Positions 1 through 64,000 of a stretch of 64,000 bases of DNA are shown one piece after another. Every line of letters begins with the position of its first letter. Positions within the stretch are counted from its first letter, which is position 1. The stretch lies in assembly GCF_963853765.1 (NCBI RefSeq), contig NC_088860.1, forward strand, positions 38,750,001 to 38,814,000, given 5' to 3'. Under the pieces are notes generated by a model. That model saw nothing but the letters and a program-made list of their open reading frames with translations, made no database searches and was not told the origin of the DNA. Made by a program: the position numbers and the translations under genes. The DNA is from Magallana gigas. Its lineage: Eukaryota.

Positions 1-566
1 ATCGACCATGATCAACCTATAAACGTTGAAATAATTTTCCTTTTTCAATTCTTGAAAATTTTCTTATCATATAAAAATTCCCAGGATTAAGCTGAGTAAG
101 CATTATCTCAAAAAGAAGAATGAATTGAGTGTAGATCCATTATCTCTGTGTGTAGGTATACCTACATAAATTACCATGAACCAGATACATGTACGACCTA
201 CATTTTATATACATGCGTATTAACGGATTTTCCCTCCTTTAAATCCAATTCATTTCCTTAAGTTTAAATACATACATAATTACTTTTATAACCAAACATT
301 TGTCTTCCGCGATGCCTTTCTTTCGCAATTCACCTGGGAAAAACCGGTTCGCGCCCGCTAATTTTTGCGATAAAGCCTTATACATTTTTGTTGTTCTTAT
401 AGCCATACGGCACGGACAAGATTGCGGATAGAAATCTTCGCGAAAACGATGTCATGAACCCTTCGAAAATTTCTCCCACGCGAGTAGATGTTGGTCGACA
501 TTTATTATCGGATACTGCGAAGTGGCTTTCAAAGCTACACCCTTTTTGTTCGGCATCCCTACAGGG

Positions 567-653
567 ATTATGTCAATCGGAACATCGCTCGACCATTTCC
601 GTCAAGTTCTCGACTTGACGGACAAGGCCGAGCGATGTTCCGATTGGCATTAT
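567..653. repeat. About 40-bp-arm imperfect hairpin with a 7-nt loop
   Basis: ATTATGTCAATCGGAACATCGCTCGACCATTTCCGTCAAG (567-606) pairs with 614-653 with about 5 mismatches. Confidence 0.85.
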
Positions 654-1869
654 GTATGTGAACCCAACTCACCAACCGTCAGTTTTCGGAAACTGCGATT
701 TCATTAGATTTCTTTGGAAGTTGACGATGAAATTCACATGAAGCATTTATTAGATCATTATTCAATTCAATTAACACGTATATATATCGTTAACATATAT
801 CTAGTATGCATTTGAAGTATAAAAATATATTTTAAGTACATGTATCTTAGTAATATATGTCTTTAAAAAAAACTAATTTATATAAGTAAAATTTTGTTTC
901 CTTTGCATAATCATTATAACATGAATTATTAATATTTTTACATGTGTTTTTCTGAACATTTTTCTTTCGTAAAACGCTTGTTATATGATGTTACTTGTAA
1001 TTAAGTACTGTATCTTTAACATTTTACTGTGCGAACAAGCTAACCTGTTTCCTTCCCCTCATGTTGCCAAAAAATGTAAATGTGTTATAAAATACAACAA
1101 AATTAATGTTACCTATGTCCCTTAGTTTATCATTCATTTGGATGTTAACTTGCTGAATTTTGACGTTTCCGGGAAAAATAACTGATGCAAATGTATTTTT
1201 TATACATTAAATTTCCTTTCACTGCACTTTTCTTGTCTAAAATTCTGTTTAAAGTGACAGATATATATGTAAAGTAAAAAATGTAGTAAAACTGTATTCT
1301 TTGCTTTAATTAACTTTGAGTTTGAATGTCAATTAGTTTAATTTTGTTAGAATGTGACAAGAGCAATTTTTAAAAAAAATTTAACAAATGATACATTCGT
1401 AATGATTAAAAATAAACTATTTCATTAATCAATCGATTAATCAATAGAGTATACAAATACAAATTCATTATTCAATCGATCAATCATCAGATTGTGCAAT
1501 TCTATCAAAGAAATCTATCATTCAATCATATCAATTTATCAACAACAAAATCAAGTCAATATCCATAAATATGTATGATTTTTTATATCATTTTAACACA
1601 AATCCATATAAATTATCCATATTGATATTCAAGTTAATAACCAACTGACAAATCAAAGTGGAGAGTTTAAATATATTCAAATTTGGACTGAATATTATGA
1701 ATTTTGTAAATATGTTTGTTCTCATTCAAAAAACCAACAACAAAAAAAGACAAGTTTTCTGTTTTACCACAACTCGTTCGTGAATCATTAATGCCAAACC
1801 TAGCACCTGGCCTTCTCCCACCCTAAGGTTTATTTTTTTGAAATATTAAAAACAACCTTTTCCCCTAGA

Positions 1870-1947
1870 CCAATCAGATAAGAGAGTGGCGCCGGTCTGA
1901 GTCACGAGATCTCGTTCACAGGAAGTGAGACGACCCACAACATGGCG
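1870..1947 (+). promoter_or_regulatory. Housekeeping-type promoter motif cluster (CCAAT, AP-1, palindrome, ETS, YY1-like)
   Basis: CCAAT 1870-1874, TGAGTCA 1898-1904, CGAGATCTCG 1905-1914, CAGGAAGTG 1919-1927 and AACATGGCG 1939-1947, all within a locally GC/CpG-richer 80 bp. Confidence 0.4.
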
Positions 1948-2754
1948 ATCATTGGCGGCGATTACAGATCTGTTCCAATTAGATGCAAATTTTACTTAAC
2001 TCTGTGATTTAGTCATTGTCTTTTTTACCGGAAAGTGTGCCAGTTTGGATGAAACCAAGTACACATGTTGTAGTGTAATTCATTAGCTTAAAGTGATGTT
2101 CACATTATTATTTGATGTAGAAACGTAACAGCTCACATGAACTTATGCGATTTGAATAGAGGAAATTATATTTGCGAAATTACCGAAAATTAAAACAAAC
2201 AAAAACAAAAAAATTACAAAAAACTGGGACGTTTGACATCTCAATTCATTGTTTAGGTGAATTTACGGCCATCAACCCCTTGAAAAAATATGATATAATT
2301 GAATAAACGTAAACAAAAATTTTATGCATTTACTAAATTAATAGAAATAGGAAAGACCAAACCCTTTCAGAATTGTATATGGCTTGTGTAAAAAGTATCA
2401 AATAATAAACAATTGCACATTAGCAGTTTACTTTAAGAATACCGTTTCAGTCACGTGGTAATGTAAGTGCACGTATATAAAGAACACGGAAACACCAAAT
2501 TCGATTACAGATGCGCAAAACCGAAGCGTGCTGGGACACAATAGGCAGAAAATCTCTTTGTTTCCTTCTATGTATTTGTATAAGCATATGTTATATTACC
2601 ACAGACGGGTCTTAGATCGACATTTTCAATCATCTTATTAGTCCTGACCTACATAACAATTGTACTTTAATTAAATTCGTACGACTTTTGTAATAATTGG
2701 TGTCAGGCTGTATTTGAACTTAATATTAATCAAAGCTGATATTTTTCTTTTTTC

Positions 2755-2758
<4 letters not shown>

Positions 2759-2788
<30 letters not shown>
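2759..2788. repeat. (GA)15 microsatellite
   Basis: Direct reading. Confidence 0.97.
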
Positions 2789-2791
<3 letters not shown>

Positions 2792-3045
2792 AATCAAATG
2801 AACATATTTTTTACTGCGCACTTCCCTTATAACAGATGAAGATGAACTACATTCATTCTTGCATGTCTTATGGCTGAATTCTTACCAATCTCTATTTAAA
2901 CGGAATGTTATATTTAATGATAAGGAAAATTCTCAATTCCAGCACTGCGACCTCCTTTGTCGTGAACAATTTGATTTTCTCTATATTGTTTTATAGTAAA
3001 ATCTAACGATAACTTAATCTTATTCTTGTCATTATTAAGATTTTA

Positions 3046-3600
3046 GTTTTTGGGAGTTGATTTTAATCAACTCTCCTATGCAGTTATTCAGACAAACCGA
3101 AAGTGAAACAGTGTTTGGACCTCAGCACATATCATTGCTGTTGACAAGACTTAGTTCTTGAAATTAATTGATAAATTCGATGTAATGTATGCTAAAGCAT
3201 TGTTTTTCAAGGAAACTTATTTATAAATACCTTGAAAATAGACAGATTTTATGCAGTTATTCAGACAAACCGAAAGTGAAACAGTGTTTGGACCTCAGCA
3301 CAAATCATTGCTGCTGACAAGACTTAGTTCTTGAAATTAATTGATAAATTCGATGTAATGTATGCTAAAACATTGTTTTTCAAGGAAACTTATTTATAAA
3401 TACCTTGAAAATAGTCAGATTTCAAATGGTATGGACAATTTAAATATTTTTTGTAGTCGTATGTATTCCTACGCCAGAGTTCAATATAGTCTCGTTTAAC
3501 TCAACGCTCGGCTGTCTCCGTAAATCTTTGTCGGAGATTTACGGTGTCAGCCGAGCGTTTGGATGAACGAGACTAGAGTTCAATATTGCTTGGATCCATA
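3046..3600 (+). mobile_element. Dispersed composite repeat with a 173-bp internal tandem duplication and a nested hairpin MITE
   Basis: TATGCAGTTATTCAGACAAACC... occurs at 3077 and 3250. Hairpin AGTCTCGTT...AACGAGACT at 3488-3574 is flanked by the 12-bp direct repeat AGAGTTCAATAT. An inverted homologue lies at about 36170-36620. Confidence 0.8.
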
Positions 3601-4668
3601 CAATTTTCGAGAAATATTTCTATTACTGATACATAGTTTAATTGAATTAATTTTATCTTTAAATATTATTTAACATATGGGGGTTTCTCGACATTCTTGT
3701 CGAAAAAGTCCAAAAATTCATATTATAAAATGTGCATAATTCATCTTCATAAATAAGTAACTACATATACTTGTCATGCAAAAAAACATATCATTGATTT
3801 TAAAATAAATAAACATCGACAAAATCAACTCCCGTCAGTTCTTCAGTACTTTGATTATAATAAGTTGCCGCTTAAATGTCATGGATTTGTTATTATGTGT
3901 GTCAAAGAAATTACACACCTTAGAATATCTATTTCATTTTTTACTTTTTATATATTTAAATAATGCTAATATCTAATGGATTTTTCTAATGTAAAATATG
4001 CAGGAATATCCAGAGTTTTAAGAAATCCATCAACATATTGTGAAAACGGAAAACAAGCATGGAAAAAAAATAAATACAATGGATTGAGACAAATTATATT
4101 TGAGGGGGAGGCGAAGAAGTATTGCACAGCGTTTGTAAAAACGTGCCTGCTTGTATTTTATTTGGGCGTAAGGCCTGAAAATTGTTTACTTGTATGTGAA
4201 AACAACTCCAAAAAAATTATAGAGGATCTAAACGACGACGTCAACATCAATAATGTTGATTTTACATTATAAAATCTTGTATGTGAAACTGTAAACAAAC
4301 CTGACGGACGACCATGCGCAATTCTCCTCAAAATTCTCACTAATTTTAATTTGACTACCTGTAATTTTGTTATCTTATATGCCGAATAACACTCCCTGCA
4401 AAATATGCATCAAATAAATATTTTTACGTTCTATTCGAAATGCAATTAATTTGCTTCTTTAGTATAATCTGAAATTTATTTCTTCAGAATTACTATTTTA
4501 TTGTAGTTACAATGCAATACTTTATTATCATATTATCACACGTATATTAAAAATTGCTACATGAATCTATATATCTTTGCTTATCTTTGTTTGGTAAATC
4601 TACCAGGTTTTTTGTTAATAATACGAAAGCATTTGCACGATTTTGGTAAAAAATTCTGTTTTCCGATT

Positions 4669-5150
4669 TTAAAGGGGCATGGTCACTTTTTTTCTCAAAA
4701 AATATTTTTCCGATTTTAATATCTACATTGCTTGAGAAAGGCATTTCTAATAGGCAACCGATATTTGAGTGTCATTCGTTGAGTTATAAGCGAGTTTGGA
4801 ATTCTTCGCTATGTTAACAGAGCGTTTGTTTACATTTTGAACGTTAGTTTTAAACCTAGAACGAATGTGTTAAACGTTAGAAACTGTTTCTCTATGCTTA
4901 AAATAAATAAAAAGATAGACAAATAAGTTGGAAAAGATTTTTTTACTGGTATATTGAACTTATGTAAACAAAAACAGGACACGAGCCGCCTTGTTTACAT
5001 GACAAAGACTTGTGAGCCCTGTATCATGCTTATAACTCTACGAATGATTCTCAAATTTTATTTGACCATTAGAAATGCATTACTAAAGCATTTTAAATAA
5101 TAAAAACATAAAAATAGAATTCAACCAAAATCGTGATCATGCCCCTTTAT
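4669..5150. mobile_element. TTAA-flanked non-autonomous DNA transposon (Kolobok-like termini)
   Basis: TTAA-AGGGGCATGGTCAC (4669-4686) ... GTGATCATGCCCCT-TTAT (5133-5150). A TTAA target site with RR...YY termini fits Kolobok; the family assignment is inferred. Confidence 0.7.
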
Positions 5151-5168
5151 TGTTTACAATGCCTCAGT

Positions 5169-5525
5169 AAGGCATTTTTAATAGACAACCAAAATATGAG
5201 TGCCATTCGTTGAGTTATAAGCGAGTTACAGAACTTACATTCATTGCTATGTAAACAAAAATTTTGTTTGCATTCTGAATTTTAAGTAAAAATTTCAGTT
5301 TCAAGCCTGAAACGAATGTGTAAAATGTTAGGGACTGTTTATTTATGCTTAAAATCTGTAAGAAGATAGACAAATCAGCTTGAAAAAGATTTTTCACTGG
5401 TGTATTGAACCTATGTAAAAAAAAACAGGGCATACGCCTTGTTTACATGACAAAAACTTTTGAGCCATGTATCCTGCATATAATTCTACGACTGACTCTC
5501 AAATTGCATCTGGTTATTAAAAATG
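5169..5525 (+). mobile_element. Adjacent truncated second copy of the 4669-5150 element
   Basis: Repeats AAGGCATTT...CATTCGTTGAGTTATAAGCGAG...ACTGGT(A/G)TATTGAAC...TTGTTTACATGACAAA seen at 4739-5085. Confidence 0.75.
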
Positions 5526-5561
5526 CATTAAAAAACAATTACGATTACGACAAAGAGAATT

Positions 5562-5685
5562 CTCACTCCTCCTAGGCACCTGATCCACCTCTATCGATTT
5601 GGAAGTCCGTGTTGCTCTGCTTTGAATTTGTATTTCGTTTTATGGATTTTCGAGATGGTTCACGGTTTCTTATTGTCATTTTTTA
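5562..5685 (+). mobile_element. Short terminal fragment of a retroelement/SINE-type repeat (family uncertain)
   Basis: CTCCTCCTAGGCACCTGATCCACCTCT...CCGTGTTGCTCTGCTTTGAATTTGTATTTCG...TTATTGTCATTTTTT resembles an abundant bivalve repeat 3' end; this is from memory and unverified. Confidence 0.35.
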
Positions 5686-5829
5686 AATCTAGCTTGTCAG
5701 GTTCATACACGAAGCTACAGTTAAAATATTCTATGAGGATTTTACATCGCGAACCACATGCTAGTTCTTGGATCATAATGATGAAAAATTGTGTGAGGTA
5801 TTCTGGATAGTAATAAAATGCAGCATGTA

Positions 5830-5885
5830 TGGCCTACTTGCGAGTCGGACACACGTCTTGTAATTGCGGTTGCTGGTTCGATCCC
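5830..5885 (+). pseudogene. Very degenerate tRNA-like cassette
   Basis: TGGCCTACTTG (A-box-like), CT-TGT-AA loop, GGTTCGATCCC B-box at 5875-5885. Confidence 0.35.
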
Positions 5886-6386
5886 CTAATGTCTTTAACT
5901 TTTTTGTTTCTTTTCATCAGGAGTACAATGATAAAAAACGAAAGTTGAGATCATATTTGCAGCTTTTTTAATCTGCTTAAAAGTTAAAGCAATAAAAACA
6001 AATCTTAAACAAACATTTTTTCATTAATATTCCACATTTTTTTGACACACACCTTGATCAATTATGTTGTCTGAATTTAATCTCAACTCGAAATATCAAA
6101 TGATTAGATACATAAGGTTTCTGATTTCAAGACCAGTCAAAGAACACCAATACTAGTACCTTTTCAAATGAGTACTTCAGTAAAACTAGGTACATGTATA
6201 TTATGGTTTTTGAAAAATGTACTTCTCGTTAAATCCAAACACTAAATTAATTCAACAGAAGGGGAAAAGTGCTGTTTTACCCCTTTCCTTGAATATAAAT
6301 CTCTGTTCTCGTCAAATTCTTAGGTTAATAAAAAGACGTGTCAACTATAAAGAAGTCTTTTGATCGATGCTTTACCTTATATAAGG

Positions 6387-6535
6387 AATAAGGAATCATT
6401 CTTTGAGTATTATGAGGTGATAATTTCGGTCGGGGCGTGATCAAATCCAATAAAGCCCGAAGGGCTTTATGATAGATTTGATCACGCTACGAACGAAATT
6501 ATCACCTCATAATATTCACAGAATGATTCCTTATT
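6387..6535. repeat. About 150-bp palindromic (foldback) repeat centred on GCCC-GAA-GGGC
   Basis: Arms AATAAGGAATCATTCT...TATTATGAGGTGATAATTTCG...GCGTGATCAAATC and their reverse complement. Confidence 0.85.
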
Positions 6536-7289
6536 ACTTATATTTATATAATTTTAGGCCATCGTATGATTAAATATATAAATATGAATAAGCAAACCCC
6601 GCTGGCGCCTCAATTTGGCGTCATTTGTATTATGGGTTTTATAGTACAAAATCGATACATAGTGTTATTACAGACAAAGACACTGGGAATGTAAATATAA
6701 TTTATTGATATAAAGTACACCTCCCTGACAAGCATGTGAATTATTTTTAAATTGTCAAATTATGAAAAAAAACCTGGGACAGAGAATAGATGTTTTATTG
6801 ATAACAAATATCTTTTATTGATTGTAGCAAAATAGCTTTGGACTACGAAAAGTAAATTATTTGTTTGAACTAATTCATTAAAATTTCACCGTAGTTGGAC
6901 ACAAATGAAAAATTCAAATAATTCAATAAAAGAATTTTTATTACATAGAAACGAAAAAAAACATGCATTATATACTTTACAATATAAATAACATAAAATC
7001 ATGGATATAAAAATCACATATTAATAACAAAAAAAAGACGTATAGAAATGCTCAAGTTCAATTACATTTTGCCCTGAGTATAGAAATATATGTGACTTGC
7101 ACATATATAAACTTATTCTTCTACATATGCATGCAGCTGGTCATTAGATACAGAACTAGGATCATTGGCTTCCTGAAAATTCAAATAAATAAACATCATC
7201 AGTATATCGAACAACAATCAGTGTCATACCCGTGTGTATTTTTTTTTCGAAAATAATACATATAAAAATATGATTTTGTGCAATACTTA

Positions 7290-9368
7290 TCATGTCGCCA
7301 ATTTAAGAATGTCGAACCCTCTGATAACCTCGGGGCTCACTTTCAAATGTTTGTTCCCACTTAATAAAAGTTGTCTTGTTCTTGATAGATAGGAAGTGCG
7401 TGTGACGTTTGTAATGTTATTGTTTTGAAACCAAAGATCCAGAATTCCATCTGGTAGCTGTTCCGGAAAGTCTGTAAGTCCGCGATTCCGACAGTCTACG
7501 ATCGTTATTCCACTGACAGACCTTTCATAGCAGGAACAGGTAGCTGGGCATTTTGGAATGTCTATTTTACAATAAGTATCCGACTCGGGCACCTGGAAAA
7601 CTGGCTTGTATCGGAATTCAGCCGGAGATGAACATTTCCAGTCATTGAAGAAATACTCGTTTCCCCTCAGAAGGCCATCAGCAAGCATTCTTTTAACAAA
7701 TCTAGTGAAATGGTTGATTCGACAGTCACAATGAATGGGATTGTCGGTCAAAATGAATTGGAAATATTTTAGCAAAATCAGTAGCTTAAGCTTTTTCATC
7801 CGAGCATTTAACCGTGTTGAAAGACTAGTTCCGAAATATTTTAGATGGAGGTTGTTAATTTTGCTTCCTGTTAAATCGATCCTTTTCAGCCTCCTTGGAG
7901 ACGATTTGAGCAGGTCGGTCTCTGTTGTGGTCGAGCTTTGTGCGTTACCTTCAGCAAGCAAAGAGAAATTCAAATCCAGAAGCATCTGTGTGAAATTTTG
8001 AAAATCAATGCTGGTATATCTTAAACTCACTTCTTGCAGCGTTTTGAAATACAGAACAGCATCCGGAAATTTGCTCAGTGGGTTACCGTCCAAAATCAAG
8101 GACTTGAAAGAAACCGAGAAAGCTGGAAACATAGAATAACTGAGAGTTACTATATTGTTATACTCCAGTCTAAGTTCTTGAAGGTGGTGAAGTCTTGAGA
8201 AGGCGTGGGGTCCAATCATTGCTATGCTGTTGTTAGAGAGGTCAAGGTAAACGAGTTCCGTATTATAATAAAACATGTCATCAGAAACCACAGACAAGAG
8301 ATTTGCGTGTAAATTCATGTGTCGGAGGGCGGTTAAACCACGGAACCCATCAGTGGGAATGTTTGAAAGGTAATTCACACTCAGGTCAAGATGCTGGAGA
8401 CCTGGCAAACCAGAAAACGTGAATGAACTGAAGGAGGACAGACCATTCCCAGATAATTTCAACATGTCCAAGTATCCCTCAAATCTGAATCCTACAAGCG
8501 TTTCTATATCGTTTGAATTTAAATTAAGAACCCGTTTTCGCATGTTTGGCTGTATGATGACATTGTATCTTGTAGCAGAATCGTACAAACCAGTTTCAGA
8601 TAGCGACTTGTTGTTTTCAAAGTACATTCGTTTATTATTCCATGGGAAATTAGGCGAAGTCTTCAAAAAGGAATCGGATATTTGTAGATCTTGTAGGTTT
8701 GGAAACTTATACTTAAGATGAGAAAGATGTTGATTTAAGTCAAAACGTCTAAATTGCAACTCTTTAACATTTGGAAATGTTTCATTACATTGAAACATTT
8801 CAGAAAAATTGACTGCATTATGTTTTTCAGGCAAAATAATCCCTATGGCGTTGGCGGACTTGAGATATCTGCAGTTAGAATTTAGCAATTTTGAACCATC
8901 ACAATAAGAATACTTTTGAAGTGGATATGTATTGATGAAAGACACGTGGTTAAAACTGGCGCGGTTACTAAGTGTGTTCAAGCTATCTGTTGTCAGAAGA
9001 CAGTTTTCTACTTGAACATGAAAAACCGCGTTTGGTATAGTTGGTCTGGCGTCTGGATTAAAATGAATAGTGTAGTTTGCAGCACATCGCATGATCAAGA
9101 CAGCAACTGCCCTGTTTCCGTTAAAATGGTAACTATCTAACACATCAGCTGTGTTCAGATAGCACTCATCTGATGATGGAGGCATCAAAGAAATTCCTAC
9201 AATGTTTGTCTTCAGTGGCTGATTGTTCACTTCCATAACACTGAATGATGTAGACTTAACTTGTCTGTAAAGACACTTCGGTATTCCGCATTGAGTAACA
9301 ATGTTTGCTGTCGAAAGTTTCATAGCAATAAAGCAGAAGCACCAAATAACGTTGAAATTTCGAAGCAT
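7290..9368 (-). CDS. TLR-A: ectodomain-only (secreted-type) Toll-like LRR protein, 692 aa, no TM or TIR
   Basis: ATG at 9368. Hydrophobic signal peptide (MLRNFNVIWCFCFIAMKLSTA), Cys-rich N-terminal region, about 10 LRRs (e.g. LQHLDLSVNYL, LVYLDLSNNSI), LRRCT (NPIHCDC...DWKCSSPAEF...TYC), LRRNT (CPATCSC...IVDCRNRG), then about 2 LRRs and a stop. Collinear with the ectodomains of B, C and D. Confidence 0.88.
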   Translation of the reverse strand: MLRNFNVIWCFCFIAMKLSTANIVTQCGIPKCLYRQVKSTSFSVMEVNNQPLKTNIVGISLMPPSSDECYLNTADVLDSYHFNGNRAVAVLIMRCAANYTIHFNPDARPTIPNAVFHVQVENCLLTTDSLNTLSNRASFNHVSFINTYPLQKYSYCDGSKLLNSNCRYLKSANAIGIILPEKHNAVNFSEMFQCNETFPNVKELQFRRFDLNQHLSHLKYKFPNLQDLQISDSFLKTSPNFPWNNKRMYFENNKSLSETGLYDSATRYNVIIQPNMRKRVLNLNSNDIETLVGFRFEGYLDMLKLSGNGLSSFSSFTFSGLPGLQHLDLSVNYLSNIPTDGFRGLTALRHMNLHANLLSVVSDDMFYYNTELVYLDLSNNSIAMIGPHAFSRLHHLQELRLEYNNIVTLSYSMFPAFSVSFKSLILDGNPLSKFPDAVLYFKTLQEVSLRYTSIDFQNFTQMLLDLNFSLLAEGNAQSSTTTETDLLKSSPRRLKRIDLTGSKINNLHLKYFGTSLSTRLNARMKKLKLLILLKYFQFILTDNPIHCDCRINHFTRFVKRMLADGLLRGNEYFFNDWKCSSPAEFRYKPVFQVPESDTYCKIDIPKCPATCSCYERSVSGITIVDCRNRGLTDFPEQLPDGILDLWFQNNNITNVTRTSYLSRTRQLLLSGNKHLKVSPEVIRGFDILKLAT

Positions 9369-9545
9369 TTTGGATAATGTTTTATCAACCAGTGCTTATT
9401 CTAATTTTTGTTCCCTGTTGATAAACAAGAGATGCTCTAGTCAGTCACAAATATTCCACGTTTGTATGATTTACATTCAATTTAAACAAGCATGTGTTGC
9501 TAAGTCTTTCGCCTTGTGTCGGCTGTCCAAACTTTGTAACAAATT

Positions 9546-12500
9546 CTGATTAAGAATGTTTTATCCGTTGGCACGCGTCCATTTTGGCCTATCAGAGATC
9601 GCAGATCTAGTCGAGTGGTAAAATCTTTCCGTAGCTTCCTGTAAGAATAATTATGTACATATTTAGTAAATACAGGCCGTTGAAACTCACTTGAAATCTG
9701 TCTGTCTTATTGGTCTGATTGGCGACTCTAATTGAATTCATGAATGATATATCATACGATAGAACCGCTAATATCAGCTTTTTGTGTGTCGATAACATAG
9801 GACTGGGTCATCAATCAGCGAACAGTGTATGCAATGATATATAGTCAGCGGGGATAAGAAATATCTCTTTCAAGTTTGATAACTCCAAAAAAAAATTGAC
9901 AATGAGAGTTGTATTTTTATGGGTAATAAAGACTAAAATTTTGTTTATATTCTCATTGTTGTATGAATTTTGTGTAAATCCATTACAAAGATAAAAAAAA
10001 CTGAAATAAACAATTCTTTGTATCCTTAAATCAAATTAAATTTATGACAAACTTTCAGTTTCACAAAAAAATTATGTAAAATTTGTCAAACATGTTAAAT
10101 TGCAACTTAAATCTAGTTTTCCGACAAAAGTTGTGCAAAAACTACAATAAAAAATATAAGATATTGATCAGTGGACATTTTAAAAACAAAATATTTTGAA
10201 GAAGTACAGAGTAAAGTTTACTCGCTCAAAGAATAATCGTAGTTTGTTTATTTGAACATCTGTAGAAACATCAGTGTTCTTGGGGGACCAATATTCATGG
10301 CTTTCTTGCACACGAATTTACATCCAAATTATTGCTCATATTATTGTGAGCTTTGAAGTACAGAAAAAACCATGCCGTTGAAAGGGCTTATAACATGTAT
10401 CATACGCTAACACATCATCGATATCATTTTGTTTAACATATGCAATGCAATGACATCTTTACCATATTATTTCCCTTCTGTTTAGAAAGCATTATCAATA
10501 CCTACATGATTATGAAGCAAAAACACCCCTTTGAAAAATCATTCTTATCATTTTGTTTAACATATTGAAAACATATCAACTTAACCATTTTATTTCTATT
10601 TTATTCGGAAAGCTAAACTAATGCATACATAATTCTGAACCTTGAATTGCGGTAAAAATATATAACTGAAACGACCTACTACTACTCGATAAATGAAACA
10701 TTCCAATTTTTTTGTCGACACACGCAAAGCAATAACTACCAGATCATCTTATATCTCTTCTTTTCAGAAAGAAAGCATAACCAAAGCCTAGGTAATCATG
10801 AACATTGAAATACAGTAAAAAAACATACCGTTAAAATGACCTAGTCCTATCAAATGACGCAACAATGTTTCTATCCCGTTTTTTAAAGTCGCATAAGGTA
10901 AAATAAATTGCAACGTGTGACAGTTGGAGTTAATAATAAAATATGTCATCCCTAATGCACTTTGTTATAAAATAATACAAGGATATTTATTTGTATGCAA
11001 GGTTTCTTTTTCTATTTTTATAAAAGAGGAATTTCGTGCCCTATGCTCTTTACCTGTTGAAACCCAAGACCTACATGAATGTGTGTTTAAATGGTGCACT
11101 CTTTCTGAAAAAGGGTACACGCATTCAAAAAACGACTTCTTAATTCTAATTAAACATAACAAGATAAAAAAAAAAAAGCTTAAAAGGTGCATGATTAAAA
11201 TTTAAATTAGAAAAATTAAACAAATCAAATTATGACAGGTTAACATACTGTTATGGCGCCTTTTGATAGAAAAACGAGACTTCATGGGTCTAAAAAGGGA
11301 TATGATCATATAAGATCTTATACAAATGGCGACTTATTTTTCCCTGAAAAAGTCGGTTTTACCTGATTAAAATATTTTAGTTGGTCTTAGATATGGAGAA
11401 GATATGCATTATTAAAAGCATTCAAAAGCAAGTAGGTGTTGTACTATTGAACACAGAAAACAAGATCTAATTAACAATTGGTTCTTTAAATTGTTTGAAA
11501 ACTATTGTTATAGGCGCTTTATGATAGCCTATTAAATAAACATGAGGCTCTGTCCGCGAATAATTTTGATCAGCTTTAAGAAAGTTGACAATTCAATGCA
11601 TTTTTGCAGAATTTTGAAAAAGTACTTTTGTTTAATATAATTATAATTATGCTCCATTTTTTCAGTGCTTTTGCATAAATTTATATATACATGTACATGT
11701 TTGAATGTTAAAAAGGAAATGGTTTACACTTTAGGGGATCAAATACATATTAATTCTTTAACAATTAATGATTTTTTGTGTAATAGTTAAAAAAAAAACT
11801 TCATAGCATAAATATTAATCTGAAATATGATTGGCTATGAAAACGAGATATTAAGGAGGCTGAATAGTTACCAAAATAACCATCAGATCTACATTAAGGT
11901 CAATATCTAGTAAATGAAAGGTGCCTTCAGGTTTATAAGTTTTAAGATGTAAACTCTTCCAATGATGCTCCAAAACAATAGCTTTGTCTGATAGGGTGTA
12001 CCGGGGCTAAAAGTTTTTGTAAACACAACGAAAAATCTTGTTTTAAACTGTCATTTTCAATGCAATATGAAAGAAATAAGGAACAAATCGCGGAGTGTTG
12101 TCCATTTTTGACTAATAAAATATATCTAAAATGCCTAGTCTCTCCAAATGATGTCAAATTAAATATAGGTATCAGGATTACTTTTCCCATAATTTAATAT
12201 AGAATGTCAAGGAAGTGTTTACTTTTCTAACTAATTTCTTTAACGCCTTAAAGTACGGGAAAACGATTCTTCAAATTAATTATGACGTCATAATGTTTCT
12301 AGCACCAAAAATACTTTCAGGAATCATTAACTAGATCTTGGCGTTAAATATTAAGAAATGATGATTTAAGCCATACACCTTTGTAAAGAAAAATTCTATA
12401 GATATTAGCTTTGAAATTTGAGTAACTCTTTTTTTATATCTTTATATAGTGCTCTTCTTAAAGAGATCAATTAGGACTTAAAATGACCGCCACCATCGGA

Positions 12501-12860
12501 CCCCTAAAGGTGTATTCAAATTTGCAATGTTTTAAATGTTGAGATTCTAGATGTATCTGGTTTTATTTGCCTGAATGACAAGTGTATACCATATGAAATT
12601 GTCTTAATAAACTCAATAATGCATAAACAAACCTCACCTGATTAAATGTTGCATAATGAAGAAATGCACAATATATGCAAATTGAGTTGCGTAGAAACTG
12701 CACCATATTTTGAATAATTCAATTAAAGTGCTCACCTGAGAAATCATGTAAATTTCTAACATGAAAGAAAAACTATGATAAGATATGCCCTTGATATATT
12801 TTTTTCCGACAGCTCTTATAATGCGCTGCATATATAAAACAATATTATTTTTGAACTTAC
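9546..12860 (-). other. Putative leader intron of TLR-A
   Basis: Acceptor CATTCTTAATCAG| at 9546 (177 nt upstream of the ATG; alternative at 9639), donor TAG|GTAAGT at 12861/12860, TATATAAATATA at about 12914-12925. Other CAG|GTGAG donors occur near 12637 and 12735. Confidence 0.38.
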
Positions 12861-15742
12861 CTAGCTCCGATGCAAGATTGTATCACTTGTAAGTTTTCTT
12901 GGGAAATATTGTCTATATTTATATAGGAACCGTATATCTGGTGCTAGAAAGATTATTGGATAATTAAATGCATTTAAAGTGTTCAATTCCGGCTGGGGAA
13001 AATAAGTACCTGATTCGTTGGCCTCGCCCCCAACAAATCCCTGCTTTTGGTTTTTGACTTTGTAATATGTACCTTTGTTTACTTACTTAGTAAGAATGAC
13101 GTCACAGCAATAATACCACCTAATAAAATGCTTTTCTTTGCCCATAATAGATTTGCATAGAATTGTTGAGCAATTAATGTGATATATATTCTATCAATTA
13201 AGGCTAATGTGTAAATGAGACCTATTACAAGGTATATGTATGAATAAGTCAAAGGGACTTTAACAGTGTTCCTTAGATCAAACACGCATGTTAAACAAAA
13301 AGCAAGTCATAAATCTTCCATTCTACGTCACTGTCCTCTGTACATCTACCGTTTCAGATGTTATTGTTCTCCCATTATTTGTCGATTTGGATCGGCAGAT
13401 ATAATTGTCAAACCAGAAATTGTAATGACCATTTTGATTTTACTAAGTTTCTTTCTAGCTCCGTTTTTTCACGAATACATTTGCAAAAAAAAAATGTTTT
13501 ATGACAAAGATATGAAAACAGAATGCTCTTCATGCAAAAATGTTTTCTGTATTTTATGATTTGCACGTTCTTTCCATTAACTTAATTGTTTTGTATAGAA
13601 GCACACTAGTTACACTTTAAAAACTAATTTCCTAGAAAGATTTGGTAGCAGGACATTATGCAAAGCGTGGGCTTGTGAAATGTGCACTGTGCTAATATCC
13701 CTCTTAAGAAAGATCTAGACAAGCAAGGAAAATGTCGTCTTAATCCGAACCCCTTACTTAGATTTTTATGATTAAGATTTTAACTTCAAAGTGTAAATTC
13801 GTGATATGTTGAATTTCCTATTCACATTTTTTAAAAGGATATAATGCGAAAGTAAAATTGCATTTTAGAAAGAAGCCAGTTACCAGCAGCATGCAAAGAC
13901 CATGAAAAAATAATTTGGTACAGCCGCCTTGGAAATCAAAATCAAGTCAGTTTGTTGAAATTTTGAAAAATTATTCGAAACCTTATAGTTATTTTTTCTT
14001 TTAATTTGAAGTAAATAACACAATCCTGTTAAAAGTTAAATGATATTTATTCTTAATGAAAAAGAACTCTACAAATGGTAAATTTTATACAGATGTGCAT
14101 CCAGCAATTTTTCTTTTCAATAATGCATGAACGATAACCTTTTAGAATAAATTTAATTTTTGACTTTTGTTGATAACATATTCGGATAAATGTAAATTTT
14201 TATGCATGTGTCCTCTTTTAATGCGTCTTATTCGAAACTATTTTTTTCAGGATTTTTTGAAAATTCATCAATCATTTTCTTAAGTCGGAAGCAACACGGA
14301 TTTATGTCAACGGAACAACTCGAAACCTTGTCAAAAATTCGACATACTTCTGACCCCAACGTGAGCCCTACAGTCATCTTATTTGAATTGATGATTTTTC
14401 CATTCATGTTTTTTGTGGTTTGAGTGACTTTTCCTCACTTCCATCCAATCACATATCTAAGTGAAATCCTAGTCCTTCAAAATTGATCGCTAACACGTGT
14501 TCTATCTCAAACGGTATGTATTCACTTGGGTTACGACATCTCTATGTAAGGGCGTACATGCATTGGACAGTTGTAAAATGTATGACTGTATATCATTGAA
14601 TATTCTAAAAGGATGGAGAATCATGTTTCATATGACATTTGCTTCGACAAAATGTATGACATTTTAAAAAATGTACTTTTATTTTATGCTCATTTTTGCT
14701 ATCGATGATACAAGTATGTAACAATTTAAAAAGATGTGCAATAATGAGAGTTCTTGTTGGTTTGTTAATTATGATGAACAAGAAAATGATGTTGAAGGTG
14801 ATAAAAATCTAGAAAATTTGCCATTTTATTTTAATAATTGAAGAATTTTCTTGATATGATAATGTAAGAAGTGGCTCCAAGTAAATTAGCAAGAACGTGA
14901 ATTTCGGAATTTTTGTTTAAATTTTGCAGGTTATTCATCTTTTATATATGTACTCTCATAAAATCCCTTTCTTACTCGATAATGGGCATATACAACATTT
15001 TTTATAGTACGGGTACAGTGTCAACATTTAATTCTCATAGACCTTAAGTTCTGCCGGACCTTTGAAAGCCTTTATAACATGATTGCGCTTAGAGAGATAA
15101 TTTGATGTTTTCTCCTTTAGCTTGCCAATGTATTCTGTCGAAATCTATCTATATGTATAAACAGAAAAAAAAATCCATTAATGGCTCAAATATAACTTCC
15201 AAAAAATACAAGTCGAGTGGTCATTCTCCTTCATAAACTTATCTTGTTTACTAAATTGTTGTGAACTCGCATAACCTTCATAATGTTACTCTGTTCCATT
15301 CGTGTCACGTGCCATTGATTTCAATTAGCGTGCTCGAAGTGCCTTTATATGCCATTTACTTTATTTATAAATACATCATATGTAAGTTGTATATTCAACG
15401 TATTTTTGTCTGATGGTAAGTTTCCTTAAGCTGTTGAGGAATTGCAATAAACGAAGTCACGTGTTTTGTTAATGTGTCTTTTCCGATCTGCTTAATTTCT
15501 TCTTATACATATCGTCTAATGTATCAAGATTCACCCATTCTACTCATATTTATTCGTTAAGGACAGGGTTACGAAATGGTTGAGGAATCCTTTCTATTTT
15601 TCCATTTTTTATGATTACAATTTTTGATATATAGGTATTTGTAATGGTGAGCCTGAATTTTAACTTTTAAAAGAGACACAGTTTACTTTCCATTGCTACG
15701 CAAAAAGATTTCATGACATGTATTTATTATACAGATTGTATT

Positions 15743-15866
15743 TAAGGAATAAGGAATCCTTTTTTTAGTATTATGAGGTGATAATTTCGGTCTAGACGTG
15801 GTCCAATCCAATAAACCCGAAGGTCTTTCTGATAGATTTGACCACACCCCGACCAAATTTATTACA
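15743..15866. repeat. Second, diverged and truncated copy of the GAA-loop palindrome family
   Basis: AAGGAATAAGGAATC...TATTATGAGGTGATAATTTCGGTC...CCAATAAACCCGAAGGTCTTT...GATAGATTTGA. Confidence 0.75.
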
Positions 15867-18399
15867 TATTTTTTTTTATATTATTTCCAATTTCTTCACT
15901 TTAATATAACATGTTATTACCATTTTTTTTTTCATGCAGCATATGCTGTGTACTAATACTACGCGACGCAGTTTATACCATTTTTCGGTTTTGCTATACG
16001 ACACGCCTATTTTGTGTCGCTCATCTTTCATGAAATTAATGGGTTATAGGCTTCAAAATTGATTCGTATAGTTATCACAGACTAAGACAGTTGAAAATGT
16101 AAATAAATACTGTTAAAAGAATGATTTTTGCTTACATTGTTTCTAGCTATAAGATTATTCTGACCATAATTTCACATTTTCTAATGTTGTCACTACTGAT
16201 TTTGTTTTGAACAACGTATTTTCTATTTATAAACGTGATTGTAAACAAAAACAAGGCACTGGCATTGTTCATATAATAAAGAATGGTTACCTCTACCCTC
16301 TACGCTTATAACTTGACAACTGACTTTAATACGAAAACGTATTGGAGCATTGTCAATATAAAGATTAGAAAAGTAAAATTGTGACCATGACCCCTTAAAG
16401 ATTATGTTTGAATAGATTAACAAGGTTTTAAACCAGAGAAAAAAATACAAATTAATACGTGCAATGAATCGTTTTTAATTTGTAAGTTTAATACTTTTCA
16501 TTTTCATTGATTGATAATTTTTGATTCCAATGGATTGGACACCAGTATATCGCAGGTTAACCACCAGTGTAAGCCAGTACTAAATGAAACTCGATTGACT
16601 GAAACAATGTTGAACAAGTATTCCTTTTGAATGAATGATCGGCATGTTATATCATTGGTCAGCTGCTGTGAGTGTAAGCGAATGCATTAAGGCACATGCA
16701 AGAAACATGATAGATAAGTATAAAATACCAATTTGTTTATTTCCGAAATATCAATTGACAACAGTTACTTTGTTCATTTTTACACTATCATTAATAACTA
16801 TTTTTATTGTTTTACAATCTACCATAGGAAAGAAATTTTGTTCACTCCTCAACATTTGTAAGCAAGTTTGCACTTTTCTATGAAAATAATCTTCTATGCA
16901 CATTTGCATTAATCCTTTTGAATAAATTAAAGAAAACCCTTCCCAGATGAATTGTTGCCGATAAAAAATTTTGAACAGGTGGGCGTGTATGACAAACAGC
17001 TTTTTAAAGTTTAATTTGCATGGAATTGTTGGTAGATACATCAGTTTGTTTTACTTCAAGCATTTCCTTCTGTTTGATAAAATTACACTTTAAAAATAAA
17101 TTATTGCGATTTGGTCGTAAAACATGCAACCATCCAAGCATTATTGCGTGCAAAGGAAGAGCTGCATTGTAATTTTTTGTTCGTTTCGAAGTTTGAATAA
17201 AACACATGAAATATTAGTGAGTATATATGATAACTAACGTTGTATTAATTTTGATCATTTTGTCGTGGTAGATCAAATTAAAAGAATATTTCTTTTCTGG
17301 AATTGTTGTTTATGAAAGATTTCTGGAGTTTATCAGATTCACCAGTGCCTTCAATGGACAGCAACGTCATAAACAACAACTCCAGGAAGCTTTTAGTTTT
17401 AAATATAAAAGTAAGTATATTCAATCCGTTTTATGGACAAGCAATTTAAATCTAGTTTAACATAGCTAGCGGGAGTTAAATTTCCAACATGATGCATTGC
17501 TGAGAAATTCTTTGTAGTAATCTATCTGTACAATATGCAGTGCTTAAAAAGGAATGCGAACCTATCTATTATAATAAAATATATATTTCAAGCTTAAATA
17601 TAGGTTTAGCAAACATATTTCCTTTCTTTAAAATCAAAAGTACATATTGCTGTGTGAGTATGTCAATTTCAATGTTAAATTATTTCAGAAATTTCAACCA
17701 ATCTTCCCTGTGCAGGTTTTTCAAATTTGCCTCACCACAATATTGTGTCTGTTTAAGTTTATAAAATCAGCTCGAAACTCAAATTGTATAATGAAATTCA
17801 CTTAATTGTCACTTTGGAAAGTGTTTCACTAAACGACAATTGTCTTTAATATTTCAATAACATACATATAGCTCTGCTGTCAAAGAAACCCACTCGAGTG
17901 AAAGAAGAGTAGTTTGTTCTAGGTCGAAATTCTTTTATTTGCAAGAGCTTCGTCTTTCATCATACATCTTACCTTATTTCTGTCAAATGGGGGATCTCAT
18001 GCAGTCATGTAACTAATTGTCTGTCTTTGCAAACTGGAAAATAATACATACTGAAATCCAAGTTAAATATACACATATTTTTTTAAAGAATACTTATCCT
18101 GTACCTTTTTTTTTTTATCAAAAACTTTGCCTTTAGTCAAGCAATAAAAATGACTGTATAAACTGACAATAAGCATCTTGAAGTACATAGAAGTATTTTG
18201 AAGTACAGCATTGCATTAATAAGATAAGAATTTTATCATCGGAATTTTCACGATATAGTAAAAGTTTCGTATTTAAACCGCATCTGTTTATTTAGAGGGG
18301 TTGTCAAATACTACCTGCATTGAATGGATGACATTCTCGTGTATGCAAATTAAGTTTAACAATTATCCATTAAATACAACAAATGTATAACTTTATACA

Positions 18400-18767
18400 T
18401 GTTCATGGTACACTGTCTGTTTTCCAGTCAAGTGAACCGAACAGATTTTCTTTGTTACCCAACACAACTTCTTTCTCTGTTTGTAACTTTTCCTTGTCCT
18501 GTTTGTTTTATCTAAGTAGACAAAAAAAAAAGCTTGAAAAAAGAAAGGAAAAAAGAACTTTTACTGGTATATTGAACCAATGTAAATAAAAACATTTCAC
18601 AAGCCTTCTTTGCAAACATGTAACAAAGAATTGTAAGCTCTGATTCTTGCTTATAAATCTATGACTGACACTTAAACTGGTTTATTATTTGAAATGCATT
18701 ACTGAAGCATTATAAACTATAAAATTAGAAAAATATATTTTGACTAAAATTGCTAATGCCCCTTTAA
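18400..18767 (+). mobile_element. Diverged right-end fragment of the same TTAA/Kolobok-like family
   Basis: TTTTACTGGTATATTGAAC...GAAATGCATTACT...ATGCCCCT-TTAA, matching 4940-5150. Confidence 0.6.
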
Positions 18768-18884
18768 AACGGCTCCCCCAAAGATGGACAAACAACTTTG
18801 TTTTTCTTTCATAGACCTGTTCAATGTTCGTAATTAGTGGCGTTTACTTTTGTTGTACTTTCGACATGTAGATTATGATGTTGA

Positions 18885-18917
18885 TGTTGACGACGACGAC
18901 GATGATGATGATGATGA
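18885..18917. repeat. Compound (GAC)n(GAT)n microsatellite
   Basis: Direct reading. Confidence 0.85.
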
Positions 18918-19020
18918 TAAGATGTATTATTCATGAATGTTTTTACCAAATCAAGCAAACTGCATTTTACATTGAGTTATCTTTCTTTGACTTGAATTAG
19001 GATAACGTCTCTCTTTAAAT

Positions 19021-20470
19021 TTATTAAGGTATTCCGTTTCCAACGGAAGACCGTCTTGTTTTCGTTCTGTTTCTTTTTCTTCGCTATTTTTCTTTTTTTC
19101 CAACAAATTTTGAGCACGCGATTTCTCAAAAACGACTCAACCGATTTTCAATAAACTTTCAGATATGATAGATACTGATCTAAACTTTATAGTTAATCTT
19201 TTTTTATTTTGGATGACGTAAATTCCGTTTTTGAGATATTGACGTTTTAGCGATTTTCAGAGGGTCGGCTTGTCCTTGGATCTTCTCCTTAACGATTGAA
19301 GATATTGAGTTCAAACATTCAGGGATTGTAGTCGAACAATTGTAGATGTATCTTTAGGCATTCATTGTTGTCTGACTCAAAAGGCGCTGATGCTCGCCTG
19401 GACCGGAAATTTGAGATTTAAAAAACGTCATTTTTTTCGGGTTTTCTTTGTTTATCTCTTTTTGAAAAATATTTTGTTAAGACATGTAACGTAAAAATGT
19501 TTATTTTTAGTAGACATTCCATTTAACATCAAGAGAAAGAGATTGGCCCCTAAATTCAGGGGACCAAAGGGCTCTACAATTTTTTAACCAATAGTTCTTT
19601 ACTGAAAGATATTTTGTGAAATGTTATAGAAGCAAATATGTTTATCTTACATTTATGTATCCAAGCAATGCAATGATTTTATAATGTGTTACGTAATTAA
19701 GGGTTTTCAGAGGCCAACAGTCTAAAATTTCGATCACTCATAACTCAGAAAGAAAAAATATTTTGAAATGCAGAAAAGTTGTTTAAAATGATGTTCTTAG
19801 CAATATGAAACCTTCAAAATCTCGCTAAATGACCCCTAAAAGGAGATAAGGGACCGGCCCTTAAAAGCTTCTTTGTCATATATCTACAGAACGGTAACAA
19901 ATTTCTAAACACTAGTTGAACAAAATGTGTTTAGAATTAAATGTCCGTTTATTTATTATCAAGAAAAAGGGGCTGACCCCTAAAATTTGGGAACCAAAGT
20001 GCCATAAAGTTTTTTATCTTTAGCCCTTTACTGAGGGATATTTTGTGAAAGGTTATAAACGTAAATATGTTAATTTTAGAGTTATGTACCCAAGCAATGG
20101 AATGATTTTATCATGTGTTATGTAATCAGGGGTTTTTAGGGGCCAAAAGTCAAAAATTTGATAACCCATATCTCAGAAAGGAAAAATATTATGAAATGCA
20201 GCAAAGAATAAAAATTGTTCAGAATGATGTTCTTAACAATATGTAACCTTCAAAATTCGTAAAACGGCCCCTATAAGGAGATAAGGGATCGACCCCTAAA
20301 ACGTTCTTTCCCATATCGCTCGAGAACGGTTAACGACTTTCTAAACATTTGTTGACAAAATGTGTTCAGAAGTAAATGACCTTTCATTTGATTTCAAGAA
20401 TAAGGGCCCTTAAATCAAGGGACCAAAGGGTTCTTAAGTCATTTATCTATAGCCCTTTACTGAAAGCTGT
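19021..20470 (+). mobile_element. Helentron/HINE-like non-autonomous element with an internal tandem array of about 430-435 bp units
   Basis: Terminal stem-loop AAGGTATTCCGT-TTCCA-ACGGAAGACCGT (19026-19054), then a pyrimidine-rich microsatellite-like tract, then about 2.2 diverged units (anchors CCAAGCAATG 19661/20090 and GGAGATAAGGGA 19842/20277). Confidence 0.6.
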
Positions 20471-20526
20471 TTTGTGAACGAGGTTGTGTCTAGTTTTTTC
20501 TATAATTTATCTATTTATCTATATAT

Positions 20527-20530
<4 letters not shown>

Positions 20531-20588
<58 letters not shown>
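20531..20588. repeat. (AG)29 microsatellite
   Basis: Direct reading. Confidence 0.97.
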
Positions 20589-20593
<5 letters not shown>

Positions 20594-20947
20594 TTGATTA
20601 TTTATAAAAAAAACTCTGCAATAGGAAATAAATATGGAAATTTAATAAAGATGCAAAAATGATTCTGAGTTTAAATCAATCACAACTCAACTGCTTTGAC
20701 TTTGATTTTTTGCGAGAACGTTTCAACGTATTTTACTTATTACATCATATTAAAACTCTTTTAATGATATCTGGTACCCCTATAAATATGCTGCGAACCT
20801 GTTTTGCCAAAGCAATTCGGGTCCGTTGTACTAAAAACAATTTATTCTGCACTGCAACTGTGATTAATCCAAATTATTCATAGCCAATGTATTCTCATAT
20901 TTTAATTCATAATCTACCCATCCATATATAAATCTATTCCTCCAACG

Positions 20948-21000
<53 letters not shown>
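20948..21000. repeat. (CTAT)13 microsatellite
   Basis: Direct reading. Confidence 0.97.
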
Positions 21001-21001
<1 letters not shown>

Positions 21002-22498
21002 CTTTCATGTCATCTCTATTTGACAACACACTGAAAACACAAAAATGTTTCACACCTGTTAAATATAAAACTAAATTAAAATGATATGAGCAACTATGTT
21101 AAATTTATTTTTTGAAAATTATTATTAAATCCTTGTAAAGGTGTGATTATATAATAAATGAAAGGACAAAACCAGACAATATTGTTCTGCACTGCTGCCT
21201 CATAAACCTAAATTAAATGGAGTGTCATTAATATGTGACAAAGTTTCTGAAGGTAAATATTCTGTGCATTTATAATGCTTTTTGTCTTTTACAATGCAGT
21301 ATATTTCGATATTATTATTTTTTCAAATGATGAAAGCTTCAATTACATGCCACGTTATTCCGAAACAGAAATTGATTTTGTTAATTGAACAATTACACAA
21401 CTTTACAAATCAAAACAGTAACGGTAACTCAGTCATTATAAAATATATTGAAAATAGGAATGCTAATAAAAATCAACCACGAATATTGCCCTGATCATTA
21501 CATTGAAATATCAGACAGCTAAAGAACATTGTATGTCAATTTTATAGAACAGATTTCCTTTCTATTTAAGTTCAAAAGCATTCCATGCATTCGCTTATGT
21601 AAATGAATGAATTAAAAGTTTTTGAACATAATGTATTCACAACTAAATATTATATAAAATAACAATTTGTTTTTCAATCATCTTTTTAATTTTTTCAATC
21701 ATATATCTTTAATATTCTCTCGACCTTTGTATAAATTCATTAAATCGATATTTGCTTCGAATTCCGTTCAAAATTTAATGTCTTGGTGCATATACTATAT
21801 AGAACTTATGGCTATGAGCGAAGCAATATTAAGGCAATGGTAAGCTAACGGACATATAACAGTCAGTATGGATTAAAAAATTTCACGTTTTATACCAAAG
21901 TCCAAACAAAACAAGAGAATTATTTTTTTATTTTTTTTTATCATGCAACATAATTTTACAAATTTTAGTCTTACAACGAAAATGAGCTATTTTCATAAAA
22001 GTAGTTTTGCCATTAAAACCATGACGCCAGAGCATCAGAATGCAATTAAACGTCGTATTAATACACGAGGAGACTACACTTCAGCATTGACCGAGTATAA
22101 GTTCGGTTAATTTGGATGGCATTTACATAATCAACCTAAGGAGTATTTGAATAACTTATAAATGAAAATTATCATTTGATTAAGTATGATTTATCGCACA
22201 GATTTCATAATTCTGACAAAATACACATTTTCTCTACAAATGCATGTATATAATCTTCTCAAATCTTGTTCACCCTCTTAAAAGTTCACAGAGAAGCTAA
22301 ATTACTGGATCTGTTGTCGTATCATCCTCCCCGAAATAAAAGAATTCTTGGTTCATTATCACAGAGAAAACTTTGAATGGACCTAGAATGCATGCAGAGA
22401 TCTTTAAAAAATTATACAAAAATAAAATAATAATTTATTATAACAATTATTTGTCAGACATGAACGTACAGATATTGTATTTACGGTTATGAGCTTAT

Positions 22499-25400
22499 TT
22501 ACATTTCTTTATCATCATTTTCTGAGTCAGTATAGTTGTCACTGTCGCTGACTTCTTCACAGTTAGAAGGGTTATGAGGAGCTGTTATTTGGTAATGTTC
22601 ACAACTGACAGCACAACTAAGAGGTCCATAATACGGAATGTCAGTATGTCCATGATTTTCTAACCTCACCTCAAATACATTGACATTCTGAATGTCCGAC
22701 AAGCTTTCGTCCTCCTCTTTAACATTCAAGCACATACTGTCTTTGATGTTCATTTGTAGGGACTTGCCGCATAACAATGTTTCATCACTTACGTTCAAGT
22801 GAATGCTGCTTTGATTTACTTCAGTCCTAATTTTGTTTTCGTCTTCACTTTCGTCGGTATCTGAGGACGAATCTATTTCACTATTCTCTTCGTATGACAA
22901 GCTTGAATTGTCCTCACGAGTGTTTTGTATACTTTCATTTTCACTCATATTTAAACTGCAACTTCTAGTATCATCGCTTGGTACATCAAAGTTATTTTCG
23001 ACGACAATGTTGATTTGTGCATTGTCAGCCTCTTCCTTTAGTTCCTCATCCTCGTTAATTTCGTCTCTGTTGTTCTCTATAACGTCATCATCATTATTAA
23101 CGTCAGTGTCACTATCTTCTGATGATTCAAACAACATGCTATCTGTTACGCTTTGGATATCGTTTTCAAAATTAAATATTTCTACTATTTGAGCCTCATC
23201 CTCGACACATCGTACACAAGGTTTAGCATCTGATAAAGAATTCAAAAGTTTTTGCACAAACCATTCCTCACCGATTTGCAGAATTACGTGAGTACTTACA
23301 AGATTTTTAATTTCCTCGTCAAGCTCGTCGATATCTACATTTTCACTCAAAATAACAATCAAATGATTACTTTTGGACCTTAAAGATTTTTCAAAAGCAG
23401 TTCGAAAAGTGAAAACTGACCACTCGTCTAGCAGGTGGTTCTCTGACACAAAGAATAGTGTGTGAAGGCAGCTGTCAATTGCTTTGAGAATATTTTCTTC
23501 CTTTGATGCCCCTGGTATAAAATCCCGGTCGGGAAGCCATAAAGTGTAACCTATTTCATCAAGAACAGGTTTAATATCGTTAAGCATGCAGTTGATTTCT
23601 GTTTCGGAGTATGAAATAAAAACATGGCGATCGTAAACTTCTTGTCTTAATGTAATGTCACCGTACATGTTCATAACACAGTTTTGTATGTTAGGTAACT
23701 TCTTATCTTTCACATCGATATCACTGAATCCTTTATGAACAGGCATACAATAAAGAAGTTTTTGACCAAACAATCTATCGTTCCATTTTATAATATTACT
23801 ATTCTTAGCAAATCGTGCCATTTCTTTGTTGGTTGTTTTTCTAAATCGTACGTTATAAAGCACGGTTACAACATAATTATGTCGTAAGGTTTTAATTTTC
23901 TCTTGTGCTTCGTTCCATATAAGTTTTAACATCTGTCCTTCCAATAAAAATTCTGGAGACACCACCAATATAAGTCGTTTACTATTTTTTACGATGCTAG
24001 AAATATTTTCTTGAAAAGAAAACCCTGGAATGAAATCCCTCATGATTTCGCATACGACGTATTGACTTTTTTGCTTTTCAAGATATGTGACTATGTTGTC
24101 CATCACCCACTGTGTTAAACCTGGAACGTGAATAACAAGAACATCCACGGGTTCTCTGCCTTCATCATCATCCAAATCAAATGGATGGATGCCCAAATAG
24201 AGAAATGTAAGAACTTTTGCCTCAAATCTAAATACATACAACAAACAGATTCCTATCAAACTAAGCAGAACTGCAAGTGTACTTGCTGTGGTTGGGATGA
24301 TGCCATCTTTAATAGAGTCATAATCTTCAATGCAGACAAAGTCAACGTCTGGAATATTGATGAATTTTGTACCCTGTTCGCTCTCATTGTCAACATTACA
24401 AGTAACATCTGCGATATCCAAGATATATTTTGATTTCTTTATAATCCAGTGTTTCATCCAAAGTGACTTGCAATCACATTTAAATGGATTGTGTTTGATA
24501 TCGATGAAATCTATGTTCGTCTTCTGTAATTCTCGTGGTAACGTCACTAGATTATTGGAATCCAAGAAAAGATGTTTAAGATTCATTATTCGATCCAATG
24601 CTTTAGTTTTTATTTCGTGAATTTGGTTGCTCGAAAGTGAAAGATGTCGTGTACGATTTAAGTATTCAACATTTTCCAAAACAGACACGTTATTATGTTG
24701 AAACCATATATCAAGAATTCCATTTGGAAGTCGATTCGGAAGGAAGAAGTAACCACGATTCCGACAGTCAACGATGATAACCTTACTAACGTGTCGCTCA
24801 AAACAAGTGCAGTTATATGGACAATGTGGAACAATTTTTTTGCAGTAAGTATCTGATTCCTTGATATTGACAACCAGTTCATTCTTCATTTCGTCCGGCG
24901 TAGAACATTTTAATTTCTGAAAAATATATTCAGTTCCGGAAAACTCACCACGTTCTTTTGCCTGAAGGATAATCCTATTAAACTCGTTGATTCTGCAATC
25001 ACACGTGAATTTGATTCCGTCTAAAATGAATTCAAAGTACTTGACAATTAACAGAAAGATTTTTTGAACAACATTTTTTTTATTCTTCATTTGCACGATT
25101 GAACCAGACTCTTTGTAGCCTTCCAGCGGTGCCAGATAAAAATTTTCAAGTTTTGATCCAGACAGATCTATTATTCTGAGTTTCTCTGATGTTTTGAAAA
25201 ATACTTTATCTATAGTACCTGGTGAAGATGTGATTACACTCATTTGTAGAGAATACCAATTTATTCTGTACAACATTTCGTTGATATTACGTAGGTGAAT
25301 ATTTGTGTTCCGAAAACTCGCTTTTTCCAAAGTTCGAATGTAAAGTATAGATAAAGGAATGTTTTCTAGTGGATTCATATCAATGAGTATATTTTTCAAC

Positions 25401-26656
25401 TTTAAAGAGGCGGCAATAAACAAATTGTCTGGCAGGTGCTTTATTTCGTTAGATCTTAAATTTATTTCTTCTAAATTAGGTAATCCTCCAAACGCATTTT
25501 CTTCGACAGTTTTGATTTTATTATATGATAAATCCAAGTACTTTAAATTCTTGGTATCCGAAAATACCTCCTTAGAAATTTCTTTTAGGTTATTAGAACT
25601 CAAATCCAAATGTTGCAAATTCTGCAGCAGTTTGAATAAATTCCTTGAAATGGTATTCAGTGAATTATTTCTCAGGTTTAAACGTTCCAACTCCATAAGG
25701 CCAGTGAAAGTAGTTTCATTAATATGTCGAAGTCCATTACAAGACAAATCCAATATTAGCAAGTTTCCGTTAAATGCAAAATTTCTTAAATCGCGTATGT
25801 TATTATTTTTTAGCGTTAGTGAAGGTGTAAATTTCTTGTCAAATACAGTATTTTCCCGATTGGCACTTTTTAAATCTTTTGAAATGTTTTCTTTTGAATA
25901 TTCATTTTCTTCATTCCATGGAAACCTTGGTGGCATTGTTATGTTTGAATACGAAATTTCCAACCTCTGCAAATTTGGGAACTTTTTTTCAAGAACGGAT
26001 ATTGTTCGTAGATCCATTGGAATACCTTGCATTAATAGCGTTTTAACTGAAGTATATGAATGGGGACAACTGACTAGAAACGTGAGATTATGTTGTACAT
26101 AATTTGATGTTGATCCTTCCAGGGAAAATAAGTTTACAGATGACAACACGCCACACATATCTTTGTTCGAATGAATGCTATCACAGGGATTTTTTTGAAC
26201 GGATATTGTTGTATCCTTTAATGCTAAAGAGCTAATTTTGCCGAAGTTCTTCTTCAACACAAAATAGGAATCCAAAGTGAAACGACATGTTGAAATTTTT
26301 ATGGTCGAAAAAGTAACGTTGTTCGGAAGTATTTCATCAGAATAAAACTGCAGCCATACAGCCGATAAACATTCAAAGGAAATCAATCCATAGTCAGTAT
26401 TTACGTTCAAAAGACCAAACAATGACGTTGTGTTAATGGAACAATTGTAATTATTTTCAATAACTACTTTTTTCTCAATGTTGTTGGTTGGTGATTGGTC
26501 GCTTGTAGAGAACCCCGAAGTCCTTTCTCCATCTACGTTTATTTTACACTCCGGAAAAGAACATATGTTGCTGCCATTGACCAATAATCCACCATTAGAG
26601 ATAACGATCGTTGATGCCATGACGATGTAAAAAACATTAACATTTAAGATGTTCAT
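22499..26656 (-). CDS. TLR-B: multiple-cysteine-cluster Toll-like receptor with twin TIR domains and a long acidic tail, about 1385 aa
   Basis: The ORF track starts at a TTG (26728); the first in-frame ATG is 26656 (AAAATGA), followed by a signal-like segment. LRRs, LRRCT (FTCDC), LRRNT (CPYNCTC), LRRCT (NPFKCDC), TM at about 24230-24305 (IIPTTASTLAVLLSLIGICLLYVF), TIR1 (DVLVIH...RDFIPG, about 23740-24145), TIR2 (HVFISY...LPDRDFIPG...EWSVFTF, about 23232-23626), D/E/S-rich tail. Confidence 0.93.
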   Translation of the reverse strand: MNILNVNVFYIVMASTIVISNGGLLVNGSNICSFPECKINVDGERTSGFSTSDQSPTNNIEKKVVIENNYNCSINTTSLFGLLNVNTDYGLISFECLSAVWLQFYSDEILPNNVTFSTIKISTCRFTLDSYFVLKKNFGKISSLALKDTTISVQKNPCDSIHSNKDMCGVLSSVNLFSLEGSTSNYVQHNLTFLVSCPHSYTSVKTLLMQGIPMDLRTISVLEKKFPNLQRLEISYSNITMPPRFPWNEENEYSKENISKDLKSANRENTVFDKKFTPSLTLKNNNIRDLRNFAFNGNLLILDLSCNGLRHINETTFTGLMELERLNLRNNSLNTISRNLFKLLQNLQHLDLSSNNLKEISKEVFSDTKNLKYLDLSYNKIKTVEENAFGGLPNLEEINLRSNEIKHLPDNLFIAASLKLKNILIDMNPLENIPLSILYIRTLEKASFRNTNIHLRNINEMLYRINWYSLQMSVITSSPGTIDKVFFKTSEKLRIIDLSGSKLENFYLAPLEGYKESGSIVQMKNKKNVVQKIFLLIVKYFEFILDGIKFTCDCRINEFNRIILQAKERGEFSGTEYIFQKLKCSTPDEMKNELVVNIKESDTYCKKIVPHCPYNCTCFERHVSKVIIVDCRNRGYFFLPNRLPNGILDIWFQHNNVSVLENVEYLNRTRHLSLSSNQIHEIKTKALDRIMNLKHLFLDSNNLVTLPRELQKTNIDFIDIKHNPFKCDCKSLWMKHWIIKKSKYILDIADVTCNVDNESEQGTKFINIPDVDFVCIEDYDSIKDGIIPTTASTLAVLLSLIGICLLYVFRFEAKVLTFLYLGIHPFDLDDDEGREPVDVLVIHVPGLTQWVMDNIVTYLEKQKSQYVVCEIMRDFIPGFSFQENISSIVKNSKRLILVVSPEFLLEGQMLKLIWNEAQEKIKTLRHNYVVTVLYNVRFRKTTNKEMARFAKNSNIIKWNDRLFGQKLLYCMPVHKGFSDIDVKDKKLPNIQNCVMNMYGDITLRQEVYDRHVFISYSETEINCMLNDIKPVLDEIGYTLWLPDRDFIPGASKEENILKAIDSCLHTLFFVSENHLLDEWSVFTFRTAFEKSLRSKSNHLIVILSENVDIDELDEEIKNLVSTHVILQIGEEWFVQKLLNSLSDAKPCVRCVEDEAQIVEIFNFENDIQSVTDSMLFESSEDSDTDVNNDDDVIENNRDEINEDEELKEEADNAQINIVVENNFDVPSDDTRSCSLNMSENESIQNTREDNSSLSYEENSEIDSSSDTDESEDENKIRTEVNQSSIHLNVSDETLLCGKSLQMNIKDSMCLNVKEEDESLSDIQNVNVFEVRLENHGHTDIPYYGPLSCAVSCEHYQITAPHNPSNCEEVSDSDNYTDSENDDKEM

Positions 26657-27700
26657 TTTCACAACTGTACACAATATTAACTTGGCATGGAATTTATGCA
26701 AAACAAAATCCAGGATGTATATATCCAACAGAATTTTCTTCAGTATTTCATTTTAATATGCATAATTTATTTCGGCACTTTTGCAATAACTTTCTCACTC
26801 CTTCCAAAATTTCCCCGTCTCAATCTATATAAAATAAAACATTTAAACATAAATTAATTGTAAAACATTTCATTAAAACACGTCACCTTCTTCCCCATTT
26901 TTCTTTCGAAATGGAAAGGAAGAAGTTATTCCCTTCGCAATAAATCCACAGTATTTTAAGACGATGAAATTGTTATGCAGAATGGAAATTACAAATGGCA
27001 AATTTGCATAAGAGGACCTCGTAAAATCTTAATTAAGAACAGTGTTTGATCGCTTAGCTTTAGAAATGCACTCAAATGCTGAGTGTTGGATGTATTACTA
27101 ACTAAAAGTACAATAGCCAGCCAGAACTATAATGCATCGCCTGATCACTTGCTTTTTATTAATATGCAAGTTATTTTAATGGCAAATTCTTAGTTTTATT
27201 TATGGTGCGTAATTTTCTATTTATTGCTTTGTAATGCAAGTTTCAGGTAAATTTCGATGGGTCGAAAATATTTTTTTAAAAATTGATCGAAGCATTTCGT
27301 ATAAATCAACGATTAGTCAAAAATAAATGTAAAATTGCTTTTAAAATTTTTGTATTATAATTCTTTTAGGGGCGTAGTAACCATTTTTTATTTTCTATGT
27401 TTTAATCTCAGAACTGTTTTTTCCGAGTTGTATAAAATGTATAAAGACTGTAAAAGATACAGAACTCAGAAAATATTTTTCATGCAAACAAACATCCAAG
27501 CATCGTGCCATGGTGCTTTTGATTGTATTTTAAATACCAATTGGTTAAAGGTTCTTCTTGCTAATTCGATATGAATACAGATAAATAGTATTTAGTGTTT
27601 TTCATTTTCAAATATGTTTGATATCTTAAAATTCTTTTTAGCATTAGAAATGTAAATATAACTATATACAATACAAAAATATATCATGAAGTTATGCAAA

Positions 27701-28050
27701 TTAAGGTACTTCACTACACCTAGACTTATACTTTTAAGACACTACGTCACAAGATGTCGATTTATATGTTTTGTTAAATTGTTTATATCGTTGGATTGGG
27801 TTGTATATCGTCGTAGCTCAGTGGTTAAAGTATCTGGCTTCTAAACTGCAGATCATGAGTTCGATTCCGCCTGGAGCTTTGTTGATGTTTACTGACTAAG
27901 ATTTTTGAAAATGTAATTTTTTTTTATCCATAACTGCACATTCTTTTGCCTATTAGACTTGAATACTTCTTATCCATTATGATATCCATCATAATCAAGT
28001 CATTTTTTGCTGATTCGAGAAAATATTTCACGGTGTAGTGAGTCACCTAA
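27701..28050. mobile_element. TTAA-type MITE containing a tRNA-like cassette
   Basis: TIRs TTAA-GGTACTTCACTACACC (27701-27720) and GGTGTAGTGAGTCACC-TAA (28032-28050), 13/16 identical. Confidence 0.65.
27808..27877 (+). pseudogene. Degenerate tRNA-like sequence (Arg-TCT-like loop) with Pol III A and B boxes
   Basis: A-box TAGCTCAGTGG 27814-27824, loop CT-TCT-AA, B-box GTTCGATTC 27859-27867. The acceptor and anticodon stems pair poorly, so this is not a functional tRNA. Confidence 0.6.
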
Positions 28051-29178
28051 GGCTAATAGCATTTTCTTGGTTTTAATGGTACTATATATGCTTTCATTAA
28101 ATTAAACATTAAGTGCTGAAATTTGAAGATACAATATGTATAGGTCAAAAGTTGATTAGATAAATTATCTTACCTTATTATCCTTTAAATGATCAAACAC
28201 GATTTTATGTTGAAAGCAAACATAATGTACGGATAAACTAACTTTATTTTTTATCTAAACCATATCGATCCTTACCCCTTAAAAATTATTTCTTGGATTA
28301 AGATAAATGTTTTACTTTTTGGGAGTTTGAGATATGTAATATTCACACATCAAAGTTGAAAAATTGTGCGAATTTCGTTCCGCAAAAAAAATTTTTTTTT
28401 CTAAACTTAATAATGATCAATATGTTTCTTTTCCTCCCTTATTTATTGTGTACCTTTTAAATTCAACGTTGGTGGTTTTTGTGGCTTTAATCCGATATAT
28501 CACAAAAGAAAGACGTTTTTGATTGTGAAACAAATATTGTTTCTTCACAATCAGTACTTCATAGTTAAAACTTGTTCTTGTTTATAAACTCAAACTGCCA
28601 GAAACATTGGACATTGTTAATGTTTGTTATTTTGTTTTTATTTTTTAACCTTGTTAAGTGTTTTTTGTTTATTGTTTTTTTTTCACAAATTATAGACTAA
28701 CAGATAAACATCATGTTTTATTTTTAAAAAAGCAATTATACTTAAATTTAGGCGTCATTTATTTTTTTATCCACTTTAACATACACAGGAGAAAATCTAA
28801 TATTTACATTTCTTTTTTATGTTAAACTCATTTATAATGATCAATTGGGCCTCACTGGAATTTGCCAATCCCTATATCAAATAGTTGCAAGCGTTTCTTG
28901 CACTTTTAAAATTCGACAAGTACTTCTCATGTTTAGGAACATCTCGTTAGATTCGTTCTACCCATGGAAAAGGGACCTTGTGTGGTGTAATGCATTTTTC
29001 ACTCCCCAAAATTTAATATCTTTGAAGATCTTTAAAAATAAGGTTGCAGATAGTTTAAATCATATTGAAAATAAGTGTATAAAAAGTCATTACCACAGTG
29101 ACGTCATAATGTAGAAATGATGTCGTGCAAATTGTCTCATTTTAATAAAGTGATGTCTTGTAATAAAATATGGGTGTT

Positions 29179-29680
29179 TTCCGATGGTTTTCCGATGGTT
29201 TCTCGAATGGGAAACATCGAGCTCAGGGTTGCTCAAATACCATTTTTAGTAAGATGTGTATAATTATAGGAAGAAAAACGTACGTTAAAATCGTACTTGA
29301 GCAGACATACGCTCTAAACTTCTGAATGCTATATATAAAGAAAAAATGACAATTTTTTCATTTTATGTTGTTGCAAAATTGCGGGAATGGGGAGCTTAGA
29401 TGACGTCATAGATAAACAAGGAATGAGTAATATTGAATTCCGATGGTTTTTCGAATGGGAAACATCGAGCTCAGGGTTGCTCAAGTACCATTTTTAGTAT
29501 GATGTGTATAATTATAGGAAGAAAAACGTACGTTAAAATCGTACTTGAGCAGACCTACACTCTAAACTTCTGACTGCTATATATAAAGAAAAAAATGACA
29601 ATTTTTTCATTTTATGTTGTTGCAAAATTGCGGGAATGGGGAGCTTAGATGACGTCATAGATAAACAAGAAATGAGTAAT
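29179..29680 (+). repeat. Near-identical tandem duplication, period about 248 bp
   Basis: GAAACATCGAGCTCAGGGTTGCTCAA at 29211 and 29459; each unit carries TGACGTCA near its end. Confidence 0.9.
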
Positions 29681-32600
29681 AATGACTAAAATTAACAAAA
29701 TAGTGATAGGCATCATAGGTACAGTGATTTATGGAGATTTTATTTTTATACAACACTATCAATTTAAAAACTGGTTAAATTTGGGAAAGGATAATAGACC
29801 ATACTTAATATAACGTTAGTCCTTTTTTTTAAAAAATCAAATCAAAATTTCCCTACAATGTATGTATGTACATTGGGTTTGTACGAAACATTTTCTGTAC
29901 TTTACTTTTATTGTTGATCTCCGATAAACGTTATCACTACTCGTGGATTACTTGAAATTAAAACAAATAAACCAGTATTGTATAGATAAATCTGTTTCTA
30001 ATCATGTTACCAGTGCAAGCCCTTTCATAGCAAAGTAATTTTTAGTTGCTTTTGTTTTGGATAAAATTTAGGTCTAGTTTTCTTTTGGAAATTCGTTGTT
30101 TTTTAGGATTAGAATGTATTTTACCAGATATATATTGTATCATTAAACAGGGAATTCCGTATTTGACAGTTACTTATAACACACATATTCAGAACCACAT
30201 TGTTGTTATTTAAATAAAGTATGCATCATGCTTTAATCGTGTAGTTATATTTCCTTTCTCGCAATCATGAATATTTTTTTATCAGAACAAAACCCAGCAT
30301 TAGTTTTAGCAGAATTTTTTTGGTTCGAAAAGTTAGAAAGCCAGGTGTGAAAAGGGGCAAGAAGGCGAGTTTTAGAAGAAAAAAAACCAGGAGAACCATT
30401 TTAAGAAACATGTACTAAATACTGCAATTGGACGAAAACCATAAGGTTGATAGATGAGGTATCATTTGTGGCAGAGAGGATGATTAGGTCCTTATACATA
30501 GATTGTTATAATTCATGTTTTACAATATTTTAAAATGAACGTACTCTCATGATCACTCTCACTATATTTTGTAATAGTATATAAGAATTGTTAAGGTTTT
30601 TTAAAGGAAATATTATACCATTATAAGGATGTCATTCAACGTCTTCTTATTTATTGATAATTAATACTTAAGACAAAAAAAACATCTGCTCCCCATTATT
30701 ATGCTTTTCTAATCAACCCGTTCTTAAAGGCAAAAAATGAAAACATATTCCCATGAAAAGTTAAAATTACGATCATTTTGGCAAAAAGAAAACATTTATT
30801 TTGTTTAGTACGCCTTTAAATCTTACAAACATGTTATAAATCTATCAGCCAAGTATCAAAGTGTTAAATTCTGTAATCTTTCGATAAAACTTGAGAACGT
30901 AAAAAAAGAGATAAAGCATCATGACCTAATATTTTTATAAAATGCCACTACAACTTTTAAGTAAGGCAGATGATTAATTTGAATTTTTTTTCTCCCAAAG
31001 AGTCGGGGGGAAATAATAGCACACACCTTAATCGTACCAAGCCTTATGTAAACAAGTCGTAAAAATGATCGTGTGTACTAACAAACATTAATTGTGCACT
31101 TGCAAACAGTTTCAATCAACGACGTTTATAGATGACATATCAGAAACCTAGCATGGCGATTAATGACAAAGTGCAGCATTTTCTGTAAATTTAGATTATT
31201 TTTTCATGCATGAGCTGAAAGATATTGAGAGAGAAAATTTGATGTAAAACAACTTACCTATTAGTCTCAAAAGGAGGAAAAGGGTTTTGCAGACTTTCTG
31301 TTGTAGTTGAAACTGTGGTGGTTGTAAGTCTGTGGTATTTTGCCATAATTAATTTATGAAGTAGTAGTAGAAAAAAAGGTCATCTTGTCAATCCACTAAA
31401 CGGAAGCGAGACGAGACTCCACGAGATTAGGCGAGATTTGTTGTTTATATATTAACTTATTTAGAGAAAATGGAACTATCTTGAACTTGTAATGATTCAA
31501 AGATACATCAAACCAAATCAAATGAGGAAGTCAAAGTCTCTCAGCGTAAAACAACAAGAAACGTCAGAAAGAAAATGGGATTGCTTAATGGCGTGAGCAA
31601 AATGCCCCTAGGGGAGGTTTATAATGCATGTTATATCTGAAGTCATTAATAAATCTTGTTTCTGCTTAGTGTGCCAAGAAAAATCATATCCCTGCACTTT
31701 CTTGTTTTTTCTTAATGTTTGACTACTGAGAAGTTTTATCTAAAATCACTTGTTTCTTTCTTTATATTCAGAATTAAATATCAATTATCCATGAGTAATT
31801 GTAATACAAAAACCCATAACAAATGATAAAATATTCTTAAATTGGTATTTGTGTCCGTACTTTAATTAAAAAATTACTATACATCCGGAATAATTTATGA
31901 CTTGAAAAAAAATCATCCTAACTTATTCGTTAAATTGACGTTCACAATTATGAATTACTCGTTTATTTCCCGGATATGATTATTTTTATTATTTGTAGAA
32001 AAATAAAAGACATAGTTATTGATTCATTAGATGTGATTGTAAGTGTCAAAAGTTGATATAAAACATCCACCTTTGTCCGGTAACGAAAAGTAAAAACATT
32101 TTCAGCATTCCTGAGATGACAGTCATTAACCTAATTTGATACCATGTTCACTATCATTTTGATTATTCAATTAAAGACATATACACCTTATCCATGTATT
32201 TATATTTTATGGAAAATAATACCGATCAAAATAGTTTAGGCTTATTGACACAATTGTAAATATGTATAAACGAAATAAACAAAACTTTACATATACACAT
32301 AAGTCCAGTAAAAAGTAATATCGACAGGGTGAACCCATAAAAGTTCAAAATTTCAGCAATTTAGATACATAGGTTAGTCATTTGATAGAACAGAGGTATT
32401 TTTAAACGATGCTCAAATAATTATATCAGTAATCAATTAACCAACAATTAATTTTGACGTATACATCTTCCGTGGAATGTCGTCAAGCCAATCAAACTTT
32501 TGTTTCCCCCTGTATTGATGAATTATTCCTCCAAATTTTTCCTCATTTCAATCGTCAATAAACATGACAGCAGTCATTTTTGTAACCCATTACTGAGGAA

Positions 32601-33942
32601 AACATGAACGGTATACGGTTTTTACATCAAAGAATAATCGTTAGTGCCTTAAGTAGTTCCCAATGTTCGAACAGGACACACCAAATGTCAAATGACACGT
32701 GTATCCTTGTTTGTACGAATGTAATTCTTGTTCGTAATAATGTAACAATAGATGAAACAATTTTGTCAGAATATAACACCTAAGTCTTTGTAGAGTGTAG
32801 TGTACCATAAAGTTCATTTTCTGTTATAAATTATTCATACAGGATCTTTTTATTTTTCTTTTATTAACAGGCAGGCATTATTTGAAAAATATAACTAGCT
32901 CTGACATTTCAAAATTGCAATCGCAACAGCTCATTTAAACACTAGCTGTTATTTAAAAAATTGAAAAATATCACTATAAATTATTTTATTAAAGTATATC
33001 AGTTAAATATTCAAAATGTTCTATCCCATACTACAATATAACAAGCTTTTGCATTGTTTTAGCTATGGTATGTTTCCTTTTTTGGTTTTTTTTTCTTGGT
33101 TTTTTTTTTTTGAAAACAGCCAGTACTTTAAATATCATTATCGCTGCAAATAGTTTACAAAGTTTATAAAATTGATTTAAGCATTTCATATATAACTGCT
33201 GTTACAAAACCCTAATTTACAATAATAGCTTGGGCATTTTAATGAGATTTATTCGAATAAAAAAAAAGAGAAGATCTTTTTTTCATTAAAATATGACAAA
33301 CTTCAGAATTCTTTTTGTAATACTTTTAAAAATTAGATGATCTCATCGTTTAAGTACCTCTAAAACACATACACAGACAACTGAGAATATCTTTTAAATT
33401 ATAAATGTGTCTCTTACGCTATTCTGATCTTGTTAAAATAAATCATTTACAACAGATATGAGTAGTGGTCTAAAACATAAAACATATATTCAAAGCTTTG
33501 CTTTGCATTTTTAGGCACGAAACACACAAGAGTAGAGACAAATGTTTAGAAAAAATTAGCTTTTGACGCATTGTCAAGCAATTTTAAGCTATTATATCTT
33601 TTTTGGAGAGTCAGCTGTATTATATTTATGCATGGTATCAAGAATTAAGAAATGATGTATATGCACTTGGTTTTTATTCCGAGATTTTTAATAAATATCT
33701 CTCCCCTTAAAAACGTTGATATTACAATGAAGAATACACCTAGGTGTGTACTTTTAAAATAAGAAACACAGGGCGCAGCACATTATATGTTTTCTCGTCA
33801 TAAACTTAAAACTCTTTGTCAAATGTTGAAATGGTTTCTTTTTGGTTACCTTTTTTTATAATAGAATTTATTTGGCAGGCTCCACTAAAACCGGGCCTTT
33901 GAAACCGTAAGCAACTGTTTCGAAACAGTGGAAGAAATCTGC

Positions 33943-46673: not shown

Positions 46674-49600
46674 TCATTGTTTCTTTCTTTCATTTTCATT
46701 GATATCAATAACATCAGTTTCGTCCTTTTGAAAAGCTCTATTTTGATAGTGTTGTGTTCCGTTCAAATGAATATCTGTCAACTGAACATGACCATTCATT
46801 TTCCCATTTTGGATTTGGATTCCATTTTTCTTTTCCTCATTTTCTATCATATCGGCAACTATCCTGCTTAGTCCGTCTTCCATCTTCGTTTTGTGCAAGT
46901 TTTCGAAGTCCACAAAATTATTGTCGTCGTGTTTAATGTACAACTCGTGGTTTTCGATATCAGGGAGGGCATTCAATAAACGTCTGATAAAACCCTTCTC
47001 ACTCACTTTAAGAGAAACGTGTGTCTTCACGTAAGCTCGTACCTCCTCCCCCATTGTTTCCACATTCACATCATCACCTAGAACCACAATGAGGTGATTA
47101 CATTTTTCTCGCATTGACTTTTCACTGGCGGATCTGAAAGTAAAAACTGACCACTCATTATCTAACTGTTCTCCAGAAAGAAGAAATATGGTATGTAAAC
47201 AGTTGTCAATCGCTTTTAGGACATTTTCCTCTTTTGGTGCTCCAGGAATAAAGTCCCTATCTGGTAGGCATAGTGTAAACCCATTGTCTTCTATAATTGG
47301 TCTCAGTTCGTTCATGACGTACCCCATATCGCTTTCGCAATACGACAGGAAAGCATGTCTTTCATACATCTCCGCGTCCGTGACATCGTTCCCATACATG
47401 TTCTGAATAAGATATTTTAAGTCAGGTAGACTTTTGACTCTCATGTCGTCGCCAGTTATTTGTGGCATGCAGTATAAAAGTTTTTCTTGAAAGAAACTTT
47501 GATTAGCATCAATGTAACGACCTCTTTTGATATATTGCTGCAAATCTTTGTCTGGAATTTCTTTTAAATTCACATCGTATGACACAACAATGGCGTAGTT
47601 AGTTTTAAGAGCTTTAATCTTTTCTTGGGTCTCATTCCATGCAATTTTTAAGATGTCGTCGTTTATGAATTCCTTTGAGAGCACGATTACTATTCTTTTA
47701 CTATGTTTCACCAACGTGGCAATATTTTCTTGGTATGAAAATCCTGCTACAAAATCTCGCATCATTTCGCAAACTAAATAATGAGCACTACTGAATTCCA
47801 AATATTCAACAACATTTTCCATTACCCATTTCGTCGCTGCTGGTGAATGTACCACTAGTACATCTACAATTTCTTTACAGTCCTTATCCTGATCAAAGGG
47901 GTGAAATCCAAGGTATATATAAAGTAGGACCTTGATTTCAAGCCTATAAATGTACATCAGGCAAATGGTTATAATCATCAAGACTAAAACAACAGATGCA
48001 ATCACACTTGGAACAAGAACCTTATTATAAGAATCAAAGTTTTCCAGGCATACAAACTCGTTGTCTGGTACACTTAGAAATTGTCTTCCATTTTCGTGTT
48101 CTTTATCAACGTTACACGTAACTTTTTGCGAATTAATGGTTATATTTGGTTTATTTAACATCCAATGTTTCAACCAAACCGTATTGCAATCACATTTAAA
48201 GGGATTATCTTCTATATTAAGTTTTCCTGAGAAATAGTCCTGGATTTCAGAAGGCAAAGATACCAAAAAATTAAAGTTCAAAAATAGTTCCTGAAGGTTT
48301 TTCAATTGACGGAACACACTAGACTCAATTTGTGCAAGACTATTATGAGACAAATAAAATGAACGAATGTGGTTGAGGTATATTCTATTACTTAATGTTG
48401 TTATGTTGTTTTGATGAAACCAGAGGTCCAAGCTACCAGAAGGTAACATTTTAGGTAAAGAGCGAAACCCTCTATTACGACAGTCTACGATGGTTATATT
48501 GCTGAGAGATCTTTCATAACATGAGCAGTTGAATGGGCAAAGTGGTATATTTTTCTCGCAATATGTGTCCTTTTCGGGGACTTCTAGTAAACTGTGGCTT
48601 TCAAACTCAGCTGGCCATTGGCATTTCCAATCGAAGCTTTTATCAGCTTCAAGAATATTGTCTTTTATTAAAAAGTTCAATACTTTTGAAATTTGGTTAA
48701 TTCTGCAATCACAGCGAAGAGGATTGTCTTCCAAAATAAATTTGAAAGTTTTAAACACCAGAAGAAGATTTTGGTGCAGTTGTTCAATTTCTTTTGATTT
48801 TATCTCGTTAACCTCATAGTTTGGTATTTCCAAATTGTCAATTTTGCTTCCAGTTAAATCCAAGATAACTGAGTGTTTATCGTCGATTGGCTGTCTGACA
48901 ACGAAATTTTGGTTTTCTACTGTTGTTTCGTTATTTACTCCATCTTGAATCGGATTTCTTGTAAAGTCTAAAATTGTTTGAGTAAAGTTTTTAAATTTCG
49001 CATTTGTGTTTTTCAAACTTATTTTTTCTAATAATTGAAGTGAGAACACAACCTCTGGGACCTCGGAGAACCCATTACCGTCAAGAATAAGCTTCTTAAA
49101 TTCTATAGAGCGACTTGGGAAAACGTTTGCATGTATTGCCGCAATTTTATTATATTCCAAATGAAGTTCCCGTAAGAGCCTCAAATGAGAAAAAGTGTTT
49201 TGTTCAATGTTGCTTATTTTGTTTCCGGAAAAGTCCAAGTACACCAAATTCAAATTATCAGAAAAATGATCGGATGACAGATAACTGATATGGTTGTTTT
49301 TAAAATCAAGATGTCGAAGTTCATTTAAGCCTTTAAAAGAGTCTGTTGGAACATGTACCAACTCATTAAAACTTAGATCCAAATACTGAAACCCTCTAAG
49401 ATTTCTAAAGGTATCATTACTGATAGTATGAAGTCTATTTCTGGATAAGTCGAGTTTATGTAGAAATCCTCTGAAAGTGTGGTTGGAAAGATCCGTAATT
49501 TGGTTTTTGCTTAGTGACATTGTTTTCATATGCATGTCATTAGGTACTTGAATGTGAAAAATTTCAGCGAATTCATAGTGTTCTGTATCGGTTCTGGACA

Positions 49601-50369
49601 TGTTGAAACTTAAATGCAACCAAACATCACTCCATGGAAAATCTGGAGGTTGCATCAGGTCGGAGTTTTCAATGGAGAGGACTTGTAATCTCGGAAACAT
49701 ACTGGGTAACTGAGAGAGATACTGCTTCATTGGGAACTTTACAAAGTTAATTTCTTTCATGTAAGGAAAGGTGGTGTTGCAATAAAAAAGCTCCTTGATA
49801 GATTTGACTGAGTTTGTTAAATTTTTAGGCATATACGTGATACCTTCTAGGGTATTCCACACTTTACAGCTATTTCTATGAATTGGTTCTCCGTCACAGT
49901 ATTTCATATCTAATGATGGATATTTTGTGTAGAAGTTGACCATAAATATCTTGAATCGGTTTTGAATCGGATACAGTTGCTCCTGGGATATTGTACAATC
50001 CTTAATCTGTATATATGACATCACATTTGGTAAAAATGGCCTGTGGTCGTCAGTAAAATATACTTCAACATCTTTATGACACAAGAACACTAGTACTGCA
50101 TAAACAGGTTTGGTGTCAAAGTTGAAGGCGTCGATAAATTCTTTCGTATCCACATAACACCTGGAATCAGTGTAGGGTTCCATGAGAAATAAAAATAATC
50201 CGAACATTTTGGTTTCCATAGTTTCATTGAGATAGTGCATGGTATTTGGTGCTGGCTGTTCACGTAAGTAAAATTCACATTTAGGAATTCTACAGTTGGT
50301 TACGTTTTGAAGATAAACCACCGAAAACAGACTACAAACGCACATAACTCGTAACAGTATTGGCTCCAT
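46674..50369 (-). CDS. TLR-D: multiple-cysteine-cluster Toll-like receptor with twin TIR domains, 1231 aa
   Basis: Signal peptide (MEPILLRVMCVCSLFSVVYL), LRRs, NPLRCDC / CPFNCSC / NPFKCDC clusters, TM at about 47945-48020, TIR1 (DVLVVH...RDFVAG), TIR2 (HAFLSY...LPDRDFIPG), N/E/D-rich tail. Confidence 0.95.
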   Translation of the reverse strand: MEPILLRVMCVCSLFSVVYLQNVTNCRIPKCEFYLREQPAPNTMHYLNETMETKMFGLFLFLMEPYTDSRCYVDTKEFIDAFNFDTKPVYAVLVFLCHKDVEVYFTDDHRPFLPNVMSYIQIKDCTISQEQLYPIQNRFKIFMVNFYTKYPSLDMKYCDGEPIHRNSCKVWNTLEGITYMPKNLTNSVKSIKELFYCNTTFPYMKEINFVKFPMKQYLSQLPSMFPRLQVLSIENSDLMQPPDFPWSDVWLHLSFNMSRTDTEHYEFAEIFHIQVPNDMHMKTMSLSKNQITDLSNHTFRGFLHKLDLSRNRLHTISNDTFRNLRGFQYLDLSFNELVHVPTDSFKGLNELRHLDFKNNHISYLSSDHFSDNLNLVYLDFSGNKISNIEQNTFSHLRLLRELHLEYNKIAAIHANVFPSRSIEFKKLILDGNGFSEVPEVVFSLQLLEKISLKNTNAKFKNFTQTILDFTRNPIQDGVNNETTVENQNFVVRQPIDDKHSVILDLTGSKIDNLEIPNYEVNEIKSKEIEQLHQNLLLVFKTFKFILEDNPLRCDCRINQISKVLNFLIKDNILEADKSFDWKCQWPAEFESHSLLEVPEKDTYCEKNIPLCPFNCSCYERSLSNITIVDCRNRGFRSLPKMLPSGSLDLWFHQNNITTLSNRIYLNHIRSFYLSHNSLAQIESSVFRQLKNLQELFLNFNFLVSLPSEIQDYFSGKLNIEDNPFKCDCNTVWLKHWMLNKPNITINSQKVTCNVDKEHENGRQFLSVPDNEFVCLENFDSYNKVLVPSVIASVVLVLMIITICLMYIYRLEIKVLLYIYLGFHPFDQDKDCKEIVDVLVVHSPAATKWVMENVVEYLEFSSAHYLVCEMMRDFVAGFSYQENIATLVKHSKRIVIVLSKEFINDDILKIAWNETQEKIKALKTNYAIVVSYDVNLKEIPDKDLQQYIKRGRYIDANQSFFQEKLLYCMPQITGDDMRVKSLPDLKYLIQNMYGNDVTDAEMYERHAFLSYCESDMGYVMNELRPIIEDNGFTLCLPDRDFIPGAPKEENVLKAIDNCLHTIFLLSGEQLDNEWSVFTFRSASEKSMREKCNHLIVVLGDDVNVETMGEEVRAYVKTHVSLKVSEKGFIRRLLNALPDIENHELYIKHDDNNFVDFENLHKTKMEDGLSRIVADMIENEEKKNGIQIQNGKMNGHVQLTDIHLNGTQHYQNRAFQKDETDVIDINENERKKQ

Positions 50370-50574
50370 TGTGAAAAAATGATTGTAGTCTGTCTTATTT
50401 TTTTGTTACTTTTTTTTGTTACCGCTTCTACATCTTTTGTTTGTTACTTTGCATGTTCTCTAACCGAACAAAGATTGATGCACTTTTTCATGATGGAAAC
50501 GATCACATATTTCTTTTTCCCAATCAAGATATTGTTCTTTCACAACGATGGTGTATCCAGTAATTTATATCAAT

Positions 50575-51675
50575 CTGTGAACAAAAAATGATGTTGTAAA
50601 TACAACTGTTTTCATCATACCGATCTAAAACTGAATGTGGTTTTGATCTAGTTACGCTTATAGTATAGCACAACTTAATTGCACACCTATGCAAATTTAT
50701 GTATACACATTTTTCATGATGGAAATAAATCTCTTTGCTGCTGTCTCATTTGTGGACCTAATTAGGAAACCTAAATTAATGAAAATATGCAACAGAATTA
50801 CCTCCAAACTTTTTACATTTCAGAATCTTAAAAATACTATTTTTTTTAATAAACAGATAATAAAAAACCTAAATGGGTAAAAACATACTTAGTTCAACAA
50901 ATAAATGTATAGGTAGTATACTTAATCAAACAATGAAATTAATATCCTATAATATACTCAAGAAGATAACATTTAAATGTAATCATTACAAGTATTATTC
51001 TAAAGTATAAGAACTTGGAGTTCTCTTCCAATACAACCTTAATTTCTAGTAAGAATAGTAAGAATGTTTATCATACTTCTGAATGCACTGAAAAAAAACC
51101 TGGTTCCTCAATGAGAAGTTACCGCAGTATGTCAATGTGTAGTCAGTCGAAGGCTTTTTATGTTTAGAGGTTCAAATGACTATAACGCGAGTTTATCTTT
51201 ATCCAAAAATATATGATATTTGTGTTCCAGTGAGTAAGTTTTGATTGACAGTGCCACTACGTTTATATTTTCTGGGAACCACAAGAGATCCTTATTCATG
51301 TAGTTGATAGATTAATTTTTCTTTGCCAGTCGACATACTGATTTATCACTTCAAACTCTAAAATGACCTGAATTTAATTGAAACGATGATAAACAACCCT
51401 TTCTATTTCTGTCACATTTTATTGTGATTGTCCATGCAAACGAGGGGAAAACAAGATTTAATCACAATTATTGATATATATTACTACAACGTGCATGGAT
51501 GTTTTATTGCAACCTACCATCTTTCTCTATTTCATTTGTTTATTATGAATGATTTGGGGGGTTCTTACTTTTCTTATATAATTTCCTGATAAACATCTGT
51601 GTATTACCATAATTATTAAACATATTAAAACACAATATGAAATGCGCATTAGAAATAGAAGATATTTGATCTTAC
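50575..51675 (-). other. Putative leader intron of TLR-D
   Basis: Minus-strand donor AAG|GTAAGA at 51676/51675 and acceptor TTTTTTGTTCACAG| at 50575, 205 nt upstream of the ATG. Confidence 0.5.
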
Positions 51676-52636
51676 CTTGGCAAGTGAATGCTTGAGTAGT
51701 CCTTAGCTAGCTACAAAAGTCTATTCGTCCCAGTGTATTATTTTTTCACGTTCACCTCCGTCAAAACGAACACAGTGCAATGATTAATAACTATTCCAGC
51801 GAAGAACACGGAAATCTTTAGTCTACCTGAACAGGTGAGTGGCTCAGGTAAACACAAGAGGCAGCCAAGCTCTACCTACATATGTTACGTTTGGATGACC
51901 AAGCCATGTTGGCTGACAGACCAAATTGATTCTGTGTAATCAAGCTAATTTTTTTAAATATTAAGTTTTTTTTTTTATTTAATGCCAAACTTGTCTCTTT
52001 GCTCGCAGAAACGTTAAAAATGGTGCAGGGTTTTTTTCCCCTATCGTTAATCTATTCAGTTTTAAGCTGTGTCTTTATTGAAGGACCCCGACGTAAATGC
52101 TTAAATTGGGCTTCCGTGGTCGTTTACTTCAACAGAAATAAATATTCATTCATTTAATGAGGGTTTTTATTACTATAATTAGAATCAGAGGAGTTTTACG
52201 CACACGTTGTTTCTGCGTTTTTGACATAACATAAAAATAATCATGAAGAAAAAAAAATAAAGGTCAAGGGTTCAAATAGCATCAAATGATTAAGTTCGAG
52301 TTATCTAGGCAACGAGGCATAATGGTTTGAAGATTAAGATTTGTTTAAGTTTAGTATATGCTTTAATTATGTTTTGATACACTTGTCAATGCTAAAATGA
52401 TGCTCAAATGACGTTTAATGGTGTTTGTTTAAGTATCCGGGGATAATTATTCTTGCCAAAGTACATGCCATATATTGCGATAATTCTTGATAATCCCTAT
52501 CTATACATATTATGATGTACAAATTTACCACGAAACACACTAAACAATTTACAATGTTATGTTTATTTAAAACATTGATGTTGATGTTTATATGTTTTGA
52601 ACATGTCGAACCTTGCTGAATAAAATTCACATTGTT

Positions 52637-52774
52637 ACTTCTCTGTAAGTAGGACTTTTGTAACTTCTCTGTAAGTAGGACTTTTGTAACTTCTCTGTAA
52701 GTAGGACTTTTGTAACTTCTCTGTAAGTAGGACTTTTGTAACTTTTCTGTAAGTAGGACTTTGTAACTTTTCTG
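52637..52774. repeat. 26-bp minisatellite (ACTTCTCTGTAAGTAGGACTTTTGTA), about 5.3 copies
   Basis: Units start at 52637, 52663, 52689, 52715, 52741 and 52766. Confidence 0.95.
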
Positions 52775-53448
52775 TTTTCTTTGCCTTCGCAATACAACGC
52801 CAAACATAAATTTGATGTGGCTTTGAATCAATATTTAATAAACTTAAACTTACAACCAAAAATGAGTAGGATAATGGATGGTTATGGCTATGCATGTATA
52901 TTTGTTTGAATAAAAGCAAGTTGGTCATGAAAAAAAGGTAACAATTTTAACTTCGTGCAATATTGGTTTTCATCGATAATTAAGATCATGTCATTTTAAT
53001 TGTACATGTTAAAGCCCAACTTTACCGATAATTGTGGGTAAATATCGGCACAAAGTAATTGCGCATTGAAATTCAACTGAGCACGTCAATTTTAGTACAA
53101 ATATTATAATATTCTTTGATTATTTGGAACTCAGTTAATTCGTACGCACAGTATCTTGTTAGCAAAATTATAGATATATATGCAATATGGTGTTTGAACA
53201 ATTCAATTCTTTACAACCAGAACTCTTTGGAATCTTAGTCTATAAGTTTCAAATGACTACATAAGTGCTAAACGTAGTTATGTCTAATTAATGTCCTTTT
53301 TTAAAAGTGCATAGCGTGCCGTATACAGTGCTTATTGCCAGCGATACAAATTACCGTTACATAAATAATGTCGCTTCGTTTCCTGTCCAACATGATCTAT
53401 ACACACACGTACCGGGATTAGACTCTGACCAATATCGTAGTGAAAACA

Positions 53449-53451
<3 letters not shown>

Positions 53452-53539
<88 letters not shown>
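53452..53539. repeat. (GATA)22 microsatellite
   Basis: Direct reading. Confidence 0.97.
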
Positions 53540-53691
53540 TTAACATCCTCCACGAATTAATAAATTAGGGTAATAAAGTCATATTTCCTCTGTAGGTTTA
53601 AGAGAATACACGAAATTACGTTCCCACGAACCTGAAAATTTTTAGCAATCCACGAAAAATGGCCCCCACGAAAATTAATGATTCCACAATA
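53540..53691. mobile_element. Right half of a TACTGTGGAATC-family MITE lying between two (GATA)n arrays
   Basis: Matches 60518-60669 (TTAACATCCTCCACGAAT...ATGATTCCACA(G/A)TA). Confidence 0.85.
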
Positions 53692-53698
53692 GATAGAT

Positions 53699-53776
<78 letters not shown>
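53692..53776. repeat. (GATA)n microsatellite with one GAAA variant unit
   Basis: Direct reading. Confidence 0.97.
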
Positions 53777-55858
53777 TTTCACTGTTACAGTTTATAATTG
53801 TTTTGTACTGGGCGTATTTTGGGGAAATGTTTGAATGAATGATCAACAAGCCTGCATTGTATTATAAAACATTCTGTGAATATTTACAAATGAGGGATTG
53901 ATATTCTCGAAAATCTATGAAATTTAAACCACAACAAATTCTAAGCAATCCTTAAAATGCCCATGTTCTCGTTAGAAAACCAAACACATCCGACTGGTTT
54001 GCTAGTTTGAGTAGAGTAGCTCGCAATGCAGTATATAATTCATTATCTTAATGGTTAGCTTCTAATTTGTTGATATTGGCCTTACAGTATACATCATAAC
54101 ATTATCAATTCAAGCTTAGCCTATCAAGTTAACCTTTTTACAGTGCATATAGCGTGTATAATTATGGCGTTTATTATCAAGACTATAAAAAGGGTCTACA
54201 AAAGTTTTCTTTTTAATTATAAAATGTTTATCTATAAAGACATAAATGTCACACTCCCTCAGAATATCTGCACCTTAGTGTTGTGTAATAGACTTACGTC
54301 AGTCCATTGTCCCGCATGGCAGAGTGATTATCATTAATTTGTTTTTCTGCAGGTGTTTTCATGAAAATATGCTTATTACTGTTTTTCAACAGTTCCTTAT
54401 TTATGAAGAAGGGTGGTCATTTAGCCTTTTGCTATTAATCGTCCTGACTTAAGATGGTAAATGGCAGTTTCAAGTCTGCTGTTTAAAAGAAGAAGCTGTT
54501 TTAAGAAATGTGTCTAGGTACATGTGTCGCTTGAAGGGTCATTTATCTATAATAGATTACCAAAGAAAGAGTAAAGTAACCATAAAGTTACCAAACAAAG
54601 ACGATATTAGAGAGAATTATCTCAATTTTATGGAAAGATTAATTTTCTTTCAAAGTTGTGCAGAGTCAATAACCGAAATTATTCGTCAGACGATTATATT
54701 AATTAAAAGGAGGGGTGAGAAATATACGGCAGAGATGCTATCATGGATCAAAAATAACATATTTGCATTTTTGTATCGATGATCTTGCACTATAAATGAG
54801 TAGGTAACATCCCTGTGTAGATATATAAACATGTTGTTTACCTCAAACTATACCCAAAGCCTAAGGACTCTGCAAATAGTGCTTTACAAAACAAGATAAG
54901 GTATGCCAGTTGTATTGGCAGTACTGGAGATCTCGTATTGAATTTGTTGCTACAGCTAATTGTTCGGAATGCACGAGTTTTGTTAATTTTCAAAACTGAT
55001 GATAAGATTATTGTTTCATACATCTACCTTCCGTCGTTTGAGAACTCAACGGAATATACGGTCCACGTGATCTTACAAGCGATTTATTATGGCATGAATT
55101 AGAGTTTATGAAAGGCAGTTAAAGAAAACAACTTCTAATGGATACCGTTATGTACTCTTAACATTTGAGGAAAAAAATGATTACCGCATACATTAAGCTC
55201 ATGAATATGCATTAATCTTCAACATGTCAACAATGATGGATGAAAATGTGGTTGAAATCTATAAAACGGAGAAAAAACTATTTCTTTTTTCCTACTCAAA
55301 AGTCATTTCACATGTCAAATTTTAAAAACAGAATGACAAAAAGGGGTTTATTATAAAACTGAATTTAAATATTAAGAGTATAAATTTCAAGGTAAAAGAG
55401 TTGTACAATGACGATATATACCAAAACGTTGTCACTTTCGAAAATGAAATTTAACGAATCCATGTTTTCAGGCAAAATATAGAATCTGTGAGAAAATACC
55501 AAAACTATATATACATATATACTATTTGTTTTTCTCTGAGTATTATGAATTAGTGTTTCATAAAAATAATTTCTTGTAATAATCACCCATAGTACTTGAA
55601 TACCGTTTTGCGCATTTACTAGTTATTGTTGATTAGTGTCAAACTTCAGACCTGCTTCTTCCAAGAGACGAGTGTACCACACACAATTCTATGAATAATT
55701 CATGAGATATTCAAAGTGAGCGGGTCAAATGATCTTATCTCTTGAATATTTGATTATTTTTATATGTTTCCGTGTGACAACATTCTACGATCCTAACGAT
55801 TCTAGGAATTGCTTGCATACTGACGGTTATCTTAATGATCGAAGTGCAATTGTACAAC

Positions 55859-55861
<3 letters not shown>

Positions 55862-55919
<58 letters not shown>
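55862..55919. repeat. (CT)n microsatellite
   Basis: Direct reading; one CG interruption. Confidence 0.97.
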
Positions 55920-57038
55920 ATATTTCAGTATTAAGTCGTTTTGTCTAGCAAAAATGCCAATGCTACACATCGATAACAGGCACGTAGCGTCGTTTCTGAA
56001 GGGTGGGGTGGAGGGGGCAGACTGACCAAAAATATCTTGACAAACAAAAAAAATAATAATTAAAAAAAAGAGGAAAATATTTGTAATTTAATAAACTTAT
56101 TTGTCGCGAGAAAAAAAGGAGGGGGACCCCCCTCCCCCTGCCTCTCCCCCTAATGCTATGTGTTTGGAAAAAAATATGCTTACCCCTTCCCATCCCCGCC
56201 ACTCCTCCCCACACACCCACACACACCAAAATACTGGTAAATAAACACACATATTGTATTCAATTATACAAATGTACCACAACTGTCCAGATACACGAAA
56301 TAGAGAAGACATCATCAAAACGATATTGATTGAGATCATATATCAAAAAGGCTTATACTACAGTTGTACTAGTATCGAATGATCTTGCAGAGATTTATTG
56401 TGAGAGGGGGTGGACGTAGAAAACAGGACCAGAATTTTCTAATCTCACCAAACAACTGACACAACAACAAAACTCAAGTGGTGTTTTTTTTCTGGTTTGC
56501 GCAGGATGTGTTCAAAAAGACGTAACAACAATTTCATTGACTTTAATTCGTCCTATTTAAGGAAAGGCGGCCAACATCCAATTTAATCTTTAATCTTTTT
56601 CCGGTGATCAGGCGCCGAAGTTAATGGATAAAAAATGCCCTATGTTTGTCGAGTGTTTATGTTTGGGTTTTTGTCTCCCGGGGATTTATCTCCAGCTGCG
56701 GGTGAACAAAAGTAGTAAACAGGCATCCGACTCACTTTCTTTTATCGACATTGATGTATCTGATAGAGGAAGAACACAAACAGTTGGCGCGTTGGCTAGA
56801 TTTCTATCCGGATTTGTTCAAAAGATTGACTTTTATGTTATATAAATACTAAACAACAATTAAAAAAAACCCCAACTTAACTTCGTGTTTGAATATTTAC
56901 TTTTTTAAAGTAACATTTTTTCTTCAGATATTATAGATACATATCTGAATACCTTATCCATTTCAAGAATAATTAGTGTCAAAACTTATAATTTACATCA
57001 TCCAGAAACTCGATCACTATAAAATTGGCCAATTAGAG

Positions 57039-57266
57039 TACTGTAGAATCACTAGAATTCGTGGTGGCTGAATTTTCGTGGTATTCGTGGGTAACCCCCC
57101 CCCCCCCCCCACGAATTTAAATCCTCAACGAAAAGAATTTTAAAAAGAGTTATTTTTGTTACTGAAACAGTAACAGACGCATCAACGAAATAACATCCCC
57201 GCGAATAAACAAAAAAGTCACGATCCACGAAAATTGGCCCCCACGAATTAAAGTGATTCCACAGTA
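57039..57266. mobile_element. TA-flanked MITE (TACTGT(G/A)GAATC...GATTCCACAGTA), Tc1/mariner-type termini
   Basis: Terminal inverted repeats plus internal CCACGAA / TTCGTGG subterminal motifs. Confidence 0.8.
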
Positions 57267-58335
57267 TCTCATACGTTATCCTGCTGAGTTTTGTTTACAA
57301 AATTAAAATTGATATATTTTTGGTACATGTGTACCGACAAAATTATTCGGATACTGTTGAATTATTAAGAAAGTTCCCAGTCATAAGTTAAAAAATTGAA
57401 ATCCAACAAACTCTTTTGCGTTCGAGGAAGAAAAAGACCATAACGAACGACGCTCTTCCAAAGCTTTCTTAAACCAGTACTTCAGAACTTCAGCTAACTA
57501 AAAATTGTCCTTGTTTTTTTTTTCTATATGAAGCTCTTATTTCTCTCCCAAGGAATTAATAAAATCTAAAAAATGACCCCACAATCATCTTAGTCTACCC
57601 TTTCAAATGTACGTTCAGGTTCAATGTTTCAACTTTTTGCGCAGCTGATAATTAAAATATGATAATTGGAAAATTGTGTATGGTAGACATGAATTAACAA
57701 AGGGCCAGTAGCAATTCTTGAGGCCAGATACTATTCATTATGAATATTGTATGTTCTTCAAATTAGATTTCAATGTTAGCTTAAAATACTCATCAAGGGT
57801 GATTTATTTCCTAGCTAGCTATCTAGTGAATGAAAACGAAAGCGCAATAAAAAAAGCTATTCGACAGAAATTATAATTTTTGAAGATAACCATTCAAACA
57901 GTGGTTAAAAAAAAGCTATAAATGTTACATTTCTTATTCTGTCTGAATAAATGGCGATGTTTCCATTTACAGTTGATCGAGTAAGGTTCTTTGGTTTTTT
58001 TTTAAATGAATGATCACTTGTTGTACTTAAACTTTGATGAGAAAAAAAAATTAACACCAATTTAGTTTTAGCTGTATAGAACAAAGTCCTATCTGCAGTG
58101 TCTTTGCGTTTTTGGATCCACAACAATCATATCATACAAAATTGTTTTGATTCAAAGGTTTTTAACTTAACAATGATATCATAATTAATACATTTACACT
58201 TTCCAGTATATTTGCTCGTGATAACACTACGAATTGGTTTTGTAATATAAAGTCAAATACATTTCACAATTGACTATTTAAATACCGATAATTAATCGTA
58301 CAATTGATGAAAATTACATAAATATATTAAGTAAT

Positions 58336-58470
58336 AAAGAATTATTCTTTGAATATTATGAGGTAATCAAATACGGTAGGGCTTGATCAACTCTAACATA
58401 ACGACCAAAACTTCAAGCTTTATTGAATTAGATCAGTTTCGATCGTATTTGACAACACTATAATGCTAAA
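58336..58470. repeat. Third, highly degenerate copy of the palindrome family
   Basis: ATTATTCTTTGAATATTATGAGGT...GCTTGATCAA...GCTTTATTGAATTAGATCA. Confidence 0.5.

Positions 58471-64000: not shown

Follow-up and report, generated by a model that had tools for sequence, protein, structure and literature searches.

An array of Toll-type genes on a chromosome of the Magallana (Crassostrea) gigas group raises the question of what role is played by a TIR-less, apparently secreted gene product encoded beside three membrane receptors of the same family. The stretch of DNA analysed, referred to as the window, comprises 64,000 nucleotides (contig NC_088860.1, positions 38,750,001 to 38,814,000). Four open reading frames of at least 250 aa were found in the whole window, all on the minus strand and thus co-oriented: gene D (46674..50369, 1231 aa), gene C (37137..40916, 1259 aa), gene B (22499..26656, 1385 aa) and gene A (7290..9368, 692 aa). 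Each is a single-exon ORF, and together they form a tandem array in the order D-C-B-A spanning 43 kb, in line with the original prediction of four co-oriented paralogues with intronless coding sequences. The ORF of B extends over 22499-26728 with its first ATG at 26656, and the resulting 1385-aa protein exactly matches a database entry; D falls in the same 90% cluster as XP_011450129, annotated as ‘protein toll’ of C. gigas. Identity among the paralogues is 32-44%, and their ectodomains have 15 invariant cysteines and the same layout of LRRs and cysteine clusters in common. Pfam searches identified LRR families in all four proteins; B, C and D each gave two distinct TIR stretches in addition, and A matched only LRR_8, LRR_4 and LRRNT. 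By hydropathy, B, C and D have one TM segment apiece and A has none. Neither an Rfam nor a tRNA scan of the window gave a match.

The description of B, C and D as receptors with a TM segment, two TIR domains and an acidic tail was confirmed by Pfam, hydropathy and tail charge. In B, the TM segment lies at ~24230-24286, TIR1 at 23693-24151, TIR2 at 23228-23635 and a 242-aa acidic tail at 22502-23227. The corresponding positions are ~38460-38516, 37917-38363 and 37452-37859 in C, with a 104-aa acidic tail, and ~47949-48005, 47424-47870 and 46959-47366 in D, with a mildly acidic tail of 94 aa (minus strand throughout). The hydropathy peaks of the TM segments correspond to residues 791-809 (B), 801-819 (C) and 789-807 (D), and the tails behind TIR2 carry net charges of -52, -18 and -7, respectively. 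The ectodomain of each receptor contains an internal cysteine cluster (LRRCT-LRRNT) and, ahead of the TM segment, a further cap with the sequence NPFKCDC; the invariant cysteines include, in the numbering of A, C547/C549/C579/C600 and C607/C611/C613/C626.

Two TIR folds were predicted by AF2, and each TIR domain matches solved TLR TIR domains; the two are 25% identical to each other. TIR2 is canonical and TLR1/6/10-like, retains the RDF(I/V)PG BB loop and is the more conserved of the two (match to TLR6/1/10, E ~5e-15). The membrane-proximal TIR1 is divergent, matching TLR7 at only 2e-5, and its BB loop has a variable residue, which is P for the B clade, A for the clades of C and D (RDFVAG in both C and D) and I for unionids. 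Phylogenetically, an oyster clade with the A-D lineages together with two-TIR proteins of unionids is split from single-TIR relatives with a support of 100/100, the outer group of the tree having a single TIR.

Receptors of this type are reportedly part of a twin-TIR class of bivalve TLRs treated by Gerdol and colleagues in 2017, and HcToll-2 of Hyriopsis cumingii (Ren and colleagues, 2014) belongs to the same class. The class appears as SPP-2TIR in the work of Saco et al. (2023; PMC10279657), and two loci for twin-TIR receptors are recorded for the Pacific oyster in the published literature. B, C and D have the layout of this class (a multiple-cysteine-cluster LRR ectodomain, one TM segment and tandem TIRs), group with the unionid two-TIR TLRs and differ from it in nothing essential; they are members of the bivalve twin-TIR / SPP-2TIR multiple-cysteine-cluster TLR class. 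Both these receptors and the clustering of such receptors are therefore already known, and the remark in the original prediction that twin-TIR TLRs have been reported from oyster surveys was borne out by the bivalve literature. Literature searches by the accessions XP_011450129, K1QQ84 and XP_052703770 returned zero papers.

Gene A differs from its neighbours in where its protein ends. From the N-terminus, the order is a signal-peptide-like start, an N-terminal cysteine-bearing region, LRR block 1, the internal cysteine cluster (LRRCT-LRRNT), two to three LRRs of block 2 and the stop. Homology to B, C and D extends to a few residues short of this stop, which lies inside the membrane-proximal LRR block, so that the last ~100 aa of the ectodomain are absent, including the final LRRCT or cysteine cap; of the cysteine clusters, A has the internal one only and lacks the membrane-proximal one. 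Because this part is missing, A cannot be regarded simply as a receptor in soluble form. A had been predicted to be a clean ectodomain with a signal peptide: the leader-like start and the lack of TM and TIR were found as expected, but the ectodomain is incomplete. The absent C-terminal LRR cap could affect the folding or stability of the protein. An AF2 model of A was nevertheless obtained with a pLDDT of 86.5 and a pTM of 0.83, and its best fold matches were the ectodomains of the Toll-Spaetzle complex (4LXR), Aedes Toll5A (7B1B) and C. elegans TOL-1 (8SUF).

The N-terminal hydrophobic leader, short in A itself, is found in all A orthologues together with a conserved small-residue motif just before NIV, and according to hydropathy and AF2 A possesses neither a TM segment nor a hydrophobic C-terminus. 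Secretion is predicted because of this leader, the putative cleavage motif and the lack of a TM segment and of a retention signal. With LRRs but without a TIR domain, A stands outside the twin-TIR TLR class; it is not a TLR if the term is restricted to proteins with LRR + TM + TIR, and is ‘LRR-only TLR-like’ by the criterion of PMC8609888.

Such a truncated reading frame might be a mere remnant, i.e. a partial duplicate or a nonsense-truncated pseudogene that is still open and transcribed by chance. The abrupt end without an LRR cap would fit this explanation, as would the lack of homologous sequence downstream: tblastn (E up to 10) found no LRRCT, TM or TIR remnants downstream of A (1-7290) or between the genes. 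The same result rules out, for this assembly, that A is a full-length gene disrupted by a frameshift. A contig of 2630 nt from RNA-seq run X1, on the minus strand, covers 7095-9637 without interruption, and contigs from run X5 cover 7029-9639. The first of these joins 9637 to 10828, defining an intron of 1190 nt in the 5′UTR (9638..10827, minus strand; CT..AC on the plus strand, with donor GTATGT and acceptor TTACAG) and an upstream non-coding exon of at least 87 nt (10828..10914, minus strand). Because of this GT-AG joint the contig is unlikely to stem from DNA contamination. Exon 2 (7095..9637 as the minimum RNA extent, minus strand) holds a 5′UTR with several upstream ATGs and short upstream ORFs, the whole coding sequence and at least 195 nt of 3′UTR. 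A 3′ splice leading out of the ORF of A was rejected, as the RNA contigs continue past the stop codon. Silence of A had been named in the original prediction as evidence against its idea; the gene is transcribed and spliced. No reads of A were present in ~1% subsamples of two large runs, one poly(A) and one single-cell (X21, X24), which would agree with a remnant, but sampling at this depth is uninformative on absence; expression of A is low or conditional, since these subsamples held no reads.

A conserved non-coding block was found at the boundary between the intron and exon 2 of A (9585..9762, minus strand) by comparison with Saccostrea. A pair of CCAAT boxes lies at 9709-9722 and a core of 26 nt that hardly varies at 9648-9673; the acceptor ACAG|GAAGC is also part of the block, which is 78% identical to the Saccostrea upstream regions despite saturation of synonymous sites. 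The block is a candidate proximal promoter or splice-control element.

Comparison between oyster genera also speaks against a remnant. Orthologues of A exist as independent genes in five oyster lineages; in S. echinata, S. cucullata and one further oyster the orthologue has 692 aa and ends at the identical residue, whereas the C. virginica orthologue has seven extra residues (range 692-699 aa); the position of the stop is the same in four lineages. Between Magallana and Saccostrea, synonymous sites are saturated (pS 0.82-0.84) with a pN of 0.20-0.22, and dN/dS between S. echinata and S. cucullata is 0.087. At a genomic G+C content of ~33%, an unconstrained frame of 692 codons would not be expected to stay open over such distances. 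A is also conserved above the intact receptors: species-matched identity between Magallana and Saccostrea is 64.5% for A, against 53.2% and 42.2% for the matching parts of D and B, and when 17 windows of forty residues were compared, A was conserved equally or more in 16, most strongly at aa 441-520. A full-length allele of A in most haplotypes had been anticipated as a possible objection, but all 14 sampled population variants encode 692 aa. With a low dN/dS, a stop position that is kept and alleles of constant length, A lacks the marks of a pseudogene or of loss of function. Near-unchanged across oyster genera and giving rise to spliced RNA, it is a working gene, and together with the conserved upstream element and the intact alleles this makes a chance remnant highly improbable.

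The origin of A follows from the same tree. The A clade (support 100/100) is nested in the oyster twin-TIR clade (100/99), with the unionid twin-TIR TLRs outside the oyster clade. A thus descends from a twin-TIR receptor, and all sequence past the middle of the membrane-proximal LRR block was lost before the split of Crassostrea and Saccostrea. Since then A has been an independent, spliced and expressed gene under strong purifying selection, evolving more slowly than the ectodomains of its paralogues. An exhaustive search of representatives yielded one A-type cluster only. No A-type proteins were accepted outside Ostreidae: the other TIR-less matches inspected (P0146, P0180, P0220 and P0236) retain LRRCT and TM, and appear to be truncated gene models or membrane forms.

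A possible self-contained module of tunable receptors and a soluble modulator had been proposed; in its full form A-D would be co-regulated and co-inherited, with the modulator dedicated to the receptors and the genes kept together by selection. The four co-oriented genes within 43 kb in Magallana agree with this, as do the position of A and D on one chromosome-sized contig in C. angulata and the precedent of TLR5S and TLR5M on the same chromosome in some teleosts (PMC9857387). In S. echinata the clustering of the B and D orthologues is kept (one scaffold, same strand, ~35 kb apart), but the A orthologue is on another scaffold, at least 0.55 Mb from either end of it, and no TLR was found within 10 kb of A in S. 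echinata or S. cucullata; A was consequently not accepted as syntenic with the receptors in Saccostrea. Regulatory sequence gave the same picture. When the 2 kb upstream of each gene were compared, no similarity among the four was detected, and cis-elements common to the four genes were rejected, the core and CCAAT pair of the A block occurring once in the window and being absent upstream of B, C and D. The proposed module is thus only partly supported, and a joint unit that includes A is unlikely; tandem duplication of the ordinary kind accounts for the array, whose members are not obligately linked.

The lack of linkage in S. echinata, the private conserved upstream block and the slower evolutionary rate would suit a functional secreted LRR protein that is independent of the neighbouring receptors, acting as a PRR or opsonin or as a developmental or adhesion factor, with its adjacency a leftover of duplication. 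The LRR-only proteins of scallop, which are independent PRRs (PMC5877582), offer a precedent, but they carry only 1-4 LRR domains. A has kept the whole arc of the ligand-binding type and the cysteine pattern of the receptors and belongs to the same clade, so that a ligand class common to A and the receptors is the most economical expectation. An independent role is a possibility to be reckoned with, albeit not the one we prefer.

In Drosophila Toll, the N-terminal LRR arc binds Spaetzle and the juxtamembrane part of the ectodomain mediates contact between receptors. A retains the former without the latter, and because of this it would work outside the cell, binding a ligand of the twin-TIR receptor class. 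It might then withhold the ligand as a decoy, or hand it on as an amplifier in the manner of TLR5S. The best explanation of the whole is, on balance, that A is an ancient TIR-less derivative which is predicted to be secreted and most likely binds a ligand of the twin-TIR class extracellularly. Its higher conservation relative to the receptors points to a conserved, possibly endogenous, partner. A bolder version, put forward only tentatively, is that A would be the first dedicated, gene-encoded soluble Toll ectodomain of an invertebrate, partnering the twin-TIR receptors obligately outside the cell as a carrier or brake. On this view the slow evolution of A relative to the receptors would reflect recognition of a conserved ligand of endogenous origin, such as a Spaetzle-like cytokine, while the receptors, changing fast, diversify. 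Its expression would be driven by the conserved promoter block specific to A together with a distal element that carries RUNX-like, ETS-like and CCAAT motifs.

Bivalves have the largest TLR repertoires known, and to our knowledge ligands and regulation have been established for almost none of these receptors. Surveys define a TLR as LRR + TM + TIR (e.g. PMC8609888) and for this reason omit LRR-only relatives such as A. The gene provides a concrete, anciently conserved, strongly constrained and expressed TIR-less derivative of a twin-TIR receptor, through which extracellular Toll regulation can be probed in oysters as with TLR5S in teleosts. Recombinant A could be used as a soluble bait for the ligand of the twin-TIR receptors, with a bearing on oyster disease biology (Vibrio, OsHV-1).

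No description of a secreted TIR-less oyster Toll was found in the literature, and A was compared with related systems. Drosophila Toll and Aedes Toll5A are among the best structural matches of the A model and have the mccTLR layout in common with it, but the identity is 14-18%, the TM-score only ~0.44, and both are complete receptors that include TM and TIR. The LRR proteins of Hydra have a membrane anchor and are not known to stem from a complete TLR, whereas A is TM-less and, by its position in the tree, derived from a twin-TIR TLR. HyLRR/HyTRR resembles the proposed arrangement in that an LRR-only protein works, or is able to work, with a TIR-bearing membrane protein (PMC8609888); that TIR partner lacks LRRs, while in B, C and D, the candidate partners of A, the LRR ectodomain is complete. 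The scallop proteins CfLRRop-1 to -6 are likewise bivalve and LRR-only, and most bind PAMPs and modulate immune effectors (PMC5877582), but where they have few LRR domains, A is an ectodomain of the Toll type, 692 aa long and bearing two cysteine clusters. Mammalian soluble TLR2 and TLR4 decoys are free ectodomains able to compete for ligand (PMC4273945). They arise by shedding or alternative splicing, whereas A has been a separate gene since before the Crassostrea-Saccostrea split; with its own 5′ exon, an intron and a transcript continuous through the stop, it is neither a splice nor a shedding product.

The closest analogue of A is the soluble TLR5S of teleosts, which is LRR-only and amplifies TLR5M signalling in a flagellin-dependent manner (PMC9857387). 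Each is a separate LRR-only gene paralogous to a membrane TLR, TLR5S being kept across many species and sometimes lying on the chromosome of its membrane partner (PMC9857387). They belong to different phyla and TLR classes (the single-cysteine-cluster TLR5 versus a twin-TIR mccTLR), and A, which ends within the second LRR block, has no C-terminal cap; amplification has been demonstrated for TLR5S, while A is known here from its sequence and RNA.

The window contains no N runs and is AT-rich, with a G+C content of 26–37%. Only four ORFs of at least 250 aa were found, all on the minus strand: A (7290–9368, 692 aa), B (22499–26728, 1385 aa from the first ATG at 26656), C (37137–40916, 1259 aa) and D (46674–50369, 1231 aa). 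Further long ORFs, tRNA genes or Rfam families were not found across the 64 kb. All four exact sequences are present in public collections, D as a member of the 90% cluster of C. gigas XP_011450129 (‘protein toll’) and A of the cluster of C. angulata XP_052703770 (‘protein toll-like’). LRR families were assigned to all four proteins by Pfam, together with two TIR stretches in each of B, C and D; by hydropathy, these three have one transmembrane (TM) segment each and A has none. The tail after the second TIR domain (TIR2) has a net charge of −52 in B, −18 in C and −7 in D. These results confirm the original prediction of four co-oriented paralogues, three of which carry a TM segment, two TIRs and an acidic tail. 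Mutual identity of the four is 32–44%, with 15 invariant cysteines common to all. Two intergenic tandem arrays were observed, one between A and B (19545–20478, a 429-bp unit in 2.2 copies) and a satellite-like one upstream of D (60853–61311, units of 21/64/106 bp).

Neither the receptors B, C and D nor their clustering is new. Bivalve TLRs with two TIRs have been described as HcToll-2, as ‘twin-TIR’ (Gerdol 2017) and as SPP-2TIR (Saco 2023, PMC10279657), and two loci of the twin-TIR class have been stated for the Pacific oyster (Gerdol 2017), so that the earlier suggestion that such receptors are known from oyster surveys was correct. In many database variants of C, the protein begins 22 residues further on (METNC..., 1237 aa; window 40851–40916), by which the signal peptide would be lost, and in many of B, 12 residues further on (MASTIV..., 1373 aa; window 26621–26656). 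These later starts may represent the start choice of gene callers on short contigs or a real first-ATG polymorphism.

TIR2 is a canonical TLR TIR, matching TLR6/1/10 at E ~5e-15. The membrane-proximal TIR1 is divergent (best match TLR7 at 2e-5) and shares 25% identity with TIR2. Conservation is higher for TIR2 than for TIR1, both in D (89% versus 79%) and in B (71% versus 62%). The BB-loop motif RDF(I/V)PG is present in TIR2 of 12 out of 13 sequences compared; the corresponding proline of TIR1 is found in the B clade only, the position being occupied by Ala in clades C and D and by Ile in unionids. Two TIR folds were predicted by AF2 (pLDDT 75.7). From these data we infer that TIR2 is the adaptor-recruiting domain and TIR1 a scaffold or regulator.

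What is new in this region is A, a truncated copy that proves to be a genuine gene, ancient and under unusual constraint. It can be aligned with the receptors from the N-terminal region through LRR block 1 and the internal LRRCT-LRRNT cysteine cluster as far as the second or third LRR of block 2. At the position of its stop, the receptors go on with more LRRs, the NPFKCDC cap, the TM segment and the TIRs. Since A stops inside block 2, it is a truncated ectodomain, about 100 aa short at the membrane-proximal end. It had been described as a clean ectodomain, which holds for the lack of TM and TIR but not for its length. No homologous remnant 3′ of A was found in a similarity search of the window. 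A high-copy repeat of ~320 bp is located about 0.6 kb downstream of the stop (6383–6702). The depth of this repeat was very high in each of the four runs, and it showed numerous loose ends and the kind of variants that characterise dispersed elements. It is missing from four genomic contigs of other individuals (L006–L009), in which 6703 joins 6382 directly, and is an insertion polymorphism private to the haplotype of the window.

Relatives of the same length were retrieved by word-indexed search from Saccostrea cucullata (696 aa) and S. echinata (697 aa), from C. virginica (699 aa, 68% identity) and from an additional oyster contig (692 aa). The reading frame ends at the identical aligned position in Magallana, S. 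cucullata, S. echinata and the lineage of the additional contig; the C. virginica protein has seven additional residues. In their genomes, the orthologous genes each consist of one ORF without interruption. Between S. echinata and S. cucullata, dN/dS of A was 0.087 (Nei-Gojobori); between Magallana and Saccostrea, pS was saturated at 0.82–0.84 and pN was 0.20–0.22. A shortened allele of a full-length gene had been considered, but all variants sampled from the 501-member 90% cluster (14/14) are 692 aa long with the same C-terminus. Four of the A-encoding contigs, which stem from different runs, consist of ordinary genomic DNA that is colinear with the window.

The possibility that A is silent was refuted by RNA-seq. 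A contig of 2630 nt from run X1 joins 7095–9637 to 10828–10914 on the minus strand, omitting 1190 nt with GT..AG ends on the gene strand (donor and acceptor confirmed in the sequence), and contigs from run X5 span 7029–9639. A is thus transcribed and spliced, and its stop codon is unspliced in the mRNA. No reads on A were found in subsamples of about 1% of a poly(A) run and a single-cell run, which are too sparse to show absence. Expression of A is modest or conditional. The 5′UTR in exon 2 (9369–9637, minus strand) contains several upstream ATGs with very short ORFs, e.g. ATGGACGCGTGCCAACGGATAAAACATTCTTAA, which suggests possible translational damping.

In the A-homologous part of the ectodomain, A is the best conserved of the three genes compared between Magallana and S. 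echinata, with a species-matched identity of 64.5% as against 53.2% in D and 42.2% in B. In an approximate profile, for which the species sets differ between genes, conservation of A equals or exceeds that of D and B in 16 out of 17 segments of 40 residues, with the widest gap at residues 441–520 (0.77–0.78 versus 0.38–0.46). The AF2 model of A from a 23-row alignment was confident (pLDDT 86.5, pTM 0.83), with the first ~24 and last 6 residues disordered. Foldseek ranked the Drosophila Toll-Spaetzle complex (4LXR), Aedes Toll5A (7B1B-D) and C. elegans TOL-1 at the top, with TM-scores of ~0.44, usual for long solenoids.

In a maximum-likelihood tree of 24 proteins, the oyster twin-TIR sequences form one clade (support 100/99), with the unionid two-TIR TLRs outside it and single-TIR relatives further out. 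The A (100/100), B and D lineages each contain Magallana and Saccostrea members; C is a fourth, unresolved branch. This topology indicates a twin-TIR receptor as the ancestor of A, whose 3′ part was lost before the Crassostrea/Saccostrea split. An exhaustive search of 1.84 billion representatives yielded a single A-type cluster, and A-type genes appear confined to Ostreidae as far as the searched databases show. Other TIR-less matches inspected were rejected as A-type, as they keep the LRRCT and TM and resemble cut models or membrane forms.

The four genes had been proposed to form a self-contained immune module. In S. echinata, the orthologues of B (25.389–25.393 Mb) and D (25.428–25.431 Mb) share both strand and scaffold (29 Mb), indicating that the receptor cluster is old. 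An extra D-like twin-TIR gene (1199 aa, ~65% identical to D; L004 1–2299, JAVQLB010000025.1) lies ~7.7 kb upstream of the D orthologue, so the copy number of the cluster differs between genera. The A orthologue, however, is on a different scaffold of 2.18 Mb, at 0.55 Mb, and no TLR was found within 10 kb of it in either Saccostrea species. The 2 kb upstream of each gene also showed no similarity among the four. The receptor part of the proposed module is therefore retained, while linkage and common regulation with A are unsupported as constraints; A may be functionally coupled to the twin-TIR receptors.

Conserved non-coding sequences were observed for individual genes. At the intron/exon-2 boundary of A, a block (9585–9762) with 78% identity to Saccostrea holds a near-invariant core of 26 nt and a pair of CCAAT boxes, with no second copy in the window. 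This block may act as an internal promoter or in the control of splicing. A second collinear element, ~5 kb upstream of the ATG of A (14376–14451, minus strand), is ~80% identical to S. echinata L001 5330–5391 and S. cucullata L002 4191–4256. Its core contains a reversed CCAAT box (TGATTGG), GAGGAA (ETS-like) and AACCACA (RUNX-like), and the element may serve A as a distal enhancer or as an alternative 5′ exon. About 303–345 nt upstream of the ATG of D, a 44-nt stretch (50672–50714), unrelated in sequence to the conserved block of A, is 84% identical to the matching position in front of the D orthologue of S. echinata. This stretch may be a conserved element of the D promoter or of D splicing.

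TLR surveys demand LRR, TM and TIR, setting LRR-only relatives aside (PMC8609888). No literature was found on these accessions or on a conserved secreted TIR-less oyster Toll, in a search mostly outside subscription journals. In scallop, LRR-only proteins with just 1–4 LRR domains function as PRRs (PMC5877582). Judging from its anatomy and from the precedents of TLR5S and soluble TLRs, A most likely acts in extracellular ligand binding, modulating or parallel to twin-TIR signalling. The closest analogue in function is TLR5S of teleosts, a paralogue with LRRs alone by which the signalling of TLR5M is amplified (PMC9857387).

Follow-up and report, generated by a model that had tools for sequence, protein, structure and literature searches.

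A conserved oyster gene without TIR domains, descended from twin-TIR Toll-like receptors, that probably encodes a secreted immune-recognition or regulatory protein

Results

Gene A and its full-length paralogues

The window, a stretch of 64,000 nucleotides from a Magallana gigas contig, contains four tandem Toll-like receptor (TLR) paralogues of the multiple-cysteine-cluster type (mccTLR, a nomenclature that reportedly goes back to Gerdol et al. 2017). Three of them (B, C and D) encode a TM helix and two TIR domains; the fourth, gene A, is truncated. Gene A occupies positions 7290-9368 of the minus strand as one continuous frame of 692 codons that begins with ATG and closes with TGA, free of internal stops and frameshifts as the sequence-only reading had described, and its TGA (7290-7292) is directly followed by a TAA. 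It consists of two exons, the first non-coding and the second carrying the whole coding sequence, and forms a locus of its own with its own 5' exon, the next paralogue lying 13 kb away, while in paralogues B-D everything is encoded in one exon. No family members other than these four were found in the whole 564-Mb assembly, in which gene A is single-copy. The features of the locus, all on the minus strand, are as follows.

10829-10915, minus: exon 1 of gene A, non-coding 5'UTR (RNA contig; only its 3' part is covered, the true start lying beyond the reach of the contig)
9639-10828, minus: 5'UTR intron of gene A, 1190 nt (X1 joint skipping 1190 letters, CT..AC with the cut moved by +1)
9369-9638, minus: 5'UTR portion of exon 2 of gene A (X1 and X8 RNA contigs, up to 9637-9639)
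7290-9368, minus: complete CDS of gene A (open reading frame, same-length orthologues and their alignment)
9306-9368, minus: predicted signal peptide, aa 1-21 (hydropathy; predicted cleavage after S-T-A)
8769-9305, minus: N-terminal Cys-rich cap, aa 22-200, with 8 invariant Cys (alignment, model)
7749-8768, minus: main LRR block, aa ~201-540 (Pfam LRR_8 at 6.9e-26, LRR_4 and LRR_1; model)
7569-7748, minus: LRRCT1 cysteine cluster, aa 541-600, Cys 547, 549, 579 and 600 (alignment)
7449-7568, minus: LRRNT2 cysteine cluster, aa 601-640, Cys 607, 611, 613 and 626 (alignment with B-D)
7293-7448, minus: two terminal LRRs without a C-terminal cap, aa 641-692 (alignment with B-D)
6900-7289, minus: 3'UTR of gene A (RNA cover from 7289 down to 7029; end near 6900 predicted)
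22499-26728, minus: paralogue B, full-length twin-TIR mccTLR, open frame of 1409 codons (the likely start Met lies some 23 codons into the frame)
37137-40916, minus: paralogue C, full-length twin-TIR mccTLR, 1259 aa
46674-50369, minus: paralogue D, full-length twin-TIR mccTLR, 1231 aa, closest relative of gene A

Transcription of gene A

A contig from RNA run X1 (record 7) links 9637/9638 directly with 10828/10829 and reaches 10900, with 14 further letters after it; read on the minus strand, the skipped intron begins with GTATGT and ends with a pyrimidine tract and AG. From 9637 the contigs of runs X1 and X8 extend unbroken to 7095 and 7029, respectively, and no joint in or after the open reading frame was found in the contigs of these two runs. 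The gene A transcript is thus a spliced mRNA with a GT..AG intron in its 5'UTR that passes unspliced across the stop codon into the 3'UTR and seems to end a short distance beyond it, so that two concerns raised by the sequence-only reading, a lack of expression and splicing to a distant exon, are countered by the same contigs. The AATAAA motifs listed by that reading on the minus strand are present at 6937-6942, 6814-6819 and 6794-6799, and the placement of the 3' end near 6900 is a prediction from the first of them. The AATAAA of gene A is kept in the congener, to which identity is ~93% in the 3'UTR versus 85-87% farther downstream.

The sequence of gene A or a part of it occurs in 14 RNA-seq runs from 7 studies, and half or more of it in 8 runs from 2 studies; this evidence consists mostly of assembled contigs, which give neither expression levels nor true 3' ends. 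In two poly(A) RNA-seq runs sampled at ~1 in 100 reads (X20, X21), almost no reads fell on the open reading frame. This indicates low expression in those samples and not absence, and gene A is therefore expressed either weakly or only in some tissues or conditions.

Retained and missing parts of the product

On alignment with B-D, the LRR register described earlier relative to B is reproduced, and the frame of gene A breaks off where the third LRR after LRRNT2 begins, ahead of LRRCT2, the TM helix and the TIRs. Two LRRs, LRRCT2, the TM and both TIRs are consequently absent from the product. The description of gene A as ectodomain-only holds in that neither TM nor TIR is encoded, but the ectodomain is a partial one, with its membrane-proximal ~100 residues missing. 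A 19-residue hydropathy scan returned a single strongly hydrophobic window in the product, the signal-like segment at the N-terminus, outside of which no 19-mer scored above 1.6; the C-terminus is not hydrophobic. The same scan found a TM helix in each of B-D, scoring 2.4-2.95 at about aa 790-815. The N-terminal segment, intact as first reported, is judged a signal peptide solely by hydropathy and the -3/-1 rule, and its cleavage is a prediction. The cysteine clusters are likewise intact: Cys 27, 32, 69, 95, 123, 156, 166 and 194 of the cap, 547, 549, 579 and 600 of LRRCT1, and 607, 611, 613 and 626 of LRRNT2 are invariant across six oyster orthologues. The product has an extracellular-type LRR domain according to both Pfam and the Toll-like solenoid of its model; a Pfam LRRNT match at aa 607-639 falls under the curated cut-off, and no TIR domain was matched by Pfam.

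The AlphaFold2 model (pLDDT 87, pTM 0.83) confidently predicts a Toll-type LRR solenoid, in which the LRR block forms a regular beta-strand ladder (pLDDT >90), the cap is built of long beta strands (pLDDT 85-94), the signal segment is a low-confidence helix detached from the fold, and the last six residues are disordered. The top Foldseek matches were the Drosophila Toll-Spaetzle complex (4lxr), Aedes Toll5A (7b1b) and C. elegans TOL-1 (8suf), the insect Tolls matching at an identity of only 15-17% and a TM-score of ~0.43. Among solved chains, the longest sequence match was Toll5A, over aa 299-672. Both insect Tolls share with gene A the order LRR block, LRRCT, LRRNT, LRR, and the retained N-terminal block corresponds to the part that binds Spaetzle in 4lxr; they are, however, membrane receptors with a single TIR, and the gene A product has neither TM nor TIR.

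Search for a displaced TM/TIR region

The missing parts could in principle be supplied by distant exons, gene A then being the coding exon of a normal receptor, at least in a major isoform. A donor-like GTGAGC in the last LRR (~7340) and an acceptor-like TTTCAG (~7175) are compatible with such splicing, and assembled contigs lose rare isoforms. Against this, the RNA contigs of two runs are contiguous without a joint in or after the frame, and tblastn (word size 2, E<=20), queried with the C-terminal half of each of B, C and D, returned only chance-level matches in 1-7400 and 9369-22498 (best E 0.14, hits scattered over both strands), which agrees with the earlier failure to see a TM/TIR remnant in 1-7289. 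No TM/TIR coding sequence was detected within 10 kb downstream of the orthologues in two Saccostrea genomes either (E<=0.05). Moreover, the four family members of the genome are all accounted for, paralogues B-D are single-exon, and the annotations of four other species give products of 692-699 aa. Distant splicing is thus largely refuted, and we regard it as very improbable.

The sequence after the TTTCAG at about 7175 is open for 19 codons and faintly resembles the acidic tail of paralogue C. This hinted either at a deletion inside the gene that spared the tail or at a different last exon, an idea that was rejected because no RNA joint supports it and the resemblance is confined to a few residues.

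Descent and age of the truncation

Gene A shares 33-38% identity with B-D over aa 1-~685, the value for D being only 38%. Orthologues of 692-699 aa were found in Crassostrea virginica, in two species of Saccostrea, in the congener of M. gigas and in one further oyster. The position of the stop is common to them across at least three oyster genera, the C. virginica protein being 7 residues longer, and all 15 members listed from a 501-member 90% cluster have 692 aa. In the phylogeny, the truncated orthologues form one clade (support 100/100) that is sister to the clade of full-length D (91/91) and lies inside the B/C/D group, which places gene A by descent in the twin-TIR mccTLR lineage, a class named 'SPP-2TIR' by Saco et al. 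2023 (PMC10279657). Orthologue identities are similar for the two genes (92/64-68% for gene A versus 91/62-68% for D). As judged from the shared stop and the single clade, the truncation is ancient, and the suggestion that it might be very recent does not stand.

Purifying selection on the truncated product

Only two species pairs were usable for dN/dS because dS is saturated between genera, and C. virginica was left out. The dN/dS of gene A was 0.149 against the congener (binomial p 1.5e-27) and 0.085 within Saccostrea (p 1.3e-62), far from the value near 1 that had been named as a threat to the first interpretation, and the homologous part of D gave 0.226 at the same dS. Constraint extends to the end of the frame, with dN/dS values of 0.11 (congener) and 0.05 (Saccostrea) for the last 92 aa, and of 0.13 and 0.07 for aa 641-692. 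Divergence from the congener in intron and intergenic sequence is ~9-15%, below the dS of gene A (0.255), and setting the gene A dN (0.038) against it yields ratios of about 0.2-0.4. These rates indicate that purifying selection constrains gene A no less strongly than the D ectodomain. Of the two accounts offered by the sequence-only reading, selection on a soluble product or a very recent truncation, the data decide for the first, by the shared stop, the 100/100 clade and the low dN/dS, which includes the last 92 residues.

The same data bear on the reading in which gene A is a pseudogene of recent truncation or its stop reflects faulty assembly. Expanded TLR clusters commonly contain truncated copies, and expression is low in some runs, both of which are in line with such a reading. 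It is nonetheless refuted, and we give it hardly any probability at all: the stop is conserved across genera, dN/dS is 0.085-0.15 (p<1e-27), every listed member of the 90% cluster has the same length, and colinearity across the stop, where an assembly break had been feared, is seen in four independent congener contigs as well as in the RNA contigs.

Discussion

Given that the truncation has been kept under selection in several genera and that gene A is transcribed, its product is probably a secreted immune-recognition or regulatory protein, and gene A not a dead gene. The explanation that we consider best, and toward which we lean slightly, is that of a functional gene whose secreted, signalling-incompetent Toll-ectodomain product modulates its sister TLRs. 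Under this explanation, gene A would have been born by duplication of a twin-TIR mcc Toll-like receptor, as the sister of D, and would have lost the last two LRRs, LRRCT2, the TM and both TIRs before the split between Crassostrea/Magallana and Saccostrea. The product may be a secreted glycoprotein, judging from its 9 N-glycosylation sequons, and may retain the N-terminal LRR block that carries the Spaetzle-binding surface in insect Toll. It would be unable to signal alone and would therefore act outside the cell, where it would bind the same class of ligand as its sisters and modulate the way they signal. The likeliest mode is that of a ligand sink or decoy, the alternative being a ligand-presenting co-receptor as in fish soluble TLR5; the modulation could be inhibition or enhancement. 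Secretion, glycosylation and binding are all predicted properties, and the original label of a soluble decoy or pattern-recognition protein is likewise one that we infer. The uncapped C-terminal LRR, unusual for a stable secreted LRR protein, counts against this explanation, as does the disorder modelled for the six residues after it. A more specific version, in which gene A encodes a dedicated secreted antagonist or co-receptor derived from a twin-TIR Toll, kept probably for tens of millions of years, that binds the Spaetzle-like or microbial ligand of D and tunes Toll signalling, is plausible but put forward tentatively. That gene A shares the ligand of D is an assumption, since the ligand of oyster twin-TIR TLRs is not known and the two proteins are only 38% identical.

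Two other roles are conceivable for a secreted product. It could be a stand-alone humoral pattern-recognition protein or opsonin that binds microbes directly, leading to agglutination, phagocytosis or effector release via non-TLR partners. The structural and evolutionary evidence is identical for this role and for the modulation of sister TLRs, and the RNA runs holding gene A include ones labelled oyster metagenome or metatranscriptome. In scallop, the LRR-only proteins CfLRRop-1 to -6, which like gene A are molluscan and LRR-only, have been put forward as humoral pattern-recognition proteins; their reported ligands are LPS, PGN, glucan and poly I:C, and they trigger effectors (PMC5877582). 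Compared by description, however, these are small proteins of unrelated architecture, with 1-4 LRR domains, and not derivatives of a Toll ectodomain. Furthermore, the nearest solved relatives of the gene A product bind a protein cytokine and not microbial patterns, and gene A evolves at a slow, D-like rate that shows, at the level of gene-wide rates, no sign of diversifying selection, which proteins binding pathogens directly often display. We thus view direct microbial recognition as rather unlikely. Less likely still is a non-immune extracellular LRR protein of TLR descent, acting in development, adhesion or neuronal guidance. Protostome mccTLRs do have developmental roles (PMC8609888), strong and uniform purifying selection fits a housekeeping or developmental ligand interaction, and the near-zero expression in X20 and X21 could mean stage-specific expression; gene A nevertheless lies in, and is sister to members of, an immune-type twin-TIR TLR cluster, and this improbable role has no positive evidence.

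Several known systems resemble gene A in part. Among them are the bivalve twin-TIR mccTLRs, three of which are its direct paralogues in the same cluster. The N-terminal cap, the main LRR block, LRRCT1 and LRRNT2 are common to gene A and these receptors, but the last two LRRs, LRRCT2, the TM and the TIRs are not. Mammalian RP105/CD180 (3rg1, the 26th structural match) is likewise a TLR paralogue without TIR, and it modulates a TLR that does signal; unlike the gene A product, it is anchored in the membrane, possesses the entire ectodomain and depends on MD-1. Teleost TLR5S has a complete and capped ectodomain, whereas the gene A product is cut within its membrane-proximal LRR block and is uncapped. 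TLR5S is a separate gene encoding a secreted TLR5 ectodomain (PMC7460618, PMC7744196), and gene A is similarly a separate gene, not a splice isoform or a shed fragment of a membrane TLR. Both are germline-encoded paralogues of a membrane TLR, without TM and TIR, that are conserved across a clade and presumed to have a role alongside the membrane form. Their origins are independent, TLR5S deriving from an scc vertebrate TLR and gene A from the mcc protostome type.

Hydra HyLRR, which is membrane-anchored and pairs with a TIR-only protein, differs from the TM-less product of gene A in that anchoring. Both nevertheless belong with the LRR-only TLR-like proteins, TLR-related LRR proteins without TIR, which are numerous and kept out of TLR counts (Orus-Alcalde et al. 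2021, PMC8609888). By the usual definition of a TLR as TIR, TM and LRR (PMC8609888), the gene A product is not a TLR, because it is without the last two LRRs, LRRCT2, the TM and both TIRs; its sequence, a TLR-homologous LRR region without TIR, fits the LRR-only class. What sets gene A apart from that class in general is that its descent from one particular subfamily of TLRs is documented, as are the age of its truncation and the selection acting on it.

Bivalve TLR repertoires are the largest known (PMC10279657), yet almost nothing is known of the ligands of bivalve TLRs or of how their signalling is restrained. No functional study of gene A was found in the literature, and nothing relevant on oyster TLR ligands was found in PMC11087794. 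Because surveys of TLRs are designed to exclude LRR-only relatives (PMC8609888), soluble derivatives that are conserved escape notice, and gene A offers a clean case in which the parent family is known, the truncation is old, selection is clear and transcription is shown. Since soluble or TIR-less TLR paralogues are known and an NCBI gene model exists (annotated as "protein toll-like"), the advance is incremental unless a regulatory function is shown. Should gene A prove to encode a secreted antagonist or co-receptor that binds the ligand of D, it would parallel fish soluble TLR5 in an invertebrate, by independent origin. It would also represent the first known case of a soluble regulator in the protostome-type (mcc) Toll branch and open a direct route to the ligand of the twin-TIR TLRs. 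A soluble, easily expressed ectodomain could serve as bait for that ligand. In oyster farming, gene A is also a candidate for marking or modulating immune responses.

Locus and open reading frame

The TIR-less Toll-like gene A is very probably conserved, under selection and transcribed, and it encodes part of a Toll ectodomain that has a signal-like N-terminus, no predicted membrane anchor and no TIR. It is one of four long minus-strand open reading frames in the window, which is AT-rich eukaryotic DNA (GC about 0.31) located at C8:38.75 Mb in an assembly of 564 Mb and 29 contigs:

7290-9368, minus strand, A, 692 aa
22499-26728, minus strand, B, long open reading frame
37137-40916, minus strand, C, long open reading frame
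46674-50369, minus strand, D, long open reading frame

Pfam assigned LRR families to all four frames, two TIR stretches to each of B, C and D, and no TIR to A. By tblastn, A shares 33-38% identity with the first ~685 residues of B-D, which are 38-44% identical among themselves. Given their LRR and two-TIR content and these mutual identities, B-D are twin-TIR multiple-cysteine-cluster TLRs, a bivalve class named SPP-2TIR by Saco et al. 2023 (PMC10279657). When the entire assembly was searched in six frames with A as query (E<=1e-30), only A-D were matched. The exact A protein is present in NCBI and UniRef, and its 90% cluster contains XP_052703770.1, "protein toll-like", from Crassostrea (Magallana) angulata, which points to a Magallana/Crassostrea oyster as the source of the window. 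B was also observed to have an open frame of 1409 codons counted from TTG, a C-terminal tail of ~240 residues past its second TIR (much longer than in C or D), and an overlapping antisense ORF of 247 aa (25359-26102) that is probably spurious.

The uninterrupted 692-codon frame described in the sequence-only reading was recovered, from an ATG to a tandem TGA-TAA (window 7290-7295), which is TGA-TAG in a congener and leaves little room for read-through. The LRR register proposed against B was reproduced by alignment, and the cysteine clusters are indeed intact, the 18 Cys comprising 2 in the signal segment, 8 in the N-terminal cap and 4 each in LRRCT1 and LRRNT2, the first C-terminal and second N-terminal clusters. 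Aligned with B-D, A continues past LRRNT2 for two full LRRs and stops where a third begins, lacking two LRRs, LRRCT2, stalk, TM and both TIRs. Hydropathy analysis identified a single hydrophobic 19-mer in A, N-terminal and signal-like, and in each of B-D an N-terminal hydrophobic segment plus a TM helix near aa 790-815. A carries nine N-glycosylation sequons. With the C-terminal halves of B-D as queries, tblastn at permissive settings gave only chance-level matches in 1-7400, in agreement with the earlier failure to see a TM/TIR remnant, and nothing above chance in the 13 kb separating A and B.

Transcription and gene structure

A minus-strand RNA-seq contig of 2630 nt (run X1) spans 7095-9637 and, after a 1190-nt skip (CT..AC on the plus strand), continues through 10828-10900 and beyond; this joint marks a minus-strand 5'UTR intron (10828..9639, GT..AG with a pyrimidine tract). 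Three contigs of run X8 together span 7029-9639. Against splicing to a distant TM/TIR exon, the X1 and X8 contigs cross the stop of A without a joint; A thus consists of a non-coding first exon and a single coding exon, with a 3'UTR of at least 261 nt. The three AATAAA sites reported near A were located at the coordinates given; the congener shares the one at 6937-6942, which is likely the poly(A) signal, the true 3' end lying outside what assembled contigs show. An upstream ATG near 9582 (minus strand; 9560-9590, exon 2 5'UTR) opens a short candidate uORF before the main start at 9368.

The spliced X1 contig shows that A is expressed. An index search limited to RNA-Seq libraries found the A sequence or part of it in 14 RNA-Seq runs from 7 studies, and at least half of it in 8 runs from 2 studies. 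Expression is low or restricted, since ~1% samples of two large poly(A) runs yielded almost no reads on the ORF. Misassembly at the stop (~7290) is ruled out by four independent congener contigs, which between 10105 and 5687 are colinear with the window apart from a 349-bp insertion in the latter.

Orthologs, age of the truncation and selection

A word-based protein search with A returned five proteins of nearly equal length, followed in rank by full-length unionid TLRs at 31% identity:

P0001, congener (Logan contigs), 692 aa, 92% identity to A
P0002, C. virginica, 699 aa, 68% identity to A
P0003, oyster run, 692 aa, 67% identity to A
P0004, Saccostrea cucullata, 696 aa
P0005, S. echinata, 697 aa

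A and these five, together the A-type proteins, end in one common alignment column, except for seven additional residues in C. virginica, and all 16 mature-protein cysteines are invariant. In a maximum-likelihood tree over the A-homologous region (six A-type proteins, B, C, D, five D orthologs and eight outgroups), A-type proteins were monophyletic (100/100) and sister to the D clade (91/91), with internal branches not longer than those of D. The longest branch was B (1.32). The sequence-only reading had weighed a very recent truncation against selection on a soluble product; the stop shared by Crassostrea/Magallana and Saccostrea orthologs within one clade contradicts the former, and the sequences indicate that the A/D duplication and the truncation both predate the split between these lineages. 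The 10 kb that follow the A-type genes in Saccostrea likewise yielded no TM/TIR relic. S. echinata (L006 versus P0140) has the truncated gene and the D ortholog on separate contigs, of 2.2 Mb and 29 Mb, and in neither Saccostrea genome does a paralog lie less than 10 kb from the truncated gene; hence the tandem arrangement may not be conserved, or the Saccostrea assemblies may be fragmented.

Selection was assessed by Nei-Gojobori dN/dS on codon alignments, with a binomial p against neutrality, and within genera, as between-genera dS of A-type genes is saturated:

A, window versus congener: dN 0.038, dS 0.255, dN/dS 0.149, p 1.5e-27
A-type, S. cucullata versus S. echinata: dN 0.050, dS 0.59, dN/dS 0.085, p 1.3e-62

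These ratios (0.085-0.149) are far below 1, as expected under the proposed selection. Constraint extends to every segment; the last 92 residues gave 0.11 in the congener pair and 0.05 in the Saccostrea pair. For comparison, D and its congener ortholog (dS 0.254) gave 0.226 over the A-homologous part and 0.148 overall. Compared with the congener, the non-coding parts are ~91% (intron), ~92% (5'UTR) and ~93% (3'UTR) identical, and the sequence past the 3'UTR 85-87%; even against these yardsticks, which are slower than dS, dN of A is well under neutral.

Structure model and possible function

An AlphaFold2 model built from a 20-sequence alignment (mean pLDDT 87, pTM 0.83) predicts an unbroken LRR solenoid with a beta-rich N-terminal region, a helical insertion ahead of LRRCT1 and six disordered terminal residues. 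The top Foldseek PDB matches were Drosophila Toll-Spaetzle (4lxr/4lxs), Aedes Toll5A (7b1b-d) and C. elegans TOL-1 (8suf), with modest TM-scores (~0.43), as is usual for long curved solenoids. Toll5A gave the longest sequence match among solved chains (aa 299-672).

The direction of function is a guess. The product would be secreted and glycosylated. It appears to retain the LRR block at the N-terminus, the part that bears the Spaetzle-binding surface of insect Toll (4lxr), and to have lost the membrane-proximal module and all signaling parts; it may for this reason bind without signaling. The simplest mechanism would be extracellular modulation of the sister receptors; sequestering ligand as a decoy ranks first, and presenting it, the mode suggested for teleost TLR5S (PMC7460618, PMC7744196), ranks second. 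The main competing explanation is that A acts as a free humoral pattern-recognition protein or opsonin, by analogy with the role claimed for scallop LRR-only proteins (PMC5877582). A non-immune role is possible.

Under the usual LRR, TM and TIR criteria A falls outside the TLRs and belongs with the "LRR-only TLR-like" proteins, a kind mentioned yet set aside in TLR surveys (PMC8609888). Literature searches, incomplete in coverage, turned up no work on a conserved, soluble protein derived from the twin-TIR class of bivalves; automatic annotations of the A-type gene already exist in several species. RP105 and Hydra HyLRR are known TIR-less TLR relatives, and soluble TLR paralogs are already known in fish.

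A repeat and a probable repeat downstream of A

Positions 6377-6700 contain a non-autonomous repeat of ~323 bp, high in copy number, which includes a 69-nt internal inverted repeat and is absent from congener contig L001. A first look gave at least 2525 candidates in its own genome; many copies, spread over all chromosomes, show 94-97% identity, and the very high depth in RNA runs comes from copies elsewhere. Its appearance is that of a young MITE-like element, inserted ~200 bp past the predicted poly(A) site of A. A further dispersed repeat is probably present at 5000-5787, where depth is high and patchy in all four RNA runs, variant letters are numerous and identity to the congener is only ~76-85%.

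What the first reader, a model, noticed from the sequence alone, without database searches (positions are those of the whole stretch)
23232..24145. Two structurally distinct TIR domains in tandem on one receptor chain
B, C and D each have a membrane-proximal TIR1 with a degenerate Box1 (DVLV[IVL]H instead of YDAFISY) and an unusual alphaC region (K[LVI][IA]WNE[AT]QEKIK). A short linker (MP....K.LP.I) leads to TIR2, which has canonical H[AV]F[IVL]SY and LPDRDF[IL]PG. Each TIR type is conserved across the paralogues while TIR1 and TIR2 differ strongly, which points to an old duplication with division of labour. Inference: a tandem TIR could pre-seed a TIR filament without dimerisation, or TIR1 could auto-inhibit TIR2.
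Basis: partly seen in the sequence, partly recalled or inferred. Interest (0 to 1): 0.8.

Follow-up and report, generated by a model that had tools for sequence, protein, structure and literature searches.

The report
Known twin-TIR Toll-like receptor genes
Three neighbouring oyster Toll-like receptor genes each carry two signalling (TIR) domains in a row, a real and very old bivalve feature that has been described and named since 2014-2017 as "twin-TIR TLR" or "Toll-2" and has already been tested with deletion constructs.

Summary
Gene B (minus strand, coding 22499-26656) and its paralogues C and D are single-exon, P-type Toll-like receptors with a leucine-rich-repeat ectodomain, a membrane helix, TIR1, a linker of about 30 residues, then TIR2.

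- **Both are TIR domains.** Each passes Pfam's TIR threshold alone, and each AlphaFold model matches solved TIR domains equally well (Z 15.8 and 15.7).
- **They share a fold but not much sequence.** Identity is 21-27%, so they are not structurally distinct. TIR2 is the canonical one; TIR1 is the fast-diverged copy and has usually lost the BB-loop proline.
- **The duplication is old.** In 58 bivalve proteins, TIR1 and TIR2 form two separate clades, each with 100/100 support.
- **The architecture is already published.** It appears as HcToll-2 (2014), the "Toll-2 family" (Cao 2016), "twin-TIR TLR" (Gerdol 2017, defined on Pacific oyster loci) and "SPP-2TIR" (Saco 2023). Gene B's cytoplasmic region is 40% identical end to end to the database entry "Twin-TIR-TLR [Cyclina sinensis]".
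- **The proposed deletion experiment exists.** Cao 2016 found tandem > TIR-2-only > TIR-1-only in a reporter assay. That argues against auto-inhibition by TIR1.

Verdict: real and ordinary, already known; only the structural mechanism remains open.

The parts
22499..26656 (-). Gene B: single-exon coding region of a twin-TIR Toll-like receptor (1385 codons from the first ATG, stop included). A gene caller's product of 1373 aa (P0001) starts 12 codons later.
   Evidence: ORF. Pfam LRR_8, TIR and TIR_2. P0001 is 100% identical. RNA-type contigs are collinear over 21931-26825 and 22490-26681 with no joints.
26825..26826 (-). AG of a 3' splice acceptor after a pyrimidine-rich tract. The coding exon begins at 26824, so the 5' UTR lies on an upstream exon.
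   Evidence: Contigs of two runs leave the window at 26825-26828 (loose ends). The sequence ttttattttatatag|attg was read.
24233..24301 (-). Transmembrane helix of B (approximate).
   Evidence: Strongest hydrophobic 21-residue windows start at residues 810-815 of the 1409-codon frame.
24170..24193 (-). Juxtamembrane motif G-I-H-P-F-D-x-D, nearly invariant in the family.
   Evidence: Nearly invariant columns G11 H13 P14 F15 D16 D18 of alignment A3; alignment blocks.
23738..24157 (-). TIR1 of B. It is membrane-proximal and diverged: Box 1 is DVLVIH, Box 2 is RDFIPG, and helix C carries WNEAQEKIK.
   Evidence: Pfam PF01582 37.2 bits when scanned alone. AlphaFold pLDDT 84, pTM 0.81. All 50 listed PDB matches are TIR domains, the best at Z 15.8.
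23642..23737 (-). Inter-TIR linker, poorly conserved. The gap between the two domain envelopes is 18-57 residues across the family, median 28.5.
   Evidence: pLDDT is below 50 at model residues 166-173 and 187-197. Lengths.
23225..23641 (-). TIR2 of B. It is canonical: Box 1 is HVFISY, Box 2 is LPDRDFIPG, and helix C carries DEWSVFTF.
   Evidence: Pfam PF13676 47.3 bits when scanned alone. Profile against PDB: TLR6 at E 1.5e-23. Structural Z 15.7.
22502..23224 (-). C-terminal tail of 241 residues, rich in Asp/Glu (27%) and Ser/Asn (24%). This length is specific to the B lineage.
   Evidence: An in-frame 15-base deletion allele at 22610 appears in one run.
37137..40916 (-). Gene C, a twin-TIR paralogue. 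TIR1 is 37953-38369 and TIR2 is 37449-37865.
   Evidence: Both TIR domains are identical to those of P0009.
46674..50369 (-). Gene D, a twin-TIR paralogue. TIR1 is 47460-47876 and TIR2 is 46956-47372.

Best explanation
**What it is (about 0.95).** B, C and D are members of the bivalve twin-TIR Toll-like receptor family, also published as Toll-2 and SPP-2TIR. They are type-I membrane receptors. The ectodomain is P-type, meaning it has several cysteine clusters. The cytoplasmic part has two TIR domains that arose from one domain duplication before the living bivalve orders diverged.

**How it most likely works (about 0.5-0.6; inferred from conservation plus one published assay).**
- TIR2 kept the ancestral Toll/Tollo-like sequence: Box 1, the BB-loop proline and helix C. 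It is the main adaptor-recruiting domain, presumably for MyD88.
- TIR1 diverged fast just after the duplication. It then froze under purifying selection and lost Box 1 and usually the BB-loop proline.
- TIR1 acts as an auxiliary TIR surface held next to TIR2. It raises signalling output by supplying extra TIR-TIR contacts, so a ligand-induced receptor dimer presents four TIR domains instead of two.
- TIR1 is weakly active alone and is not an inhibitor.
For: - **Domains:** Pfam scores for each TIR scanned alone pass the curated cut-offs. Both models have TIR folds at Z 15.7-15.8.
- **Family membership:** B is 40% identical over 347 aligned columns, E 6e-86, to nr "Twin-TIR-TLR [Cyclina sinensis]".
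- **Breadth:** 58 tandem proteins come from oysters, pearl oysters, scallops, mussels, unionids, venerids and Mya.
- **Phylogeny:** the TIR1 and TIR2 clades each have 100/100 support. Stem lengths are 1.71 against 0.69 substitutions per site.
- **TIR2 is the canonical copy:** its profile hits TLR6 at 1.5e-23, while TIR1's best hit is 4e-12. Single-TIR Tollo-type receptors score 117-142 bits on the TIR2 model against 58-89 on the TIR1 model.
- **BB-loop residue:** Pro in 46 of 58 TIR2 but only 6 of 58 TIR1.
- **Selection:** dN in both TIRs is about half that of the ectodomain, with dS saturated.
- **Conserved surfaces:** invariant columns cluster in the BB loop and helix C of both domains.
- **Expression:** one collinear RNA-type contig spans both TIRs, and poly-A RNA reads lie in the expected orientation.
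- **Function:** in Hyriopsis Toll-2-2, full length > TIR-2-only > TIR-1-only on an antimicrobial-peptide reporter (PMC4929906).
Against: - The functional data come from a unionid orthologue over-expressed in Drosophila S2 cells with a shrimp promoter, not from this oyster gene. No ligand, adaptor or assembly was shown.
- No coordinates or PAE of the tandem model were available. The intramolecular TIR1-TIR2 contact is only hinted at by pTM 0.79 for the 336-residue model.
- The order of branching among TIR1, TIR2 and the nearest single-TIR receptors is unresolved (AU p 0.47).
Confidence: 0.6

Rival explanations
1. Division of labour between adaptors. TIR1 and TIR2 each recruit a different cytoplasmic TIR adaptor, for example different paralogues of the expanded bivalve MyD88 / TIR-adaptor repertoire. 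One receptor would then drive two pathways.
For: Each domain has its own invariant surface motifs, kept across all bivalve orders. TIR1 has TxWV, SKR and W..AQEKIK. TIR2 has DEWS.FTF and EK..R. The two share only 21% identity. Both retained some reporter activity when tested alone.
Against: No adaptor binding has been tested. The published read-out was a single reporter on which the two domains added up, which fits simple cooperation equally well.
Confidence: 0.25
2. TIR1 is an in-cis inhibitor. It masks TIR2 until ligand binding.
For: TIR1 lacks Box 1 and usually the BB-loop proline. The tandem model's pTM of 0.79 suggests the two domains may pack together.
Against: Removing TIR-1 from Hyriopsis Toll-2-2 reduced reporter activity rather than increasing it. 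TIR-1 alone had some activity. The tandem receptor was stronger than a single-TIR Toll (PMC4929906).
Confidence: 0.1
3. Artefact. The two TIRs belong to two genes or alternative exons, or one of them is a decaying pseudo-domain.
For: None found.
Against: One uninterrupted frame encodes both domains in three paralogues. A 5163-nt RNA-type contig is collinear across both with no joints. Both domains pass Pfam alone. Both are conserved in 58 proteins, with dN far below the saturated dS.
Confidence: 0.01

Closest known systems
Twin-TIR TLR / Toll-2 family / SPP-2TIR of bivalves. This covers HcToll-2 of Hyriopsis cumingii (Ren 2014), Cao 2016 (PMC4929906), Gerdol 2017 as cited in PMC5845394 and PMC6836662, Saco 2023 (PMC10279657), and nr "Twin-TIR-TLR [Cyclina sinensis]".
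   Same: Same architecture: multi-cysteine-cluster LRR ectodomain, membrane helix, TIR1, linker, TIR2. Same TIR1 and TIR2 clades. B is 40% identical across the whole cytoplasmic module to the Cyclina entry. The class was named on Pacific oyster loci.
   Different: Nothing of kind. B belongs to an oyster sub-lineage that keeps the BB-loop proline in TIR1 and has a 241-residue acidic, Ser/Asn-rich tail.
Single-TIR P-type Toll receptors (insect Tollo/Toll-8 type and the nearest single-TIR receptors, P0127-P0133).
   Same: Same ectodomain type. TIR2 resembles their TIR closely: they score 117-142 bits on the TIR2 model, and the unionid query P0019 is 46% identical to Anopheles Tollo over 41% of its two-TIR region.
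   Different: They have one TIR. Here an extra, diverged TIR sits between the membrane and the canonical TIR.
Vertebrate TLR1/2/6/10 TIR domains and the MyD88/MAL TIR assemblies.
   Same: Same fold for both domains: Z 13.6-15.4 for TLR1, TLR2, TLR6 and MyD88. The BB loop and helix C are the conserved surfaces. From general knowledge, these are the surfaces used in MAL/MyD88 filaments.
   Different: Those receptors present one TIR per chain. No solved structure shows two TIRs on one receptor chain.

Membership tests
Twin-TIR TLR (Toll-2 / SPP-2TIR) | Type-I receptor with an LRR ectodomain of the multi-cysteine-cluster (P) type and one transmembrane helix. | tested here: met
   LRR_8, LRR_4 and LRR_9 hits. 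An internal LRRCT-like FTCDC is followed by an LRRNT-like CPYNCTC, and a second LRRCT, NPFKCDC, precedes the membrane helix (read in the translation). A weak Pfam LRRNT hit lies at the equivalent place in D. Hydrophobic helix.
Twin-TIR TLR (Toll-2 / SPP-2TIR) | Two TIR domains in tandem on the cytoplasmic side, each recognisable on its own. | tested here: met
   Separate Pfam scans. Separate fold matches at Z 15.8 and 15.7.
Twin-TIR TLR (Toll-2 / SPP-2TIR) | Orthology of each TIR to the corresponding TIR of named family members. | tested here: met
   TIR1 and TIR2 of B, C and D fall in the two 100/100 clades that also hold the Cyclina "Twin-TIR-TLR" P0115. BLASTP against P0115 gives 40% identity, E 6e-86.
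Twin-TIR TLR (Toll-2 / SPP-2TIR) | Signals to antimicrobial-peptide or NF-kB type promoters, with both TIRs contributing. | not testable with these tools
   Only published for Hyriopsis Toll-2-2 (PMC4929906).
Enzymatic (NAD-cleaving) TIR domains, SARM1 type | Catalytic glutamate in the helix-C region. | not tested
   The fold matches to SARM1 TIR (Z 13.3-14.4) give no residue-level alignment, and SARM1 was not among the sequence hits. No claim is made.

The most novel reading that the evidence does not exclude
TIR1 and TIR2 pack against each other within one chain, in the same geometry as neighbouring subunits of a MyD88/MAL-type TIR assembly. Each receptor chain would then carry a pre-formed two-subunit seed. 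A ligand-induced dimer would give a four-TIR nucleus and lower the threshold for adaptor polymerisation. That would be a structural answer to how bivalves tuned Toll signalling, and a natural tethered TIR pair useful for structural work. The only hint here is the high pTM (0.79) of the two-domain model. The interface could not be inspected.
Probability: 0.2. Interest if true: 0.5.

Novelty: already known. Interest (0 to 1): 0.15.

Why it matters
As a discovery it does not matter. The architecture, its restriction to bivalves, the view that TIR-1 is the extra domain, and a TIR1-only / TIR2-only / tandem reporter series are all in the literature.

What remains open is the structural mechanism: how two TIRs on one chain change the assembly of the signalling complex.
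- One ancient duplication was followed by strongly asymmetric divergence.
- TIR1 lost its BB-loop proline in about 90% of family members.
- The BB-loop and helix-C surfaces are conserved in both domains.

Tried and rejected
- **Model coordinates:** I looked for coordinates or PAE of the tandem AlphaFold model to inspect the TIR1-TIR2 interface. None are exposed in /data, so the interface is not analysed.
- **Whole-model fold searches:** Foldseek and ESM Atlas searches with the tandem model returned single-TIR matches. The few rows aligned over most of the model (334-379 columns) had rmsd 16-21 Å, so nothing can be read about the relative placement of the two domains. TIR1 therefore had to be folded alone.
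- **Hyriopsis sequences:** I searched the supplements of Cao 2016 to tie their constructs directly to my alignment. No sequences are held as text. The link therefore rests on unionid family members (Sinanodonta, Potamilus) in my set.
- **Branching order:** I tried to decide whether TIR1 and TIR2 are each other's closest relatives or whether a single-TIR receptor branches between them. This is unresolved (backbone supports 54-63; the AU test does not reject TIR1+TIR2 as one clade, p 0.47).
- **dN/dS:** pairwise values between B, C and D could not be computed because synonymous sites are saturated. Only dN is compared.
- **RNA runs:** run X22 gave no reads, and X20 gave only 10 because about 1% of that run was read.
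- **NADase-type catalytic residue:** not assessed, since no residue-level alignment to SARM1 was available.
- **Large representative protein search:** deliberately not run, because the protein is not left open by the other searches.

Full report
**What is in the window**

Four long open frames lie on the minus strand:
- A, 7290-9368
- B, 22499-26728
- C, 37137-40916
- D, 46674-50369

All four carry leucine-rich repeats. B, C and D also carry TIR hits in two stretches each. The finding's interval 23232-24145 lies in B. The quoted motifs sit exactly where stated: DVLVIH at 24145, WNEAQEK at 23917, HVFISY at 23626 and LPDRDF at 23536. C and D have the same motifs in the same order. A hydrophobic helix precedes TIR1 in all three. 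The window has no N.

**Are both really TIR domains?**

- Scanned alone, TIR1 of B, C and D scores 37.2, 34.5 and 29.9 bits on PF01582, whose cut-off is 21.3. TIR2 scores 38-47 bits on PF01582 or PF13676.
- An AlphaFold model of TIR1 alone, built on 34 homologues, has pLDDT 84 and pTM 0.81. It shows the full alternating strand-helix TIR pattern.
- All 50 listed PDB matches for TIR1 are TIR domains covering residues 2-140. The best are IL-1RAcPb at Z 15.8 and MyD88 at Z 15.2.
- In the tandem model (pLDDT 79.8, pTM 0.79), TIR2 matches Hydra TRR-2 and MyD88 at Z 15.4-15.7.

The two domains therefore share one fold and are equally good TIRs structurally. They differ in sequence: 27% identity over 96 residues within B and 21% profile to profile at 99.1% probability. 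TIR1 does have a normal Box 2, RDFIPG in B.

**Family and age**

A word-index search with B's cytoplasmic part found 31 two-TIR proteins; every one that a source names is from a bivalve. They come from Saccostrea, Pinctada, scallops, Mytilus, unionids, Mercenaria and Mya.

A second search from a unionid member added more. These include the nr entry named "Twin-TIR-TLR [Cyclina sinensis]" and single-TIR Tollo-type receptors. B's cytoplasmic module is 40% identical to the Cyclina protein, E 6e-86.

I built models from the TIR1 and TIR2 alignments (A1 and A2). They classify every domain cleanly:
- About 200 bits on a domain's own model.
- About 50 bits on the other model.
- Single-TIR Tollo-type receptors score 117-142 bits on the TIR2 model and 58-89 on the TIR1 model.

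Trees gave the following:
- With 34 proteins, the TIR1 clade has 100/100 support and the TIR2 clade 98/88.
- With 58 proteins plus P-type and V-type single-TIR outgroups, both clades have 100/100 support.
- In the 34-protein tree, unionids, scallops and the two oyster sub-lineages each form supported groups in both clades; deeper order is unresolved.
- The TIR1 stem is 1.71 substitutions per site and the TIR2 stem is 0.69.

So there was one duplication before the sampled bivalve orders split, followed by fast change in TIR1, then stasis in both. The branching order among TIR1, TIR2 and the nearest single-TIR receptors is unresolved. A tree holding TIR1 and TIR2 together is not rejected (AU p 0.47).

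**Constraint and conserved surfaces**

Between B, C and D, synonymous sites are saturated. dN is 0.19-0.42 in TIR1, 0.24-0.35 in TIR2 and 0.66-0.70 in the ectodomain.

Invariant columns cluster in the BB loop and helix C of both domains. They also cluster in a juxtamembrane G-[IL]-H-P-F-D-x-D motif.

The BB-loop residue after RDFx differs sharply between the two domains:

| Domain | Pro | Val | Ile | Ala | Other or unread |
|---|---|---|---|---|---|
| TIR2 (58) | 46 | 4 | 2 | 1 | 5 |
| TIR1 (58) | 6 | 21 | 15 | 15 | 1 |

B belongs to the minority that keeps Pro in TIR1. The TIR2 profile matches solved TLR6 and TLR1 TIRs at E 1e-23, while TIR1's best match is 4e-12. TIR2 is thus the conserved, canonical copy and TIR1 the derived one.

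**Expression and gene structure**

- Small contig sets that look like transcriptome assemblies hold about 90% of the gene.
- A 5163-nt contig is collinear with 21931-26825, and another with 22490-26681. Neither has a joint inside the coding region.
- Both leave the genome at 26825-26828, exactly at a pyrimidine tract plus AG. This is a 5'-UTR intron and supports the contigs being RNA.
- Ten poly-A RNA reads lie on the gene, all in the orientation expected for a minus-strand transcript.
- Both TIRs are therefore on one mRNA.

**What is already known**

- Cao et al. 2016 (PMC4929906) described the "Toll-2 family" with tandem TIRs in many molluscs. They called the membrane-proximal one TIR-1, the extra domain, and the distal one TIR-2, shared with single-TIR Toll-I.
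- The same paper showed that full-length Hcu_Toll-2-2 activates a reporter more than a TIR-2-only construct, which in turn beats a TIR-1-only construct.
- Gerdol et al. 2017 named "twin-TIR" Tolls on two Pacific oyster loci. The term is used for Loripes and in a general review.
- Saco et al. 2023 call them SPP-2TIR and infer an internal TIR duplication.

**Mechanism**

*Shown here:*
- Two intact TIR folds lie on one chain.
- Both are under constraint.
- TIR2 is canonical and TIR1 is derived.

*Shown elsewhere:*
- Both domains contribute positively to signalling, TIR2 more than TIR1.

*Inferred:*
- TIR2 is the main adaptor-recruiting domain.
- TIR1 adds TIR-TIR contact surface, so a receptor dimer offers four TIRs.
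- Auto-inhibition by TIR1 is disfavoured by the deletion data.
- Separate adaptors for the two domains remain possible.
- An intramolecular "seed" is hinted at only by the high pTM of the tandem model and could not be examined.

**Verdict**

This is a real feature, correctly observed, and ordinary for a bivalve genome. It is already known. Within this genome's own notes, the scan holds related notes on the same window and on another TLR array. None of them duplicates this point.

Noticed in passing
window 7290-9368 (-): Gene A is an intact 692-codon ectodomain-only relative. It ends inside the second LRR block. A tblastn search with C's membrane-plus-cytoplasmic part finds no TM or TIR remnant anywhere else in the window.
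   Followed up: partly
window 22502-23224 (-), and P0002-P0006: The B lineage of oysters carries a tail of about 233-264 residues after TIR2, rich in Asp/Glu and Ser/Asn. C, D and their oyster orthologues P0007 and P0119 have 89-103 residues, and unionids or venerids about 30. One run carries an in-frame 15-base deletion allele at 22610.
   Followed up: partly
window 38235-38252 and family-wide: The BB-loop proline of TIR1 is replaced by Val, Ile or Ala in 51 of 58 family members (one further could not be read). It is Ala in C and D and Pro in B. TIR2 keeps Pro in 46 of 58.
   Followed up: yes
window 24170-24193 (-): A juxtamembrane motif G-[IL]-H-P-F-D-x-D between the membrane helix and TIR1 is nearly invariant across all sampled bivalve orders. 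No known function was looked up.
   Followed up: no
P0005 (Mercenaria mercenaria, 2344 aa): This database protein contains two complete twin-TIR receptors end to end, with four RDFxxG loops. It is probably a fused gene model of two tandem genes.
   Followed up: no
window 26824-26826 (-): A splice acceptor lies just upstream of the coding exon, so the 5' UTR is on a separate exon outside 21800-27600.
   Followed up: partly
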